Assembly (NCBI GenBank): GCA_018653085.1 | Contig: JABIAY010000053.1 | Location: forward strand, 64,561 to 128,560 | Length of the DNA: 64,000 bases | Direction: 5' to 3' | From: Nitrospina sp. | GTDB lineage: Bacteria; Nitrospinota; Nitrospinia; Nitrospinales; VA-1 | Shown here: one piece after another, positions 1 through 64,000 of the stretch | Position numbering within the stretch: position 1 is the stretch's first letter | Layout: every line of letters begins with the position of its first letter | Notes under the pieces: model-generated | What the model was told of the DNA's origin: nothing | The model's database searches: none | Seen by the model: only the letters and a program-made list of their open reading frames with translations | Program-made: the position numbers and the translations under genes

Positions 1-2
1 GA

Positions 3-215
3 AGGCTGGAGCTTTTTCGTAAAGGGCTGGATGATAGACTGCGGCAGGAACTGGCGGCGGTATTATTGAGTGCCCACGAAAACCCGGAGGGTCAAAAGGC
101 TCTTTTGGCCTATGACTCGACAAACCGCTTTGAGAAATTGACCCCCGCAATCTGGAAAAACCTGGAACAGGCAAAAGATCTTTTGAGATTCATTGGTCCG
201 GAGCTGGGGAACTGA
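3..215 (+). CDS. C-terminal fragment of a gene cut by the window edge (possibly a periplasmic solute-binding protein)
   Basis: Frame 3 is open from the window edge to TGA 213-215 and translates ...SAHENPEGQKALLAYDSTNRFEKLTPAIWKNLEQAKDLLRFIGPELGN*. It is absent from the ORF track because its start lies outside the window. The family guess rests only on resemblance of the tail. Confidence 0.3.
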   Translation, partial: RLELFRKGLDDRLRQELAAVLLSAHENPEGQKALLAYDSTNRFEKLTPAIWKNLEQAKDLLRFIGPELGN

Positions 216-222
216 AACGCTT

Positions 223-2142
223 GTGAAACTAAAGCTTAAGACAAAATATTCTCTGGTGATTCTGGGGCTGGTTCTCTCCCTGGCGTTATTAATGGGAACG
301 AATATGTATTTCCAGTCCCGCTCGACCTTGGCCGGGGTTATTGCATCCGGGACCAGCGCGATGGAAAAGCAATTGCTCAGCCAGCTAAAAGTTCGCGCGC
401 GCTTATTTGCGGTGTACCTGGCAAGTAATCTGGTCAACGCCCTTTATTTTTTGGACCTGGAGTCCATTCAATTTACGCTGGCTCCTGCCATGGAGCAGGA
501 AGACATCAGTCATATTATCGTGTTTGATGCCCAGGGAAGAATTGTTCATGACAGCTGGGGGGAAAATCGAGTTCATGAGAAAGCCTTGCATGACCTTGTT
601 GTCCGGGGTTCTTTTTCAGAGCAGTCCGTGAAAATGATAAGAGAGGGCGAAAGTTTTAAAATCGTTGCGCCTATAAAGTTGGAGGATGAATATCTGGGCG
701 GACTGGTGATGAGTTACTCCTTAGCTGGATTAACCCGTCAGACCAAGGAGATGAGATTAAAACTTCGCGATGTGGAAGAGCAGGGTTTTCAAAAAAATCT
801 GTTTTCATTTCTGATTCTGGTGTCGGCATTTTCATTGTTAGCGGTTATCGCCGCGATTCGGGTGGCCGGAGGATTGGCCCACCCCATCACTCAGCTTTCT
901 CAATGGGCAAAGAAAATAGGCCGGAGGGAGAAGGGTGTAAATATTTCCATTGACCGGACGGATGAAATAGGAGAACTGGCTGAATCGTTCAGGAAAATGC
1001 ACGAGGACCTCGAGCAGACAACCGTCTCGAAATCTCATGTGGACGATATCATCCGCTATATGCAAAACTCATTGATCGTGGTTAGCCCGGAGGGGAATAT
1101 AGAAATGTTCAATTGGGCCACCCTGGATTTACTGGGTCACAGGGAAGACGAGTTGACAGGGGGCCATGCCAGAATAATATTTCATGACGCAGATACATTT
1201 GAACAGGTGATTATGAAGAAGCTGGACCAGCAGGGGAAATTGCTCAACCTGGAGCAGGCTTATCGACACGCTGACGGGAGGTCAATTCCGGTCTTGTTTT
1301 CGGGTTCCAGTTTGCGCAATGTGGATAATGAAATTGAGGGGTACGTATTTGTGGCGACTGACCTGACGGAAAGAATCCGCGCGGAACAAAAGCTCAATCA
1401 ATATGCCAAGGAGTTGGAACGCAGTAATAAGGAGCTTGAAGATTTTGCTTTCATCGCCTCACACGACTTGCAGGAACCGATAAGAAAGATTGCGGTTTTT
1501 GGTGAACGTCTGAAGGAAAGTTCTGCAAATAAACTGGAAGAAAAAGAACTGTCTTATCTGGGTCGAATGGAATCTGCCGCACTTCGTATGCAGGTGTTCA
1601 TTGAGGATTTGCTATGCTATGCCCGAGTCACAACCAAGGCCAGAGCTTTTCAAAAAATAGATTTATCCAGGGTTGTCAATGAGGTTATCTCGGTTTTTGA
1701 ACTGAAGTTGGAGCATTTAAATGCGGTGGTGGACGTTGGCGACCTTCCTTCCCTGGAAGCGGATCGCACTCAAATGCATCAGTTGTTCCAAAACCTTTTT
1801 TCCAACGCCCTTAAATTTCGCAGGCAAGAGGAAACGCTAAACATAAAAATAAGCTCAAAAAAACTGGAGAATGGGCAATTTGAAATTCATGTGAAAGACA
1901 ATGGAATCGGGTTTGATGAAAAATATCTTGATAAAATTTTCAAACCCTTTGAAAGACTGCATGGACGCAGTGCTTATGAGGGAAGCGGAATGGGTCTCGC
2001 CCTTTGCCGTAAAATTGCCCAGTGGCATGGTGGAAGCCTCTTGGCCAAAAGCCGTGAAGGACAGGGGGCTGTTTTCATTGTGACTTTACCGGAATATTTT
2101 CCGGGTCATGAAGACAATGCAGACTCAGACTTGAACCGTTAA
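223..2142 (+). CDS. Membrane sensor histidine kinase (periplasmic sensor, HAMP, PAS, HisKA, HATPase_c)
   Basis: ORF 193-2142. Two TM segments (YSLVILGLVLSLALLMG; LFSFLILVSAFSLLAVIAAI) precede a HAMP-like linker and a PAS-like region. H-box FIASHDLQEPIRKI, N-box QLFQNLFSNALKF, G1 DNGIGF, G2 GSGMGLALCRKI. Start moved to the in-frame GTG at 223 because the upstream frame ends at 215; TTG 193 remains possible. Confidence 0.85.
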   Translation: MKLKLKTKYSLVILGLVLSLALLMGTNMYFQSRSTLAGVIASGTSAMEKQLLSQLKVRARLFAVYLASNLVNALYFLDLESIQFTLAPAMEQEDISHIIVFDAQGRIVHDSWGENRVHEKALHDLVVRGSFSEQSVKMIREGESFKIVAPIKLEDEYLGGLVMSYSLAGLTRQTKEMRLKLRDVEEQGFQKNLFSFLILVSAFSLLAVIAAIRVAGGLAHPITQLSQWAKKIGRREKGVNISIDRTDEIGELAESFRKMHEDLEQTTVSKSHVDDIIRYMQNSLIVVSPEGNIEMFNWATLDLLGHREDELTGGHARIIFHDADTFEQVIMKKLDQQGKLLNLEQAYRHADGRSIPVLFSGSSLRNVDNEIEGYVFVATDLTERIRAEQKLNQYAKELERSNKELEDFAFIASHDLQEPIRKIAVFGERLKESSANKLEEKELSYLGRMESAALRMQVFIEDLLCYARVTTKARAFQKIDLSRVVNEVISVFELKLEHLNAVVDVGDLPSLEADRTQMHQLFQNLFSNALKFRRQEETLNIKISSKKLENGQFEIHVKDNGIGFDEKYLDKIFKPFERLHGRSAYEGSGMGLALCRKIAQWHGGSLLAKSREGQGAVFIVTLPEYFPGHEDNADSDLNR

Positions 2143-2150
2143 TTTATGGA

Positions 2151-5100
2151 ATGAAAATGAAATTTGATGAAATCTTAGGAACCCAGACTCTTATCCTGGA
2201 TGGCGCCATGGGAACCATGGTGCAAAACCTGGCGTTGGATGACTCTGCTTTCGGCGGTCCCGCGTTTAAAATGCTGACCGACCTCTTGATCTTTTCCCGT
2301 CCGGATGATCTGGAAGGGATCCACCTGAAATATTTGCAGGCAGGGGCCAACCTGATCGAGACCAACACTTTCGGGGCTTCTCCTCTGCGTTTGGCCGAAT
2401 TCGATTTTAAGGATATTGATCTAACCGATATCAAGGCCATTCCGCCAGAGTTAAACTTAAAAGAGTCGGATTATTCTGCCATCACCTGGCACTTGAATGT
2501 TGAAGGGTGCCGAATTGCCAGAAGAGCGATAGATAAGTATAAAGCTTCGCCGGACTACGATGGGCGGCCTTTGTTTGTTGCTGGTTCCATCGGGCCTTCC
2601 AACTATGTCCTTTCCAAGACCGAGGCCGATCTCAAAAAGGCAATCTGGTCGCAAATTGTTGATAACAACAAACAGCAGGTACTGGGTTTGATCGAAGGCG
2701 GTGCCGACGTTCTCTTATTTGAAACGCAACAGGATATTCTGGAGCTAAAAGCCTCGTTAATTGGGGCCCAACGGGCATTTGAGCAGACGGGAAAGAAGGT
2801 CCCCATTATTGCTCAGGTCACGGTGGATAATTTTTCCAAAATGCAGATTTTCAATACCGATATTCATTCTGCCTACGTTGCCGTGCAGGGCATGGGGATT
2901 TCTGCCTTTGGTATCAACTGCAATACTGGCCCTGAGCTCATGCAAAAAACGGTAGAAAAACTGAGTCGACTCTGCCACCACCCCATATCCATCATACCCA
3001 ATGCCGGGCAACCGGTTTCCGAGGATGGCAAGACCTGCTACAAGTTGCAACCGGAAGAGATGGCGGATTATGTCGAACGTTTCGTCAAAGAATTCGGTGT
3101 CGCCATTATTGGTGGTTGTTGCGGAACCACTCCGGACCATATTCGTGCTCTGTCAAACCGGTTGAAAGGTGTTGTACCAGAACGAACTTTACCGGCCAAC
3201 CAGGTTTATGTTTCTGGTCCGCAGGAAGCGGTGGCTCTGGACAGTTCCCAGGGCTTGATCCGCATCGGGGAAAGGCTGAACGTAAGGGGTAGTAAAAAAG
3301 TGCGTGAAGCGGTGGAGCGAGACGATGGCATCCAGATGACCACTTTGGAAGAAGTGGTGGAAGAGCAGGTCAAGGATTTGGGCATCGACATCATTGATGT
3401 TTGTATGGATAGCAATATCGTGGAAACCGAAGTGGTATTGCCCGAAACAATTTATGCATTGACCAGCGACTTTAAAGGCGTCATGTGCCTCGACTCCTTT
3501 TCGGTGGAGGCACTCGAGAGTGCCATCAAAACCTATCCGGGAAGACCGATTATCAATTCCATCAGCCTGGAAGAATATAAGGATGGAGTGAGCAAGCTGG
3601 ACGCGGTCCTGTCTCAAACTGCGGAACATTGTCCCCTCTACATCGCTTTGGTGAACGGGCCGGAAGGGCCGGGCCAGACTGCAGATGAAAAATATGAGTT
3701 GGCCGCAGAAATTGTTAAACAGGCTGGGGAAAAATTTAACGTGACACCCGACCAGATTATTATTGATGTCAATGCTTACCCCATCGGGTCGGAGTCGGTG
3801 GAAGGTCTTAACTTTTGCGCCGAGACTTTAGAATGCCTGCCTCGCATCAAAGCGATTCACCCGGATCTAAAAACCAGTATTGGCGTAGGCAACCTGACCA
3901 ATGGGCTTTCAGCCAAGCCATATATGCGAAAGGTGCTGACCAGTGTTTTTCTGGACGAGGGGAGAAAGGCTGGGCTGGACTGCGCCATTTTGAATCCGCA
4001 CCATTATGTTCCGCTTGAGAGTCTGCCGGAAAATGATGTAGCCCTGGCTTTAAAGGTCATTCTGGATCGCGACTTGAATGCCTTTGAGGAACTCGAAGAG
4101 ATTGCGTTGACCAAAAAAACCGGGGTGAAGGTCAAAAAAGTCGAGTATCAGGATCTTGCTCTGGAAGAAAGTATTTGTCAGCGCATCAAGGACGGTTTCA
4201 AACAAAAAGAAGAAGGAAATATTGAGAAAGAAGGCGGTGTTTTTCCATACAGAGACCGCATTGTGGTGGATGTTGCCAAAGCCATTGAAACCCATACGCC
4301 ATTGGATTTTATAAGCGGCCACCTCATGATAGCCATGCGCGAGTTGGGAGATGCTTTTGGTCGGGGAGAAGTGAGCCTGCCGCATCTTTTAAAAAGTGCC
4401 GATGTCATGCGTCATGTGATGGTGTTTCTCGAAAGTTTCATGCGTTTTCAGAGCGGTGTCGAACCCGGTGCTGAGATTGACTATAAAGGGGTGGTGGTGA
4501 TTGGCACCGTTTATCAGGATGTGCATAGCATCGGCAAGGACCTGGCGAAAACCCTGCTGGAAAACTATGGCTACCGGGTGATTGATCTTGGGGTCCAGGT
4601 TCCGCTGGATAAGTTTATTGACACAGCCGAGCAGGAAAATGCCGACGCCATCGGCATGAGTGCCTTGCTGGTGCAAACCTCCAATCATATGATAACGGTT
4701 GCTGATATGTTGACCGAGCGGAAATATGCCATTCCCATTCTTATTGGCGGGGCTCCCGTTAACTCTCGCCATGCCGGGTATGTAGCGATGCATGGCGGCG
4801 AAGACACGGCATCGATCATGGACAATGTTTTTTACTGCAAAAGCGGAATGGATGGCGTCAACATCATGGGTCAGTTGATGGACTCTGCAAAGCGACCTGT
4901 TTTCCTGCAAGAAAACCGCGAACAGCTTTTACGCGAATACCAGCGGGCAAAAGGAATTCAGGCAGAAAAAGACAAACTTTTAGAGACTCTACCGCGAAGA
5001 AAAATTTCTTTCAGGCACCATGAAGTCCCTGCAGACGGATATGGACTTCACAAGGTCGAGTTCAAACTACACAAGCTTGCAGGAAGCATGGATAGGAAAA

Positions 5101-5774
5101 GTTTGTATTCGCTAAACTGGAAGTTCGGTAAAAAATCATCCTGGGCTCCAAAGGGTGTGACTCTGCAACAACTTCAGGCATTGGAAAAAACCTGGATAGA
5201 AAAAGCGGAACAGAACGGATGGATCATTCCTAAGGCCCGGTTTGGGCTTTTCCCGGCGCAATCGGATGGCGATGAGGTCATTATTTATGATACGCAGGAT
5301 CAGGAAAAAGAATTAGCGCGAATCCGATTCGATGTCTGCATCGGCAAGGGAAGAAAAGATGTCTTTTCTGTAGGGCAGTATTTCCATCCTAAAGCTTCTG
5401 GGCAATGGGATGCGATCGGATTACAAATATCCACTGCCGGAGACCAGGCCGAAGTGGGTGTCGAGGGGTTCAAGGCGCAGAACGACAGCGAGTCGGCGTT
5501 ATACCTGCAAGGGTTGAGTGACCGGGTGGCTGAGGACCTTGCGGGATACATCCATCAACTGCTTCGTCACGGGGTAGGGGCAAAAAAAGATTATCGGGGC
5601 CAGCGTTACAGTCCGGGTTACCCGGCAATAACGGACCTGTCTTATAATCGCGTTATATGGGAACTTCTCGGAGCAGAGGATCTTGGCGTGACCCTGACAT
5701 CGGCAAATGAGTTTTACCCTCCCAGCACGACTGCGGCAGTGGTCTGCTTCCATAAGGATGCTGGTTACAGTTGA
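2151..5774 (+). CDS. metH: Cobalamin-dependent methionine synthase
   Basis: 1207 aa with the full MetH domain order: Hcy-binding domain ending in the zinc motif IIGGCCGTTPDHI, pterin-binding domain, B12-binding domain with DxHxxG (QDVHSIG), and C-terminal AdoMet-activation domain (RYSPGYPA). Confidence 0.95.
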   Translation: MKMKFDEILGTQTLILDGAMGTMVQNLALDDSAFGGPAFKMLTDLLIFSRPDDLEGIHLKYLQAGANLIETNTFGASPLRLAEFDFKDIDLTDIKAIPPELNLKESDYSAITWHLNVEGCRIARRAIDKYKASPDYDGRPLFVAGSIGPSNYVLSKTEADLKKAIWSQIVDNNKQQVLGLIEGGADVLLFETQQDILELKASLIGAQRAFEQTGKKVPIIAQVTVDNFSKMQIFNTDIHSAYVAVQGMGISAFGINCNTGPELMQKTVEKLSRLCHHPISIIPNAGQPVSEDGKTCYKLQPEEMADYVERFVKEFGVAIIGGCCGTTPDHIRALSNRLKGVVPERTLPANQVYVSGPQEAVALDSSQGLIRIGERLNVRGSKKVREAVERDDGIQMTTLEEVVEEQVKDLGIDIIDVCMDSNIVETEVVLPETIYALTSDFKGVMCLDSFSVEALESAIKTYPGRPIINSISLEEYKDGVSKLDAVLSQTAEHCPLYIALVNGPEGPGQTADEKYELAAEIVKQAGEKFNVTPDQIIIDVNAYPIGSESVEGLNFCAETLECLPRIKAIHPDLKTSIGVGNLTNGLSAKPYMRKVLTSVFLDEGRKAGLDCAILNPHHYVPLESLPENDVALALKVILDRDLNAFEELEEIALTKKTGVKVKKVEYQDLALEESICQRIKDGFKQKEEGNIEKEGGVFPYRDRIVVDVAKAIETHTPLDFISGHLMIAMRELGDAFGRGEVSLPHLLKSADVMRHVMVFLESFMRFQSGVEPGAEIDYKGVVVIGTVYQDVHSIGKDLAKTLLENYGYRVIDLGVQVPLDKFIDTAEQENADAIGMSALLVQTSNHMITVADMLTERKYAIPILIGGAPVNSRHAGYVAMHGGEDTASIMDNVFYCKSGMDGVNIMGQLMDSAKRPVFLQENREQLLREYQRAKGIQAEKDKLLETLPRRKISFRHHEVPADGYGLHKVEFKLHKLAGSMDRKSLYSLNWKFGKKSSWAPKGVTLQQLQALEKTWIEKAEQNGWIIPKARFGLFPAQSDGDEVIIYDTQDQEKELARIRFDVCIGKGRKDVFSVGQYFHPKASGQWDAIGLQISTAGDQAEVGVEGFKAQNDSESALYLQGLSDRVAEDLAGYIHQLLRHGVGAKKDYRGQRYSPGYPAITDLSYNRVIWELLGAEDLGVTLTSANEFYPPSTTAAVVCFHKDAGYS

Positions 5775-6094
5775 TCTACGTTTTCGGATAGGGAGTGGGC
5801 ATTTTTAACTCAATTCAGGTTTTAAGTCTTTTCGATTTTTGGCCGATAAAGGACCATATGCCGAGGCCCGGATTTACTGGTTTGGCGGATTGCAGGGTGA
5901 CAGTATAACCCTATGAAATATAAGGCCTTGGTGCCTGAAGGCCGAGGGAAAATTAATCCTTCCTATAGTTGGTAGCATTTGTTAAGATAATTGAGAAGTT
6001 TACCCGATTACAAAACAGGGATATAGCCCCACAGCTTTTACTTGTTGGGCCCCTTATCAGATTATAAATCCGCTATTTTGAGGCAATTTGGATC

Positions 6095-8524
6095 ATGTTT
6101 AAACGATTCACCGAAAGAGCGCGCAGAGTCATCATCCTTGCTCGCGAGGAAGCTGAACTTTACCGCCATGAATATTTAGGTACAGAACATATTTTGCAAG
6201 GCGTCATTAAGGATGGCGGGGGCATAGCTATTGCCATAGTTCAAAAAAGTGGCGTAGATATGGCTCAGTTGAAAAAGGAACTGGAAAAAAATCTGCCTCG
6301 CAGTTCAAACTCTTTGATCATCGGAGATATTCCTTTTACCTCCCGTGCCAAGAAAGTTTTGGAGTTTGCGGTGGAGGAGGCCCGGTCTCTCAATCATAAT
6401 TATATTGGTACCGAGCATCTTCTCTTGGGTCTTTTGAAAGAGAAGGAAGGAGTCGCCTGCCGTGTTCTGAACAGTTTCGGCATGTTCTTTGACGATGTCC
6501 GGGAAAAAATTGTTGATATGTTCAAAGAGCCTACCGAGAGCAACCGCGAGGTGGGCAAGACCCCGACTCTGGATGAGTTCAGTCGTGACTTGACCAAAAT
6601 GGCCTTGGACGGAAAGCTGGACCCGATCATTGGTCGGGCCAAGGAAATCGAGCGGGTGATCCAGATTCTCAGTCGCCGTACGAAAAATAATCCGGTATTG
6701 ATTGGCGAACCCGGTGTCGGTAAGACCGCGATCGTTGAAGGTCTGGCCCAGCTTATTATAGAACGGGAAGTGCCGGATACGCTTTTTGAGAAACGTGTGG
6801 TTTCGCTTGATTTGGGTTCCCTGATTGCGGGCACCAAGTATCGCGGTCAGTTTGAGGCTCGTCTCAAAGGCATCATGAAGGAAATCGTTCAGAATGACAG
6901 CGTCATTCTGTTCATTGACGAGTTGCATACTCTGGTGGGAGCGGGAGCCGCCGAAGGTTCGGTGGATGCATCCAATATGCTCAAACCGGCTTTGTCCCGA
7001 GGCGAGATCCAATGCATCGGCGCGACCACTCTGGAAGAATACCGAAAATACATTGAGAAAAACGGCGCACTGGAAAGGCGTTTTCAGCCCATCATTGTGA
7101 ATCCGCCGACGGTGGATGAGACTGTTGAAATTATCAAAGGACTTAAGGTTCCCTATGAACTGCATCACAAGGTCAAGATCTCCGATGAATCGATTGTTAC
7201 TGCTGTGCGGTTTGCGGAACGATACATCAGCGACCGGTTCCTCCCCGATAAGGCTATTGATGTAATTGATGAGGCGGGGTCCAGGGTGCGTCTGCGTGAG
7301 ATCACCCAGTCTCCAGAAATGAAAAAAATTCAGCGCGATATAGATATTGTTGTTCGCGACAAAAAAACCTGTATCGAAAATCAGGAATTTGAAAAAGCTG
7401 TTGAGTTGCGCGATAAGGAAGAAGAGTTGCGCGATAGGCTGGAGACGGTGAAGGCAGACTGGGATAAAGGCCGTGATGCCAGTGAGCCCAGCATTACCGA
7501 AGATGATATTGCCGATGTTGTTTCCAGTATGACCGGAATTCCGCTTTCTCGAATTGAAGAGAAGGAAAGCGTGCGCTTGCTGAACATGGAGCAGGAGTTG
7601 GCTGGTAAAGTGGTAGGGCAGGAAGAAGCCATCAAAGTGCTTACCAAGGCGATCCGCCGGTCCCGCTCGGGTTTGAAAGATATGAAAAGACCTATTGGGA
7701 GCTTTCTCTTTCTCGGCCCAACCGGTGTGGGAAAAACCGAGTTGGCAAAGGTTCTGGCCGAATTTCTGTTTGGCAATGAGGACGCGCTCATCCGGCTTGA
7801 TATGTCGGAGTATATGGAAAAATTCAATGTGTCTCGTTTGACGGGTGCACCTCCGGGTTATGTCGGTTATGAGGAAGGCGGTCAGTTGACAGAAAAGGTA
7901 CGCCGTAAACCTTATTCGGTGGTCCTCTTTGACGAAATCGAAAAAGCCAACCCGGATATTTTCCATCTTCTTTTGCAGATCATGGACGATGGCCGCCTGA
8001 CCGATAGTTATGGCCGGGTAGTGGATTTCAAAAATACGGTGGTGATTCTAACATCCAACATCAGTTCTCGAATGCTTGAGAAGGGAACCAGTCTGGGATT
8101 CCACAACGGCGATGACGAGCTCAGCTATGACAAGATGCAAAAGGAATTGAAGCAGGACTTGAAAAAAACCTTCAATCCCGAGTTTCTCAACCGTTTGAGC
8201 GAAACGGTGGTCTTTCGTCCTTTGGAATTGGAAAATATTGTCAGTATTCTCGATGTTCAGTTGAATGTTCTCAACGAGCAATTGATTCAACAGGGGCTGA
8301 CTCTTGATGTGACTCCTGATGCAAAGAGATGGCTGGCGGAAAAAGGTTTTGATTCCAATTTTGGCGCCCGGCCATTGAAACGCGCGATTCAAAAACATTT
8401 GGAAGATATCTTGTCTGATGAAATGCTGAAAGGTCGTTTCACTAATGGAGGGCTCATTGAGGTGAGCTTGCAGGATGACACCCTGGTTTTTGTTGAAAAA
8501 ACGGGAGCCCTTAATGTTGGTTGA
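6095..8524 (+). CDS. clpC: Clp/Hsp100 ATPase, ClpC type
   Basis: 809 aa. Duplicated Clp_N repeats at the N-terminus, two AAA modules with Walker A GEPGVGKT and GPTGVGKT, and a UVR-like linker ([23 protein letters not shown]) typical of ClpC rather than ClpA or ClpB. Confidence 0.9.
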
Positions 8525-8573
8525 GAATTTTTTCTTCGCTTGAGCGGAGCGATGGTGATAAAAAATACATAAG

Positions 8574-8621
8574 GTATTAAGTTTCAGCAGGTTATACTGC
8601 TGGGGCTTAATACTTTTTTTT
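8574..8621 (+). terminator. Rho-independent terminator after clpC
   Basis: GTATTAAG(8574-8581)...CAGCAG gttata CTGCTG...CTTAATAC(8606-8613), followed directly by T8 (8614-8621). Confidence 0.8.
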
Positions 8622-8684
8622 GCCTGAAAACTCAGGCGCGGATTTTTCCCGATAACTCGTAGGATTTCAGGTAGTTCTGGCTAA

Positions 8685-10955
8685 ATGGTGAAAAAAGCCC
8701 ACATTTTTTTTGCGATCCTGATAGGCGTGATTCTCCTTGTCACGGCCCCTCTTTTGTCTGCTCAGGAAGGCGAAAACATCCAGTCTGTGAAGGTGGTAGG
8801 AAACAAGCGGATTGATGAATCAACCATTCTCTATTACATCAAATCCAAGCCTGGCACGTCGCTTTCCAAAAGACAGATCCGTGAAGATATCGAGCAAATA
8901 TATAGCCTGGGGCAATTCAAGGATATCCGTGTGGAGACACACAACACCCTGAAGGGCCTGGAAGTTGAATTTTATGTCGAAGAAATTTCGTCAGTCGGGG
9001 ATGTCGAAATCTCAGGCAATGATAAGGTTGATGCTAATGATATCCGGGAAAAAATTGGACTCAAGCGGGGAACGGCTTTCAATGAGCACCTGATCCAGGA
9101 GAGCAATGAGGAAATCCTTAAGCTGTATCGTGAAAAAGGATACTTTTTTGCCCAAACGAATATCGATACCCAACCCAATCAGGATAACCTGGTAAATATC
9201 ACGATCAGGATCAAAGAAGGGGAAAAGGTAAAAATTGAGAAGGTTCGTTTTTCCGGAAACAAGGCTATCCCGGATAAAGACCTCCGCGACCAGATGGAAA
9301 CAGAGGAAGAGACCTGGTATTCCTTTCTGGATGATTCAGGGGTGTATCAGAAAGATATCTTAAAGCTGGATTTGTTCCGCATAGAAGGGTACTACCACGA
9401 TCACGGCTATCTGAGGGTCAAGGTACTGGAACCTCGTATAGATATAAATCAAAAGGCCAGGGAAATTCATATTACCGTCCCGGTTGAAGAAGGCCCGCAG
9501 TTCCGCGTAAAGACCATGGAAATACAAGGAGATGCCGCAGTCTCCCAAGATGAAATTCAAAAAAGCATTCAGACCAAGGTCGGTGAAATCTATAACGTAT
9601 CCAGACTTCGCCAGGATATTTTGGCGATCACCGACTTGTACTCCCAAAAAGGTTATGCTTACGCCGATGCCAACCCGATTTCACAATTAAACGATGAAGA
9701 TCGCACCGTTGACTTGTCCGTTGAAATTGACAAGGGTAAAAAAGTCTATGTTGGCAATATTGAAATTCTTGGAAATATCAAAACACGGGACAATGTCATT
9801 CGTCGGGAATTTCGGCTGAAAGAAGGAGAAGTTTTTGACGGCTCCAAATTAAAACGAAGCAAACAACGGATCAACAATCTCAATTATTTTGAAGATGTCA
9901 AAATTGATACCCATAGAGGCCAGGACCCCGACCTCATCGACGTTCTCGCGACAGTGACAGAAAGGCCTACTGGATCGTTCTCAGTGGGTGTCGGTTTCAG
10001 TTCAATCGAGAATTTTATTTTTTCCACGTCTGTAACCCAGGATAACCTTTTTGGAAATGGGCAGAGGTTGAGCCTGAATGCCCATTTATCTTCCATCCGT
10101 ACGGACTTTAAAATAAACTTTACAGAGCCGAGACTCTTTGATTCCGAAATATCATTTGGGGTCGATGCATTTAACGAAGATCAGGATTATATCAGTTTTG
10201 ATGCCCAATCAACTGGCGGTGGTTTTCGCCTGGGTAAAAACCTTTCCGAGTATGATTCGATTAACTTTAAATACCGGTTGGCAAATGTAGAAACGTCAGG
10301 AGTAGATGCTTCTGATGAAACGGAGTTCTTTAAAAATGGGACCCGCCTGACCAGCAGAATCGCGCCAACGTATGTTTACGATTCCCGGGATAATTTTTTA
10401 AATCCTTCCTCAGGGTGGAGGCATGTGGTAGGATTTGAACTCGCAGGGCTGGGAGGCACTAAATTCACCAAGCATTTCTACGAAGTGACGTATTACCACC
10501 CTCTGGTAGGAAAGTTGGTGGCTGCGGCTCATGCCCGGATTAATTACGCGGATGGATATGGCAATGACAAACTGCCAGCCTTTGAAAGATTTTTCATGGG
10601 AGGGCCGACTTCATTGCGGGGTTTTAATATTGGGGATGTTGGACCAAAAAATGATGATGACGATCCTATAGGAGGCAACCAATCGCTTCTTTTTAATTTG
10701 GAAGTGCAGTATCCTTTTACCAAGTCTTTTCGTGGTTTTGTGTTTTATGACCGTGGGAATATTTATGGCGGGGGTTTTGACACCAGTACCACGTCCAACA
10801 CGTTTGACCTGGGAGAAATGCGAAGTAGCATTGGCGCGGGTATCCGTTTTATCAGTCCCTTTGGCCCACTGGGTTTTGCCTATGGCATCAAACTGGATAA
10901 AAAGTCCGGCGAAGAGGCGGCAGAATTTCATTTCTCGGCAGGAAGTGCATTTTAA
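8685..10955 (+). CDS. bamA: Outer membrane protein assembly factor BamA
   Basis: 756 aa. Signal peptide (ILLVTAPLLSAQE), repeated POTRA-like units (I..I.V.GN....), and a C-terminal beta-barrel with alternating hydrophobic pattern ending in aromatic ...FHFSAGSAF. Followed by skp as in canonical clusters. Confidence 0.92.
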   Translation: MVKKAHIFFAILIGVILLVTAPLLSAQEGENIQSVKVVGNKRIDESTILYYIKSKPGTSLSKRQIREDIEQIYSLGQFKDIRVETHNTLKGLEVEFYVEEISSVGDVEISGNDKVDANDIREKIGLKRGTAFNEHLIQESNEEILKLYREKGYFFAQTNIDTQPNQDNLVNITIRIKEGEKVKIEKVRFSGNKAIPDKDLRDQMETEEETWYSFLDDSGVYQKDILKLDLFRIEGYYHDHGYLRVKVLEPRIDINQKAREIHITVPVEEGPQFRVKTMEIQGDAAVSQDEIQKSIQTKVGEIYNVSRLRQDILAITDLYSQKGYAYADANPISQLNDEDRTVDLSVEIDKGKKVYVGNIEILGNIKTRDNVIRREFRLKEGEVFDGSKLKRSKQRINNLNYFEDVKIDTHRGQDPDLIDVLATVTERPTGSFSVGVGFSSIENFIFSTSVTQDNLFGNGQRLSLNAHLSSIRTDFKINFTEPRLFDSEISFGVDAFNEDQDYISFDAQSTGGGFRLGKNLSEYDSINFKYRLANVETSGVDASDETEFFKNGTRLTSRIAPTYVYDSRDNFLNPSSGWRHVVGFELAGLGGTKFTKHFYEVTYYHPLVGKLVAAAHARINYADGYGNDKLPAFERFFMGGPTSLRGFNIGDVGPKNDDDDPIGGNQSLLFNLEVQYPFTKSFRGFVFYDRGNIYGGGFDTSTTSNTFDLGEMRSSIGAGIRFISPFGPLGFAYGIKLDKKSGEEAAEFHFSAGSAF

Positions 10956-10973
10956 ATTTTTTTCAAAAGGATC

Positions 10974-11522
10974 ATGTTTATGCGGTTAACAATTTCTCGA
11001 AAGCTCAGGATTATCGGGTTGTTGCTTGTTTTTGGTTTTTTCATTTGTGGACCTTTAGCGGTTTCTTCTTTTGCTGCGGATGGCCAGATAGGGTTTGTAA
11101 ATATTCAAAAAGCGGTGTCCAGTACTAAGGAGTGGAAATCCAGTTTCAATAAATTCAAATTGGATTTCACAAAAGAGAAGAAAAAAATCACGGCCCGGGA
11201 AAAGAAAATCCAGAAAATGCTGGGGGAATTGAACAAACAAAGTTTTGTTTTGGATCCGGAACTGAAAAAGAAAAAGGAAGAGAAGCTAAGAAAAGAAAAA
11301 GTCGCTTTTGAAAGATATGTCCAGGACCAGAATGCGGAGTTCGGAAAAAAAGAAAAGGAAATGACCCAAAAAATCCTTCGTAAAATGATGGAAATCATAA
11401 AAAAGATCGGCAAAGAAAAGGGCTATACAATGATTCTGGAGCAGAAGGCTGTTTTCTATCATGACAAGGGTAACGATTTGACGAAAACCGCAACCCGTAC
11501 CTATGATCGGGTCAATAAATAG
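10974..11522 (+). CDS. skp: Periplasmic chaperone Skp/OmpH
   Basis: 182 aa. Signal peptide, then a Lys/Glu-rich coiled-coil body, sitting immediately downstream of bamA. Confidence 0.8.
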   Translation: MFMRLTISRKLRIIGLLLVFGFFICGPLAVSSFAADGQIGFVNIQKAVSSTKEWKSSFNKFKLDFTKEKKKITAREKKIQKMLGELNKQSFVLDPELKKKKEEKLRKEKVAFERYVQDQNAEFGKKEKEMTQKILRKMMEIIKKIGKEKGYTMILEQKAVFYHDKGNDLTKTATRTYDRVNK

Positions 11523-11682
11523 TTCCTGTAAAACTACGGTTAGTAAAACCTGCTTGATCCCGCAATGAACGACCCTGCCGCAAGCGGACCGGGTATCCGA
11601 CAAAAATTTTTACTTGAAAGATGTGGTAGCCACGGGGGATAAAACCCGCACAGGCTTGCAACTGCAAGAACGAATTTCTTCT

Positions 11683-12114
11683 ATGATGGATATTAACGAA
11701 ATTAAAAAGACCATCCCCCACAGATATCCTTTTCTGCTGGTAGATAAGGTTATTGAATGCGATATGGACTCCCGGATAGTTGGCATCAAAAATGTGACTG
11801 TCAATGAGCCTTTTTTTCAAGGACATTTTCCGGAGTTTCCTGTTATGCCGGGCGTTCTCATTATCGAAGCCCTGGCACAGGTCGCCTGTATTTTAGGTGT
11901 CAAAATACTGGGTAAGGAGGGTGAGCCTTCCGTGTTCTTTACAGGTATCGATAAGGCCAAGTTCAGGAGGCCGGTTGTGCCGGGAGATCAACTGCGGCTT
12001 GAGTTGACTAAGATCAAGCAAAGGGGAACTCTTTTCCGGTTTGAGGGTAAAGCGTTTGTGGGGGATGCTTTGGCCGCCGAATGTACCCTTCAGGCAATGC
12101 TCGGTAAAGACTGA
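11683..12114 (+). CDS. fabZ: 3-hydroxyacyl-ACP dehydratase FabZ
   Basis: IPHRYPFLLVDKV and HFPEFPVMPGVLIIEALAQ motifs. ORF track starts at 11614; the in-frame ATG at 11683 (MMDINEIKK) gives the normal FabZ length of about 144 aa. Confidence 0.9.
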   Translation: MMDINEIKKTIPHRYPFLLVDKVIECDMDSRIVGIKNVTVNEPFFQGHFPEFPVMPGVLIIEALAQVACILGVKILGKEGEPSVFFTGIDKAKFRRPVVPGDQLRLELTKIKQRGTLFRFEGKAFVGDALAAECTLQAMLGKD

Positions 12115-12203
12115 TATTGTAAACGGCTGGCATTCACAATTTTTATCTCGCGCATTTTCCAGCCCGTAGCCGGCCAATGAAAATTGGCCTTGTCCTTTAA
12201 GAC

Positions 12204-12974
12204 GTGACTATTCACTCCAGTTCAGTTGTTCATCCAGATGCCGAGTTGGCCCCGGGAGTTAAGGTAGGTCCTTTTACTACCATTGGCCCAGGTGTCCAGA
12301 TCGGTGAGGGAACGATTGTAGGACCCAACGTATTGATCGAAGCGGGTACGGTCATCGGGAAAAATTGTGAAATTTTCCATGGTGCCTCACTGGGGGGAGA
12401 ACCCCAGATTCTTAATTTTAAAAATGTCCCCGCCACAGTAGAAATTGGCGATGGAACTGTGATTCGAGAATATGTCACCATACATCGGTCGGGTAACGAA
12501 AATGGAGTGACCCGTGTTGGCAAGGGTTGCCTGCTCATGGCCTATTCGCATTTAGGCCATGATTGTGAAATTGGCGACCAAGTGGTGATTGTAAATAGTA
12601 CGAGCTTGGCCGGTCATGTTATTGTAGAAGACAGGGTTTTTATTTCGGCTCTTGTTGGCGTCCACCAATTTGTCCGAATAGGTCGGTATGCCATGGTTGC
12701 GGGACTCGCAGGTGTGAATCAGGATGTCCTCCCCTTTTCCACGGTAGAAGGAACCCGAGCCCGACTTCTCAGTGTAAATGCGGTGGGACTCAAGCGGGCA
12801 AATTTCAAACCGAATGTTCGGGCGGCGATAAAAAAAGCCCTGAAATGCATTGCTCAACCGGAACTGAATACCAAGCAGGCTGTAGAAAAGATTGAAGCGG
12901 AAATTGAAATGTTCGATGAAATTCACTACCTTATTGATTTTATAAAAAATTCTTCCAGAGGGGTGACCAAGTAG
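12204..12974 (+). CDS. lpxA: Acyl-ACP--UDP-GlcNAc O-acyltransferase LpxA
   Basis: 256 aa. N-terminal hexapeptide (left-handed beta-helix) repeats plus a helical C-terminal domain, at the position after fabZ. GTG start. Confidence 0.9.
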   Translation: MTIHSSSVVHPDAELAPGVKVGPFTTIGPGVQIGEGTIVGPNVLIEAGTVIGKNCEIFHGASLGGEPQILNFKNVPATVEIGDGTVIREYVTIHRSGNENGVTRVGKGCLLMAYSHLGHDCEIGDQVVIVNSTSLAGHVIVEDRVFISALVGVHQFVRIGRYAMVAGLAGVNQDVLPFSTVEGTRARLLSVNAVGLKRANFKPNVRAAIKKALKCIAQPELNTKQAVEKIEAEIEMFDEIHYLIDFIKNSSRGVTK

Positions 12975-13939
12975 TGGCAAAAGTAAGAGCTGGCGTGGTT
13001 GGAATTGGAAAAATGGGTGAATACCATGTTGGGGTTCTGGCCGAACTGCAGGAGGTGGACCTTGTCGGAGTGGTGGATGTTAGTCCTCAACGCCGAAAAG
13101 CCATCCATGACAAATATAGCATTCCCGGCTACGCAGACTGTAAGGATCTCTTTGGGCAGGTCGATATCGCAGTAGTCGCTGTTCCCACTGCTCTGCACTA
13201 CCCTGTTGCCAGGGAACTGCTTAATAATGGTATCCACGTTCTGCTTGAAAAGCCTTGCGCCAACGACCTCAATCACGCCCGCGAACTTTTCCAGTTGGCT
13301 CAGGACAAGGGCCTGACTCTGCACATCGGCCATGTGGAACGTTTTAATGGGGCGGTGCAGGAACTCCATAAAATAGTCGAGGCTCCGATTTTTGTGGAGT
13401 GCAAACGCATGGGGCCTTTCACAGAAAGGATCAAGGATGATGGCGTGGTGATGGATATCATGATCCATGACATAGACATTGTTCTTAACCTGATCAAATC
13501 CAAGGTGGTCAAAACGCATGTTCTTGGAGCTTCGGTTTTTTCCGAAAGAGATGACCTTGTGAATACTCAGCTTGAGTTTGAAAATGGATGCATTGCAAGT
13601 ATTGTTGCCAGTCGGGTTTCGCAGAATAAAGAGCGAACCTTATCGGTAACGCAGAAAGATTCTTTTGTGGTTTTGGATTACACCGATCAGGAAATTTATG
13701 TTCACCGCAAATCATCTTCGGAACATCAAATGAGCAAAGGCTCACTGCGGTATAAACAGGAGTCGCTGGTCGAACGTATTTTTGTCCACAAAGATAATCC
13801 TCTCAAGCTGGAACTCCAGCATTTCGTGGACTGCGTTAAAAATGGAAGCCCTCGAAATGTAGCGGTGGATAATGAACTCTATTCGCTGGAAATCGCCTTG
13901 GATATTCTTGGCAAGTTTAATCAAAAAGGGAAAAAATAA
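12974..13939 (+). CDS. Gfo/Idh/MocA-family NAD(P)-dependent oxidoreductase embedded in the lpx cluster (GnnA-like candidate)
   Basis: 321 aa. Rossmann motif AGVVGIGKMGEYH and EKP motif (VLLEKPCA). The GTG start overlaps the lpxA stop codon. Confidence 0.75.
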   Translation: MAKVRAGVVGIGKMGEYHVGVLAELQEVDLVGVVDVSPQRRKAIHDKYSIPGYADCKDLFGQVDIAVVAVPTALHYPVARELLNNGIHVLLEKPCANDLNHARELFQLAQDKGLTLHIGHVERFNGAVQELHKIVEAPIFVECKRMGPFTERIKDDGVVMDIMIHDIDIVLNLIKSKVVKTHVLGASVFSERDDLVNTQLEFENGCIASIVASRVSQNKERTLSVTQKDSFVVLDYTDQEIYVHRKSSSEHQMSKGSLRYKQESLVERIFVHKDNPLKLELQHFVDCVKNGSPRNVAVDNELYSLEIALDILGKFNQKGKK

Positions 13940-14024
13940 GACCGAACCCGCATTGCTCATCGGGTTTCTGCAATTGTTTAGCAAAACCGACACGCCTTCT
14001 GTAATCTTCTATTAGCCCATCATC

Positions 14025-14825
14025 ATGCATACCACCAGGATAGGCCTCATTGCCGGAGCGGGAGAAGTTCCTGTATATTTTGCGCGAAAAGCCAGCCAGC
14101 TTGGGATAAAACTTGTCAGCATTGGTTTCTCAAAGGAAATCCAAAATAGTCTGGCACCGTTTTCGGAAGAGTGCTACTCAATTGGAGTCGGCCAGCCGGG
14201 TAAAATCTTCAAGACGCTACACCAGAACAGTGTGAAGGACTTATTGATTCTGGGCAAGGTTGATAAAAGCATCATTTTTAAACTGCAGAAGTTCGATTTT
14301 AAAGCCCTCCAGTTTTTCAAAAACATCGCCACGCACGAAGACAAGGTTTTACTGCTGGGAGTGATTGCTGAGCTCGAAAAAGAAGGTTTCAAAGTTTTAA
14401 GCCAAAAGGAATTTCTGTCGGATATTTTTCCTCAAAAAGGAAACCTAACCCGCCGGGAACCCACAAAACAGGAGCTGGAAGATATTGAATTTGGACTGCC
14501 CATTGCCCGCAAACTGGCGGACATGGAAATTGGCCAGACGCTGGTAGTAAAAAACAAAACAGTGGTAGCCGTTGAAGCTTTGGAGGGAACGGACCGGGCG
14601 ATTCAAAGGGGATGTGATTTGGCCCAGGGAAAGTGTGTGGTGATCAAAGTCAGCAGGACCAATCAGGATTACCGCTACGATAGCCCGGGAATTGGACCGC
14701 AAACGATCAGTATGCTGGCACAGGGCGGAGTTCTGGCATTGGAGGCAGAGAGGGTCATGGTGGTGGAACAGGAAAAAGTTCTCGACCTGGCCAATGATGC
14801 CAAAATTGCTGTGATCTGTGTCTAG
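14025..14825 (+). CDS. lpxI: UDP-2,3-diacylglucosamine pyrophosphatase LpxI (DUF1009 family)
   Basis: 266 aa with LIAGAGEVP and EALEGTDRAIQRG motifs. Sits between lpxA and lpxB, the usual LpxI context. Confidence 0.8.
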   Translation: MHTTRIGLIAGAGEVPVYFARKASQLGIKLVSIGFSKEIQNSLAPFSEECYSIGVGQPGKIFKTLHQNSVKDLLILGKVDKSIIFKLQKFDFKALQFFKNIATHEDKVLLLGVIAELEKEGFKVLSQKEFLSDIFPQKGNLTRREPTKQELEDIEFGLPIARKLADMEIGQTLVVKNKTVVAVEALEGTDRAIQRGCDLAQGKCVVIKVSRTNQDYRYDSPGIGPQTISMLAQGGVLALEAERVMVVEQEKVLDLANDAKIAVICV

Positions 14826-15057
14826 CCACTAGGCGTGGGGCCAGTGTGCAATAACTATTGCTGGCGAGCAACAGGTCAACTCGGTTTAAAAAGTAATTGC
14901 CATGTTCCCTCCCACGGGAGTGGGCTAGGCGTGGGGCCAGCACTGCATTGCCCGAGGAGCAGAGTAGCCCTCAAGCGCAATACTAATAATTTCTCCCCTT
15001 AAGAAGGAGAAGCTTCAACGGACCCCTCTTTTACAAAGAGGGGCTGGGGTGATTTAC
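14822..15057. repeat. Intergenic repeat mosaic R1 (head + A unit, head + B unit, inverted family-3 hairpin)
   Basis: CTAGCCACTAGGCGTGGGGCCAG-TGTGCAATAACTATTGCTGGCGAGCAAC..CTCGG at 14822-14891. CTAGGCGTGGGGCCAGCACTGCATTGCCCG..TCAAGCGCAATACT at 14925-14990. CCCCTCTTTTACAAAGAGGGGCTGGGGTGATTTAC at 15023-15057. All modules recur elsewhere in the window. Confidence 0.9.
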
Positions 15058-15114
15058 AACCTCTCGTGCAATATACGGGCGAGCCGTTCTGGCAATGAAC
15101 AGGGCTTACTGTAA

Positions 15115-16287
15115 ATGAAAGATAAACATCCGCATTTTTTAATTATAGCTGGCGAGGCATCGGGAGATTTGCATGGCTCGAATCTGGTCTCGGCTTTAAA
15201 GGTTCTTTTGCCTCATGCCCGTTTTTCCGGAATGGGTGGGTCGCGAATGCGGGAAGCAGGCGTGGATACGCTCTTTGGCATCGAACGCATGGGCACGGTT
15301 GGGATCGTTGAGGTTCTGGGAGAATTCGGTCATTACTACGGGGTCTATCGCGCATTGATGAAAGAAATCGCCTCGTGCCGTTATGATGCGGTGATTCTCA
15401 TCGACTATCCCACATTAAATCTTAGACTGGCAAAACAGGCGCGGCGTTTTGATTGCCCGGTATTTTATTTCATCAGCCCACAGATTTGGGCATGGAGGAA
15501 GGGAAGAATCCGGGATATCCGGGACTCGGTGCGAAAGATGTTTGTCATTCTCCCGTTTGAGGAAAAGCTGTATTTGGATGCCGGAGTGGATGCAGAATTT
15601 TTGGGACATCCGTTTATAGACATGGTCCATCCAAGCAGGTCTCGTGAAGCAAGTCGGGAAAAATATTCCCTGAATACAGAAGTCAAGACCGTTGGGCTTT
15701 TGCCGGGAAGCAGGATGAACGAGATCGACTCCCTTTTAGATGTGATGATTCAGGCCGCGGAAAAAATACGCAACGAACTGGGTTCCTGTCAGTTTCTTCT
15801 TCCTATTGCGGACTCTATCGACCCCGATCTAATCCGGCAACGGTTGGGAGCTAACCCGCTGGGCATCCAATTGATACAGGGGGAAACTTATGATGTGATG
15901 AATAGTTGTGACACGTTGATCATTGCATCCGGTTCTGCCACTCTGGAGGCAGGTATCCTGGGGTGTCCCATGGTTATCGTCTACAAATTGAATCCTTTGA
16001 CTCACTGGCTGGCGGACCGGTTGGTAAAAATTCCACTTTTCGGACTGGTGAACATTGTCGCGGGGGAAGAAGTGGTGCCTGAGTTAATACAGCATAAAAT
16101 GACAGCAGAAAATATCTCCTCCGAGGTGCTTGCCGTATTGCGTGCTCCAGAAAAGGAACAAGCTGTTCGTGAGCGTCTCCTTAAAATCAGAAAATATCTG
16201 GGAGAACCCGGAGTCATGAAGGCTGTCGCCAAACGTATTACCGATTCCATGGTTGAATTGAGTGCTAATGAAAAAACTTCTGTTTAA
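15115..16287 (+). CDS. lpxB: Lipid-A-disaccharide synthase LpxB
   Basis: 390 aa. N-terminal IIAGEASGDLHG motif and GT-B fold length, in lpx context. Confidence 0.9.
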   Translation: MKDKHPHFLIIAGEASGDLHGSNLVSALKVLLPHARFSGMGGSRMREAGVDTLFGIERMGTVGIVEVLGEFGHYYGVYRALMKEIASCRYDAVILIDYPTLNLRLAKQARRFDCPVFYFISPQIWAWRKGRIRDIRDSVRKMFVILPFEEKLYLDAGVDAEFLGHPFIDMVHPSRSREASREKYSLNTEVKTVGLLPGSRMNEIDSLLDVMIQAAEKIRNELGSCQFLLPIADSIDPDLIRQRLGANPLGIQLIQGETYDVMNSCDTLIIASGSATLEAGILGCPMVIVYKLNPLTHWLADRLVKIPLFGLVNIVAGEEVVPELIQHKMTAENISSEVLAVLRAPEKEQAVRERLLKIRKYLGEPGVMKAVAKRITDSMVELSANEKTSV

Positions 16288-16912
16288 TTACGTAATCCCA
16301 TACCTTCTTTTTGCAGTGGTTTATCTCTGGTGCCTGACCCTGCGCTCAAAAAACCTGAATGAAGAAGAAGAGAATCATTTTAAGAATCTTACCGGACCCT
16401 ATATTCTCACTTTGTGGCATGGAAGAATCTTTTACCTGTTTTATTATCTTCGCCGACATCCGGAGTACTTCCTGCTGATCAGCCCGAGTGCAGACGGTGA
16501 TCTTCTGGCCCGGCTTGCACGGTTGATGGGTTATTCCGTGATACGTGGGTCCACTTATAAAAAAGCTGTTTCCGCAGCCCGGTCCCTGATTAAAGTTTTG
16601 CGCAAGAATCAGAAAATCATTATCATTGCCGATGGTTCCCGCGGACCGAGATGTGTGGCTCAGCCGGGGTCCGTACAACTGGCAGGGATAACCGGAGCGC
16701 CCATTTTTCCTATGACCTTCGGAGCCCAAAATAAAGTGGTCTTAAACAGCTGGGACCGATTTGTCCTCCCCCTGCCTTTTACCCGTTGCACTCTCAACTT
16801 TTCGTCACCCATATCTCTCCCGCCAAAATCGTCTGAACAAACCATAGAGGAAAAGCGACTGGAGCTGGAAACTGCCCTCAATCAAATAAACAAAGCGAGT
16901 GATGAAGGCTAA
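16262..16912 (+). CDS. DUF374-family protein (lysophospholipid acyltransferase-like), lipid A cluster associated
   Basis: 216 aa. N-terminal TM segment and the conserved WHGR / ADG.RGP pattern (LTLWHGRIF, IIADGSRGPR). Overlaps the lpxB end; ATG 16268 is an alternative start. Confidence 0.65.
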   Translation: MLMKKLLFNYVIPYLLFAVVYLWCLTLRSKNLNEEEENHFKNLTGPYILTLWHGRIFYLFYYLRRHPEYFLLISPSADGDLLARLARLMGYSVIRGSTYKKAVSAARSLIKVLRKNQKIIIIADGSRGPRCVAQPGSVQLAGITGAPIFPMTFGAQNKVVLNSWDRFVLPLPFTRCTLNFSSPISLPPKSSEQTIEEKRLELETALNQINKASDEG

Positions 16913-17079
16913 AAAACGCTTTAAAATTAAACATTTCCAGCCCCTAAATGCCTTAAATATGGGCATGTAAGCCTGTTTGAATTTGCCTATAGGGTGTGGT
17001 ATAGTTCGCCGGTATCGTAAACCCCTTTAATTTTATAGATTTTTAGAAGAATCTGCCAACGCGGTTCAGGAATCCGTAT

Positions 17080-17094
17080 TGGCACGAATATTGA
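17080..17094 (+). promoter_or_regulatory. Candidate sigma-54 (-24/-12) promoter upstream of glnB-glnA
   Basis: TGGCACGAATATTGA has the -24 TGGCAC and correct 5-nt spacing, but the -12 element is TTGA instead of TTGC. It lies about 130 nt upstream of the glnB ATG. The same TGGCAY-N5-TTGA form occurs before glnK-amt and nirB. Confidence 0.4.
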
Positions 17095-17214
17095 ACTATA
17101 TTGGGAGTAACCGGTAGAGGGGGGCGTGAAAAAAGATCATCTATGGCTTGGAAAGATTTTCTGCCATGAAGACGATCGTCCGCCACGCAGGCTCTTTTTG
17201 AACATACTGGCTAG

Positions 17215-17565
<351 letters not shown>

Positions 17566-17741
17566 CCCAGGGGTTCTGCGCAACAAGCTGTTCCTGGCTA
17601 AAAGAATGATCGCAAATTTCTCAATCCGGCAACTGCCGGATTTCATGTGTGAAACTGGAGCTGTAATGACGGTGCCGGTTTTTTTTATGTCTTTATTTTA
17701 TAATTTCAATCTTTAACTATTTTTTGCAGGAGATACTTTAG

Positions 17742-19154
17742 ATGACCCCCAAAGAGGCAGTAGATTTCGCAAAAAAGAACAATGCTCGAGTTGTAGATGT
17801 GAAGTTCATGGATCTACTTGGATCCTGGCAGCATTTTTCTGTGCCTATGAGTGAACTGGAAGAGCACTTGTTTTCAGAAGGTCTGGGTTTCGATGGCTCC
17901 AGTATTCGTGGATGGCAAGCGATTAACGCCAGTGACATGATAGTTATTCCCGATCCGACCACCACGGTTATGGACCCGTTCACGAAAATCGCAACGGTTA
18001 GCATGATTGGTAATATTGTCGACCCGATCACCAAGGAAAAATACAGCCGAGACCCCCGCAACATCGCCCAGAAAGCGGAAGCCTATCTCAAGTCCACCGG
18101 GATCGGGGACACTGCCTATTTTGGACCGGAAGCGGAATTTTTTATTTTTGACAATATTCAATATGATTCCACTGTGAATGAATCGTTCTACTCGATCGAT
18201 TCTGTGGAAGGAACCTGGAACACCGGCCGGGATGAAGGCCCAAACCTGGGTCATAAGCCGAGACACAAAGAAGGCTATTTCCCTGTGGCTCCCAACGACA
18301 CATTTCAGGATATCCGCTCTGAAATGATGTTGACCATGGAGCAGGTTGGTATCAGTATGGAGTGTCACCATCATGAAGTCGCGACCGGCGGACAGAACGA
18401 ACTCGCTATGCGTTTTTCTTCTTTGGTAAAATGTGCTGACAGCCTGATGTGGTACAAATATATCGTGAAAAATGTAGCTAAAGCGCATGGCAAAACCGCA
18501 ACGTTCATGCCCAAACCCATGTTTGGCGATAACGGAACCGGGATGCATGTTCACCAGAGCATCTGGAAAGAAGGCAAACCTCTTTTTGCTGGTAACAGCT
18601 ATGCGGGTTTCAGCGAAATGGGTATGCACTATATCGGCGGTATTTTGAAGCATGCCCGGACAATTTGCGCATTCGCTGCACCGACCACCAACTCTTACAA
18701 GCGGTTGGTACCCGGTTTCGAAGCCCCTGTCAACCTGGCCTATTCCAGCCGTAACCGAAGTGCCGCCATCCGAATTCCCATGTATTCGCCCAGCCCTAAA
18801 GCGAAGCGATTGGAAATCCGTTTTCCCGACCCCTCCTGTAATGGCTATCTGACTTTTTCAGCCATGCTCATGGCCGGTCTGGATGGCATTGAAAATAAAA
18901 TTGATCCAGGTGAGCCGCTGGATAAAAACATTTATTCGCTTGGACCGGAAGAGCTGGCAAATATTCCCACCCTGCCTCACTCTTTGGATCAGTCCCTTCA
19001 GGCTCTGGAGGAAGATCATGAATTTCTCCTTAAAGGAGATGTCTTCACCCAGGATCTGATTGAAACCTGGATCGAATATAAGCGTGAAAATGAAATAGAT
19101 CCTTTGCGTCTCAGGCCGCACCCTCTGGAATTCGAAATGTATTACGATTGCTGA
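17742..19154 (+). CDS. glnA: Glutamine synthetase type I
   Basis: 470 aa GSI. The adenylylation-loop equivalent [13 protein letters not shown] retains the Tyr. Confidence 0.95.
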
Positions 19155-19176
19155 TTCCAGAAAGATACTTGAATTT

Positions 19177-19212
19177 AAAAACCTCCTGGGTTTGCCCAGG
19201 GGGTTTTTTTTT
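19177..19212 (+). terminator. Rho-independent terminator after glnA
   Basis: AAAAACCTCCTGGG tttg CCCAGGGGGTTTTT followed by further T residues, to 19212. Confidence 0.8.
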
Positions 19213-19284
19213 GTGCTAAATTAGACAGGCCGCTAGGCGTGGGGCCAAAGCGCACAAGGATTGAGTCCACAAAAGACATTTTTT

Positions 19285-22200
19285 ATGACCCTCAACAAAG
19301 AATTGATCCGTCGAATTCATCAGTGCCAACCCTGGGACGAAACGCTCCCCTTTCCGGATCTTGGCTTTCGTGATCCTGAAACCGCTTGGAAAGACCTTGT
19401 TGCCTTGGCGGGTCACGCCCAGTTTGAAAAACTATATCCCGATTTCTTCCAGATCTTACTGGAGCTGATTTCCAGTTCGCACAACGCGGATATGGCGTTG
19501 CATAACTTCGAGCGCTTTTCAGAGAAATTTCAAGACAAGGATCATTTATACACACAGCTGACCAAATCGCCTTCCCTGTTTGTAGCCCTGGTTTTTTTGT
19601 TTTCTGGCAGTCAGGTGCTCACCGATGCCTTGCTCAAAGAACCGTCCCATGTAGATTGGTTGAGCCAAGCTGAGACCCTGGCCAACTCCAAGTCGAAAGA
19701 TATGATGATGCGGGACTTCTATGAAATGGCTGAGTTCCAGGACAAAAATATTTTTTCTGTTTTGCGAAAATTTAAAAAAAGAGAATACATACGAATCGGG
19801 TTGCGAGACCTGTTGGGTAAGGCTGCGTTCCAGGAAACAGTTGAAGATATTTCCGACCTCGCTGATGTTTGTTTGCAAGCCGCCTATGAGCATGCCGATC
19901 AGGAACTACGGAAAAAATATGGCCGCCCTGTTTATCAGGATGCAAGTGGCAACTGGATAGAATCAGAATTTGCCGTCCTGGGTATGGGCAAACTGGGAGG
20001 CCGTGAACTCAATTACAGCTCCGATATCGACCTGATTTATATTTATACTTCCAGCCAGGGGGAAACGCGCGCTCTGAGCGAGGGCGATTCATCCACCACC
20101 GGCATCTCCAATCACGAGTACTTCACCAAACTTGCGTTGGCAATCACCCAATCCCTCAACGAGATAACCTCCGATGGCAATGTGTTTCGGGTGGACCTGG
20201 AACTGAGACCTGAGGGGAATAGTGGTGAGATTGTAAATTCCCTTGCCAGTTGCGAAACTTACTATCAGTCATGGGGAAGAACATGGGAAAGGCAGGCCCT
20301 CATCAAGGCCCGTGTTTCAGCAGGCAGTGAAAACCTGGGCAAAGAATTCTTCGAAATGATCGAACCCTTTATTTACAGGCGAAGCCTGGATTTTAAGGCC
20401 ATCGAAGAAATAAAGGCCATGAAATACCAGATCAATAAAAGTCTCAAGGGAAAACACTCTAAAGGAAATATCAAGCTGGGGTTCGGTGGCATCCGGGAAG
20501 TGGAGTTCACAGTTCAGGCCTATCAATTGCTGTTGGGCGGGAGGGATAAAAGCCTGCGTGTTCGAGATTCCCTGGGGGCTATGAAAACCCTTTGCGAAAA
20601 AAATATCCTGACTGAGGAGGATCATAACCATCTCCGCGAGGCGTACATCTTTCTGCGGAACCTGGAAAATCGTGTGCAGATCACCTTTGGCCTGCAAACC
20701 TACCTCTTGCCGGATAACGAAACCGACCTCGCGGTGCTGGCCCGAAAAATGAGGATAGCAGGCGACAGTCAGAAAAGTTTGGCCGACAATCTGATGCAAG
20801 CCTACGAAAACCACACCCGGTTCGTGGGAACGCTGTTTGCCGAACAATTTGCGGAAAAGGAAAAACGGGAAGCGGCAGAAACCTTTTCCGGGGAACAAGA
20901 CCGTTCTCGAATAGGGGAGGAACAGTTCACTGAAAGCATGCTGGCAAAAATCCCCTTTCTTACCGATCCGAAAAGAACTTACCGGTTCCTGAAATCTTTT
21001 CGTGACGGGACGCAGTTTTCGCACCCTTCCGCACAAAGTATTCAGGAGTTTTATAGCATCATTCCTAAAATATTCCAGCAGTGCCGAAGAGTTCCTAACC
21101 CGGATTCCGCCATCGAGAATCTGTGTCGGTTTGTGGAAGCAACCGGAGCCAGAGAATCTTTTCTCAATCTGTTTCAGAGCAATGAAAAATTTCTTGAGCT
21201 ACTGCTCATACTTTTTGGAAGTAGCGGGCTACTTTCACAAATCCTGGTCAGGCGGCCCGACTTAATAGATGTGCTGACCGACAGGGAGTCCATTTATCGA
21301 TTCAAACTGGCGGAAAAAATACAGGAAGATTTGAACCACGCCTTAAAAACTTCTCCGGATTTTGAATCCAAGTCTCTGGCGCTTCGGCGTGTCAAGCAGG
21401 CCGAGGAACTTCGCATTGGCGTACGCTATTTGATCAGGGAGGCGGACCTTGCAGGAACTTTGGAGGATCTTTCCAATCTCGCAGATGTTTTTCTGGAGAC
21501 TGTTTACCGAATCGCCTGTGAGGAACTTGAAAAAAAATCCGGGCATCCTAACCTTCGGGATTTTTGTGTCATTGGTATGGGCAAGCAGGGCGGGCATGAA
21601 CTGAATTTTGGATCGGATCTTGATGTCCTGCTGGTCTACGATGAAGGGGAAAGCGAGCCTCCTCCCGAAGGCTTTGTCAGTCATTATTCAGCCCTGTCGC
21701 AGATGATCTATAAACTGACTTCGGAAATGACCTCGGCAGGTTTTGCCTATAAAATTGATACCGAGTTAAGACCCGAGGGTGATGCTGGGGTGCTGGTGCT
21801 TTCTGTTCAGGGTTACGAGAAATATTTCCAGTCCCGCGCCAGAATCTGGGAGCGACAGGCTCTGGTGCGAGCACGGTTTGTGGCGGGCAACGCTGAGGTC
21901 GGGAAAAAATTTATCGAAGCCGCGCATCAGTTTGTTTATCAAGAAAAATTTGAATATGAATCTCTCATAGAAATATCGCGCCTGCGGGAAAGAATGGAGC
22001 AGGAACTGGCAAAAGAATCCACTAAGGGCAAGAATGTGAAGCTGGGATTCGGGGGTCTGGCCGATATTGAATTTGCGGTGCAGATTCTCCAGTTGATGCA
22101 CGGCAAAAAGTCTCCGCGCCTGCGGCAGACCAACACGCTTTCAGCCCTGCAAAGTTTTGCGACTCTTGGGTTGGCCGATCAGAGTATGGCGGAAGAACTT

Positions 22201-22461
22201 CAGGACAGTTACTTTTTCCTGAGAAATCTGGAGTGCGCCTTGCGGATCATTCGCCAGACCCCTACCAACACTCTTCCCAAAGACAATAAGGAGTTGGCAC
22301 CTTTGGCGCGGCTACTCGGATACGAAGGGGAGGACGCTGGAACCCTGGCGGGTTCCCTGCTCACCGATTATGACCGCCATACCCAACGGGTGCGAAAACA
22401 TTATCGCAAAACCATCGGCAATCTCCTCCGCTCCGGCCAAGCGGCCGGCGGCAACGTGTAA
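19285..22461 (+). CDS. glnE: Bifunctional glutamine synthetase adenylyltransferase / adenylyl-removing enzyme
   Basis: Two nucleotidyltransferase halves ([22 protein letters not shown] and [22 protein letters not shown]). ORF track starts at TTG 19261; ATG 19285 ([10 protein letters not shown]) is preferred. The last codons and the TAA stop lie inside a repeat unit. Confidence 0.9.
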   Translation: [1058 protein letters not shown]

Positions 22462-22545
22462 TAACTTTTTTAGCCGAGATGAGCTGTTGTTAGCAATAAA
22501 AAGTTATTGCAAGCTGGGTCCAGCGTCACGCTGGCGCCTAGCGGT
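22428..22545. repeat. Repeat locus R3 between convergent glnE and cimA
   Basis: Hairpin CCGGCC aagc GGCCGG (22433-22448) + GTGTAATAACTTTT, facing an inverted A unit TAGCCGAG..TTAGCAATAAAAAGTTATTGCA + CCAGCGTCACGCTGG (22520-22534) + CGCCTAG. Both flanking stop codons lie in the repeat. Confidence 0.85.
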
Positions 22546-24097
22546 TGAGTTTGTAGTCGATGCTGTCGATCAGGGCTTGCCAGCTGGCCTCGATGATATT
22601 TTCGGAGACGCCGACTGTGCCCCATTTGGAATGATGGTCGCCAGATTCCACCAGCACCCGTGTTTTGGCGCGGGTGCCTTTTTTTTCTTCCAGGATGCGT
22701 ACTTTGTAGTCGTAGAGGTTGACCTCTTCAAGTTCCGGGTAAAATTTAACCAGGGCCTTTTTGATGGCTTTGTCTAAAGCATTGACCGGGCCAGTCCCCT
22801 CGGCGGCGGAAACCTCCTGCACACCGTTGACTCTTAGTTTGACCGTGGCTTCGGAGATAGGTTCTTCGTCTTCCTGGCGTTTTTCAACGATGACGCGGAA
22901 TCCGATAAACTCGAAAAAGGTTTCTTTCTGCCCCAGTGCATCACGCATCATCAGTTCAAAAGAGGCCTCTGCACCTTCGTACTGAAAGCCCAGGTTTTCG
23001 GACTCTTTCAGCGACGTAAGAATTTTCTGGACCTTCGGATCCTTGTCGTCCACATTTAATCCATACTCCTTGGCCTTGTGCAGTACATTGCTTTTCCCGG
23101 AAAGATCGGAAACCAGAATGCGCTGGTGGTTGCCCACTTTTTCAGGCTGGACATGCTCATAGGTTTGAGCATTTTTTCGCACAGCACTGACATGTACACC
23201 GCCTTTATGGGCGAACGCACTTTTCCCTACAAACGGTTGTTGATTCCAATGTGCTTTATTGGCCAGCTCATCCACAAATGCAGAAACTTCTTTCAGGGAT
23301 TGCAGTTGTTCATCGGTGACGCAGTTGATCCCCATTTTGATTTTCAGGTTGGGGATGATGGAAACCAGATTCGCGTTACCACAGCGCTCGCCATAACCGT
23401 TGACAGTGCCCTGCACCTGCTCGGCTCCGGCCTGAACAGCATTGAGCGAGTTGGCAACGGCTACCTCTGAATCGTTATGGGCATGGATTCCCATTTTAAC
23501 GGAAACGGATTTTTTAACTTCTTCAAAGATTGCACGCACTTCATGCGGAAGCGACCCGCCATTGGTATCGCACAGGATGATCCAGTCAGCTCCCGCCGAT
23601 TCCGCTTCTTTGACAGCCTTGAGGGCGTATTGCGGATTATTCTTGTAGCCGTCGAAAAAATGTTCGGCATCAAAGAGAACCTCATCACGATGTTTTTTCA
23701 AATAGGCGACGCTCTCAAAGATCATGCGCAGATTTTCATCCAGACTGGTGGACAAGGCATCTTTCACGTGCAGGTCCCAGGATTTTCCGAAGAGAGTCAC
23801 TACCTGAGTTTCGGTTTTCAACAGAGCCTGCAAAACGGTATCGTCTTCCACTTTTTTGTCCGGATAGCGGGTACTGCCGAAGGCGGTGATCCGGGTTTGC
23901 GAAAAGTGGGCGCGCTGAGCCTTCTCAAAAAAATCGATATCTCTGGGATTTGATCCGGGCCAGCCTCCTTCAACATAATGCACTCCCAGTTCGTCCAGTT
24001 TGTGGGCGATGCGGATTTTATCCTCAACGGTGAAGGAGACACCTTCTGCCTGGGACCCGTCTCTGAGTGTGGTGTCGTATATTTTTACAGAGCTCAT
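22538..24097 (-). CDS. cimA: (R)-citramalate synthase (isopropylmalate synthase family)
   Basis: 519 aa. N-terminal [19 protein letters not shown]-barrel motif and a C-terminal LeuA-dimerisation-like domain. Length and sequence pattern match the CimA type rather than LeuA. Confidence 0.8.
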
Positions 24098-24112
24098 ATC
24101 TAAATAATTTTT

Positions 24113-25372
24113 TTATTGGTTTTTCTTTTTGTTTTTTTTCTTGGCGGGTTTGTCTGCAAGTTTAAAAGCAGTGTGCAAAGCGTTGGCCGCCAGTTTGGAA
24201 TGTTTTTGTTCAATGATGCAGGACACTTTGATCTCTGAGGTGCTGATCATTAATATGTTAACTTTATTGGCCGACAGGGTTTTGAAAATTTGCGCCGCCA
24301 CTCCTGAGTGACTGCGCATGCCTGCTCCGACAATGGAAATTTTAACGATTTTGGCATCGGCACTGACTTGGGTGGCATGGATTTTCTTTGCCACTTTATT
24401 CATGATGACCATGGCTTCATCGAGTTCTTCCCGCTGTAGCGTGAACGACATGTCAGTATGTCCCTGCTCGCTGACATTCTGAATGATCATATCAACGGAG
24501 ATGGCTGCCTTTGCCAAAGGTTCAAAAATATTGGCGGCAATACCCGGTTGATCGGGAACTTCCTTCAGGGTGATTTTTGCCTGGTTCTTGTCGCACATGA
24601 TTCCGGAAACTACCGGTTGTTCCATATTCGGATCCTCCTCGCAGATCAAAGTTCCCTTGTATCCTTCCTTGAAAGAAGATTTAACAATCAGGGGCATCTT
24701 ATATTTATGAGCAAACTCGACACAACGGATTTGCAGGACGTTGGCTCCCAGGCTGGCCATTTCCAGCATCTCATCATACGATACCACATCCAGCTTTCTG
24801 GCTTCCGGCACCATTCTCGGATCGGTGGTATAAACTCCATCAACATCGGTACAGATTTCGCATTGCCGGGCTCCCAGCGCAACTGCCAGGGCTACCGCTG
24901 AGGTGTCCGATCCGCCCCGTCCTAAAGTCGTTACATCGCCTTCCGGGTTGATGCCCTGGAATCCGGCGACCACGATCACATGATTTTCTTTCAGCATTTT
25001 GCGCGCCCGCTGGGCATCAATATTCATGATGCGGGCGCGGGTGTGAGTGCTGTCTGTTTGCAGGCCGATCTGCCTTCCCGTCATGGAAAGGGCGGGAATG
25101 CCACGGGCTTGCAGAGCGATGGTCAGCAGGGCGGCCGAAATGCGCTCGCCGGATGACAAGAGTAGATCGATTTCTCTGCGAGTCGGATTTTTAGCCAGGC
25201 TCCGTGCCATTTTCAATAGCTTATCGGTTTCCCCTCCCATGGCGGAAACCACGACTACGATATCAACACCGGTCTTTCGGGTTTTAACGATTTGGTCGGC
25301 AACCAGTTCGATTCGTTCCAGGGTTCCCACCGAGGTGCCGCCATATTTTTGTACAATCAAAGATTTGTTCAT
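24113..25372 (-). CDS. lysC: Aspartate kinase (monofunctional)
   Basis: 419 aa. VQKYGGTSV N-terminus, kinase domain, two C-terminal ACT domains, and a Lys-rich tail KKKNKKKNQ. Confidence 0.93.
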   Translation of the reverse strand: MNKSLIVQKYGGTSVGTLERIELVADQIVKTRKTGVDIVVVVSAMGGETDKLLKMARSLAKNPTRREIDLLLSSGERISAALLTIALQARGIPALSMTGRQIGLQTDSTHTRARIMNIDAQRARKMLKENHVIVVAGFQGINPEGDVTTLGRGGSDTSAVALAVALGARQCEICTDVDGVYTTDPRMVPEARKLDVVSYDEMLEMASLGANVLQIRCVEFAHKYKMPLIVKSSFKEGYKGTLICEEDPNMEQPVVSGIMCDKNQAKITLKEVPDQPGIAANIFEPLAKAAISVDMIIQNVSEQGHTDMSFTLQREELDEAMVIMNKVAKKIHATQVSADAKIVKISIVGAGMRSHSGVAAQIFKTLSANKVNILMISTSEIKVSCIIEQKHSKLAANALHTAFKLADKPAKKKNKKKNQ

Positions 25373-26562
25373 AACTGGTTTGTCAGAAACGCGGTCAATA
25401 AATCGGGGGCGTTATCGAATCGTTTTCCTGTTTCTAAAAGTTGTTCATCATACCGCCTGGTGTTTCCCGATGCGGCGGGATAAACCAGATAGGGAACTAC
25501 AGACCGTTCGTATTTCATCGATTGAGCGGAGCTGACATGGTTGACCACTACCATCATTTTTATATTTTCTTTTGTCTCCAGTGCCTGGGCCAGGGGCCCA
25601 ATGACCTGAGCATCGAAATCTTCGATCATTAAAATCTTATCGTCAACATCGCCTTTGAGCGAAACTTCTTCTCCCGCAGAAATGTGCAGGAAAACGACAT
25701 CTTTGCTTTCCAGTTCTTTGAGTACCGCGGAAACTTTTGCGGAATAATTGGTGTCACAAAATCCGGTTGCCCCTTCCACTTCCACAACGTCCATTCCGGT
25801 GAGCTTACCGATGCCCTTAACCATCAAAGATGCGGAGATTAAAGACGCGCATTTGTCATACCGTTCCCGGAAGGAAGGCAGGTTGGCGAGCTCGCCATTT
25901 CCCCAAAACCAGATACTGTTAACCGGATCTTTTTGTTCGGCAACACGTTTTTTGTTGTAGGCATGGTTGTGCAAAATAATTTGCGCCTGATTCATCACGA
26001 AGACCAGTTCGCGAGTTGCGTTTCCCTCCGGCATGAACTGGCGGATTCCTTCGCCGATGAGCTCGTTGGGCGGAGACAACCTTTCTGAAATCGGCGGAAT
26101 TTTTATAAACATCAGGTTGTGATACCCGCCACCATGATGAAACGTAACCGGAGCTTCGACCACTTGCTCTTTAAGGGCATCCATGAGAAGGCCGGAATCA
26201 TCATGTGAAAGATGCTCGCCAGTATAATCTTTCATAACCATATCATCATGGGTGGGTTGCAGGGTGACCAGATCGCAACAGAGCGCGACCTCATCCGGCG
26301 CAGGTTTTACCCCCAGTCCCATTGCTGAAAGCTGGGCGTGGCCCGAAGCATATTTTTGTGGGTCCAGGCCCAGAAGTCCCAGACAGGAGACCTCGTTTCC
26401 CGGATGTAAATCATCCGGTATGGTTTGAACGGGTCCACACGTTGCGTTTTGCGTCAGGGCATCCAGATTGGGGGTGTCGGCCAACTGCAAAGGGGTTTTA
26501 TTATCTTTTTCCGCGAAAGGCCTGTCTGTCAGACCCGCCACAATAACAACTAAATATTTCAT
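25369..26562 (-). CDS. Cofactor-independent phosphoglycerate mutase-like protein (ApgM/alkaline-phosphatase superfamily); candidate non-orthologous homoserine kinase
   Basis: About 397 aa from the internal start MKYLVVIVAGLTDRP (26562); the ORF track extends to 26613. Its stop overlaps the lysC start (ATGA). Confidence 0.7.
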   Translation of the reverse strand: MKYLVVIVAGLTDRPFAEKDNKTPLQLADTPNLDALTQNATCGPVQTIPDDLHPGNEVSCLGLLGLDPQKYASGHAQLSAMGLGVKPAPDEVALCCDLVTLQPTHDDMVMKDYTGEHLSHDDSGLLMDALKEQVVEAPVTFHHGGGYHNLMFIKIPPISERLSPPNELIGEGIRQFMPEGNATRELVFVMNQAQIILHNHAYNKKRVAEQKDPVNSIWFWGNGELANLPSFRERYDKCASLISASLMVKGIGKLTGMDVVEVEGATGFCDTNYSAKVSAVLKELESKDVVFLHISAGEEVSLKGDVDDKILMIEDFDAQVIGPLAQALETKENIKMMVVVNHVSSAQSMKYERSVVPYLVYPAASGNTRRYDEQLLETGKRFDNAPDLLTAFLTNQL

Positions 26563-26657
26563 TTCTTTAGGGATAAAGGGATTGCGAACTTGCGTGTAAC
26601 CAAGGGTCAACAATTATAACTTAATTTTTCTATTTCCCCAACTTATTGAGAAACAAA

Positions 26658-26734
26658 CCACTAGACGCCGGGCACCGCCCGGAGGAAATGGACAATGACT
26701 CTAGCTGGCGAGCAACTGTGTTCTCGGCTTGCGA
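26658..26734 (+). repeat. Repeat locus R4 (A unit with variant hairpin)
   Basis: CCACTAGACG + CCGGGC acc GCCCGG (26668-26682) + ..CAATGACTCTAGCTGGCGAGCAACTGTGTTCTCGGCTTGCGA. Confidence 0.8.
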
Positions 26735-26992
26735 TATTCTTTCTTGCTATCTGCCTCCCCTGTTTTAAAAAGTTCGGCTGGCAAATATTGCAGGATCCGA
26801 CATTGATTTTTCGGTTTTTAAGGCCGGGGTGAAGTCGAGTTTTATTTTTAAAATCAGACTGTTATGGACGCAAAAAGGCTTTTATGATACTGTTTCACGA
26901 TGTGGGATAAGGCGACTTTGCCGATTTCCTAATGAAAAATTTTAGTTTTACTGAATGCTGGACCACCTGGTCGGGGAGAAGAAGGAGAGCTT

Positions 26993-27880
26993 ATGTATGA
27001 AGTCAAAGAGATTTGCAGAAACGGCGAATCTCTACCCCTCACTACTACTGATGGATCTCTAAGGATTGTATTTATTGGAACAGGCTCTGCATTTGCCAAG
27101 CGCAGGCGCCAGTCCAATATATTGGTCATTCAGGGAAACCATCATGTCTTGATAGATTGTGGTACCCAGGGGCCTTTAGCGCTCAACGATTTGGGATTGA
27201 GTGTTTTGGATGTGCGTTGCTACTTACCCACCCACAGCCATGCGGACCATATTGGCGGGTTGGAGGAAGTTGCCCTGATGAATCGGTACACTCCCAACAT
27301 TTCTACGCCTGATATGATTATTTTGCGGGACTATCAGGATATTCTCTGGAGCAAGAGTCTAGCCGGTGGTTGCGAATATTGTGAAGCAAATCAGGGTCGG
27401 CCTCTGCAGTTGACCGATTTTTTTAACATTCTTCGTCCTCAGAATATTGAAATTGAGGGAAGAAAGTTTTGGGCCTACAAACACGGACCCATTGAGCTTG
27501 TCATCATGCGAACGCGGCATTTTCCTGATACTGCCATCAGCGTGGATGAGTCGCAGTGGTGCTCGGGAGTGTTCATCAACCGTAAAGTCTGGATTTCCGG
27601 GGATACTATGTTCGATGCGGACTACCCTATCCGTTTTGCCAAGTTGGCGGAAGTCATGTTTCATGACACGCAATTATTTTTCGGCGGTGTCCATGCTTCT
27701 TATCAGGAACTGATGACATTGCCCGAGGATGTCCGGAAAAAAATGCTTCTTTACCATTACGGAGATAACTGGGATAAGCCGGAAACCTGGGCCACCGGGT
27801 CGGATAAATATACCGGCGATCCGGTTAAAGACGGATTTTTGGGTTGGACTGAACAACGTACCGCTTACGATTTTTACTGA
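26993..27880 (+). CDS. Metallo-beta-lactamase-fold hydrolase
   Basis: 295 aa with the HxHxDH motif (THSHADHIGG) and downstream His/Asp ligands. Confidence 0.8.
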   Translation: MYEVKEICRNGESLPLTTTDGSLRIVFIGTGSAFAKRRRQSNILVIQGNHHVLIDCGTQGPLALNDLGLSVLDVRCYLPTHSHADHIGGLEEVALMNRYTPNISTPDMIILRDYQDILWSKSLAGGCEYCEANQGRPLQLTDFFNILRPQNIEIEGRKFWAYKHGPIELVIMRTRHFPDTAISVDESQWCSGVFINRKVWISGDTMFDADYPIRFAKLAEVMFHDTQLFFGGVHASYQELMTLPEDVRKKMLLYHYGDNWDKPETWATGSDKYTGDPVKDGFLGWTEQRTAYDFY

Positions 27881-27925
27881 TCTCTATATAAGCAGTAGTA
27901 AGAATTAACAGAGAAAGCCTCTAGT

Positions 27926-29170
27926 ATGAGTTACCAGATTACTCTAAATACCTGGTCGGGAGCTGATAAAACGGAAGCGGCCGGGAAGCTTGCCAAAGTG
28001 TTCCGGTTTGGCAACGAGAAGGCCATGACCATTGTGGATCATTTATGCCAGGGTTTGCCCTGGCGTTTTGACAGGCACTTTCCCGATCACCAGGCGGATT
28101 TGGTGTCTACCTATCTTCGGGGCCTGGGATTTGCCGTGGACATTCAGCCTGTCGAAGGCGAGATTGAGCCCCTGCCCGGTGCTACTGAAATAGTAGAGGC
28201 TCTGCAAGAAGAACCAGCCTCAGTTCCCATACCGACAGACAGCTACCGATTCAAGTTTCAGGGCGATGGTCGTTCTCTTTTCAACATCAGTTTTGTCAAC
28301 CTGATCAAGACGATATTCACCCTGGGTATTTACCAGTTCTGGGCGAAAACCAATGTCCGCCAGTATATCTGGTCGCAAAGTTTTTTTGCGGGAGACCGTT
28401 TTTCCTATCACGGTACTGCTAAAGAACTTCTGCGCGGGGCAATTCGGGTCGCGGGTATTTTAATTCTATTTGGTGTAATAAACGCGTATGCCTTTTTCAA
28501 CATGGGATTTCAGGAAGGTGAACTGATCTCCAACCTGATCTCCGTGTTCATTGTTGCCATGATCCCGGCACTTTTGGCAAGGGCCTGGAGGTACCGCCTT
28601 TCACGAACCGCTTGGCGCAATATCCGTTTTTCTTTTCGAGGAAAGGGGATGGATGCGTTCGTTTTATATTTTATCGGGGTTGTCCTCACGGTTTTGACTT
28701 TGGGTCTTTACTGGCCATTTTTCAAAATGAAAAGCGAAAAGTTCTGGCGTGAGAACTCCTGGTTCGGGGATGCGCAATTTAACTTCTCGGGTGTGGGAAA
28801 AGATTTTTTTGTGAAATTTATTATTGCTGTGATTCTCACTCCGCTTACACTGGGATTTTATCTGTTCTGGTTCGCCGCTGATCTGAAAAAGTACTTATGG
28901 TCCCATACCCATGTTGGCGGGGCGACCTTCCATTTCCCAATTACGGGAAAAGATTATATGCGTTTAAAGGTGACCAATTTTTTTATTATCTTGTTTACCC
29001 TTGGGCTGGGCTTCCCCTGGGTGGTGGTTCGCAATCAGAAGTTTGTGACCGACAATATGACTCTGGCAGGGAATATTGAATTGAACCGAATTGTCCAGCA
29101 AATGAAAGACAGTGGAGCATTTGGAGAAGAAAGTCTGGATGCCATAGACATTCCTATTGAAATCGGTTAA
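27926..29170 (+). CDS. DUF898 (YjgN-like) multi-pass membrane protein with an N-terminal soluble domain
   Basis: 414 aa. Repeated F.F.G....F.......I.TLG.Y..W pattern (FKFQGDGRSLFNISFVNLIKTIFTLGIYQFWAKT; FNFSGVGKDFFVKFIIAVILTPLTLGFYLFWF; FHFPITGKDYMRLKVTNFFIILFTLGLGFPWV), typical of DUF898. Confidence 0.7.
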   Translation: MSYQITLNTWSGADKTEAAGKLAKVFRFGNEKAMTIVDHLCQGLPWRFDRHFPDHQADLVSTYLRGLGFAVDIQPVEGEIEPLPGATEIVEALQEEPASVPIPTDSYRFKFQGDGRSLFNISFVNLIKTIFTLGIYQFWAKTNVRQYIWSQSFFAGDRFSYHGTAKELLRGAIRVAGILILFGVINAYAFFNMGFQEGELISNLISVFIVAMIPALLARAWRYRLSRTAWRNIRFSFRGKGMDAFVLYFIGVVLTVLTLGLYWPFFKMKSEKFWRENSWFGDAQFNFSGVGKDFFVKFIIAVILTPLTLGFYLFWFAADLKKYLWSHTHVGGATFHFPITGKDYMRLKVTNFFIILFTLGLGFPWVVVRNQKFVTDNMTLAGNIELNRIVQQMKDSGAFGEESLDAIDIPIEIG

Positions 29171-29222
29171 GGACGGCATTTCCAAACCCCTTGTCAGGGG
29201 AGAATAAGCCAAGGGCTTTTTC

Positions 29223-29286
29223 AGCCGAGACAACTTTTTGCTCGCCAGAGAAGGTTATTGCATACTGCCCCTCCGGCCAGGAGGGG
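29223..29286 (-). repeat. Repeat unit (inverted A unit) between the DUF898 and M48 genes
   Basis: The reverse complement reads CCCCTCC tggcc GGAGGGG CAGTATGCAATAACCTTCTCTGGCGAGCAAAAAGTTGTCTCGGCT. On the + strand its GGAGGGG arm contains the Shine-Dalgarno sequence of the M48 gene. Confidence 0.8.
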
Positions 29287-29291
29287 GTGCT

Positions 29292-30437
29292 ATGACTGCT
29301 CGAAAACTTCAATTTTCCGGTATTTTTTTTGATGGTAGAAGTTCCCAAAAACATCATGTCGATGTGGAACTCACTCCCCAGGAAATAATTCTCAAAGAGC
29401 CCGGCAATGAGCCGATCCGTTGGGCCTATCCCCACCTTCGTTGGGCCGCAGAAACCAGCCCCTTCCATATTGAACACCCTATTGCCGATAAAAATGGCGA
29501 GCACCTGGAAACTCTGGTTGTGGAGGACCGCGATTTTTATGCAAGTGTTTTAAAGATTGCGCCGGAAAGTTTTTCTGCTACCGCAAAGGGACCCAGTTTT
29601 AACTGGAAACTTTATTCTGCGGGGATGCTGGTTTTAGTTTTTTTTGCGTATGTATTTATTAAAACCGTTCCTTCGTTTCTGGCTGATCAGATGGTCGATA
29701 AAATTCCCGTTGAATGGGAAGTGACGGTGGGCCAGTCCATATTAAAAATGCTTCCGGTAGCGCAGAAACCCGATCCAGAAGTCCGCAAGGTTTTGCAGGA
29801 CACGGTTGATTTGCTGGAACAATCGGTGAAAGGCGATCAGCCTTATGACTTAAAGGTCTATATATTGCCGGTAAAACAGGTCAACGCGCTGGCTTTACCA
29901 GGTGGGCCCATCGTAATCTTTGAAGGCCTGCTATCTAAGGCAGAGTCGCCAGAGGAATTGGCTGGCGTGATCGCCCACGAAATTCAGCATATACTGCTCA
30001 GGCATTCCACCCGGGGGATTCTCCGGAACATGGCGGAGAGTATGTTGGTGTCTATTTTTCTGGGGGATGTGAATTCTGTCATGGAAGGGGTTATCAATCT
30101 CGCGGGGGAACTTGAAACGCTGGGATTGAGTCGTGAAATGGAAACGGAAGCAGACCAAAAGGGGATGGAATTGATTCTTGCCGCCAATATCGACCCGCAT
30201 GGAATGATTCGAATTTTTGAAAAGCTCATACAGGAGGAGTCGCCACAAAAAGAACTTCCAGAAGAAAAACCTATTTCGGAGGATAACGATATGGAATTTT
30301 CCTTTTATTTTTCCACCCATCCCTCTGGTCGGAATCGGTTGGCTCAGCTTGAGAAACAAATGGAATCGCATGAAAACAGAATTTGGACACCTCTTTTCCC
30401 AGATTTGGATTGGAACGATATTAAATCCGTAAATTAA
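29292..30437 (+). CDS. M48-family zinc metallopeptidase, membrane anchored
   Basis: HEIQHILLRH (HExxH) and downstream EMETEADQKG. One TM segment (LYSAGMLVLVFFAYVFI). Start set at ATG 29292 (GGAGG 7 nt upstream) because the ORF-track extension 29238-29291 is repeat sequence. Confidence 0.8.
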   Translation: MTARKLQFSGIFFDGRSSQKHHVDVELTPQEIILKEPGNEPIRWAYPHLRWAAETSPFHIEHPIADKNGEHLETLVVEDRDFYASVLKIAPESFSATAKGPSFNWKLYSAGMLVLVFFAYVFIKTVPSFLADQMVDKIPVEWEVTVGQSILKMLPVAQKPDPEVRKVLQDTVDLLEQSVKGDQPYDLKVYILPVKQVNALALPGGPIVIFEGLLSKAESPEELAGVIAHEIQHILLRHSTRGILRNMAESMLVSIFLGDVNSVMEGVINLAGELETLGLSREMETEADQKGMELILAANIDPHGMIRIFEKLIQEESPQKELPEEKPISEDNDMEFSFYFSTHPSGRNRLAQLEKQMESHENRIWTPLFPDLDWNDIKSVN

Positions 30438-32413
30438 TGCCCACCTCTAATTTTTCCACAACCCATGAGCGTGTTTTCTGGTTCTGGGCTTCCTTTGTCC
30501 TTGGTGCTTTTGCTTTGCTTAGGTTGCCCGGATTAGGAGTGCCGCTGGCTTCGGATGAGCTGGCCACGGTTTCACTTTGGGCGCAAATGCCTACCCTGAA
30601 AATTTTTTCCAATTATCAATACCCCAATAATCATATTTTCCTGACCCTCGTTCTCAGTTTTCTACTAAAAACATTTGGTCTGAAAGAATGGTTGTTAAGG
30701 ATGCCCTTATTGTTTTCCGGACTAGTCAGCATTTTTCTGGCCTACAAGCTGGGTAGAAGAATTTCTGGAAATATTGCTGTGGGGTTGTCTACAGCTTTTT
30801 TGATGACCCTCAGCGAAAAACATATTTATTTTTCCACCAACGCGCGGGGATATATCGTCATCATGATGCTGGCTCTAATGGCGGTGACTGTTGTGCTGGA
30901 TCGACTTGAAGCCCAGCCGTTAAAATTGCCCAAGCTCTCTAACGGATTCAACGGAACCTTGGCATTTCTCGGATGGGCGGCTATCTGGATTCTAGGAACC
31001 TGGACGATCCCTACCTTCTTGTTTTTTGTGGTTTCGGTTGCTCTATTCTTGGCGGGAATTTTTCTGGCAGGAAATCACGTATTAAAAAAAGAGTATTTGG
31101 TTGTACCCCTGCTTTCGACCGTGGTGGGGGGGCTCGTATTTTATTTGCAATACTACGTGTTGATTGATTCGGCAATGTTGACTTCGGCAACTGCGGCGGT
31201 GGTAACTGCAACAGGGGCAAAAACATCCCTGGTACAATTTTTTCCTGAACTCCTGACGGAATGGACAAGCCCCTTTGAACCGGCAGGATTTCTATTTTTC
31301 CTGTTTGCCCTGATGGGATTGGTTCGGTTGTTCGGGCAAAACCGGGTCATCGGTTTTCTGATGGCCTGCGTTTGGCTGGGTCCTATTGTCATTGGAGTCC
31401 TGGGCTTTTTGTTGGGAAGGCTTCCCACCGTTCCGTATCCTCGAACCTTTTTTTATCTACAACCCTTTTTTCTGATATTGGGCGTGATGGGTGCCCGGGA
31501 AACCGGGTTATGGGTTTTAACATTGCTAAATAAAAATCCCGGCTCTAATGAGAAAAGCCTGCGAATTATGACAGGAGTTTTGGCGGGGGTTCTTTTTCTG
31601 ATTGCGGGGTTAAATTTTTTCCAGCAAGTTTATCCCCAGCGTTTGTCGAGAGAACCTTTGAACAGGGTTCGTGATTTTGTGCGAGAATTGAATCCGAATG
31701 ACCTGCTTCTGGTTTCTCATAAAATGCATGTGGAGTTCTACCTGTATGGTGCCCGTGATATGCGAAGTCGGATAGAAAATATTCTGCATGAGGGGAAATT
31801 GGGAAACATCTATTTTCTGGAGCGTGAGAAAAATGAGAAAAGGTTTCTAAGCTTTCACGCCTTGACCGGGAATGCGGGAAAAGAGGGGCCGACTCTCCCT
31901 GAAGAGGCTGTGGAGGTGGTTGAACGATTTGACCCTTTTGTGTTCTATCGATTAAAGCAAGGCTGGGTACAGCCTCTGCCGGGATGGGAGGAAGCAGGCT
32001 CTTCTAAAACAGGGGCCTTTAGATGGGAAAAGGGGCCTCCGGGAATCCGCTCCTTGATTCGGTTTGAAGATTCCTTTACGGTAGCCAGGGAGAACAGGGA
32101 GCAGTTATTTCATAGAGCTTCGGGTTTGACCTTGAACTTGATGGAAGTTGCAGGCAGCGAAAAAAATTTTTCAGCAGTCTTGTTGGGCGGGCAGAGGAAA
32201 GAAGGTAATATTGTTTTCGATCCCAGTTGGCACCCCAACGCATGGATTCTGGACCACCCCTACGGGAGCGATATTTTTAACCGCCGTTGGAATCCGGCTA
32301 TTTTTATCTCTCAGGGTGTGGGACGTTTGTCAATATTGGATGTAAAGTTTTCCCGGCGTTTGGGTCATGGGGCGGTAAGGAATTTTTTAAGTTATCGGAT
32401 TGATAAACCTTAG
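30437..32413 (+). CDS. GT-C fold glycosyltransferase (ArnT/PMT, GT39/GT83-like) with a C-terminal soluble domain
   Basis: 658 aa. About 11-13 hydrophobic segments in the first ~400 aa and an Asp-Glu pair in the first loop (LASDELATVSLW). The start overlaps the M48 stop (TAATG). Confidence 0.6.
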   Translation: MPTSNFSTTHERVFWFWASFVLGAFALLRLPGLGVPLASDELATVSLWAQMPTLKIFSNYQYPNNHIFLTLVLSFLLKTFGLKEWLLRMPLLFSGLVSIFLAYKLGRRISGNIAVGLSTAFLMTLSEKHIYFSTNARGYIVIMMLALMAVTVVLDRLEAQPLKLPKLSNGFNGTLAFLGWAAIWILGTWTIPTFLFFVVSVALFLAGIFLAGNHVLKKEYLVVPLLSTVVGGLVFYLQYYVLIDSAMLTSATAAVVTATGAKTSLVQFFPELLTEWTSPFEPAGFLFFLFALMGLVRLFGQNRVIGFLMACVWLGPIVIGVLGFLLGRLPTVPYPRTFFYLQPFFLILGVMGARETGLWVLTLLNKNPGSNEKSLRIMTGVLAGVLFLIAGLNFFQQVYPQRLSREPLNRVRDFVRELNPNDLLLVSHKMHVEFYLYGARDMRSRIENILHEGKLGNIYFLEREKNEKRFLSFHALTGNAGKEGPTLPEEAVEVVERFDPFVFYRLKQGWVQPLPGWEEAGSSKTGAFRWEKGPPGIRSLIRFEDSFTVARENREQLFHRASGLTLNLMEVAGSEKNFSAVLLGGQRKEGNIVFDPSWHPNAWILDHPYGSDIFNRRWNPAIFISQGVGRLSILDVKFSRRLGHGAVRNFLSYRIDKP

Positions 32414-32422
32414 GTGGAAAAA

Positions 32423-33391
32423 ATGATCGTCGTTACAGGAGGGGCAGGGTTTATAGGCAGTGCCCTGGTGCATGGCCTTAATCAGAAAGGTTTTGAGGAT
32501 ATCTGGGTGGTGGATGAAATGGACCACCCAGAAAAGCAGAAGAATCTGGATGCCCTCACCTATTCAAGATGGGTTGGCAAGGATATTTTCTTGCAGGAAA
32601 CAATAGGATCAAAACTTCCTGCATGTTCGGCAATTCTGCATATGGGAGCTTGCTCCTCAACAACGGAGACCAATGAAACCTATCTGCGCGAAAATAATTT
32701 TGAGTACACCCAATCCCTTGCCCAATATTGCCTGAAGAAGGATGTGCGTTTTATTTATGCTTCCAGTGCCGCAACTTATGGGGCTGGAGAGAACGGGTAT
32801 TCGGATGACGAGTCCCTGCTGGAAACATTGGCCCCTCTCAATCTTTATGGGGCCAGCAAGCAGTGGTTCGACTTGTGGGCCAAAGAGGTGGGAGCATTAA
32901 AGGACATTGTGGGGTTGAAATATTTTAACGTGTTTGGTCCGAATGAATACCATAAGGAAGATATGCAAAGTATGGTCCGCAAGGGTTTTTTGCAGGTGCG
33001 CGATGCAGGGGCTCTGAACCTGTTTAAATCCTACAAGGCCGGGTATGGTGATGGGGAGCAGGAACGTGATTTTTTATATGTCCGTGACGCGGTGGCGATG
33101 ACTCTATTTTTTCTGGAAAACGAGGGCATTGGGGGAATTTATAATGTCGGGTCAGGCAAGGCGAGAAACTGGAACGACCTGGCCTCTGCGATTTTTAAGG
33201 CAATGAACAAACAAATGGAGATCAACTATATCGAGATGCCCGAATCCATCCGGGGACAATACCAATACCACACCTGTGCCGAAATGGAAAAAATACGGTC
33301 GGCGGGATATATGGAAACAACAGTATCTCTTGAGGAGGGAATTTCAGATTACGTTAAAAACTACCTGATTCCCGACAAGCACCTTGGCTGA
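32423..33391 (+). CDS. hldD: ADP-L-glycero-D-manno-heptose 6-epimerase
   Basis: MIVVTGGAGFIGSALV N-terminus, SDR fold, YGASK catalytic motif. The ORF track starts at GTG 32414; ATG 32423 has AGGTGG upstream. Confidence 0.88.
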   Translation: MIVVTGGAGFIGSALVHGLNQKGFEDIWVVDEMDHPEKQKNLDALTYSRWVGKDIFLQETIGSKLPACSAILHMGACSSTTETNETYLRENNFEYTQSLAQYCLKKDVRFIYASSAATYGAGENGYSDDESLLETLAPLNLYGASKQWFDLWAKEVGALKDIVGLKYFNVFGPNEYHKEDMQSMVRKGFLQVRDAGALNLFKSYKAGYGDGEQERDFLYVRDAVAMTLFFLENEGIGGIYNVGSGKARNWNDLASAIFKAMNKQMEINYIEMPESIRGQYQYHTCAEMEKIRSAGYMETTVSLEEGISDYVKNYLIPDKHLG

Positions 33392-33418
33392 CTCCTTGCT
33401 TCGCGTAAAACTGTAGGT

Positions 33419-34888
33419 TCAGCTGGCTTTATGTTTTTCCAGGATTTTTTCCAGGGTTTGGGTGGTGGAATGGCCTTCGACAATGGGTATTAGCTCAACT
33501 CTTGCTCCATATCCTTCAACGATTTCCCGACCGACAACCTCATTGATTTTGTAGTCGTTTCCTTTTACCAGGATATCAGGCCTGACCTCGCGGATGAGCT
33601 TTTCTGGAGTGGTCTCATCAAAAAGGGTGATGTAGTCGATATATTTTAAAGAGGAAAGAATATTGGCGCGTTCTCTTTCACTTTTAATGGGCCGGTTTTC
33701 CCCTTTTAATTTTTTAACAGATTTATCGGTATTGAGTCCGACCACAAGAATATCCCCCAGGGCTTTTGCTTTTTGCAGAAACTCGATATGCCCTCCATGG
33801 ATAATGTCGAAACAACCATTGGTGAATACCACTTTTTTATCCGTGCTCTTTGCCATGCTGACGATTGTTTTCAACTCTTCGAGTTCAAGAACGGTATGAG
33901 AGGTGCGTAACATCTCTTCGTGCAGAAACTCGTTAATTTCTTCCAGGGTGACCACTGCGGTTCCCACTTTGCCAACAACAACGCTGGCGGCCATATTTGA
34001 AAGCCACGCGGCTTCGTAATAACTGAAACCAACAAACACCGCCATACTGAAGACGCTGATAACCGTATCTCCGGCACCGGTAACATCAAAAACTTCTTTG
34101 GCTACGGTAGGAATGGATATGAGTTTCTCTTTGTTCTGATAGAGCGACATGCCGTCTTTCCCACGTGTAATGAGCATGGCCTGTGCCCGCGTCAGATTCA
34201 AAAGGTATTCGGCGGCCCGTCCCAGGTCTTCTTCATCCTTGATCTTGATGGGAACCGAGCGTGCCACTTCCCTTTCATTGGGGGTGATAACGCTGGCGCC
34301 TTTATACAGAGAGAAGTCCGAGCTTTTGGGATCGACGATGACAGGTTTTTTGGATTTCTGAGCCCGGTGCATAATGGCTTTAATAATTTTTTCGGTCAGA
34401 ACGCCTTTCTGGTAATCGGAGCAGATGATCCCGTCCATTCCGGGAATAACCTGGTTGATATACTGAATCAACTTCTTTTCAGTTTCTTCAGTGATAGGGC
34501 GGTTGTCTTCCTTGTCGATTCGCAGAATCTGCTGGTTATGGGCAATGATCCTCATTTTGGAAGTCGTGGGGCGATGCACGAACCGAAAAATTCCTTCGGT
34601 TTGAATAGATCTGTCATGGATGGTCTGTAAAAGTTTATCGCCTTTTTCATCCTGTCCAATGGCACCGCAAAGGTGGACTTCGCAACCGAGACCAACAAGG
34701 TTATTGGCGACATTGGCGGCTCCCCCCAGCGCCAGGTTTTCGGAGCGGGTTTCCAGAATAGGGACAGGAGCTTCAGGAGAGATACGATTCACCCCTCCCC
34801 AGATATATTCATCCAGTATCAAATCGCCGACAACGAGGATTTTTGGTCGATCATTGTTATTAAAAAAATATTTAAACTTTTCTTTCAT
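33419..34888 (-). CDS. hldE: Bifunctional D-beta-D-heptose 7-phosphate kinase / heptose 1-phosphate adenylyltransferase
   Basis: 489 aa. N-terminal ribokinase-like domain (GAANVANN, TGAGDT) and C-terminal cytidylyltransferase-like domain (TNGCFDIIHGGH). Confidence 0.92.
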   Translation of the reverse strand: MKEKFKYFFNNNDRPKILVVGDLILDEYIWGGVNRISPEAPVPILETRSENLALGGAANVANNLVGLGCEVHLCGAIGQDEKGDKLLQTIHDRSIQTEGIFRFVHRPTTSKMRIIAHNQQILRIDKEDNRPITEETEKKLIQYINQVIPGMDGIICSDYQKGVLTEKIIKAIMHRAQKSKKPVIVDPKSSDFSLYKGASVITPNEREVARSVPIKIKDEEDLGRAAEYLLNLTRAQAMLITRGKDGMSLYQNKEKLISIPTVAKEVFDVTGAGDTVISVFSMAVFVGFSYYEAAWLSNMAASVVVGKVGTAVVTLEEINEFLHEEMLRTSHTVLELEELKTIVSMAKSTDKKVVFTNGCFDIIHGGHIEFLQKAKALGDILVVGLNTDKSVKKLKGENRPIKSERERANILSSLKYIDYITLFDETTPEKLIREVRPDILVKGNDYKINEVVGREIVEGYGARVELIPIVEGHSTTQTLEKILEKHKAS

Positions 34889-35449
34889 TTATAAGTCTTC
34901 TTCAATAAGTTCACAAATTATATGCCCGATGGTTATATGCACTTCCTGGATTCTGGCCGTGTCATTAGAAGGGATAATGATAGACAAATTCGCGACCCCT
35001 TTTATTTTACCGCCATTATTGCCTGTCAGTCCAATAGTCTCTGCACCAAGGGCATTGGCCTTTTTCAGGGCCCGCACAACATTTTCCGAGTTGCCACTGG
35101 TGCTGATTCCCACTACCGCATCGTTTTTCTGGGCCAGGGCCTCGACCTGTCTTTCAAAAACCGTTTCAAAACCATAATCGTTTCCAAGGGCTGTCAATGA
35201 AGAGCTGTCAACAGTGAGGGCGATTGCGGGCATAGCCCTGCGTTCTTTTTTGAATCTTCCGATCAATTCTGCGGCGATATGCTGGGAGTCGCCAGCGCTT
35301 CCCCCGTTGCCCATTAATATCAGTTTTCCGCCTTTTTGCAGGCAGGCCTTGATGCGGTTTGCGGCTTCCAGAATATCTCCTGAAAGGGTATCGGCGACGG
35401 TCCTTTTCAAGTCGGCGCTGGAATACAGAAAATCTTTAACGCGTTGCAT
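34889..35449 (-). CDS. gmhA: Phosphoheptose isomerase
   Basis: 186 aa SIS domain (MGNGGSAGDSQH, ISTSGNS), directly abutting hldE. Confidence 0.9.
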   Translation of the reverse strand: MQRVKDFLYSSADLKRTVADTLSGDILEAANRIKACLQKGGKLILMGNGGSAGDSQHIAAELIGRFKKERRAMPAIALTVDSSSLTALGNDYGFETVFERQVEALAQKNDAVVGISTSGNSENVVRALKKANALGAETIGLTGNNGGKIKGVANLSIIIPSNDTARIQEVHITIGHIICELIEEDL

Positions 35450-35491
35450 AGGTTACCATTGGAAAAATTCTTATAGTTTACGGGAGCTATT

Positions 35492-36190
35492 CTACAGCAA
35501 GCCTTCGTCGGCAAAACTAAAAAATCCATTACCCCCGATGATAATATGGTCGACCATATGAATTCCCACAATTTTTCCGGTTTTGTTGAGCCGGTGGGTG
35601 ATTTCAAAATCCTGTTGGCTGGGGGTCGGATCTCCGCTTGGGTGATTATGGATTAAGGCAAAGGATGCCGCAGATTCCCGGATTGCAGGAATCATGACTT
35701 CCCTTGGGTGAACAATACTAGCATTCAAACTTCCTTCCGAAATAGTCAGATCCTTAATATATTGTAGTTTGGGATCCAGGAGCACTATTTTTACAATTTC
35801 TTTTTTCAGGTTTTTCAGAAAAGGGGAAAACTGGTCCACAAAGGCCCGGCTGGATTTCAATTTAATCTTTGTGTTTGCAGGCTTTGAAGCCATGCGCTTT
35901 CCCACTTCCAGCGCGGCTTTAATTTGTGCCGCCTTGGCCGAGCCAATGCCTTTTACCTGGCACATTTCGGTCACCGTTACCTGATCGAGATTCTCCAGAG
36001 TGCCAAACGCGTTAAGCAGATCCCGGCTTAAATCGACCGCATTTTTTTTTGCGCGTCGATCTCCGGACCCAATGAGAATTCCCAACAGGTGTGCGTCAGA
36101 CAAAGTACTGCTTCCATATTTAATCAACCGTTCGCGCGGACGCTCATCTTCCGGCCAGTGCTTTATGGAAGCTGAATTTTTTCCTGGCAT
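35492..36190 (-). CDS. radC: RadC-like JAB-domain protein
   Basis: 232 aa. HhH-like N-terminal part and the JAMM motif LIHNHPSGDPTPS. Confidence 0.85.
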   Translation of the reverse strand: MPGKNSASIKHWPEDERPRERLIKYGSSTLSDAHLLGILIGSGDRRAKKNAVDLSRDLLNAFGTLENLDQVTVTEMCQVKGIGSAKAAQIKAALEVGKRMASKPANTKIKLKSSRAFVDQFSPFLKNLKKEIVKIVLLDPKLQYIKDLTISEGSLNASIVHPREVMIPAIRESAASFALIHNHPSGDPTPSQQDFEITHRLNKTGKIVGIHMVDHIIIGGNGFFSFADEGLL

Positions 36191-36204
36191 GCCAACATCC
36201 GGGT

Positions 36205-37140
36205 TCAGGTTTGCAGTTGTTCTTTAAAATATTTCAGGGTCGATTGCAGGCCCTCGTCCAATTTGACCACAGGCTCCCAGTCTAAATATTTTTTTGCGCG
36301 GGTGATATCAGGTTGCCGGACTTTAGGGTCGTCCTCTGGCAAGGGAACATGGCTGATTTTACTCTTGCTGTTCGTGGCTTGCAAAATTTTATCGGCCATT
36401 TCTTTAATCGTCATTTCATTGGGATTGCCAATATTTACGGGGTAATTCTGATCCGAAGTTAAAAGGCGGTAGATGCCTTCAATGAGATCCGATACGTAAC
36501 AGAAGCTTCGTGTCTGCGAGCCATCTCCGTAGATTGTTAAGTCTTTTCCTGTGAGAGCCTGTTTTAAAAAATTAGGAATGGCCCGGCCATCATTGACCCG
36601 CATGCGTGGTCCATAGGTATTAAAAATACGGATGATCTTGGTATCGATTGCATGTGTCCTGTGGTAGGCCATGGTTATGGCTTCGGCAAATCGTTTGGCT
36701 TCGTCATAGACACCGCGCGGGCCAATGGGATTCACGTTTCCCCAATATTCTTCTGGTTGTGGATGAATCAAAGGGTCTCCATAAACTTCAGAGGTGGAGG
36801 CAAGAAAAAAAACGGCTTTCTTTGCTTTCGCCAGGCCCAGGGCATTATGAGTGCCCAGTGCGCCGACTTTGAGAGTCTGGATGGGAAGCTCCAAATAGTC
36901 GATAGGACTGGCAGGGGATGCGAAATGCAGAATATAATCCAACTCGCCTTCCAGATCGATAAACTCGGAAACGTTGTGCTCGATAAATTGAAACTTTTCA
37001 CTTTTTATGCCGGAAATATTATCCTTGGAGCCGGTGATAAGATTATCCATGCAGACCACTTCATGGCCTTTATTCAGAAGGTATTCGCATAAATGCGAAC
37101 CCAGAAAACCCGCTCCTCCTGTGACTAATGTTCTTGGCAT
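36205..37140 (-). CDS. uxs: UDP-glucuronate decarboxylase (UDP-xylose synthase-like SDR)
   Basis: [20 protein letters not shown] catalytic motif, about 311 aa from MPRTLVTGG at 37140. The ORF-track N-terminal extension (to 37314) would overlap fmt and is rejected. Confidence 0.82.
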
Positions 37141-37147
37141 GCTTACC

Positions 37148-38095
37148 TCATGATTGATTTGAAGTTGGATCAAACAGGATTCCCCGTTCAATTTTATAGC
37201 CTGCCAGAAAACTTTTGGCCGACATGCTTTTTTTTCCTTCCGGCTGAAGTTCAGTGATGACCAGTCTACCCTGCCCGGTACCCACTTCAATTCCCGTATC
37301 GGTAACCCGTGCAACCTGTCCCGGCTTATCCCCGGCGGCTCCCTCAGCAGTTTGGACTTTTAATATTCGTAACCGTTTTTTGTTTAACCAAGTGTAGGTT
37401 CCCGGCCATGGGGTGAGGCCCCGGACCTGATTCCAGAGGGTGGTGGCAGACTGCTCCCATTTAATCAAACCTTCTTCTTTTTTCAGTTTAGCCGCATACG
37501 TGGCATGACTATTATCCTGTGGCGTGGGCAGGAGCGTATTTTCTTCGAGCCGCCTGAGAGTTTCAAGTACCAGGGATCCTCCCATTTCCGCCAGCGTGTC
37601 ATGCAGGGTTTGCGCGTTATCGGTTTCATGAATAGGTGTTTCCTGCATGAGTAGAATATCTCCGGTGTCCATGCCCTTGTCCATAATCATGGTGGTGACC
37701 CCGGTTCGGGTGTCCCCGTTAAGAATGGACCGGTGAATGGGAGCCGCCCCCCTGTATTCGGGCAAAAGGGAAGAATGCAGGTTGATGCAGAACTGTTTGG
37801 GAATTTTAAGAAAAGCTTCACTCAGTATTTGTCCAAATGCAACTACGATAATAGCGTCCGGCTGATTTTGACTCAATGAGTCGATGAACTCCGGAGCATT
37901 AACTGCTTCAGGTTGCAGTATGGGAATGTTTAAGTCCAAGGCCATCTGTTTAATCGGGGAGACAAGAAGTTTCTGGCCCCGGCCTTGTCGTTTGTCAGGC
38001 TGGGTGATGACCGAGAGTATGGAATGCGAAGAATGGCGCAGGGCTTTCAGCGTAGGAAGCGCAAATTCTGGTGTTCCCATAAACACAATATTCAT
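37148..38095 (-). CDS. fmt: Methionyl-tRNA formyltransferase
   Basis: 315 aa. [12 protein letters not shown] and [14 protein letters not shown] motifs. Overlaps def by 4 nt. Confidence 0.93.
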
Positions 38096-38604
38096 GCATC
38101 CTGCTCTTTGATTTTCTTTTTAAATTTTCTTTTAAGGATATCGCGTTTCATTTTTGCCAGATTATCCCAAAATAGAATTCCGTTCAAATGATCCATTTCA
38201 TGTTGAAAGGCTCGTGCCAGGTACCCCTCCGCCTCATAGTGGACTTCGTTCCCATCCAGATCGTAGCCCTTGATTTCAATCTGGCTGGCCCGGTTAACTT
38301 CTGCCACGACATCAGGGATGCTCAAGCAACCTTCTTCCCCAAGCTCATTGCCTTCCATGGTAGTAATTTCCGGATTGACCACGGTAATCAGGTTTTCCTT
38401 GTCGGTTTCAACACCGATGTTGATCACAAACATGCGTTGTGCCAAACCGATTTGGTTAGCGGCAAGCCCGACTCCTGGAGCGGCGCGGATGGTTTCCACC
38501 ATATTTTCCGCAAGGGTGACCAGCTCTCCATCAATATTCTCGATGGGCAGGCACGTTTTCCTTAAAACAGGGTCCAGACAGTTTTTAATCGTTAGCAAGG
38601 GCAT
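38092..38604 (-). CDS. def: Peptide deformylase
   Basis: GVGLAANQIG, EGCLSIP and QHEMDHLNG motifs. Lys-rich C-terminal tail. Confidence 0.95.
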   Translation of the reverse strand: MPLLTIKNCLDPVLRKTCLPIENIDGELVTLAENMVETIRAAPGVGLAANQIGLAQRMFVINIGVETDKENLITVVNPEITTMEGNELGEEGCLSIPDVVAEVNRASQIEIKGYDLDGNEVHYEAEGYLARAFQHEMDHLNGILFWDNLAKMKRDILKRKFKKKIKEQDA

Positions 38605-38718
38605 ACTTTATTTACAAACCTTATCGGTCATCGACAGAGATATCATCAGGGGCAAAAATACAGGTCAATTTTAATACAGAATGGAGCTGGTATCTAGCTT
38701 GGATATGTGGGAGAAAAC

Positions 38719-38786
38719 GCAACCCCCTCAATCCCCCTTATCAGGGGGACGATCAATTCCCCCCTGTTAAGGGGGCTAGGGGGGTT
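38719..38786. repeat. Family-2 G/C-run hairpin doublet (inverted pair)
   Basis: GCAACCCCCTCAATCCCCCTTATCAGGGGGA (38719-38749) faces TTCCCCCCTGTTAAGGGGGCTAGGGGGGTT (38757-38786). Single arms recur at 44342, 46455, 46641 and 53172. Confidence 0.85.
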
Positions 38787-38809
38787 AAACAATATGCCCA
38801 TGCAACTCG

Positions 38810-40021
38810 TTATGTAGTGTATTCCGCATTGATTTTAACGTAATCATAAGAGAGATCGCAGGTAAAAACTTCTTCCCATTCTTTTCCGCAATGCAGGTCA
38901 ATGGTTATATTGATTTCATGTTGTTGCATCGCCTTGACCAATTTTTTGGGAGACAGGTTTGTGGGAGCCCCGTTTTTCAAAAGCAGGTTTTTATTTAATA
39001 AGATATCCACCTTGTCAGGATCAAAGTTTGCTCCGGCATTTCCCACTGCGCAGAAAATCCGTCCCCAGTTGGGGTCCTCCCCAAATAATGCGGTTTTGAC
39101 AAGAGAAGATGTGGCAACGGAATTGGCTATGAGGTATGCCTGTTTGCGGGTTTTTCCTCCCTGAACGCGAACGGTGACAAACTTGGTTGCGCCCTCCCCA
39201 TCGAGCACAATTTTAGATGCCAGGTTTTTGCATAGTGTTGTTAAAGCTTTTAAAAATTCCCGGTAGCCCGGTGTATTGGGTTTTATCGCAGGGTTCTTTG
39301 CCTTGCCGTTAGCAAGGATGACGACACAATCATTGGTGCTGTTATCGCCGTCAACAGTGATGCGATTAAAAGAGCGATCGGTGGCTTCTATCAGAGCCAT
39401 TTTAAGGGTCTTGGAATCGATGACAGCATTGCTACACAAAAAACCCAGCATGGTTGCCATGTCGGGATGGATCATTCCAGACCCTTTGGTCATCCCTCCT
39501 ATGATGATGCGGTGTCCGTTGTAGTTGTAACTCACCTTATCTGACTTGGATACCAGGTCGGTGGTCATGATAGCTTCTGAGGCGTCGGTCCAGTTTTTTG
39601 GAGACCGTCCCAGTTTCTGCGCCAGTTGCGGAGCGGCCTGCAAAATTTTATGGGAAGGTAGCGGAACTCCAATCACTCCGGTGGAAGCGATGAGCACTTC
39701 TTTTTGCGGGATGGACAACTCTTCCGCAATCTTTTTTGTGATCGCATCGCAATCTTTAAACCCTTTGGGGCCCACTACCGTATTGGCGTTGCCGCTATTA
39801 ACGACAATGGCACGGCAACCACCGGGTTTAGCCAGTGCACGACGGCTCCAGGTCACACCGGGAGATACCACACGGTTCTTGGTAAAAACACCTGCGGCGG
39901 TGGCCGGAACATCGGAAACGATCAATGCCAGGTCTTTCAAATTCCCGGCCTTGATGCCACAGGAAAGCCCGACTGCTTTGAATCCCGGTACAGCCGGGTT
40001 GCGATTTTTTAATATCTTCAT
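38810..40021 (-). CDS. argJ: Bifunctional ornithine acetyltransferase / N-acetylglutamate synthase
   Basis: 403 aa. Autoprocessing site context HPDMATMLGF. Confidence 0.92.
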   Translation of the reverse strand: MKILKNRNPAVPGFKAVGLSCGIKAGNLKDLALIVSDVPATAAGVFTKNRVVSPGVTWSRRALAKPGGCRAIVVNSGNANTVVGPKGFKDCDAITKKIAEELSIPQKEVLIASTGVIGVPLPSHKILQAAPQLAQKLGRSPKNWTDASEAIMTTDLVSKSDKVSYNYNGHRIIIGGMTKGSGMIHPDMATMLGFLCSNAVIDSKTLKMALIEATDRSFNRITVDGDNSTNDCVVILANGKAKNPAIKPNTPGYREFLKALTTLCKNLASKIVLDGEGATKFVTVRVQGGKTRKQAYLIANSVATSSLVKTALFGEDPNWGRIFCAVGNAGANFDPDKVDILLNKNLLLKNGAPTNLSPKKLVKAMQQHEINITIDLHCGKEWEEVFTCDLSYDYVKINAEYTT

Positions 40022-40026
40022 AATTC

Positions 40027-41064
40027 TTACGGGAAAACTGCCGGGGCCATGAGACCGGTTTTTTCATCCAGGCCCAGCATGATGTTCATATTCTGGACAG
40101 CCTGTCCCGAGGCACCTTTGATTAAGTTGTCCAATGCACTGGTGATGATCAGGCGTTGATTGCGTGAATCAACCTTCAGGCCGATATCGCAAAAATTGGA
40201 AGACAATACATGATGACTGCTGGCGAACTTGCCCGGATTCAACACGCGTACAAAACTTTCACCTTTATAAAAGCTGCGATAGTGTTCCACCAGTTTTTCA
40301 TCGGTGAGGGTCTGATTCAAGTTGATATAAACTGTGCTCAACATTCCCCGGGTCATGGGAATCAGGTGCGGCGAAAATGTGAGGCGCACGGATTTACCCG
40401 CCAGGCCAGAAAGTTCCTGCTCCATTTCCGGAGTGTGCCGATGATCGGCAAGACCATAAGGACTGACCCCTTCGTTGACTTCGGCGTAATGGCTGGTCAA
40501 AGAAGGTTTGCGTCCCGCGCCGGAAACACCGGACTTGCTGTCAGAAATTATGGAATCGAGATTTACCCAATCGGTATTGAGAAGCGGAGCCAGAGCCAGA
40601 ATCACGCTGGTGGGATAACAACCCGGATTGGCAACAAGCTGTGCTGGTTGAATGGCCTCTCGGTGCAATTCCGGCAAACCATATACCGCCTGCTTGAGAA
40701 GCTCCGGGTGAGTATGGGTGACCGAGTACCAGTCCGTGTAGGCTTTAGGATCTTTCAGCCGGTAGTCCGCACTCAGGTCGATGATTTTACAGTCGGACTG
40801 CAAATAACCGGGAAGTTTGGACATGGCTGTGGTGTGAGGCAGAGCCAGAAACAAAACCTCACACTCCTTGGCGATGTTGTCGTCCAGAGGCCGAAGCTCA
40901 AGGTCCACCACTCCATTCAAAGATGGAAAAACTTCCGCTATGTTTTGACCTTGAAAAGTTTCAGAAGTCAAAACCGTCAGTTCCACCTTGGGATGACTGG
41001 CAAGAAGGCGGATTAATTCCAGTCCGGTGTATCCACTGGCTCCGGCTATACCTATTTTAGTCAT
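40027..41064 (-). CDS. argC: N-acetyl-gamma-glutamyl-phosphate reductase
   Basis: 345 aa. GASGYTG N-terminus and active-site NPGCYPTS. Confidence 0.93.
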   Translation of the reverse strand: MTKIGIAGASGYTGLELIRLLASHPKVELTVLTSETFQGQNIAEVFPSLNGVVDLELRPLDDNIAKECEVLFLALPHTTAMSKLPGYLQSDCKIIDLSADYRLKDPKAYTDWYSVTHTHPELLKQAVYGLPELHREAIQPAQLVANPGCYPTSVILALAPLLNTDWVNLDSIISDSKSGVSGAGRKPSLTSHYAEVNEGVSPYGLADHRHTPEMEQELSGLAGKSVRLTFSPHLIPMTRGMLSTVYINLNQTLTDEKLVEHYRSFYKGESFVRVLNPGKFASSHHVLSSNFCDIGLKVDSRNQRLIITSALDNLIKGASGQAVQNMNIMLGLDEKTGLMAPAVFP

Positions 41065-41231
41065 AGTAAAACGCGCCTGTTTAAAGGGGGGGGTCTTCTG
41101 CCCCTTGTGCTGAATAATTTGAAAAAGATAGAGTCCCGGAAAGGGATAGGCTACGCGCTACCATACCATAATGGATGGATGAGATGCTTCAACAAGCTCT
41201 TGCCCTATTCCCGCCGGGCGTGGCCCGGAGA

Positions 41232-41630
41232 TTATCGTTTGGAGAACTGGAACTTTTTGCGTGCCCCGGGTTGACCGTATTTTTTTCTTTCTACGGTTCT
41301 TGAGTCCCGAGTGAGGAATCCAGCTTTTTTAAGGGGTGCTCGTAATTCTGAGTTGGTTAAAATAAGAGCGCGGGAAATACCCAACCGCAACGCACCGGAC
41401 TGACCGGAAAGTCCACCACCGTGAACCGTGGCATGGATGTCTACAGACGTTAGCGTTTCGGTCGTAATCAGCGGATGCTTGACGATGCACTCAAGGCTTT
41501 CCCGACAAAAATATTCTTTAAGGGATTTGTTGTTGACCGAGATTTTGCCTTCGCCCTGTTGAACCCATACCTTGGCGATAGAGTCTTTGCGTTTTCCTGT
41601 TGCGTAAAACTTTTCGATGGTGCCTTCCAT
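41232..41630 (-). CDS. rpsI: 30S ribosomal protein S9
   Basis: 132 aa ending ...GARKKFQFSKR. Confidence 0.95.
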   Translation of the reverse strand: MEGTIEKFYATGKRKDSIAKVWVQQGEGKISVNNKSLKEYFCRESLECIVKHPLITTETLTSVDIHATVHGGGLSGQSGALRLGISRALILTNSELRAPLKKAGFLTRDSRTVERKKYGQPGARKKFQFSKR

Positions 41631-41690
41631 AATGGTATAACTCCTGATACTTCTCTAGGTAATAGGTAAATTAATTTTTAACTGCACCGT

Positions 41691-42119
41691 TTAGACAGCA
41701 ACTACTTCCGGGTTCTGTCCATCATGCGGGTGCTGATCGTTATCGTAAATTCTGTAATTGTTATTCAGGGTTCTGCCCAATCTTGTCTTGGGTAGCATTC
41801 CCCGAATCGCCTTTTTCAGCAGGTCAGAAGGCCGCTTGTCGAGAATCTCCTTTGCCGTGACGGATTTGATTCCTCCCGGCCAACCGGTGTGATGGTAATA
41901 AATTTTGTCGTCCCATTTTTTACCGGTCAGTTTAACCTTTGCGGCGTTGATGATAATGACATTATCCCCGGTATCGACATGGGGGGTATAAATGGGTTTG
42001 GTTTTGCCGCGTATGATCGAGGCGGCTGTGGTGGCCACGCGCCCGAGAGGTTTATCGGTGGCATCGATCACAACCCATTTTTTAACAACATCGCTCTGCT
42101 TTGCAAAAAAGGTCTTCAT
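41691..42119 (-). CDS. rplM: 50S ribosomal protein L13
   Basis: 142 aa. KWVVIDATDKPLGR motif, upstream of rpsI as in the conserved operon. Confidence 0.95.
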   Translation of the reverse strand: MKTFFAKQSDVVKKWVVIDATDKPLGRVATTAASIIRGKTKPIYTPHVDTGDNVIIINAAKVKLTGKKWDDKIYYHHTGWPGGIKSVTAKEILDKRPSDLLKKAIRGMLPKTRLGRTLNNNYRIYDNDQHPHDGQNPEVVAV

Positions 42120-42311
42120 TTTAGTCCGGTTTTCCTGAGGATTTATTTTTGTTGTTGTAAACCGGCTATATTAAAAGAGATATCCGGTTCTGTCAACCTG
42201 AAATCGTAATTATATGAACAAATCAGCCGGAATGTTTCTTTACTTTATATTTAGGAGAAAGTAGGCTAGGCTCACCTGCTTTAAAATTTCCGGGATAAAC
42301 AAGCTAACTAT

Positions 42312-44294
42312 ATGGAAAATATGGCAAAACCACAAGATGAGATCCCAGCCCAGGAGCCCTCCCAAATCGGGATGGATGTAAGGGGAGAGGTCCTGGACCG
42401 GTCCATTGAACGCTCGCGGGAGTTTTTGCTCTCCTGTCAGGATGAAGAAGGCTATTGGGTGGACGAATTGGAGGCCAATGTCACCATTTCGGCGGAATTG
42501 ATTTTCTTCATGCATTTCACCGACCGGCTGGACCCGGTCAAACAGGACCAGATCGTAAAATATTTACTGCATCTTCAAAGGGAAGACGGCAGTTGGTCTC
42601 TTTTTTATGGCGGGTTGTGCGATATCAACTCGACGGTTGAGGCTTATATGGCCTTGAAAATGGCAGGCCTGCCTGCGGATCAGAAAGAGATGGTGCTCGC
42701 ACGCCAGGCAATTTTCGCCAATGGAGGGATAAAAAAAACCCGCGTTTTCACAAAAATGTTTCTGGCCATGTTTGGTCAGGTTTCCTGGGACGACTGCCCG
42801 GCGGTGCCTGTGGAAATTATTTTGCTGCCGAACGGGTTCCCTTTTAATATCTATGAGATTTCGAGTTGGTCGCGGGGTACGGTGGTTCCCCTTTCTATTG
42901 TGCGTTCCTTCGAGCCGGTGCACGAATTTCCAGAAGGATGGGATGTTCAGGAATTGTTCACCGAAGAGGATAGGGATCTGGATTTTAAACCCGATGGCCT
43001 GCCTTTCACCAGTTGGAGGAACACGTTTATATACCTTGATCGCTTTATCAAGACGATTGGCAAGTTTCCCTGGAAACCTCTGCGCAAAAAAGCACTGCGC
43101 AAAGTGGAGCAATGGACTCTGGAACATCAGGAAGACGAGGGCGACTTCGGCGGCATTCAACCGGCAATGTTCAATGCTCTTTTAGCCTTCCATCTTTTGG
43201 GTTATCCCAAGGACCATCCCGCATGTGTGAAAGGAATGGAAGCGATAGACCGTTTCCTGTTGGAAAAAGACGGACGGCTCTGGATGCAGGCCTGCGTTTC
43301 CCCCTTATGGGACACGGCAATCGCCGCCAACGCTTTGTTGGACTCGGGGTTACCTTCGGACCACCCAGCTCTTGTAAAAGCCGGAGAGTGGATCATCGCT
43401 AAGCAGGTGGTCAAGCGCGGAGACTGGCAGGTGAAGAATCCGACAGCGGAGCCGGGAGGCTGGGCATTTGAGTTTTATAACGAGTTGTACCCGGATACCG
43501 ATGATACAGCAGAGATACTGATTTTCCTCGACCGCATTGAGATTGCCGACAACCGTTGGAAATTAAGCGAATGCCAGCGGGCGATGAACTGGCTGTTAAG
43601 CATGCAAAGTAAAAGCGGAGGTTGGGGAGCCTTTGATGTAGATAACGATAAGGAAGTTCTCAACGAGATTCCTTTCGCCGACCATAAGGCGTTGCTGGAT
43701 CCGCCAACGGTGGATGTGACCGGTCGCATTCTATGGATGTTGTCGAAATGGGGATTTAAAAAATCCCACCCTCAGGTTCAACGGGCCATCCAGTTTATTA
43801 AGGAACGCCAGGAAATTGATGGATGCTGGTTTGGTCGATGGGGAGTGAATTATATCTATGGCACGTTCCTGGTCTTGAATGGTTTGTCTGCTATCGGGGA
43901 GGATATGAATGCGCCGTTCAGCCGCAAAGCAGTCCGCTGGCTGGAAAGTCACCAGAATGAAGACGGGGGCTGGGGTGAAACCTGCCAAAGCTATCAGGAA
44001 CCCAGCTTGCGTGGTCGTGGTAAAAGCACCGCCTCACAAACTGCCTGGGCATTGCTGGGACTCATCGCCGCCGGTGAGGCAAAAAATCCTGTTGTCGAGC
44101 ACGGTGTGCGCTATTTGATCGAAACACAAAATGATTCGGGAGATTTTTCAGGAAGCTGGTGGGAAGATGAATTTACCGGAACCGGTTTTCCCATCCATTT
44201 TTTCATCAAATACCATATGTACCAGCACTTCTTCCCACTGATGGCCCTATCCCGCTACCGGCGCCAGCGTGACGCTGGACTCAACGAGCAATAG
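42312..44294 (+). CDS. shc: Squalene-hopene cyclase
   Basis: 660 aa. Catalytic DxDDTA (PDTDDTAEIL) and repeated QW motifs (QxxDGGWG, QNEDGGWGE). The last 9 codons and the stop are repeat sequence. Confidence 0.93.
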   Translation: MENMAKPQDEIPAQEPSQIGMDVRGEVLDRSIERSREFLLSCQDEEGYWVDELEANVTISAELIFFMHFTDRLDPVKQDQIVKYLLHLQREDGSWSLFYGGLCDINSTVEAYMALKMAGLPADQKEMVLARQAIFANGGIKKTRVFTKMFLAMFGQVSWDDCPAVPVEIILLPNGFPFNIYEISSWSRGTVVPLSIVRSFEPVHEFPEGWDVQELFTEEDRDLDFKPDGLPFTSWRNTFIYLDRFIKTIGKFPWKPLRKKALRKVEQWTLEHQEDEGDFGGIQPAMFNALLAFHLLGYPKDHPACVKGMEAIDRFLLEKDGRLWMQACVSPLWDTAIAANALLDSGLPSDHPALVKAGEWIIAKQVVKRGDWQVKNPTAEPGGWAFEFYNELYPDTDDTAEILIFLDRIEIADNRWKLSECQRAMNWLLSMQSKSGGWGAFDVDNDKEVLNEIPFADHKALLDPPTVDVTGRILWMLSKWGFKKSHPQVQRAIQFIKERQEIDGCWFGRWGVNYIYGTFLVLNGLSAIGEDMNAPFSRKAVRWLESHQNEDGGWGETCQSYQEPSLRGRGKSTASQTAWALLGLIAAGEAKNPVVEHGVRYLIETQNDSGDFSGSWWEDEFTGTGFPIHFFIKYHMYQHFFPLMALSRYRRQRDAGLNEQ

Positions 44295-44375
44295 CTTCTC
44301 TGGCTAGCAAACGATTACTCGGCTTAAAATGGGCTTGCTAAATTCCCCCCTGATAAGGGGGGCTAGGGGGGTTGC
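44258..44375 (+). repeat. Repeat locus R6 (A unit overlapping the shc 3' end, plus a family-2 hairpin)
   Basis: CCAGCGTGACGCTGG (44264-44278) ACTCAACGAGCAATAGCTTCTCTGGCTAGCAAACGATTACTCGGCTTAAAA, then ATTCCCCCCTGATAAGGGGGGCTAGGGGGGTTGC (44342-44375). Confidence 0.9.
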
Positions 44376-44409
44376 TTGTATGTGAACTCATCGAAGCATC
44401 TCGCCGAGC

Positions 44410-44982
44410 CTAATGCTGTCGAAGCATTTCTACTGCGAATTTGGTTCGGGTCAAATGTTCTGTGGCGGATGCGATCACTTCGCCGCTCATGACATCGGTC
44501 ATGGTGAGGTGAACATCAATATTAGTCCCAAGATCGGTGATACGACCTGTGATGATGGCCTGGGAGTTGAGTGCCTTGCCCATTAACCGGATCTCTTCCC
44601 TGTTGTATAGGTAAGAGGGTTTCAGGTTTAACTGCTCCAATACTGCGTTGACTTCTCCTTTTTGTGCTATCCGAAACGTCTTGTCCTGGAAAAAAAACTT
44701 TTTCGTAATCGCTTCCACGACTCTGGACGCAAAATACTCCCCAAGAATGGGAGCCCTGTTTTCTTCATCGACCAGGTCCATGACTGTGACCTTATTGATT
44801 TCATATTCTTCAACGTCTGCAGTCAGTTTTTGCACTAGCTCGGTAGATTTATCTTTGTAGTAACTGGAGTCCGTCTGAGTTCGGAACAATTTGCTCCAGA
44901 AGTTTGAAGGACCCAACTTCACTTCACAGCCGGAAACAAAGAGGGAAATCATGAGCAAATAAAGGAGTTTTCGCGTGTCCAT
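44410..44982 (-). CDS. Hypothetical lipoprotein
   Basis: 190 aa. Lipobox LFVSGC after a basic/hydrophobic N-terminus. The body pattern loosely recalls small periplasmic lipoproteins of the FlgO/CsgG/LpoB kind, but no motif is diagnostic. A perfect sigma-54 promoter lies upstream. Confidence 0.6.
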   Translation of the reverse strand: MDTRKLLYLLMISLFVSGCEVKLGPSNFWSKLFRTQTDSSYYKDKSTELVQKLTADVEEYEINKVTVMDLVDEENRAPILGEYFASRVVEAITKKFFFQDKTFRIAQKGEVNAVLEQLNLKPSYLYNREEIRLMGKALNSQAIITGRITDLGTNIDVHLTMTDVMSGEVIASATEHLTRTKFAVEMLRQH

Positions 44983-45046
44983 AGTTTATAAACCTTTGAT
45001 TTATTATCGTATTGTCGTCAGAAACCTGATCTCGCTTAAAGAGTAA

Positions 45047-45062
45047 TGCAAACTGGGTGCCA
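45047..45062 (-). promoter_or_regulatory. Sigma-54 promoter (consensus match) for the lipoprotein gene 44410-44982
   Basis: The minus strand reads TGGCACCCAGTTTGCA, i.e. TGGCAC-N5-TTGCA, which is exactly the -24/-12 consensus. The -12 element lies about 65 nt upstream of the ATG at 44982. Confidence 0.65.
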
Positions 45063-45218
45063 GACGCTAAAAATTTTGGCAGAGCCTGAGTCGGGTGGAA
45101 TAAACCCTTTAAATTAAACGGGTTATGTGTTGGAGGGGGAAGGCGGTGGGCTTCCTGACTGAGTCAATAAAAACGCCAACCTGGGGATATTTTGCCGATA
45201 TCCCCCCATTTTTTGACA

Positions 45219-45440
45219 CCCCCCCCACTCGGCGTGGGGCCAGCGTGTAATAACTTTTGCTGGCTAGCTACCGTTTCTCTCGGCTTAACGAGTGTTTGCT
45301 CACTGCCACCGGCGGCTCGCCGGCGCCGAGTGGCCCATTTCCGTGGGAGGGAACTGGGCAAGAGCTTGATTGTGCCGAGTTAACCTATTGTTCGCCGAAC
45401 CAAGCGACGGCACACTGGCCCCACGCCGAGTGGGGGGGGG
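45219..45440. mobile_element. Inverted-head repeat element (MITE/REPIN-like, 222 bp)
   Basis: Left end CCCCCCCCACTCGGCGTGGGGCCAGCGTG. The reverse complement of the right end is CCCCCCCCCACTCGGCGTGGGGCCAGTGTG (about 29 nt, one mismatch plus a C-run length difference). The interior is an A unit plus, inverted, a ~135-bp composite also present at 48945-49085. Confidence 0.7.
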
Positions 45441-45509
45441 TATTTTTCGGCAGGCGGGGGGAATTTGGTGTATAAACATAACTTCATTTAAAAATCCGTA
45501 AAGTTCGAG

Positions 45510-46367
45510 GTGACAGTTTTGAAGGCAATACAATGTTTGGGATGGATGGTTTTTTTGTTGGTCGGGCCTCTGGTTTCAGGTTGTAACGGCGGTGATGGGG
45601 AAGATGTTGTCGAAAAGTCTTCCTTCCAGATGCCGGTAAAAGAAAATACCTGGGTGCGTAAGGAAACTGTGCGTAAAACCAAAGATGACTTCTTTGCCTC
45701 TGCCGGTAAAAAGAGCGTTGAAGTTCCCATCGACTCTGCTCTGGCGGAAAAATTGAAAAAGGCCTCTTCCCTTTCCATCAACACGCAACAAGAATGCTTG
45801 CAACAGGCCACCGCCCTCGATAAAAAACGGACTGAAGTGCAGAAGCGTGGAGGACTCTGGCATGCCTATGAGCGGGTGCCGACAGCCAAACCTTATTCGG
45901 ACTATGGTATGCAACTCGACAGCCAGACCAACCGACTGGTGTTTTCCCTCAAGTATCTTTGCCAGAATGCCCAGGGACTCCAGTTAACCGGGTGGGGTGC
46001 GGAGATGGCGCGAATGCGTAAAAATATGGGTAAAGAAAATTTCAGAACTCATTTTCTGGATTTAGGTGAGGTACCGGCTGATGTGGATAACTGGGTGCGT
46101 TTCGCCGAATTTGCTATTCAAGGTGAGAACCGCAAAATCCCTTATTCCAAAATCAGTGAGTCCCTTGGCAAAGCCCAATCTCTTATGGGTCTTTATGATG
46201 ACCTGTCGCAAAGAAAAGTAGATGATGCTACTTTGCAAACTTTCCTCGCAGAAGGGGCCACACTCCTGAGTGTTATCAACGAGAGTTTTAAGTCCGACCC
46301 GCAACTGATCCTCGCCCTGCAAGATGAAAATATACTTCCCTTTGAGGACATCAAAGGCGAAATGTAG
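45510..46367 (+). CDS. Hypothetical lipoprotein
   Basis: 285 aa. Lipobox LVSGC, no recognisable domain. GTG start at 45510 is uncertain. The TAG stop is the TAG of a truncated repeat head. Confidence 0.55.
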   Translation: MTVLKAIQCLGWMVFLLVGPLVSGCNGGDGEDVVEKSSFQMPVKENTWVRKETVRKTKDDFFASAGKKSVEVPIDSALAEKLKKASSLSINTQQECLQQATALDKKRTEVQKRGGLWHAYERVPTAKPYSDYGMQLDSQTNRLVFSLKYLCQNAQGLQLTGWGAEMARMRKNMGKENFRTHFLDLGEVPADVDNWVRFAEFAIQGENRKIPYSKISESLGKAQSLMGLYDDLSQRKVDDATLQTFLAEGATLLSVINESFKSDPQLILALQDENILPFEDIKGEM

Positions 46368-46748
46368 CGGCCAGTGTGCAATGACGTTGATAGGCTGACA
46401 ATAAGTTATCTCGGCTCAATTGAGCCCTCAAGCGCAACCGCCGAAAAGTAAAATATTCCCCCCTGATAAGGGGGGCTAGGGGGTAGTTTTGCTCCCTCTT
46501 GATCTTCCCCTTGTGGTAAATCACCCCAGCCCTCTTTGAGAAAGAGGGGGTTTTAAACCCCCTAGATCCTTAGCCCTCTTTGAGAAAGAGGGGGTTTTAA
46601 ACCCCCTAGATCCTTCGGCAGGCTCAGGATGACAGCTAAAGCAACCCCCTCAATCCCCCTTATAAGTGGGAAGCTCAATCGTTATAGTATTGCGCTTGAT
46701 GGTACTGCTTGCTTGACGGGCAATGCAGTACTGGCCCTACGCCTAGTA
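46365..46748. repeat. Composite repeat element R8 (heads facing out; families 2 and 3 inside)
   Basis: TAGCGGCCAGTGTGCAATGAC..CTCGGCTC..TCAAGCGCAA, then family 2 (46455-46484), family 3 with a tandem duplication, inverted family 2 (46641-46670), and an inverted B unit ending ..GGCCCTACGCCTAGTAG (46748). The block order matches 53085-53520. Confidence 0.85.
46528..46615 (+). repeat. Perfect tandem duplication, 2 x 44 bp
   Basis: AGCCCTCTTTGAGAAAGAGGGGGTTTTAAACCCCCTAGATCCTT at 46528-46571, repeated exactly at 46572-46615. Each copy holds two hairpins (CCCTCTTT/AAAGAGGG and GGGGG/CCCCC). Confidence 0.95.
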
Positions 46749-46891
46749 GAAAAGACGATCATCCCTCAGTGAGTTAAAAATTGTTGGAGAAGAACCAATT
46801 TTTAACTCATGTATCTGAAGAAGATCGTCTTTTTGTTTTTTTATATTATTTGATGAAACCCCCGGAGCAAAGCTCCGAGGAGTTCATTCGA

Positions 46892-48226
46892 TTAAATAAT
46901 ATAACCGCGCTCACCATGCTCCGCGAGATCCAGGCCTTCGGCTTCCGCGTCTTCTTCAACGCGCAGACCCATAATCCCATCGAGTACTTTCAGGATGATG
47001 AAGCTGACAACGCCGGTATAGATCATGGTTGCGCCGACGCCGGTAAACTGTACTGCTACCTGACCGCCGATGCTGGTGATGTCGCCGCCGAAACCAGCGC
47101 CGCCCAGACTTTCGGCGCAGAACACACCGGTTAAGATTGCGCCGATGATACCGCCCACGGCGTGGATGCCGAATACATCGAGAGAATCGTCATAGCCCAA
47201 GGCGCGTTTGATTACTGTGGATGCGAAGAAACAGCCGAAGCCGGACGCAAACCCAATCGCCATGGCACCCATGGGGCCAACAGCACCTGATGCCGGGGTG
47301 ATGGCTACCAAACCTGCCACTGCACCGGAAGCAATTCCCAATACGCTGGGCTTGCCGTGTTTTACCCATTCGATGGACATCCAGGCCAAAGCCGCCGCCG
47401 CAGTGGCAATCTGAGTTACAGCCATAGCCATTCCGGCAACTCCATCTGCCGCCAGTTCACTACCGGCGTTGAATCCGAACCAGCCAACCCAGAGCATGGA
47501 AGCACCCATCAGGGTGTAACCAAGGTTATGCGGTGGCATAGCTGTAGTCGGGTATCCTTTGCGTTTGCCAAGGCAGATTGCCGCTACCAGACCCGCCATG
47601 CCGGCGTTGATGTGAACAACTGTGCCGCCGGCGAAATCCAGTATTCCTTTGCTACCGAGCCAGCCGCCGCCGCCCCAAACCCAATGACAGACCGGGGCAT
47701 ACACGATCGTTACCCAGATTGTCATGAAGACCATCATGGTTGAAAATTTCATGCGCTCAGCAAAAGCTCCGACCATCAGGGCCGGGGTGATGATGGCAAA
47801 TGTCATCTGGAATGTCATGAATACGGTTTCCGGGATGGTGCCGCTCAGTGTGTCAACGCCTACTCCCGCGAGAAACATCTTACTCAATCCTCCCCAGTAT
47901 GGACCATCGCCGCCGAACGCGATGCTATAGCCGTAGACGGTCCACAGTATGGTCATGAGTGATGTGATGGCGAAACACTGCATGAGCACCGACAAGACAT
48001 TTTTACTTCGCACCATACCGGCGTAGAACAATGCCAGACCGGGGATGGTCATGAACAGCACCAAAGCGGTGGCCGTCAGCATCCAGGCAGTATCTCCCGA
48101 ACTCAGAGTGGGTGCCTCTTCGGCCATAGCCAGAGACGGTAACAGGGTAAACAGCAAAAACAGGAGGGCTATCATTGCCCAGGACTTCTTTGATGTAGGC
48201 CAGTGGCCTGGAATCTTGATCTTCAT
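46892..48226 (-). CDS. amt: Ammonium transporter Amt
   Basis: About 444 aa from MKIKIPGHW (ATG 48226, GGAG upstream). Signal peptide ending SLAMAEEA, 11 TM pattern, conserved FAGGTVVHINAG and GVHAVGG-type motifs. Downstream of glnK. Confidence 0.92.
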   Translation of the reverse strand: MKIKIPGHWPTSKKSWAMIALLFLLFTLLPSLAMAEEAPTLSSGDTAWMLTATALVLFMTIPGLALFYAGMVRSKNVLSVLMQCFAITSLMTILWTVYGYSIAFGGDGPYWGGLSKMFLAGVGVDTLSGTIPETVFMTFQMTFAIITPALMVGAFAERMKFSTMMVFMTIWVTIVYAPVCHWVWGGGGWLGSKGILDFAGGTVVHINAGMAGLVAAICLGKRKGYPTTAMPPHNLGYTLMGASMLWVGWFGFNAGSELAADGVAGMAMAVTQIATAAAALAWMSIEWVKHGKPSVLGIASGAVAGLVAITPASGAVGPMGAMAIGFASGFGCFFASTVIKRALGYDDSLDVFGIHAVGGIIGAILTGVFCAESLGGAGFGGDITSIGGQVAVQFTGVGATMIYTGVVSFIILKVLDGIMGLRVEEDAEAEGLDLAEHGERGYII

Positions 48227-48337
48227 GAAACTCAACTCCCGATAAAGGTTGAACAGCGAAATCATGCTGGAATATGTTTTTAATAAACACCCAGGTTTTT
48301 GATGGGACTGATGGGTCCCGTTGTCTCGGGCCAGTGA

Positions 48338-48745
<408 letters not shown>

Positions 48746-48770
48746 TTACCCTCCAACAACCTTATCTATT

Positions 48771-48785
48771 TCAACAATTGTGCCA
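48771..48785 (-). promoter_or_regulatory. Candidate sigma-54 promoter upstream of glnK-amt
   Basis: The minus strand reads TGGCACAATTGTTGA, about 95 nt upstream of the glnK ATG. Same TGGCAY-N5-TTGA form as at glnB and nirB. Confidence 0.45.
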
Positions 48786-48904
48786 ACTTGAAGCCTTTCG
48801 GCTGGCATTCAGATTATCTGTTTATTTTCAAATACTTGGAGGAGGGATGCTAAATTTTGTCCAACTGAAAAACCTTGTTGAGCAAGATTTCTGCCTAAAT
48901 TTTG

Positions 48905-48921
48905 AGCACCAAAACGGTGGG
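48905..48921. promoter_or_regulatory. NtrC-type enhancer-like palindrome upstream of the glnK promoter
   Basis: GCACCAAAACGGTGG (48906-48920) resembles the GCACC-N5-GGTGC core of enterobacterial NtrC sites. It lies about 125 nt upstream of the -24 element. Confidence 0.3.
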
Positions 48922-48944
48922 TATGCTTTGCCACGAAGCACCGG

Positions 48945-49243
48945 CCCACTAGGCGTGGGGCCAGCGTGCCGTCGCTTTATTTGGCGAGCAGAGAGTTTGT
49001 CTCGGCGCAATCAAGCTCTTGCCCAGTTGCCCCTGCGGCTAGCAGCCACTAGGCGCCGGCGAGCCGCCGGTGGCTACTGCAATGGCGTTTACTAATTAGC
49101 AACAGTTTATCTCGGCACGATTAAATCCTCGCCCACTGAGTCCAGCGTGACGCTGGTGCCCAGTCGCAACCCCTGCCAAGGGGCACTAGGCGTGGGATTA
49201 GCGGAAGCGGGGTTATTGCTCACTGAGTCCAGCGTCACGCTGG
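48945..49243. repeat. Repeat locus R9 (four head/hairpin units in tandem and inverted order)
   Basis: CCCACTAGGCGTGGGGCCAGCGTG..GGCGAGCA..CTCGGCGC (48945-), CCACTAGGCG CCGGCG agc CGCCGG..TGCAATGGC..CTCGGCAC (49046-), CCCACTGAGT CCAGCGTGACGCTGG (49142-49156), and an inverted unit CACTAGGCGTGGG..TTATTGCTCACTGAGT CCAGCGTCACGCTGG (49229-49243) that overlaps the nirC 3' end. Confidence 0.9.
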
Positions 49244-50040
49244 TCTTGCAAGGTGGCTCCTGCTTCCATGCGCAAGCTGGGGGTGGCCAGCCAATACACG
49301 AGGCCCACAAAAGCACCGCCGCCGACCAGGTTTCCAAGGGTGACAAAGATCTGGTTATGGATGAACCCGGCTATCGAAACTTCTGCTCCATGCGGCAGAA
49401 GCATTGCCATGCTCAACAAACTTTGGTTGGCGATGCTATGCTCGAATCCGCTACCGATGAAAGCAAACAGGCACCAGAAAATCATAATCAGTTTGGCGGT
49501 TTCGCTTTTTGTCCGTAAAGAAATCCACACCGCCAGGCAAACCAGCCAATTGCAGAGTATTCCCCGCAGAAAAGCTTCTTTCGCGCCAAGTCCCATTTTC
49601 CCCGCCGCGACTTTGAGTATCAAAGCTTGCGAGGCTTCGGTCAAACTGCCGCCTTCGACCACCATCCAACCGAGAAACGCCGAGCCAATGAAATTACCGA
49701 CGAAGCACATAACGAACAACATGACAATTGAGCCCACACCCACTCGGTTAGCCAACCGGCTAACGGCAAAAATCATATTGTTGCCGGTAAACAGTTCTGA
49801 TCCGGCAAAGATGACCAGGCTCAGGGCAATACCGAAAGAGGCACCCATGATCAGTTTCAAATAGGCTCCGCCACCTGCGCTTGCGATGGGGCCGCCAATC
49901 GAAAAAATCAGGACGATGCCAAATCCCAGATAGATTCCGGCTAACGCGGACAGGATGAGATAGCCCAGAGGAGACTTTTTCATGTACTCGATCTTCTTTT
50001 CAGAAGCATCGGCTATCTTTTGCATTTCGCTTTTAAACAT
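49213..50040 (-). CDS. nirC: Formate/nitrite transporter family channel (NirC/FocA-like)
   Basis: 275 aa FNT-family pattern with six TM segments, immediately downstream of nirD. The C-terminal QRDAGLSEQ* is repeat-encoded. Confidence 0.85.
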   Translation of the reverse strand: MFKSEMQKIADASEKKIEYMKKSPLGYLILSALAGIYLGFGIVLIFSIGGPIASAGGGAYLKLIMGASFGIALSLVIFAGSELFTGNNMIFAVSRLANRVGVGSIVMLFVMCFVGNFIGSAFLGWMVVEGGSLTEASQALILKVAAGKMGLGAKEAFLRGILCNWLVCLAVWISLRTKSETAKLIMIFWCLFAFIGSGFEHSIANQSLLSMAMLLPHGAEVSIAGFIHNQIFVTLGNLVGGGAFVGLVYWLATPSLRMEAGATLQDQRDAGLSEQ

Positions 50041-50062
50041 GGCGTTTATTCCTCATTTAATT

Positions 50063-50395
50063 TCATGCCCCGCATGGGGTAGAAGGGGTAAAAGCAATCG
50101 ACACGCAACCGGCCTCGACTTTAACCGGATAAACAGCGGCGCATCCTTCATCCGGTGCAACCGCCTCGCCGCTAGTCAGATCCATAACCAGATTATGCAA
50201 GGGGCAGGTCACACGATTTCCGTGGACGATGCCCTGGGAAAGCGGCCCCTCCTTGTGAGGACAGCGGTCGCGCAAGGCAAACACCTCATCCTGACTGGTG
50301 CGGAATACCGCAATGTCATCGTTGTCAATGCGAACCACCCGTGCACCGAGTTGCGGAATATCTTCCAAATCGCAAACTTCAATCCAATCAGTCAT
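50063..50395 (-). CDS. nirD: Nitrite reductase [NAD(P)H] small subunit
   Basis: 110 aa Rieske-like fold (RDRCPHKEGPL ... VTCPLH). Overlaps the nirB end. Confidence 0.9.
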   Translation of the reverse strand: MTDWIEVCDLEDIPQLGARVVRIDNDDIAVFRTSQDEVFALRDRCPHKEGPLSQGIVHGNRVTCPLHNLVMDLTSGEAVAPDEGCAAVYPVKVEAGCVSIAFTPSTPCGA

Positions 50396-52832
50396 GAACC
50401 GAACTCCTTTCCACTGTTACAAACTCGCGCTGGCTATCCTTGCCGGTGTGTTTGGCCCAGGGATCTTCCTGCGCGCGTTTCTGTGATTCCGTGAAGCGAT
50501 CAAACAATGCCTTGCGATTATTTGCATCTTCGACAATTTTCTGTTTCACACTGGAGAAGCCCACCCGTTCGATCCAGGGGGCTGTGCGTTCCAGGTAATG
50601 CGCATCTTCTCGATAGAGTTGGATGAATGCACAACAATATTCGATCACTTCCTCATCGGTATCCACTTTGCACAAGAGGTCGGTAGCGCGAATCTTAACA
50701 CCGGCATTGCCGCCGATATGCAGTTCCCATCCGGACTCTACAGCCACCACGCCGAAGTCCTTAATGGTAGCCTCGGCGCAATTGCGCGGACAACCGGACA
50801 CAGCCATTTTAAATTTGTGAGGCATCCAGGAGCCGCAAGTCAGCTTTTCCAATTTGACTCCCATGGAGGTGGAATCCTGAGTGCCAAATCGACACCATTC
50901 TTTTCCCACGCAGGTTTTGACTGTGCGCAGAGACTTGCCATAGGCGTACCCGGAAATCATTCCAGCCTGATTCAGGTCGCTCCAAACTTCTGGTAACTCA
51001 TTTTTCTTCAGTCCCAGCAGACTGATGCGCTGTCCGCCGGTGATTTTAACTGTGGAAACCTGAAACTTGTCTGCGGCATCGGCGATGGCACGCAACTCTT
51101 TGGGGGTAACGAGCCCTCCCCAGATGCGCGGAATAACAGAATAGGTACCGTCCTTCTGGATGTTGGCATGAACCCTTTCGTTGATGAAGCGTGATTGAGG
51201 GTCATCCTCCGCCACATCAGGCCAGGCGGCGATCAAATAGTAATTGATTGCCGGTCGGCAAACATGGCATCCATCCGGCGTACGATATTCCAGATAATCC
51301 ATCACCGCACGGATGCTGATTAATCGTTGTGACTTTATTGTCTGCCGAATCTCGTTGTGAGTGTAGTCGGTGCATTTGCACAAAGGTTTTACTTTAGGTG
51401 CTTCCGAGTAATCACCACCCAGCGTAAAAGTCAGAATCTGTTCCACAAGACCGGTGCACGACCCACAAGAGCTGGAAGCCTTGGTATGAGAGCGAACGTC
51501 ATCCAGAGTAAACAGTCCCTTGGAGGTGATGGCATCAACAACATCTTTTTTGCACACGCCGTTACAGCCGCACACTTCCATATCATCGCTCATCTCCGCA
51601 ACAGACTTTGCTCCGCCGTGTCCGGAATCCCCCAGGTGAGCCTGGCCATGCAGTAGTTGATCCCGCATGTGGCTGATGTCGGTTTGATCGCGCAATAACT
51701 GGTAGTACCAGGCTCCGTCCACCGTATCCCCAAACATGACCACGCCGTGGATACGATTTTCTTTCAGTACGATTTTTTTATAGACTCCTTTGGAAAGGTC
51801 TTTCATGACGATTTCTTCTGTGGTCTCATCGCCAATAAAATCCCCTGTTGAAAACAACTCAACGCCGGTGACTTTTAGTTTTGAAAATGTAGTGGAGCCC
51901 TGATAGAAAGCGTGACCCAACTGGGCCAACTGGTTGGCGCAAACCTTGGCTTGCTCGAACAAGGGGGCCACCAATCCATAGACCTGACCTTTATGTTGAA
52001 CGCATTCCCCAACGGAATAGATTCGACCATCGTAGGTTTGCATGGTGTCACTGACTACGATTCCGCGTTCGCAATATATGTTGGCGGCTTTTGCCAAGTC
52101 TGTATTGGGGCGGATGCCTACCGCCATTACAACCATGTCAGTGGCGATTTCCAGTCCACCCTTGAAACGAACGCCCCTTACTTTTTCTTCACCCAGAAAA
52201 GCCTCGGTGCTTGTTTCCATCAAAAACTGAATGCCACGTTTTTCGAGGGTTTGCTTCAGCATGGCGGCCGCCTCGGAATCGAGTTGCCGCTCCATCAAAG
52301 AGTCCATGAGGTGCACAACGGTAACGTACATCCCCTGTTGCTTCAGCGCGTAGGCCGCTTCTAGTCCCAGCAGACCTCCTCCAATAATCAATGCCTGTTT
52401 ATGGGGTTCCGAGATTTCAAGCATCGTTTGCACATCACGAATGTTACGGAAGGTGACGACTCCGTGCAGATCGTTTCCGGGGAGCGGAAGAATGATCGAG
52501 TTGGAACCTGTGGCAAGCAAAAGCCGGTCATAGTTTTCCGTAGTGCCGTCTTCCGCAATCACCGCACGGTTGCGTCGGTCAATCTTGACTACCGCTTTAC
52601 CCGTATGGAGTTTGATGCCATTTTCTTCATACCATTGCTCCTCATTGAGCATGATGCCGTCGATCTTCTTTTCTCCCGCTAACACCGGGGAGAGAAGAAT
52701 CCGGTTGTAGTTTCCATGCGGTTCATCGCCAAAAACGGTGATGTCATACATGTCGGGGGAAATCTTGAGCAATTCCTCAAGCGTACGCACACCCGCCATG
52801 CCATTGCCAACCAAAACCAGTTTCTCTTTCAT
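50388..52832 (-). CDS. nirB: Nitrite reductase [NAD(P)H] large subunit
   Basis: 814 aa. FAD/NAD Rossmann motifs (LVLVGNGMAG, IIGGGLLGLEAA), BFD-like [2Fe-2S] Cys pairs (CGCNGVCK, CGSC), and a C-terminal sulfite/nitrite reductase siroheme domain with Cys cluster (CPRNC). Confidence 0.93.
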   Translation of the reverse strand: MKEKLVLVGNGMAGVRTLEELLKISPDMYDITVFGDEPHGNYNRILLSPVLAGEKKIDGIMLNEEQWYEENGIKLHTGKAVVKIDRRNRAVIAEDGTTENYDRLLLATGSNSIILPLPGNDLHGVVTFRNIRDVQTMLEISEPHKQALIIGGGLLGLEAAYALKQQGMYVTVVHLMDSLMERQLDSEAAAMLKQTLEKRGIQFLMETSTEAFLGEEKVRGVRFKGGLEIATDMVVMAVGIRPNTDLAKAANIYCERGIVVSDTMQTYDGRIYSVGECVQHKGQVYGLVAPLFEQAKVCANQLAQLGHAFYQGSTTFSKLKVTGVELFSTGDFIGDETTEEIVMKDLSKGVYKKIVLKENRIHGVVMFGDTVDGAWYYQLLRDQTDISHMRDQLLHGQAHLGDSGHGGAKSVAEMSDDMEVCGCNGVCKKDVVDAITSKGLFTLDDVRSHTKASSSCGSCTGLVEQILTFTLGGDYSEAPKVKPLCKCTDYTHNEIRQTIKSQRLISIRAVMDYLEYRTPDGCHVCRPAINYYLIAAWPDVAEDDPQSRFINERVHANIQKDGTYSVIPRIWGGLVTPKELRAIADAADKFQVSTVKITGGQRISLLGLKKNELPEVWSDLNQAGMISGYAYGKSLRTVKTCVGKEWCRFGTQDSTSMGVKLEKLTCGSWMPHKFKMAVSGCPRNCAEATIKDFGVVAVESGWELHIGGNAGVKIRATDLLCKVDTDEEVIEYCCAFIQLYREDAHYLERTAPWIERVGFSSVKQKIVEDANNRKALFDRFTESQKRAQEDPWAKHTGKDSQREFVTVERSSVHD

Positions 52833-52958
52833 ATAAAAGCCGTATCCCTTCTAAATCCAGCGCCTGGACCCTCTTTCGAAGTTTCAGCCGCTGACTATTT
52901 TTTATGAATGATTCCTGCGGAAAGTTAGTGAGTGTTGCAGGATTCATGAAAACTATTA

Positions 52959-52973
52959 TCAAGTTTCATGCCA
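52959..52973 (-). promoter_or_regulatory. Candidate sigma-54 promoter upstream of nirB-nirD-nirC
   Basis: The minus strand reads TGGCATGAAACTTGA, about 127 nt upstream of the nirB ATG. Third instance of TGGCAY-N5-TTGA. Confidence 0.35.
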
Positions 52974-53084
52974 ACTGCAAAACATGCACTTAAAGGCCCT
53001 AAACAAACAGAGTTACAGCTTCAATGGGGTTTGGTAACAGGAAAGATGCCTAAAAATGAATCACTATTTTTCCAAAATGCTCGA

Positions 53085-53582
53085 CTCCTAGGCGCTACTA
53101 GCCGTAGGGGCACAACTAGCAATAGCTTTCTTTGGCGGGCAGGGAGGTGTCCCGGCTTGAGGAGGTTCTACTATTCCCCCCTGATAAGGGGGACTAGGGG
53201 GGGTGCATTATTTGTGGTTACAGCCCTCTGGGTTGCCACGCCGCCTTCGGCGGCTCGCAATGACGGGCAAAGCAAACCCCTGAATGTAAATCACCCCGGC
53301 CCTCTTTAATAAAGAGGGGGCAAGCCAACCCTCCCCAACCCCTCAGACTATCGGGCTTGAGTCCCTATGAAGGGAGGGGATATAACAAACCACGCCACAC
53401 ATTGTTTTGTCGGGAAGAAATATTAAAGTGTTGCGCTTGAGTGTTTAGTCCGCTTTACGGGCAATGCAGTACTGGCCCCACGCCGAGTGGGCCGAGCTAA
53501 CCTGTTGTTGGCTGATTGATGCTATGCAGTTGGCGGTCGCGTAAGCGTCTCCGCCCCATTGCCTCCCACGCTAGTGGGCTAG
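53085..53582. repeat. Composite repeat element R10 (about 500 bp, largest mosaic)
   Basis: CTCCTAGGCG..AGCAATAGC..CCCGGCTT; family 2 (53172-53205); hairpin GCCGC cttcg GCGGC + TCGCAATGAC (53240-); family 3 (53286-53320); inverted B unit ..TTGCGCTTGA..GGGCAATGCAGTACTGGCCCCACGCCGAGTGGG; and an inverted A-like unit ending CCCACGCTAGTGGGCTAG, which contains the lon stop codon. Confidence 0.88.
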
Positions 53583-55987
53583 TTGAGGCGGAGGCTGGGT
53601 TGTTTGCTGGAAGTTTTTGGTGTTTTTCTGGTGGTTTTTCGTGTGGCGGGTTTTTTCTTAATCTTGAATTTTTTATGGAACGAGTGTTTGATCACATCGT
53701 CCATCGTGGTGGCGGGGAAAAACTCGATACCCTTTCGGACATTTTCAGGAATGTCGGGAACATCTTTTTCGTTTTCCACAGGGATGATAAGGTTTTTGAT
53801 GCCGAACCTGTGAGCCGCAAGGACTTTTTCCTTGAGTCCGCCAATGGGCAGAACTTTTCCAGTCAGGGTCAGTTCCCCGGTCATGGCAAGGTCTGGTTGC
53901 AATGGTGTTTTCGTCAGTGCGGAAACCAGTGCTACCGCCATGGTGATTCCGGCTGAAGGCCCGTCTTTGGGAACAGCCCCTTCGGGAATGTGAATATGAA
54001 AATCATTTTTCTGGTAGAAATTTTTGGGTAGTCCCAAGTCTCCGGCGCGTGAACGCACATAGGTCATGGCCGCCTGCGCCGACTCTTTCATGACATCCCC
54101 GAGTTGCCCTGTGGGTACGAGCTTTCCGTTGCCGGGAATCACGGTGACTTCTATAGTGAGGGTTTCACCGCCAAACTCTGTCCACGCAAGGCCGGTTGCA
54201 GACCCTATTTCCAGTGGGCCCTCGTTTTCGGCTCTCTTGAATTTGGGGATGCCTAGAAATTTTTCTATATTAGCCGGAGTGATTTTGACGCTGGTTTTTT
54301 TGCCTTTTTCAACAACGGTTTTAACTACTTTTCTGCATAGTGTGGCGATTTCCCGTTCCAGGTTTCTTACTCCCGCTTCGCGGGTGAAATCATGGATGAT
54401 TCTATCCAAAGCCTTGTCAGAAATATTTATGTTTTTCTTGGTCAGGCCGTGTTCCGGTACTTTCTTGGGTACGAGAAAATTTTTGGCGATGCCCATTTTT
54501 TCCTGATCGGTATAACCGGGCAGGCGAAGCACTTCCATTCGGTCGAGCAAGGGTTGTGGGATGGAGTGCAGGACATTGGCAGTACAGATAAAAAGGACAT
54601 TGGAAAGATCGTAATCGACTTCCAGATAATGGTCGTTGAAAGTGGAGTTCTGTTCCGGGTCGAGAACCTCCAGCAAAGCGGAGGAGGGGTCACCCCTGAA
54701 ATCTGCGTTCATCTTGTCGATCTCGTCGAGCATGAAAACAGGATTGTGGACACCGGACTTTTTGATGCCTTGAATGATTTTTCCCGGCAACGCTCCAATA
54801 TAGGTTCTGCGGTGTCCGCGGATTTCTGCTTCATCCCGCACACCGCCCAGGGAGACGCGGATAAATTTTCTGCCCATAGCCTTGCCGATGGATTGCCCCA
54901 GCGAAGTTTTGCCGACACCCGGAGGACCAACAAGGCAGAGGATGGGACCTCTTATTTTTTTGACCAGCTTCATCACCGCAAGGTGTTCGGTAATGCGCTC
55001 TTTGACTTTCTCTAACCCGTAATGGTCTTTGTCCAGAATTTTCTGGGCTTCGGGAATTTTAATTTTTTCCGCTCCGGCACCTTTTTTCCAGGGCAGGTCT
55101 GCGAGCCACTCTATATAAGTCCTGGCGACTGTAGCCTCTGCAGACATGGGTTGCATGAGTTCCAGCCGCTTTAATTCCTTAATGGCTTTTTCATTAATTT
55201 CCTTGGGCATTTTGGCTTTCTTGATTTTTTGCTTGAGTTCATCCATGTCGCTTTTGAACTCATCGCGTTTGCCCAATTCTTTCTGGATGGCCTTGATCTG
55301 CTCGTTGAGATAGAATTCCTTCTGACTGCGTTCCATTTGTTTTCGCACCCTGCCATGAACGCGTTTTTCAATTTTAAGAACTTCCATCTCCGACTTGAGA
55401 ATGCCGAGAAGCTTGTTTAAGCGGTCTGCCGGATTCAGGGTTTCGAGCAATTCCTGTTTTTCCTTGGTTTGGAAAACCATATAGGCGGCAATGGTGTCGG
55501 CATAACGATGCGGTTCCAGAATATTGGCACTGGCGGCCACGGCTTCCAGTGGAATTTTCTGGTTTAATTTCACATATTGGTCAAACACCGTTCCCACACT
55601 GCGCATCAACGCTTTGACATCGGGTGTTAGCTGGTCGTTTTCATGAATGCGGCTGACTTCCACCTCAAAATAGTCCGGGTTGTCGACGAACGATTCAATA
55701 CGCCCTCTCTGCAGACCCTCCACCAGGACCTTCATGGTTCCATCTGTCAGTTTAAGGATCTGGAGAACATTTGCGACTGTTCCCGTCTCGTAAATATCTG
55801 CAGATTTCGGTTCGTTATTGTTGGGGTTGCGTTGGGCGGCGAGGAAGATGCTTTTCTGTTCGGCCATGGATTTTTCCAGGGCCAGAATGGACTTCTCTCT
55901 GCCGACAAACAGGGGAAGCACCATGAATGGAAAAACAATGATGTCCCTTAACGGAAGGAGCGGTAATACAATTTTTTCGGAACCCAT
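53579..55987 (-). CDS. lon: ATP-dependent protease Lon
   Basis: 802 aa. LON substrate-binding N-domain, Walker [10 protein letters not shown], protease domain PKDGPSAGI (catalytic Ser), and a basic C-terminal tail. Confidence 0.95.
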
Positions 55988-55990
55988 ATA

Positions 55991-57238
55991 TTAACTGGCC
56001 TGTTTCTTGTTTTCGTAAACCAACATGGGTTTTTCGCCTTTGAGAACGACTTCTTCATTAATGACCACTTCTTCCACATCTTTCTGGGAAGGGAGGTCGA
56101 ACATGATTTCGAGCATGGTCTCTTCCAGAACGGCGCGGAGGCCTCTAGCTCCGGTTTTGCGTTCGGTAGCTTTCTCGGCAATAGCTCTGACAGCGCCATC
56201 GGTAAATTTGAGTTTAACATTTTCAAACTCAAACAGCTTTTTATATTGTTTGACCAGAGCGTTCTTGGGTTCAGTCATGATTTGTACCATTGCTTCAATG
56301 GTCAGTTCCTTAAGTGTGGCAACGGATGAAAAACGCCCGACAAATTCCGGAATGAGGCCGTATTTGAGCAGGTCTTCCGGTTGTATTTTCTCAAGAGCAT
56401 CTTCCTTATCGATTTCTTTCTTGGAAATGATTTCCTGTCCGAAGCCGAGACTTTTCTTGCCGATGCGGTTGCGAATCAACGAGTCCAGCCCAACGAATGC
56501 TCCGCCACAGATGAAAAGAATATTGGTGGTGTTGACCTGCAGAAACTCCTGATGCGGGTGTTTCCGCCCTCCCTGTGGAGGAACGCTGGCTGTGGTGCCT
56601 TCAATAATTTTCAAAAGGGCTTGCTGTACTCCTTCACCGGAAACGTCACGGGTGATGGAGGGATTTTCTGATTTTCTGGAAATTTTATCGACTTCATCAA
56701 TATAGATGATTCCGCGTTCGGCTTTTTCAACATCGTAGTCGGCATTTTGCAGGAGTTTTAAAATGATGTTTTCGACATCTTCCCCGACATAACCGGCTTC
56801 GGTCAAGGTGGTCGCGTCTACAATGGTGAAAGGGACATCAAGGATCCGAGCCAGGGTCTGTGCCATGAGGGTTTTTCCGGACCCGGTAGGACCGATCAAC
56901 AGCACATTACTCTTTTGCAGTTCCACATCCTCCATATCAAGATTGGAGTCGATTCTTTTGAAGTGGTTGTGAACAGCAACGGAAAGAATTTTTTTGCAAC
57001 GCTCCTGCCCAACGACATATTGGTCGAGGTGTTTGTACAAATCATGAGGTTTGAGAAGATGCTGGAAGTCTTCGCCCTTTTCCTGGGCCCACTCTTCCAC
57101 CATGATTTCATTGCAAAGCTCAATACACTCGTCGCAGATGTAGACGCTGGGTCCGGCAATCAGTTTTTTGACTTCTTCCTGACTTTTCCCGCAGAAAGAA
57201 CAGCGATAATTTCCGGTGGTTGCACTTTTCTTTGCCAT
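55991..57238 (-). CDS. clpX: ATP-dependent Clp protease ATP-binding subunit ClpX
   Basis: 415 aa. Zinc finger CSFCGK...CDEC and Walker A GPTGSGKT. Confidence 0.96.
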
Positions 57239-57285
57239 AAAGCCCTCTTCAGAAGGGTTGGAATTGAGTGTTCACTCAATTCAAA

Positions 57286-57918
57286 TTAGCTTTTCTTTTT
57301 GCCCTTGCCCTTATGGGCCTCGTCCCGATCAGTGATCACGCTGTCGATGAGGCCATACGTCTTGGCTTCTTCTCCGGTCATATAATGATCTCTCTCGGTA
57401 TCCTTGTGGACTTGGGCAACATTTTTTCCTGAGTGTTTGGACATGATGCCATCCAGAATGGAACGGATTCTCGTGATTTCTTTAGCCTGGATTTCAATAT
57501 CGGTATGTTGTCCTTGAAACCCGCCGCTCGGCTGGTGGATCATGATGCGTGAGTGTGGCAGGGCAAACCGTTTTTTCGGTGCGCCAGCCGTAAGGAGCAA
57601 AGCCCCCATGCTGGCCGCCTGGCCGATGCAGATCGTTTGCACGTCTGGCTTGATATATTGCATGGTGTCATAGATCGCCATTCCGGAACTGACCTGACCA
57701 CCCGGACTGTTTATATAGAGATAAATATCCTGATCAGGCTCATCCGATTCCAGAAACAGCAACTGGGCGATAATCAGGTTGGCCATATGATCCTCAATGG
57801 TGCTTCCTATAAAAATGATTCGGTCTTTGAGAAGGCGTGAATAAATGTCATAAGATCTCTCGCCCCGACTGGTTTGTTCAACAACAATGGGTACCAACTG
57901 GTTGTAAGTATCTGTCAT
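57286..57918 (-). CDS. clpP: ATP-dependent Clp protease proteolytic subunit ClpP
   Basis: 210 aa. Catalytic GQAASMGA (Ser) and MIHQP (His). Lys-rich tail KGKGKKKS. Confidence 0.96.
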
Positions 57919-58043
57919 GATTCTCTCTAGATTAGAAATGGGGCAAGAAAAAAACTTCTTTCTGAATCCGGCTCTGGTTCCGAAAGCGTTTTTGGCCTGT
58001 AAGTCATTAAAAAATAATTAGATATCTTTGTAATGGTTGAGTT

Positions 58044-59393
58044 TTAATTATCAGCAATTAAATCTTTTCTGTCAACTTTTTCTTCTTTGATGGTCACCTT
58101 TTCCAGTGCGGCATCAAGGGTTTTGTCGCGTTTCATGCGATTGTGCAGTCGGGCCAGGATGCCGTTTTTTTCCCATTCCCGTTTAATTTGTTGCAGATTG
58201 CCTCCGCCCAGTAACTGGGACATGTTCTTGACCTCCTGTTCCAATTCTTCTTCGGTGACTTCCGCTTTCAGGTCCCGTGCCAATTGGTCGAGAACCAGTT
58301 CTTCCTGCAGGGCTTTCATGGCCGGTTCGCGATACTGCGTGAGCAGTTCGGGAGTCACCTCGACACCATGGTCGTGATCATGGTCATGATCATGGCCTTG
58401 ATGTTGGTGATCTTCCTTAGCTTCCTTTTTTCTGGCCTGCTCGGCCATGAACTTGACCTGGTCTTTCAAAAGTCCTTCCGGAATATCCAGCTGATTCTGC
58501 TCGGTGATTTTTTCCGCTAATTCCTTTTTCACTGCTTTCTTGGCTTCCTTGTGCTCAAAGTCTTCCAGCTCAGAGCGGACGCGCTGTTTCATATCATCCA
58601 GGCTGGCATAATCTTTGTCCTCCACATTGCGGGCAAACTCATCGTCCAGCTCCGGCAGTTTTTGCTCCTGAATGCCTTTCAGCACAATTTGGAAATCCAC
58701 ATCTTTTCCGGCGATTTCCTTGTTGTGGTAATCTTCGGGAACCTGTACCTGAATGTCCCGGGTTTCGCCGATTTCCATGCCGATCATGCCCTTGTCCAGT
58801 CCTTCAATCAATTGTCCTCCCCCTGCCTGGATGATCTGGTCTTGCGCAGACCCGCCTTCAAAGGGTTGGTCGCCGAGCTTGCTGGTAAAATCTATTTTGA
58901 GTAAATCCTTATCCTGGGAAGGGCGACCGGTCACCTGGACATTCTCCGCCTTACGCTGGCGCAATGCTTCAATGGTCTGATCGACTTCTTCATCGGTGAC
59001 ACGCGGGGTTGTTATTTTCAGTTCAATACCAGAGTAGTCTTGCAGTTCTACAGTTGGGAGTACCTCGACCGATGCGGAAACAGAGATATCCGTTCCTTCT
59101 TCGGCATTGACCTCCAAAAGATGGGGCTGGCCCACCGCTCTCAGGTCTTTTTCTACAATGGCGTTATTGAGTTCTTCGCTGATCAGGTTGCTCAGGACTT
59201 CTTTTTTAACATCCGGTCCAAACTGTTTTTCCAGCAGGGCGATGGGTACTTTTCCCTTGCGGAATCCGGGAACTTTGACCTCTCGCCCGAGCTTCTGATA
59301 ATACGCTTTTACTTTTTTGTCGTATTCCTGATGAGGAATTTCGAACTTGATTTTTTTGTTACAGGAATCAACGTCTTCGATGTCTATTTTCAT
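58044..59393 (-). CDS. tig: Trigger factor
   Basis: 449 aa. N-terminal ribosome-binding GFRKGKVP motif, central PPIase-like domain, C-terminal arm domain carrying an unusual DHQHQGHDHDHDHDHG insertion. Confidence 0.93.
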   Translation of the reverse strand: MKIDIEDVDSCNKKIKFEIPHQEYDKKVKAYYQKLGREVKVPGFRKGKVPIALLEKQFGPDVKKEVLSNLISEELNNAIVEKDLRAVGQPHLLEVNAEEGTDISVSASVEVLPTVELQDYSGIELKITTPRVTDEEVDQTIEALRQRKAENVQVTGRPSQDKDLLKIDFTSKLGDQPFEGGSAQDQIIQAGGGQLIEGLDKGMIGMEIGETRDIQVQVPEDYHNKEIAGKDVDFQIVLKGIQEQKLPELDDEFARNVEDKDYASLDDMKQRVRSELEDFEHKEAKKAVKKELAEKITEQNQLDIPEGLLKDQVKFMAEQARKKEAKEDHQHQGHDHDHDHDHGVEVTPELLTQYREPAMKALQEELVLDQLARDLKAEVTEEELEQEVKNMSQLLGGGNLQQIKREWEKNGILARLHNRMKRDKTLDAALEKVTIKEEKVDRKDLIADN

Positions 59394-59418
59394 AACTTTC
59401 CAAATGTTTAAAGATTGG

Positions 59419-59585
59419 CGGCCAGCGTGGTGCTGGGCCCAATTAGCCCTTGCTGTTTGCTACTCCCGTTGCGGAGAACCTCCGCTGGTAACTTGCAATA
59501 TCTTTATTTTGCGGGCAATCGGTCTCTCGGCCCAATCAGCCCTTGCTGTTTGCTACTCCCGTAAGGGAGGTTTTCCCCCTCCACG
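59419..59585. repeat. Repeat locus R11 between tig and tRNA-Leu
   Basis: CCAGC gtggt GCTGG (59422-59436) followed by a 34-nt direct repeat GGCCCAATYAGCCCTTGCTGTTTGCTACTCCCGT at 59436-59469 and 59529-59562 (one mismatch). These are degenerate A units. Confidence 0.8.
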
Positions 59586-59590
59586 GGTAG

Positions 59591-59675
59591 TGGTGCGGAT
59601 GAGAGGACTTGAACCTCCACTCCGTAAGGAACATGATCCTAAATCATGCGCGTCTGCCAATTCCGCCACATCCGC
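59591..59675 (-). tRNA. tRNA-Leu (anticodon TAG)
   Basis: The minus strand reads GCGGATGTGGCGGAATTGGCAGACGCGCATGATTTAGGATCATGTTCCTTACGGAGTGGAGGTTCAAGTCCTCTCATCCGCACCA. It has a 7-bp acceptor stem, anticodon loop TTTAGGA, a long variable arm, T-loop GGTTCAAGTCC and an encoded CCA. Confidence 0.92.
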
Positions 59676-59809
59676 ATTATATTTCAAGGGTTTATACGAT
59701 AGTTTCTGACCCTGGTTCTTTGGCTGTTTCAAAGGGGTATGAGCCTGCAGACAACCTGTCTAGTCAATATATCATTTAATAGAAAAGGATTCCGCAAATA
59801 TCTGGCCTC

Positions 59810-60325
59810 TCAAGGATTTTCATCCTTCTTTTTCATTTCCTCATGGAGCTGTGAAATTTCTTCCTGAAGATTTTCAAAATCGACTTCTCCTCTTACGCAA
59901 TAATTTTTGAGATAGGAATACATAAGGAGGACACAAGCCCAGGCATCAAAAACTTCCCCACTTTTTTCACATCGTTTTTCCAAAGCGGAAAAACTGCCTT
60001 CAATTTGTTCCAGGATCTTACAGAAATTGACGACCTCGTTGTTCTCATCCAAATCTTTATGAACAGCAAATGCGCCAGACTCTTCGTTAACTTGTGATTC
60101 TTTGAGCGCCTTGTACTGATCTTCTATCTGCTTTAAATCGATGCTGGAATTTTCACAATAAAGACGCAGATTGCTGAAGGCGATGAACAGGCACTCGTAC
60201 CCACCGATTTGGCGAGGCTCTTCATTTTCATCAGAAACCAGTTCGGCAATATCATCTTCGACTGCATCGAACATTTCGAAAAATGCATCGAGCTGGTTTT
60301 CGTTTTGGGATTCGTCGTGTGCCAT
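59810..60325 (-). CDS. Hypothetical acidic protein
   Basis: 171 aa, Glu/Asp-rich, predicted helical, no recognisable motif. Its start overlaps the stop of the upstream hexapeptide-repeat gene by 1 nt. Confidence 0.55.
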   Translation of the reverse strand: MAHDESQNENQLDAFFEMFDAVEDDIAELVSDENEEPRQIGGYECLFIAFSNLRLYCENSSIDLKQIEDQYKALKESQVNEESGAFAVHKDLDENNEVVNFCKILEQIEGSFSALEKRCEKSGEVFDAWACVLLMYSYLKNYCVRGEVDFENLQEEISQLHEEMKKKDENP

Positions 60326-61122
60326 TATTTTCGTATGGACCGGGGTTTGCGATCTTTCGGGACGAGCAGGGTTCCGGCAGGGTAGTAGCCTTTGGGGATG
60401 GTCAGGCCGGGGTAGACCCAGACATCTTTTCCGATCAGCGTACCGGGGCAGACGATGGCATTACAACCCAGTTCAACATTATCGCCGATTACCGCACCCA
60501 GTTTTTCCATTCCGGTATCCAGAACTTCGGAGTCGAGAGGGATATGGATAGGGTTGATATAGCCCTTACGTTTTTCATCGGCACTTCTCAGTTGCAGGTT
60601 TGCCAGCTTCGACCCTGCTCCCAGGTTGACATGGCTCCCTATAATGCTGTCACCGATATAATTGAAATGGCCCGCTTCGGTATGATCCATGAGAATGCTG
60701 TTTTTCAATTCGGTGGCATGGCCGATCACGCTGTGGTTTCCGATCAGGGCGTTCCCGCGGATATAGGCTCCCTGCCGGATATCGCAGTCCTCTCCAATCA
60801 TGGCAGGACCCTTTATTATGGCCGAAGGCTCCAATTGCGTTCCTTTGCCAATGAAGATATCCAGTTCCTTCAAGTAAATCGGTTCTGCCAGATCGACCCA
60901 GTCCTCGACGTAAAATCCCTGTTCGCCTCGGTGGTAACTGGCGGAATCCAGAGTGGTCCTTATCCCGGCCAAATGGGAGGCATAAGACCCGCCAGAGACT
61001 TTTTTGCGTATCAACTGCTTCACCCGGGATTCCAGTGTTTTTAACGGGTCCCATACGTGTTCACAATCGGCAAAAATATCCGGTTCGCTCAGGTCTGAAA
61101 AAAATAGATTTAAATCTTTCAT
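60325..61122 (-). CDS. Hexapeptide-repeat (left-handed beta-helix) protein resembling the GlmU acetyltransferase domain, with no nucleotidyltransferase domain
   Basis: About 265 aa from MKDLNLFF (ATG 61122, GGAGG 8 nt upstream). ATELKNSILMDHTEAGHFNYIGDSIIGSHVNLGAGSKLAN parallels the GlmU C-terminal pattern (E.K.S..G.GSKA.HL.YIGD..IG..VNIGAGT). The ORF-track extension to 61164 is repeat sequence. Confidence 0.65.
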   Translation of the reverse strand: MKDLNLFFSDLSEPDIFADCEHVWDPLKTLESRVKQLIRKKVSGGSYASHLAGIRTTLDSASYHRGEQGFYVEDWVDLAEPIYLKELDIFIGKGTQLEPSAIIKGPAMIGEDCDIRQGAYIRGNALIGNHSVIGHATELKNSILMDHTEAGHFNYIGDSIIGSHVNLGAGSKLANLQLRSADEKRKGYINPIHIPLDSEVLDTGMEKLGAVIGDNVELGCNAIVCPGTLIGKDVWVYPGLTIPKGYYPAGTLLVPKDRKPRSIRK

Positions 61123-61126
61123 ACGG

Positions 61127-61244
61127 AGTACCTCCGCCGGCGAACCGCCGGTGGCAGATAGCAAAGACCCGTCAAGCCGAGGGGACTCTTTGCTCGCCAG
61201 CGAACGCTATTGCCAGTTGGGTCCAGCGTCACGCTGGCGGTTAG
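61127..61244 (-). repeat. Repeat locus R12 (inverted A unit plus CCGGCG hairpin)
   Basis: The reverse complement reads CTAACCG CCAGCGTGACGCTGG ACCCAACTGGCAATAGCGTTCGCTGGCGAGCAAAGAGTCCCCTCGGCTTGAC ... CCACCGGCGGTTCGCCGGCGG. It contains the TAA stop of the mutase gene and abuts the SD of the next gene. Confidence 0.88.
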
Positions 61245-63289
61245 TGGTTGATGTACCATTTGCCGAGAGGGGTCAGGCTGTTTCCCTCGCGACTCAATTG
61301 AATAAGGTTCTGCTTTTTCATTTCGTTAATCAGCCTGGATTTGTACTGGTTTTTTATTTCCAGCTCTTCATCGGTGACTGGCCTCGCAGCGATTTGGCTG
61401 AGAGCATCCAGTTCTACTTTATAAAAAGAGTTGTCACGGTCTTTGAGCAGAGAGGTCAAAAGTTTAATAGCCTCCAGCCCGATTTTTTTCAGTTTCCCGG
61501 CGTCCGATTTTCTTCCACGCAGGTTAACGCTGATTTTGTTTTCGGTGCCGGAATTTCTTACAAAGATACCGGCTTCCCCCCCTGATAGGGAAATATACAA
61601 CATATCCGGGTCGTCAGGGAAGTTTCGCGTTCGGGTGGAGTACCCGCTTTGCTTCGCGGTTTGAAATAGTAGCCGCTTAACTTTTTTCCATACTTGAGAA
61701 TCCCGGCAGAATAGTTCCTGGCGAATATAATACGTGTAAAGAGTGGATTTGAATCCGGGTAAAAAGGGCTGGCGAACAGACTGGATATACCTTTTAGGCG
61801 ACAGGGTTGCGGCCAGATGCTCGGTGGCGGCAAAGGTATTGAGAGCACTTTTTAATCCATTGCCGGAGTATATTTGTACTTCTTTTTTGTCGGGCAGAGT
61901 TAAATAGCCGGTGGTGATGTTGTGCCCCGTTTCCTCACTGCCTACCGCCAGAACATGGGAATTATTTTTTGTTGCGGCCGGATTCTCTAGAATAGATGCT
62001 TCGAGATTTTTAAGGTCCGCCACTCGTGTCACGCCTTTTTTTTGTAGCGATGCGATTTTATTTTTAAGTTTTTTCTGCGTTGTGAGCATCGATAGTTTTT
62101 GTTGCAACAGCGCGAGGCGGATTTTAAGCAGGATCCATTTATCACCAACAGCTGTGAGCAGAGGGGTCAGCCCCATTAACTCGGCAGAGGCAGAGGCGTT
62201 GAGGTCGCTTTCCACAGTATTGATATAAAGCGATCCGCCGTATTTTTGGGGAAAGCGGGATACCAAATGTCGTGCCTGCAGGATGGCTGTCTCGTCTCCG
62301 CTTAAGACCCACAGGGTATCTTGAAACGGATCGTATTCCAGGCGGAAGAAACGATCGCCATCGGCATCGAAAATGGCTCCGGCAATTCTTTTTTTTCCGC
62401 ACTCTGCGGATTTCTGGTTTGCCCGGCCCAACTGAAAAAGTTTGACGATGGCTTTGTGGAAGCGGAAAGGTCCGGCGGGTTGCAGGATCATGTCTGCGGT
62501 GATGCGGGGGCACCCTTCCAGGTCAGCGACTCCAGAGCGCAGGTTTACCGCGCCATTTTTTCCTGCGTTGACTTCGACTACTTTGCCGACTCCGGCGTCC
62601 TTAAAAATTTGCGCGGCGATTCCTGTGAACGCCCCGAAAGCGGGGTCAACAACCAGAATGAGGGCTTTTAAAGTGTCGGGAGAATTGATCCAGGAGTTTT
62701 CAGGCCGCAGGGAAAAATGCTGAAACAGTGCCAACGCTTTTTGTCGGCAATCGGTTCTTCCTCCTTTCAGGGGAAGTTTTTTAATGGCGTTTTGTTTGAG
62801 CAGGCTTTGGGTCAGGTCGATATCGTCAGAAGGTAACGGCTTCATGCCATGAAAAGGCAGGAAAAGTTTTATTCCGTTTTGATCCTTAGGGTTGTGGGAT
62901 GCGGTGACCATGATGCCACCATCGTCGCCATTATGTAGCATAAATAGCGGCACCAGGGGAGTCGGCACTACACCCAGAACCCTGGCCTCACCCCCCGCTT
63001 TGCGGACACCCCGAACTACCGCTTCCGTAAAGGTGCCGGAAGGATCTCTGGGGTCCCAGCCGATGACGAAGGTTCTTTTTTTGTGTGCGGACGATTGATT
63101 TTTGACGTAGCAATAGACGTAAAGCTCCATAAACTCTTCGGTGATCCAGCCCTTTGCAAGAAAAACTTGTAGTGGAGTCGACCCTCTGCATTCTGAGTCT
63201 TTTGCCGATCTGATTTCCCGGCGAATCCCATCGGTACCCTGCAAGCGGTCGGGCACAATGGGTTGCATTGGGATCGTTTTAGGTTTCAT
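61241..63289 (-). CDS. Alpha-D-phosphohexomutase superfamily protein (GlmM/AGM1-like) with insertions and a C-terminal extension
   Basis: 682 aa. Phosphoserine loop GIMVTASHNPKDQNGIKL, metal loop FDADGDRF, sugar loop GSEETGHN, phosphate loop RNSGTENKISV. An extra ~90 aa tail follows domain IV. Confidence 0.8.
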   Translation of the reverse strand: MKPKTIPMQPIVPDRLQGTDGIRREIRSAKDSECRGSTPLQVFLAKGWITEEFMELYVYCYVKNQSSAHKKRTFVIGWDPRDPSGTFTEAVVRGVRKAGGEARVLGVVPTPLVPLFMLHNGDDGGIMVTASHNPKDQNGIKLFLPFHGMKPLPSDDIDLTQSLLKQNAIKKLPLKGGRTDCRQKALALFQHFSLRPENSWINSPDTLKALILVVDPAFGAFTGIAAQIFKDAGVGKVVEVNAGKNGAVNLRSGVADLEGCPRITADMILQPAGPFRFHKAIVKLFQLGRANQKSAECGKKRIAGAIFDADGDRFFRLEYDPFQDTLWVLSGDETAILQARHLVSRFPQKYGGSLYINTVESDLNASASAELMGLTPLLTAVGDKWILLKIRLALLQQKLSMLTTQKKLKNKIASLQKKGVTRVADLKNLEASILENPAATKNNSHVLAVGSEETGHNITTGYLTLPDKKEVQIYSGNGLKSALNTFAATEHLAATLSPKRYIQSVRQPFLPGFKSTLYTYYIRQELFCRDSQVWKKVKRLLFQTAKQSGYSTRTRNFPDDPDMLYISLSGGEAGIFVRNSGTENKISVNLRGRKSDAGKLKKIGLEAIKLLTSLLKDRDNSFYKVELDALSQIAARPVTDEELEIKNQYKSRLINEMKKQNLIQLSREGNSLTPLGKWYINH

Positions 63290-63360
63290 GTGAAACTGGG
63301 TGCTCGAAAGGGTGAGTGGGTTTCAAAGGTTTTTTCGTAGCCGACAGATTGTAACATAGG

Positions 63361-63420
63361 GGCCACCGGTGAGCCACCGCCAGCATGATGCTGGACCCAA
63401 CTGGCAATGGTTTGTTGGGT
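63361..63420 (+). repeat. Repeat locus R13 (A unit with compensated hairpin)
   Basis: GGCCACCGGTGAGCCACCG CCAGCATGATGCTGG (63380-63394) ACCCAACTGGCAATGGTTTGTTGGGTTGAG. The stem differs from CCAGCGT/ACGCTGG by a paired G:C to A:T change. Confidence 0.8.
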
Positions 63421-63527
63421 TGAGAAAAACGGTTTCTTGCCAGAAAAAACGATTGCACACTAAAAGGTTTTTGCTGGATTTTGATTTTTTGGGGAACGGT
63501 TTTGGGAGTTTTTCAGCAATATGCGGG

Positions 63528-63983
63528 CTAGGGGTAAAGAACGACCGAGGACCAGAAAAGACCAATGGCTTTTTTAAATTGTTCCATTTCCTGGGGGCCT
63601 CCTGGTTTTTTCAAATAGCTGTTGGCGCCATTTTCATAAGCATTTTGAACATCAGCGGAAGAGGAAGAGGTGGTCAACATGATGGTAGGAAGTCTTTTCA
63701 AACGAGGGTCCTCCTTGATAATTTTCGCCACCTCCAACCCGTTTTTCTTGGGAAGCCTGATATCCAGAAAAACCAAGTCTGGCACAGGATATCGGGTTTC
63801 ATCCTGATATTCTCCCTTGTGGAACAAATAGTCTACTGCCTGCTCGCCATCCTGCACCCACTGTATTGAAGTTTTTTCACTACAATTTTTCAAGATAGCT
63901 TTTAAAAAATCGTAATCATCGGCATCATCCTCTACTACCAATACCGAAACTTCGTCTTTAGGGTCTGTAACTGCTTTAATCAT
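63528..63983 (-). CDS. Stand-alone response regulator receiver domain (CheY-like)
   Basis: 151 aa. Acidic pocket VLVVEDDADD, phospho-acceptor Asp in LVFLDIRLP, conserved T (MLTTS) and K (YLKKP). No output domain. Confidence 0.88.
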   Translation of the reverse strand: MIKAVTDPKDEVSVLVVEDDADDYDFLKAILKNCSEKTSIQWVQDGEQAVDYLFHKGEYQDETRYPVPDLVFLDIRLPKKNGLEVAKIIKEDPRLKRLPTIMLTTSSSSADVQNAYENGANSYLKKPGGPQEMEQFKKAIGLFWSSVVLYP

Positions 63984-64000
63984 TTGCTGTGCCTTTCTGG

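Follow-up and report, generated by a model that had tools for sequence, protein, structure and literature searches.

Modular GC-rich hairpin repeats in the gene gaps of Nitrospina: a family that is probably REP-like

In this work, a genuine multi-copy, modular family of GC-rich palindromic repeats was observed in the intergenic gaps of a core-gene region of the marine nitrite-oxidising Nitrospina. The window, i.e., the whole stretch of 64,000 nt that was analysed, is 99.8% identical to GCA_018647925.1. The repeats are probably old, vertically inherited, non-autonomous hairpin elements of the Nitrospinaceae, comparable to REPs, REPINs and BIMEs, which are tolerated or used at mRNA 3' ends. Searches of Rfam, plasmids, phages and the literature gave no match, and the family is apparently undescribed so far. 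Only a tRNA-Leu of the window exceeded the gathering threshold in Rfam 15, and the sub-threshold matches were chance ones to eukaryotic or viral families.

The reality of the family is borne out by shuffles, repeat search and profiles. If 2 mismatches or fewer are tolerated, the head motif ACTMGGCGTGGGGCCAG matches 8 times in the window, compared with 0.00 in 100 shuffles. The repeat search returned at least 60 direct families and 108 inverted pairs, the long ones lying at the loci already listed by the sequence-only reading, and nhmmer profiles detected 15 units of A type (E < 1e-4) and 3 of B type, all located in gene gaps from 14.8 to 63.5 kb. These units cover 13 of the 14 loci at which recurrence had been proposed. 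With 8 H1 heads and 18 units per 64 kb, the window thus holds short extragenic imperfect palindromes at high copy, as is typical of REPs. The claim that they fill most intergenic gaps was overstated, since 13 of the 28 gaps of at least 60 nt bear repeats. The former tally was about 2.4 kb, and a conservative BLAST criterion gives a coverage of 1859 nt, composed of 1578 of the 6305 intergenic nt and 281 nt overlapping gene 3' ends. Two weak copies had also been suggested. The one at 41190-41228 (+) is real, being, by its sequence, a remnant made of a truncated A-body 3' end with a hairpin that adjoins the rpsI stop, and no profile detects any match at 13945-13995. Furthermore, the family is not confined to the window: H1 was found at about 65 loci in about 20 Nitrospinaceae/Nitrospinota assemblies, and there were 130 A-unit matches in 68 sources.

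The basic unit of about 100 nt has a fixed order of head hairpin, body of about 60 nt and tail hairpin. The H1 head is near-invariant (CCAC-TMGGC-GTGG, then GGCCAG), and the H2 head is CCAGCGT-S-ACGCTGG. Conservation begins sharply at CCA, so the CTAGCC prefix formerly assigned to the head does not belong to the conserved part. The body, whether of A type (GCAATARC..CTGGCGAGCAAAGAGTTRTCTCGGCTTAA..TTGCC..TTGCC) or of B type, is conserved in primary sequence. The tail has a variable stem with compensatory changes and is often an inverted H1-like hairpin; some tails are the exact reverse complement of H1, and others are variants with the loop GGCTA or GCTA. A unit thus consists of two small palindromes, one inverted relative to the other, with a spacer between them. 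In many units a head and an inverted H1-like tail flank the body as they would in a REPIN doublet, but the tails are heterogeneous, and folding of the whole unit is not consistently more stable than in shuffles (MFE z-scores of 0 to -4).

Structural constraint acts on the hairpins. In H1, the changes in the two stem arms compensate each other (CTGC/GCAG, CCGC/GCGG, CTAC/GTAG). In the tail helix 73% of cells are paired versus 63.8% in shuffles, and double-change cells number 26 versus 9.4; none of 500 shuffles reaches the observed value, and slid controls are lower. No Watson-Crick covariation was found in the body. In 190 kb not selected for H1, the copies with 0, 1, 2, 3 and 4 mismatches number 10, 6, 9, 6 and 3, respectively, against about 0.4 copies in shuffles, all in the 4-mismatch class. 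The H1 19-mer resembles a conserved master sequence amid mutated copies. No T runs follow the H1, H2 or tail hairpins, and the terminator-like sites (30, with 26.5 expected) give no indication of intrinsic terminators; the sole F2 copy of this kind lies at 46458-46475 on the minus strand.

The first A-unit of the window (14826-14925, +; nhmmer E=4.8e-25, as for the E-values below) consists of an H1 head, an A body and the tail TCCCAC-GGGA-GTGGG, and its head begins directly after the lpxI stop (TAG at 14823-14825). It is followed head to tail by a B-unit (14922-15015, +; E=4.5e-23) with an H1 head and CACTGCATTGCCCG...CTCAAGCGCAATACT, and then by an F3 hairpin module, CCCTCTTT-N4-AAAGAGGG plus GGGGTGATTTA (15022-15058, -; inverted repeats I13 and I18). 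A solo H1 head, CCGCTAGGCGTGGGGCCAA, lies between glnA and glnE (19230-19248, +; head-motif match and profiles), and the convergent glnE/leuA gap is occupied from stop to stop by an A-unit (22445-22542, -; E=6.5e-13) whose H2 head CCAGCGTSACGCTGG is at 22518-22536. A degenerate A-unit stands in a divergent gap (26658-26765, +; E=3.1e-10), and one with the tail CCCCT-GACA-AGGGG separates the DUF898 and M48 peptidase genes (29187-29286, -; E=4.4e-16). Between def and argJ, the repeat search found two inverted F2 G/C-run hairpin modules (38716-38786), in place of which the LS_NOB ortholog has an H1 element. The A-unit at 44262-44377 (+; E=1.4e-11) has an H2 head and an F2-type tail, and the final 12 codons of shc, together with its stop, lie within this H2 and the body start.

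At 45219-45440, two A-units stand head-outward (45225-45314, +, E=6.5e-23; 45327-45433, -, E=3.6e-23) and form a 222-nt long palindrome with H1 termini (inverted repeat I4). Three arrays follow. The composite one at 46365-46750, resolved by repeat search, nhmmer and sequence, comprises a head-truncated A-unit (46369-46428, +), an F2 module (46455-46483), an F3 module with a perfect 44-nt tandem duplication (46528-46615), another F2 (46641-46670) and a B-unit (46649-46749, -). The array at 48945-49245 (nhmmer, sequence and ortholog comparison) is built of an H1-A unit (48946-49052, +), an H1 with a nested P hairpin (49045-49074), a second A body (49078-49144), an H2 (49140-49158), a T2 hairpin with a degenerate H1, and a terminal H2 (49227-49245), in whose region the formate/nitrite transporter gene has its C-terminal codons and its stop. 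The array at 53085-53582 (repeat search, nhmmer and sequence) holds a degenerate A-unit (53095-53194, +), F2 (53173-53201), F3 (53285-53320), a B-unit (53395-53490, -) and a CCCAC-GCTA-GTGGG hairpin beside the lon stop. Between tig and tRNA-Leu there are two headless A-body 3' halves with CTCCC-GTAA-GGGAG tails (59433-59585, +; direct family D16, E=8.5e-11), 89% identical and 93 nt apart. An A-unit with an H2 head (61221-61239) and the P tail CCGGCG-GTT-CGCCGG adjoins the stop of a phosphoglucomutase-like gene (61135-61243, -; E=1.2e-13, MFE z=-4.1), and the last A-unit, with a diverged H2 head, lies in a divergent gap (63376-63461, -; E=2.5e-09, inverted repeat I12).

All H1 and units of the window are confined to gaps or to the last codons of genes. 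The strongest regularity, missed by the sequence-only reading, is that the heads stand against stop codons of same-strand genes. Such a stop lies directly beside 48 of 90 heads, whereas random placement within the same gaps gives 8.8 +/- 2.7; in many cases it is the TAG within CTAGG, or else a TAA located 3 nt upstream. Copies are over-represented in convergent gaps (34 of 97), and in co-directional gaps sense copies outnumber antisense ones 2 to 1 (32 vs 16). One third of the copies are antisense or in divergent gaps. About half of the gaps in the window are without units, some of them behind highly expressed genes.

Comparison with relatives revealed rapid remodelling at fixed places. In L101, a genome whose flanks are about 95% identical, all four orthologous gaps are occupied and all are rearranged by inversion, duplication or swapping of units; in two of the four the homologous unit (about 87-88% identical) is inverted. 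The shc/p190 gap contains A-type units in 15 lineages, in either orientation and in one to three tandem copies. Tandem units measure 99 nt (three copies) in L111 and 98 nt in L051. Within a site, units become inverted, are duplicated in tandem or acquire another hairpin or body, and this turnover far outpaces the change of the flanking genes. The modules had been described as shuffled, inverted and nested. They are not freely shuffled but keep the fixed order of the unit; the apparent shuffling is mostly explained by whole units that invert, duplicate in tandem and swap hairpins. A bodies share 62.7% identity within a genome and 62.0% between genomes, with 89% for the best within-genome pair, so there is no sign of recent copying. 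Units also decay, as remnants are present, and some related lineages have AT-rich degenerate versions only. Beside H1, neither a target-site duplication nor a conserved target motif was evident.

The REPs (PUs) and BIMEs of E. coli and Salmonella are mobilised by the RAYT RayT/YafM. Like them, the Nitrospina repeats are small imperfect palindromes that occupy gene gaps, lie at 3' ends and separate operon genes, and their turnover is much faster than that of neighbouring genes. The alternating palindromes, conserved linker motifs and variable copy number of the mosaic arrays (46365-46750, 48945-49245, 53085-53582), together with the differences between orthologs, are also those of BIMEs, which show the same kind of turnover dynamics (Nunvar et al.). 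Unlike the E. coli elements, the Nitrospina units have a stem of only 4-6 bp, a head conserved across the whole family and not a species group, and a linker of about 60 nt, which among the long parts is conserved best. The linker of BIME-1 carries an IHF site, and BIME-2 binds gyrase; in Nitrospina, exact matches to the IHF consensus WATCAANNNNTTR are limited to 8 of 94 A units, in which their position is fixed. A RAYT was not found in the small sample. The GTAG and CGTC tags define two large REP super-families, and neither tag occurs on either strand of the H1 flanks, which are CCA (5') and GGCCAG (3'). As in the REPINs of Pseudomonas, Neisseria and E. coli (Group 2 or 3 RAYTs), an inverted hairpin pair encloses a spacer within about 100 nt, a master sequence is accompanied by a cloud of mutated copies, and vertical persistence is long. 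However, the two hairpins of a Nitrospina unit usually differ (invariant head, variable tail), its spacer is conserved in sequence and not in pairing, and a long whole-unit hairpin is unreliable. REPIN-RAYT systems have been described only in Proteobacteria, and their single-copy RAYT gene (HUH/Y1, PF01797) has the cognate REPs on its flanks. The CGTC-tagged REPs (alpha-proteobacteria, Neisseria dRS3, Rickettsia RPE-4 and RPE-6) are likewise an abundant palindromic family for which a dedicated transposase gene was not found, but they differ in sequence, CGTC head, loop dimensions and stem (8-9 bp).

Other modular intergenic repeats are the pneumococcal BOX (boxA-boxB(n)-boxC), the Rhizobium RIME and the enterobacterial ERIC, which are transcribed with flanking genes and whose mobiliser is uncertain. 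They share with the Nitrospina family conserved modules in fixed order and a variable number of inner modules, but their sequences are unrelated, and neither systematic stop-codon abutment nor sharing across a whole family-level clade is reported for them. Kelchner and Wendel reportedly described in 1996 hairpin-associated minute inversions in chloroplast non-coding DNA. There, as in gaps a, b and d compared with L101, a segment between short inverted repeats flips recurrently among close relatives and the flanks remain collinear; in chloroplasts only the loop of one hairpin flips, whereas in Nitrospina whole cassettes of 100-300 nt occur in both orientations, terminal hairpins included.

We hypothesize that a vertically inherited enzyme acting in trans once seeded the probable REP-like family and still maintains it slowly. 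This enzyme would recognise the H1 hairpin in single-stranded DNA, and the obvious candidate is a RAYT/IS200-like HUH tyrosine transposase. Remodelling in place may come from recombination or template switching between inverted hairpins. The copies could persist because hairpins transcribed at mRNA 3' ends would be harmless or even useful, by protecting the 3' end or by acting on terminating ribosomes. REPs of E. coli that lie no more than 15 nt from a stop codon reportedly act in this latter way (Liang, Rudd and Deutscher, in 2015). Several observations count against this reading. Pfam analysis of about 50 ORFs of the window gave core genes only, in agreement with the earlier statement that it holds no transposase, integrase or cas gene, and no RAYT/IS200-like gene was among them. 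Nor was a RAYT found by tblastn with E. coli RayT and a HUH/YxxNP motif scan in about 0.75 Mb of sampled Nitrospina DNA, which is only about 1% of the genomes concerned. The tags are lacking and the H1 stem is short for a REP; nor was there any sign of recent copying, of a target-site duplication or of a conserved target motif. Conservation of the body sequence, and not only of the hairpins, is not what a pure hairpin-recognition model predicts and hints at a function of each copy.

In a less probable reading, the units are not selfish DNA but primarily functional cis elements of mRNA 3' ends, kept by purifying selection on each copy and rarely spread by recombination. The H1 hairpin at the stop codon and the conserved body would serve as the binding site of a host protein, or would influence how translation terminates, how stable the 3' end is or how Rho-dependent termination proceeds. 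This overlaps with the REP-like explanation and differs in what maintains the sequence. The excess of heads at same-strand stops, the sense bias, the equal divergence within and between genomes without young copies, and the occupation of all examined orthologous gaps despite rearrangement argue for it, and a body conserved without covariation is what a sequence-specific binding site would be expected to show. On the other hand, antisense and divergent copies, the absence of units from some gaps behind highly expressed genes, changes of orientation at one site, decay into remnants, lineages with degenerate versions alone, the lack of likeness to intrinsic terminators in all but one F2 copy and the inconsistent folding of whole units speak against it. 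Rather unlikely is the stronger variant that H1 and the conserved A body form a Nitrospinota-wide cis-regulatory device. Read by the terminating ribosome or by a dedicated protein, it would determine for hundreds of core genes how translation terminates, what becomes of the mRNA 3' end or how polar the operon is, and the cassettes would be flipped in place by active hairpin-specific recombination and not by classical transposition. The H1 loop often holds the stop codon itself (CCAC-TAG-GC-GTGG), or H1 starts 3 nt after the stop.

It is improbable that the units are MITEs, i.e., deletion derivatives of a DDE-transposase IS (e.g., of IS630 type) recognising H1-containing terminal inverted repeats. 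The inverted H1 termini of the 222-nt element would fit, and the identical H1 19-mer occurs within a different 150-nt repeat in soil 'delta proteobacterium' MAGs; two inverted copies of this repeat bracket an IS630-type DDE_3 transposase in L060, and another IS630-type transposase lies 600 nt from the copy in L001. However, that element has H1 in its interior and not at its ends, and an unrelated ABM gene also lies in the bracketed segment. The ends of H1 show no target-site duplication, TA or otherwise (just 6 of 111 copies have T at position -5). Most units end in a head and a variable tail, which are unlike each other, instead of in true terminal inverted repeats, and a DDE_3 homolog was found neither in the window nor in any sampled Nitrospina locus. 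No parent IS was found in the sampled Nitrospina DNA, and the IS630 link concerns another lineage only. Very improbable, finally, is that H1 is a DNA uptake or other genome-wide signal, like the DUS of Neisseria and the USS of Pasteurellaceae, spread by biased uptake and recombination with the rest of the unit as a passenger. The 19-mer is near-invariant across the whole family and present in another lineage, and DUS pairs are known downstream of genes. However, the density of H1 is low (about 1 per 8 kb), coding sequence is essentially free of it except for last codons, and it always heads a longer conserved unit; the compensatory changes in its stem speak for a hairpin and not for a duplex word.

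The head motif ACTMGGCGTGGGGCCAG, allowing up to two mismatches, occurred eight times in the window compared with none in 100 shuffles. A repeat search of the window returned at least 60 direct families as well as 108 inverted pairs; in both groups the long repeats fall on the loci where the sequence-only reading had placed its palindromic modules. Profile HMMs made from aligned repeat copies recognized 15 A-type and 3 B-type units, all within 14.8-63.5 kb. The motif excess over shuffles, the repeat pairs at those loci, and the HMM units confirm that the repeat family is real. Measured conservatively by BLAST, repeat coverage is 1859 nt: 1578 nt lie within the 6305 intergenic nt, and the other 281 nt overlap gene 3' ends. 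They are present in 13 of the 28 gaps of at least 60 nt, so the claim that they fill most intergenic gaps was overstated. The weak copy proposed at 41190-41228 is a true remnant, whereas that at 13945-13995 is unsupported. Pfam searches of about 50 window ORFs identified only core genes, including metH, clpB, bamA, lpx genes, glnA/E, leuA, argJ/C, rpsI/rplM, shc, amt, glnB, nirBD, lon, clpXP, and tig. Transposase, integrase, and cas genes are absent among these ORFs, in agreement with what had been noted before any database search.

The alignment of 107 head copies has a sharp 5' boundary with no conservation upstream of CCA, and only a few types of sequence follow the head. The A-unit (about 100 nt) consists of a head, a body, and a tail hairpin. 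The usual head is H1, (C)CCAC-TMGGC-GTGG(G) followed by GCCAG, for which the palindrome H2 (CCAGCGT-S-ACGCTGG) substitutes in some units. The A body reads GCAATARC..CTGGCGAGCAAAGAGTTRTCTCGGCTTAAYRAG..TTGCC..TTGCC, and the main classes of A tail are CCCCT-GCYA-AGGGG, CCCAC-GNNA-GTGGG, CTGC-GGCKA-GCAG, CCGGCG-GYT-CGCCGG, and the exact reverse complement of H1. The B-unit combines H1 with CACTGCATTGCCCGTAAAGC..CTCAAGCGCAATACT and an F2-like G/C-run hairpin. In outline, a unit has two small palindromes in inverted orientation on either side of a spacer. The modules H, A, B, F2, and F3 described earlier are real, but they are parts of a fixed head-body-tail plan and not the freely shuffled pieces that had been proposed. 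At 46528-46615, the hairpin module F3 (AGCCCTCTTTGAGAAAGAGGGGGTTTTAAACCCCCTAGATCCTT) is perfectly duplicated in tandem as two copies of 44 nt, which looks like very recent slippage or unequal exchange.

The rare variants of the H1 stem are compensatory (CTGC/GCAG, CCGC/GCGG, CTAC/GTAG). The tail helix was evaluated in 40 tails, which were anchored on the upstream TTGCC and unselected for pairing; 73% of the cells were paired versus 63.8% in shuffles, and 26 cells were double changes versus 9.4. The observed value was reached by none of 500 shuffles, and slid controls were lower. Because of the compensatory H1 stems and the tail-helix result, the terminal hairpins matter as hairpins. Mutual information detected covariation in the tail only, and the A body, in which no Watson-Crick covariation was found, is therefore conserved as sequence. 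Whole-unit folding energies ranged from z=0 to z=-4. A consensus structure of the whole unit was rejected, since RNAalifold retained the H1 stem and one 3-bp helix and nothing else, and covariation is limited to the tail. The GCCAG/CTGGC pairing is uninformative as structural evidence because the two elements are 82-100% complementary yet almost invariant.

The position of the head relative to genes was counted for 90 H1 copies from gaps bounded by two called genes. In 48 of the 90, the first base of H1 falls between -30 and +10 nt relative to a same-strand gene's stop, compared with 8.8 +/- 2.7 after random placement in the same gaps (maximum 18 in 2000 trials). The stop is a TAG within CTAGG in 16 cases and lies 3 nt upstream of CCA in 17 cases, and an opposite-strand ORF ends at the head in only four copies. 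By gap type, H1 is co-directional sense in 32, co-directional antisense in 16, convergent in 34, and divergent in 15 cases, and in convergent gaps such as that between shc and p190 (a 190-aa ORF beside shc) the unit spans from stop to stop. Furthermore, repeat modules (H2 and the start of the A body) at 44258-44294 and 49213-49245 encode the final ~11-12 codons and the stop of shc (squalene-hopene cyclase) and of a formate/nitrite transporter gene. The orthologs of both genes in a close relative (L101) end inside H1, and thus the C-termini differ between close relatives. What sets these repeats apart most is the abutment on stop codons, together with a head conserved family-wide. The relation of REPs to stop codons is reportedly the subject of work by Liang et al. 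from 2015.

Outside the window, a head-motif scan of species-representative genomes matched at least 96 stretches. Approximately 65 of the matches listed belong to about 20 assemblies of Nitrospina, Nitrospinaceae, Nitrospinales, or Nitrospinota, and the repeats are not confined to the window; the other listed matches mostly occur singly in genomes of high GC content, at the level that chance would give a 17-mer over 596 Gb. Several repeat loci share synteny with the window (~85% identity), and the A-unit HMM recovered 130 copies in 68 sequence sources. Contigs with an identical PII protein, including GCA_018647925.1, were uninformative as a source of clean insertion polymorphisms, being 99.8% identical to the window with no indels. 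Together with the syntenic loci, this identity assigns the window to the genome of a marine Nitrospina. No match was found in Rfam, nothing similar among viral contigs, plasmids, and phages, and nothing about Nitrospina repeats in the literature searched; the family is real and apparently undescribed. One contig labelled Candidatus Neomarinimicrobiota SAT138 (PAWC01000016.1) is collinear with window positions 59632-63360 at 84% DNA identity and bears Nitrospina repeat units, and this contig or its entire bin is probably mislabelled or misbinned.

Turnover at orthologous sites was followed in 25 loci around the 285-aa gene. In L101, whose flanks are ~95% identical to the window, all four repeat-bearing gaps are filled in both genomes, but neither their lengths nor their contents agree. 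A clearly homologous unit (~87-88% identical) is inverted relative to its flanks in gaps a and d. Gap b keeps its terminal hairpins, with 37 of 38 positions in the P hairpin (CCGGCG-GTT-CGCCGG type), and the body between them is reversed and only ~70% identical. Across 15 lineages, the shc/p190 gap contains A-type units in either orientation as one to three tandem 99-nt copies, with degenerate versions in AT-rich lineages, and other orthologous gaps show unit replacement or decay to remnants. After the metH stop, a ~210-nt repeat array is found in SI036_bin78 (L028, 6190-6400), and at the corresponding window site (5775-5812) just 22 nt are left, the last of them being GGGAGTGG, half of a tail hairpin; the window site looks like a deletion remnant and not an empty site. 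The A bodies are 62.7% identical within a genome and 62.0% between genomes (best within-genome pair 89%), and this equality indicates that copying has not surged recently. Within 190 kb unselected for H1, the head occurs in 10, 6, 9, 6, and 3 copies at 0-4 mismatches, the same master-plus-mutants spectrum as in REPIN populations.

The best-supported reading among those weighed is that the repeats are an old, vertically inherited REP/REPIN/BIME-like family, hairpin-bounded and non-autonomous, enzyme-maintained, remodelled in place, and kept at mRNA 3' ends, and we consider this reading probable. We hypothesize that a trans-acting enzyme reading the H1 hairpin would slowly maintain the units, that their remodelling in place would come from template switching or recombination involving the inverted hairpins, and that mRNA 3' ends would be where they persist. 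The data demonstrate the reality of the family, its architecture, the constraint on the hairpins, the abutment on stop codons, the distribution across the clade, and the turnover in place; an enzyme, its mode of recognition (strandedness included), and any function at the RNA level are putative. The family works most like E. coli BIMEs and like REPINs. Its hairpins fail the test for the GTAG/CGTC tag carried by REP super-families. A tblastn search with E. coli RayT and a HUH/YxxNP motif scan gave chance matches only in the ~0.75 Mb of Nitrospina sequence sampled. This sample represents roughly 1% of the relevant genomes and may well miss a single-copy RAYT, and the family is not classed as a RAYT-REP member. 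Two candidates, in L023 and L015, proved to be unrelated ORFs.

The main rival, which partly overlaps with the REP-like reading, is that a host function, exerted at the stop codon or 3' end, preserves each individual copy; this is conceivable but rather doubtful. The units could also be MITEs of the IS630 type, since the exact H1 19-mer also forms part of a different repeat, of ~150 nt, in soil MAGs of 'uncultured delta proteobacterium' (L001, L005, L031, L055, L059, L060). In L060, an IS630-type DDE_3 transposase and an ABM-domain gene lie between two inverted copies (796-939 and 2542-2660), and in L001 a 26%-identical DDE_3 transposase lies 600 nt from a repeat copy. However, this is another lineage, no such transposase was found in the Nitrospina DNA sampled, and the Nitrospina copies have no TA duplication at H1, so this origin is unlikely. 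A role of H1 as an uptake signal is very improbable. Among other roles, an IHF site was rejected because the exact consensus occurs in just 8 of 94 units, which leaves a weak lead; the body gave no convincing sigma-54 or sigma-70 promoter by eye and no promoter excess in a scan; terminator-like sites are not enriched and the units are not terminator-like; and an integron attC identity was rejected on unmatched RYYYAAC and GTTRRRY core sites and on flanking core genes.

Nitrospina are the ocean's main nitrite oxidisers and are known almost wholly from metagenome bins. The repeats take up at least a quarter of their DNA between genes and recast gene 3' ends, which has consequences for strain typing and gene calling as well as for assembly and binning. 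With a master hairpin conserved over a whole taxonomic family, this repeat family would extend REP-like biology beyond Proteobacteria, and whether REP upkeep reflects a domesticated transposase or host function becomes testable in a new lineage, with stop-codon abutment as a sharp quantitative regularity.

Several other genes of the window were also characterized. A second PII (glnB-like) gene at 17227-17565 (+), just upstream of glnA, shares 78% DNA identity over 349 nt with the amt-linked PII gene (48338-48676, -), and a 169-aa minus-strand ORF overlapping it, with no Pfam match, is probably spurious. The metallo-beta-lactamase-fold protein at 26993-27877 (+) scored 99 bits against PF23023 (anti-Pycsar Apyc1; cut-off 50) and is a likely host homolog of cyclic-nucleotide phosphodiesterases. 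Conserved ORFs with no Pfam match are located at 30437-32410 (+, 658 aa), 44413-44982 (-, 190 aa), and 45510-46364 (+, 285 aa), and the latter two are syntenic with shc in 25 of 25 retrieved Nitrospinaceae loci.

Follow-up and report, generated by a model that had tools for sequence, protein, structure and literature searches.

A REP is a short, G+C-rich palindrome present in many copies, chiefly outside genes, with a conserved tag of four unpaired nucleotides, GTAG (or CGTC), beside one of its hairpin feet (Di Nocera et al. 2013, PMC3733652). Complementary stem sub-families are a textbook property of REP families (PMC3733652, PMC3333891), which also show head-to-head dimers lying 20-100 bp apart and favour gene pairs that are convergent or unidirectional (PMC3733652). 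The BIME-1 of E. coli consists of a REP, a conserved linker and an inverted REP, and TnpA_REP, the RAYT that mobilises or processes it, cuts between C and T, including the site GCC/TAC (PMC3333891). The BIME-1 linker carries an IHF binding site. In REP/REPIN-RAYT systems a single-copy RAYT (Y1 HUH) gene is flanked by its cognate REPs. The REPINs of Pseudomonas, replicated by RAYTs, are single repeated units, many per genome, in which two REPs of the same sequence stand inverted around a spacer and the whole forms one long hairpin; they are vertically inherited and their copies are long-lived.

Correia elements of Neisseria carry terminal inverted repeats (TIRs) of 26 bp that are conserved in sequence, and a TA duplication. 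Rolling-circle elements of the Helitron/IS91 type are kilobases long and have asymmetric 5′ and 3′ ends, the 3′ end being a G+C-rich hairpin of variable sequence a few nucleotides away from a CTAG-type motif that is read by a HUH enzyme.

Bacteria of the Nitrospina type play a major part in marine nitrite oxidation and have small genomes. A 64-kb stretch of DNA from one of them (the window) contains many copies of a previously undescribed intergenic repeat family of Nitrospina, the general kind of which is that of the REP/BIME of E. coli. Our literature search found no description of such repeats in Nitrospina or Nitrospinota, and the available sections of Di Nocera et al. 2013 (PMC3733652) do not name Nitrospinota among REP hosts.

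The family is built around a conserved core of ~54 nt (consensus GCAATAGCTTTTnCTGGCGAGCAAAGAGTTATCTCGGCTTAAnAAGCCCTTGC), 14 copies of which are found in the window (nhmmer, E ≤ 5e-4). A unit is intergenic, typically ~110 nt long (~100-120 nt), and runs from an outer end, CCA-CTAG-GCG, through a hairpin and a spacer to the core, and then through the mirrored spacer, hairpin and end. The hairpins are short and G+C-rich, usually with stems of 4-7 bp and loops of 3-5 nt (13-19 nt overall), and the spacer of 8-9 nt that parts them from the core reads RGGCAAnTn or ACCCAAnnn. The unit ends are inverted (hairpin, RGGCAAnTn and GCAAT on one side, an ATTGC-like sequence, nAnTTGCCY and hairpin on the other) and make up imperfect terminal inverted repeats of ~17 nt plus the hairpin, while the two hairpins within a unit are usually of different types, such as CCAGCG... 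and CCGGCG... at 61137-61237. Several internal sequences have the end module CCACTAGGCGTGGGGCCAG in common. RNAalifold found no consensus fold of the core on either strand, the core being conserved in sequence and unstructured; as for the folding of whole units, some copies far surpass shuffles (z −3.8 to −4.4) and others do no better. A tag, CTNG(GCG), in the variants CTAG, CTCG or CTGG followed by GCG, is recognisable on ~45% of the hairpin-bearing ends, and 27 of 43 occurrences of CTAG fall inside the repeats, which constitute 7.7% of the DNA, at hairpin feet or in loops. The GTAG or CGTC tag of REPs is absent as a consensus at the hairpin feet. In the window, where the family takes up ~1.5-2.5% of the 64 kb, every unit lies between genes or at the 3′ end of one (positions are those of the window):

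14826-14924, + strand: unit with hairpin CCAC-TAGGC-GTGG (14826-14838), core (14848-14901) and hairpin CCCAC-GGGA-GTGGG (14911-14924); the stop TAG of the adjoining gene (14823-14825) abuts its end.
22433-22545, − strand: unit between the convergent genes glnE and cimA, core 22457-22510, hairpins CCAGCGTGACGCTGG (22520-22534) and CCGGCC-AAGC-GGCCGG (22433-22448); the TAG within its tag CGCTAGGCG is the cimA stop, the hairpin at 22433-22448 is translated as the GlnE tail, and the glnE stop TAA lies within GTAATAAC.
26659-26744, + strand: unit between divergent genes, with end CCACTAGACG, hairpin CCGGGC-ACC-GCCCGG (26668-26682) and core (26692-26744); its outer boundary is set by an empty site in the related locus L114.
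29187-29286, − strand: unit with hairpin CCCCTCC-TGGCC-GGAGGGG (29268-29286), core (29208-29261) and hairpin CCCCT-TGTC-AGGGG (29187-29200), filling the gap between a DUF898 gene and an M48 peptidase gene.
44264-44366, + strand: unit at the shc 3′ end, with CCAGCGTGACGCTGG (44264-44278) translated, core 44288-44339, the shc stop supplied by the TAG of GCAATAGC in the core, and a second hairpin CCCCCC-TGATAA-GGGGGG (44345-44362) followed by CTAG.
45219-45439, no single strand: pair of inverted units with cores 45247-45300 (+) and 45357-45411 (−), outer ends CCCCAC-TCGGC-GTGGGG (45223-45239 and 45419-45435) and inner hairpins CCGGCG-GCT-CGCCGG (45309-45323) and CCCA-TTTCCG-TGGG (45334-45347).
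46368-46432, + strand: copy with core 46378-46432 and a shortened end, TAG-CGGCCAGTGT, without hairpin; this TAG serves as stop codon for the lipoprotein gene upstream.
48945-49243, no overall strand: cluster between nirC and a P-II gene, comprising a first unit (core 48968-49023, +; hairpins 48945-48959 and 49033-49045), a second unit (core 49079-49133, +; CCGGCGAGCCGCCGG at 49056-49070 and CCAGCGTGACGCTGG at 49142-49156) and a truncated unit (hairpin 49229-49243 and GTTATTGC, the TAA within which is the nirC stop).
53088-53197, + strand: unit with tag CTAGGCG, hairpin CTAC-TAGCC-GTAG (53095-53107), core (53119-53172) and a second hairpin CCCC(CC)-TGATAA-GGGG (53175-53193) followed by CTAG.
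59422-59569, + strand: copies beside tRNA-Leu, in which CCAGC-GTGGT-GCTGG (59422-59436) is joined to a 5′-truncated core and followed by a full unit (GCGGAG-AAC-CTCCGC 59471-59485, core 59495-59547, CTCCC-GTAA-GGGAG 59556-59569).
61137-61241, − strand: unit with CCAGCGTGACGCTGG (61223-61237), core (61160-61213) and CCGGCG-AAC-CGCCGG (61137-61151), which spans the gap separating two co-directional genes; the TAA within its end CCACTAACCG is the stop of a 682-aa mutase-like gene, and the next gene's GGAGG/ATG lies directly against the unit.
63380-63456, − strand: diverged unit with core 63403-63456 and hairpin CCAGCA-TGA-TGCTGG (63380-63394), a variant with a paired change of G:C to A:T.

All 13 hairpins that an earlier note on this DNA had listed are present where it placed them. 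The sequence CCAGCGTSACGCTGG is exact at 22520, 44264, 49142, 49229 and 61223, and palindromic variants with two mismatches stand at 63380 (CCAGCATGATGCTGG) and 59422 (CCAGCGTGGTGCTGG), the matches totalling 8 versus 0.06 expected; the CCGGCG, CCGGGC and CCGGCC hairpins (49056, 45309, 61137, 26668 and 22433) and CCCCTCC..GGAGGGG (29268) can be read directly. The note held that such a hairpin always accompanies the core, which is so for 11 of the 13, these standing 5-11 nt (mode 8-9) from a full or truncated core, but not for those at 13945 and 53240, which have no recognisable core beside them and are not members of the family. The hairpin at 13945 reads as an ordinary one of a gene end, with TTT after it, and lies 5 nt beyond the stop of ORF 12974-13939. 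Hairpins of the CCAC-TAGGC-GTGG type, present in several copies, were missing from the list. The module does occur upstream of the core, as the note described, but because the unit ends are inverted it occurs on both sides. The octamer GCAATRRC, which the note took for the core, forms the first 8 nt of the ~54-nt conserved core, but by itself it is barely enriched (17 in the window versus 9.3 expected, a number reached in 2 of 100 shuffles), about half of its matches being chance occurrences within genes.

The position of the hairpins is fixed. At 23 of the 28 core ends in the window, a perfect G+C-containing stem of at least 4 bp stands 5-11 nt off, a narrower range than the 2-16 nt first proposed. 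In a wider set of 104 copies, comprising those of the window and of other Nitrospinota loci, a perfect stem of at least 5 bp is found beside the core at 46% of ends versus 11% in shuffled flanks, and one of at least 6 bp at 31% versus 2.6%. The distance from hairpin foot to core start in this set is conserved at 7-10 nt (mode 9) and is mirrored on the opposite side (mode 8). Perfect hairpins with a 6-bp stem and a 3-nt loop stand at spacer 9 in 24 of 102 left ends, and at other offsets in essentially none.

In contrast to their position, the sequences of the hairpins are diverse: 130 ends carry 86 different hairpins. The 6-bp stem covaries significantly: 88.4% of cells are paired, compared with 70.8% in column shuffles, none of 500 of which equalled the observed value, and with 25-49% in slid registers, although the shuffle control overstates independence because the copies are mutually related. 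All six pairs are changed on both sides (47 cells versus 13.5 expected); the signal of the CCAC/GTGG helix is weaker, and G-U pairs are tolerated in stems. Both comparisons bear out the claim that pairing is kept at a fixed position while the stem changes, and an orthologous copy common to five species, in which the loops vary but the stems do not, agrees with it. The description of this variation as compensatory needs amending, however: much of it is exchange among a limited number of recurrent hairpin modules, and not the stepwise compensatory mutation of one hairpin. The hairpin CCAGCGTGACGCTGG recurs on 14 ends in 7 genomes, and whole modules are inserted, deleted or replaced at orthologous sites.

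The units prefer gene 3′ ends and gaps inside operons, 37 lying between co-directional, 21 between convergent and 7 between divergent genes, and some intra-operon gaps are filled by units entirely (61125-61240; the L031 set). Between co-directional genes the core is found in either orientation (14 sense, 23 antisense). There is no significant replication-strand bias of the copies against GC skew (52:42). Element-derived stop codons and short C-terminal tails are found in cimA, glnE, shc and nirC; in the last three the hairpins are read through and translated, and the C-terminal tails of Shc and NirC are alike (QRDAGLxEQ).

Matches to the core pattern occur at ~50 loci in at least 12 Nitrospinota assemblies, and elsewhere as single chance matches. 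The load varies by lineage, from 14 per 64 kb in the window to 0 per 41 kb in the related loci L111-L114, and across Nitrospinaceae from 0 to more than 200 per Mb. At the 3′ end of cimA, the window and L110 have the unit, L114 has it without the core, and L112 and L113 lack it. At the unit 26659-26744, an empty site in L114 places the boundary directly after ...CTAGTGG. Shared sites show exchange and inversion of modules, and tandem arrays of 3.2 × 96 nt and 3.1 × 98 nt are found. Seven same-species contigs, 99.8-99.9% identical, show no repeat indels that would mark recent mobility, and no target-site duplication is seen at two definable boundaries, clean pairs of filled and empty sites being few.

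The family resembles the REP/BIME-1 of E. coli (PMC3333891) in its short, inverted, G+C-rich hairpins around a conserved linker, the stems of which vary and stay complementary, in a short conserved motif at the hairpin foot (TAGGC in both; GTAGGCCGG... versus CTAGGCGCCGG...), and in copies that lie behind genes and in operons, with tandem amplification that is variable between strains. It differs in that the tag starts with C, not G, and is parted from the stem by GCG, in its hairpins, which are perfect and measure 13-19 nt versus 30-40, in a longer linker of ~71 nt, in its host phylum, Nitrospinota, and in the IHF consensus WATCAANNNNTTR, which is found in only 7 of 103 units. The IHF consensus being confined to this sub-family, a general IHF site in the core was rejected. 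The end of the unit reads CGCC TAG, for comparison with the GCC/TAC cut by TnpA_REP. The GTAG/CGTC REP super-families (PMC3733652) share stems of 6-13 bp with loops of 2-3 nt, sub-families that differ in complementary stem residues, dimers arranged head to head at 20-100 bp from each other, copies that in some cases lie inside genes and, in some families, unpaired nucleotides between tag and stem, whereas the CTAG/CTCG/CTGG tag found here fits neither consensus. As in REPINs, two inverted hairpin units and a spacer form one unit repeated many times per genome, with vertical inheritance and long-lived copies (here the orthologous copy in five species); unlike in REPINs, the two ends differ and the core is the best conserved part. 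Correia and other TIR-type MITEs are likewise ~100-150 nt long, inverted at their ends, intergenic and co-transcribed, alter the ends of neighbouring genes and have a central IHF-like site in a sub-family, but the ends described here are kept in structure and variable in sequence, and no duplication is seen. With the 3′ ends of Helitron/IS91 elements the family shares a G+C-rich hairpin of variable sequence a few nucleotides from a CTAG-type motif, but those elements are asymmetric and kilobases long, and no Rep/helicase gene was seen here.

The 64-kb window contains no transposase of any kind; the repeat-flanked ORFs 45510-46367 and 44410-44982, considered as candidates, are lipoproteins with a signal peptide and Cys and without transposase domains. 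A tblastn search with E. coli RayT gave no match with E < 2 in 470 kb of Nitrospinaceae DNA, and a search for a longer autonomous element with the end module and a transposase returned coincidental pairs only. An IS110-family transposase lies beside a broken core in L025, yet the other junction is rearranged and targeting is not demonstrable, so IS110 was set aside as the mobiliser. In Rfam searches only the tRNA-Leu of the window reached the gathering score, and a relaxed search of 44200-49300 gave a single chance match (E 0.74). The earlier note's suggestion of a terminator is not supported as regards a canonical one: the family hairpins have no T tails, being followed by the spacers GGCAA or ACCCAA, and none is called an intrinsic terminator (terminator-like sites number 30 in all, versus 26.5 expected). 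The cyanobacterial HIP1 (GCGATCGC) has 0 copies.

On this evidence the hairpins are, in our judgement, probably the terminal modules of a modular, non-autonomous Nitrospinota repeat family built like a REP doublet (BIME-1/REPIN type). Its units would spread, or would formerly have spread, as DNA, and their ends would fold as single-stranded hairpins beside a conserved C/TAG-type site, where an enzyme that reads structure would recognise them; the most plausible candidate is an HUH/Y1 (RAYT-like) nuclease. The need of the ends to fold as single strands is probably the reason why stem pairing has been kept; with such an enzyme, the sequence of the stem would be free, and its pairing and position would not. 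Once fixed between genes, the units would be co-transcribed and their hairpins may protect or process mRNA 3′ ends, and some copies may therefore have been retained long-term. Against a REP/BIME-like reading stand the lack of a transposase in the window and of a RAYT in 470 kb, a tag other than GTAG/CGTC, two ends that usually differ, and the lack of an established target-site signature, of signs of current mobility and of strand bias.

Inverted ends, a length of ~110 nt, an intergenic location, presence or absence among relatives and an end module (CCACTAGGCGTGGGGCCAG) common to several internal sequences would also suit a classical MITE, that is, a deletion derivative of an IS with a DDE transposase, moved by cut-and-paste through imperfect TIRs in which the hairpins are mere palindromes. 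We regard this as unlikely: a DDE enzyme reads the duplex and gives the stems no reason to covary, the hairpins at the two ends of a unit mostly differ in type, no longer transposase-bearing element with these ends was found, and the two definable boundaries show no target-site duplication. Quasi-palindrome correction is an established mutational process, and it is conceivable that no structural selection acts at all, palindromy being remade by template switching inside quasi-palindromes at replication and by gene conversion among copies, with 'compensatory' changes made in one step. The stems are indeed mostly perfect, beyond what mere stability asks for, copies at a single site have traded whole modules, and identical modules recur across genomes. 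Such a process, however, leaves unexplained why the hairpins keep a fixed distance from the core on either side, why spacer and CTAG are conserved by the hairpin foot, and why loops vary beside invariant stems in orthologues, and we think it very improbable as the whole account.

The hairpins could instead be RNA elements kept by selection at each locus, as 3′-end stabilisers, RNase sites or non-canonical terminators, for which the repeats are a mere vehicle and not mobile DNA modules. The enrichment of copies behind genes, between co-directional or convergent genes, the filling of whole intra-operon gaps (61125-61240; the L031 set), the orthologous copy kept with invariant stems in five species, the tolerance of G-U pairs and the folding of some whole units at z −3.8 to −4.4 all point that way. 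Yet other units fold no better than shuffles, seven lie between divergent genes, and in shc, nirC and glnE the hairpins are translated; there is no T/U tract, no call as a terminator and no Rfam match, and the load is very different between close lineages. Taken as the sole explanation, an RNA role thus appears distinctly unlikely.

A further and more tentative proposal, which we hold to be rather unlikely, is that Nitrospinota possess an ancient, vertically inherited population of hairpin-ended replicators with a third tag, CTAG, beside GTAG and CGTC, and with interchangeable cassette hairpins read by shape. Their enzyme would be a nuclease or transposase acting on single-stranded DNA, a divergent RAYT or another HUH protein, and the units may routinely rewrite the stops and last residues of housekeeping proteins. 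The family flags gene ends with element-derived stops and C-terminal tails, and as a marker it can serve in the typing of strains and where metagenome bins pose assembly problems. Its hairpins, equal in shape and different in sequence, are a natural series for testing what is recognised by a nuclease that reads structure or by an enzyme of RNA decay, and with these repeats REP/BIME-type biology reaches beyond the phyla from which it has chiefly been reported so far.

The earlier note had anchored its hairpins to GCAATRRC, a motif that is a weak anchor by itself, occurring 17 times where 9.3 would be expected and often within genes, but that opens a conserved core of about 54 nt, GCAATAGCTTTTnCTGGCGAGCAAAGAGTTATCTCGGCTTAAnAAGCCCTTGC. 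With an nhmmer profile, 14 core copies were detected in the window, and a perfect G+C-containing hairpin lies 5-11 nt away at 23 of the 28 core ends. All the listed hairpins occur where the note places them, and the CCAGCGTSACGCTGG hairpin with its two palindromic variants is matched 8 times against 0.06 expected. Those at 13945 and 53240, however, have no recognisable core nearby: the former, 5 nt beyond the stop of ORF 12974-13939 and trailed by TTT, looks like a gene-end hairpin, and the latter is separated by 2 nt from a chance GCAATGAC. The observation holds, and is far more general than could be seen from the window. Scanning one genome per species outside the window, we matched the core pattern at about 50 loci in at least 12 Nitrospinota assemblies, the remaining matches all being singletons in unrelated, mostly G+C-rich genomes. 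The window and the Nitrospinota loci together gave 104 copies, 103 of them distinct.

No consensus fold was obtained for the core, whichever strand was used, and it has no Rfam match, relaxed thresholds included. It can face either way with respect to transcription, with 14 sense and 23 antisense cases between co-directional genes, and is unbiased with respect to local GC skew (52:42). As a whole, the unit at 61120-61245 folds much better than its shuffles (z -3.8 and -4.4), and some other units have z near 0. In total, 7 of 103 units (0.17 expected) match the IHF consensus AATCAAGCTCTTG perfectly at around position 40 of the core; this core sub-family is found at window 48974-49023 and 45357-45411 and in three loci of Nitrospinota relatives (L056, L065 and L019).

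The two sides of the core are built alike: moving outward, a spacer of 8-9 nt (RGGCAAnTn, GGCCARnnn or ACCCAAnnn) is succeeded by a short hairpin and, often, by the outer motif CCA-CTAG-GCG (variants CTCG, CTGG, CTAA). The unit ends are therefore inverted, and the hairpin described as upstream of the core is indeed there but is only one of two. CTAG is a very rare tetranucleotide here, with 43 occurrences in 64 kb, of which 27 (63%) fall within the repeat-bearing 7.7% of the sequence; there they typically lie in the loop or 0-3 nt outside the hairpin foot. From an empty orthologous site in the relative's locus L114, the unit's outer boundary is put at CCACTAG(G/A)CG. The recurrent hairpin types are as follows.

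CCAGCG-TGA-CGCTGG
CCGGNN-NNN-NNCCGG, with inner pairs CG, GC, CC/GG or TC/GA
CGGAC-AAC-GTCCG, a CCGGNN-type hairpin that has lost its outermost pair
CCAC-TNGGC-GTGG, with relatives CTGC..GCAG and CTCC..GGAG
CCCTC-TAGC-GAGGG and CCCCT-TAGC-AGGGG
GCGGAG-AAC-CTCCGC
CCCCCC-TGATAA-GGGGGG

The hairpins occupy a fixed register. Perfect stems of at least 5 bp are found beside the core at 46% of ends (11% in shuffled flanks), and stems of at least 6 bp at 31% (2.6%). The distance from core to hairpin foot is 7-10 nt, with modes of 9 and 8 on the two sides; perfect hairpins with 6 bp and a 3-nt loop occur at spacer 9 in 24 of 102 left ends and at practically no other offset. When 101 left ends were aligned with MAFFT without regard to structure, 88.4% of cells in the 6-bp helix are paired compared to 70.8% with partners shuffled, a level reached by 0 of 500 shuffles, which is not a probability because the copies are related. 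The stronger arguments come from the slid-register control (25-49% of cells paired) and from how many stem sequences are independent. In all, 130 ends carry 86 distinct hairpins. All six pairs have changed on both sides, with 47 doubly changed cells against 13.5 expected, and the CCAC/GTGG helix covaries in the same direction, more weakly. The proposed constraint on stem pairing is supported by covariation, but a good part of the variation reflects the exchange of whole hairpin modules.

Other repeats occur in the window as well. In ATTCCCCCCTGATAAGGGGGGCTAGGGGG (window 38756-38784, 44342-44370, 46455-46483 and 53173-53201) a hairpin is followed directly by CTAG, and at two places this repeat provides a core unit with a terminal hairpin. 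The 44-nt unit AGCCCTCTTTGAGAAAGAGGGGGTTTTAAACCCCCTAGATCCTT, with two hairpins and one CTAG, forms an exact tandem duplication at 46528-46615, recurs at 15022-15060 and 53285-53320, and has related copies in other Nitrospinaceae loci. A second family, ..TATTGCGCTTGAG..GGGCAATGCAGTACTGGCCCCACGCCTAG, lies at 14925-14990 (+ strand, as the 14848 unit), 46682-46750 and 53423-53488. Its interior differs from that of the core family, but the two families have the end module CCACTAGGCGTGGGGCCAG in common, so such modules are not confined to one family. A further hairpin, CGGAG-GTA-CTCCG (61120-61137), overlaps the end of the 61137-61241 unit, and the Shine-Dalgarno GGAGG and ATG of the gene after that unit lie inside or just past this hairpin.

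The gene content of the window is that of a chromosomal housekeeping stretch (G+C ~48%), which includes the following genes.

19261-22461, glnE
22538-24097, cimA, citramalate synthase
42312-44294, shc, squalene-hopene cyclase
49213-50040, nirC/focA
59591-59675, tRNA-Leu
in the window, amtB and a P-II gene

Judging by sequence, its source is a Nitrospina-type bacterium: positions 59065-59420 are 92% identical to the Nitrospinales MAG chromosome OZ253496.1, and the P-II gene region is 99.8-99.9% identical in marine metagenome contigs and in NCBI assemblies GCA_018650065.1 and GCA_018647925.1. A 349-nt inverted repeat (78% complementarity) has one arm, 48340-48688, coinciding with the P-II nitrogen-regulator gene (ORF 48338-48676, Pfam P-II) that adjoins amtB; the other, 17215-17563, is presumably a paralogous P-II gene.

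Units lie mostly behind genes, an ORF of at least 100 codons stopping in or just before the unit at 43 of 104 left and 31 of 104 right ends. In the window, cimA takes its stop codon, TAG, from the unit's end motif, and CimA is shorter than in L114; the GlnE frame runs through the hairpin CCGGCCAAGCGGCCGG to end in ...SGQAAGGNV. The unrelated proteins Shc and NirC/FocA share an element-encoded C-terminal tail, QRDAGL(N/S)EQ (44254-44294 and 49213-49253, respectively), read through the CCAGCGTGACGCTGG hairpin and stopped by TAG/TAA within GCAATAR.

The window and L110 (CimA identity 97%) both have the unit at the 3' end of cimA, and in L110 another small repeat is inserted in the CCAGCGTGA/CGCTGG hairpin; in L114 (93%) the core is lacking and the arrangement is hairpin-AGCAAATTGCTAGTTT-hairpin, and L112 and L113 (73-75%) have no unit. 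Orthologous intergenic sites of other species pairs differ in the presence of the unit, in the orientation of the core between conserved outer ends, in the identity of one terminal hairpin or in the number of tandem units. Tandem arrays measure 3.2 x 96 nt and 3.1 x 98 nt. The load is lineage-specific (14 copies per 64 kb in the window versus 0 per 41 kb in L111-L114). One same-site copy is common to five species, with invariant stems and variable loops, and no indels were found in repeats across seven contigs of the window's own species. Based on these comparisons, the family is old and was mobile or recombinogenic in the past, without visible present activity.

It is known that IS110 elements target REP sequences. 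In L025 (OZ253496.1; region 356-1700), an IS110-family transposase (ORF 633-1583, Pfam DEDD_Tnp_IS110 and Transposase_20) comes straight after a core copy broken at GCAATATCTTTATCT, and the core is intact at the orthologous window site, 59420-59550. As the far junction in L025 is rearranged, targeting of the core is no more than a possibility.

Among known systems, REP/BIME elements come closest. They consist of inverted short hairpins around a linker (well conserved in BIME-1) with a short conserved tag at the hairpin foot; some stem positions vary among copies yet stay complementary, a known hallmark of REP-type repeats, copies favour convergent and unidirectional gene pairs, and tandem copy number varies (PMC3333891, PMC3733652). 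E. coli TnpA_REP cleaves between C and T, including GCC/TAC in the tag complement (PMC3333891); the Nitrospina unit end CGCC TAG bears a resemblance to this site at the sequence level only. The Nitrospina tag, however, fits neither GTAG nor CGTC, the family is not a strict REPIN because the two unit ends usually carry different hairpins, and just 7 of 103 units have a counterpart to the IHF site of the BIME-1 linker. The 470 kb searched yielded no RAYT. Given these likenesses and differences, we filed the repeats as a new REP/BIME-like family.

As a working mechanism, the unit ends would have to fold as single strands beside the conserved CTAG-type site. Three other explanations are compatible with this reading. 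That the units are DDE-type MITEs is improbable, though the least so of the three. A purely RNA-level function is somewhat less probable again: the hairpins lack following T runs and none was called terminator-like, contrary to the suggested terminator role. We give still less credence to mechanical regeneration of the palindromes by template switching and gene conversion. On the REP/BIME-like reading, the kind of element is already known, and what is new here is the repeat family, its tag and its host phylum.
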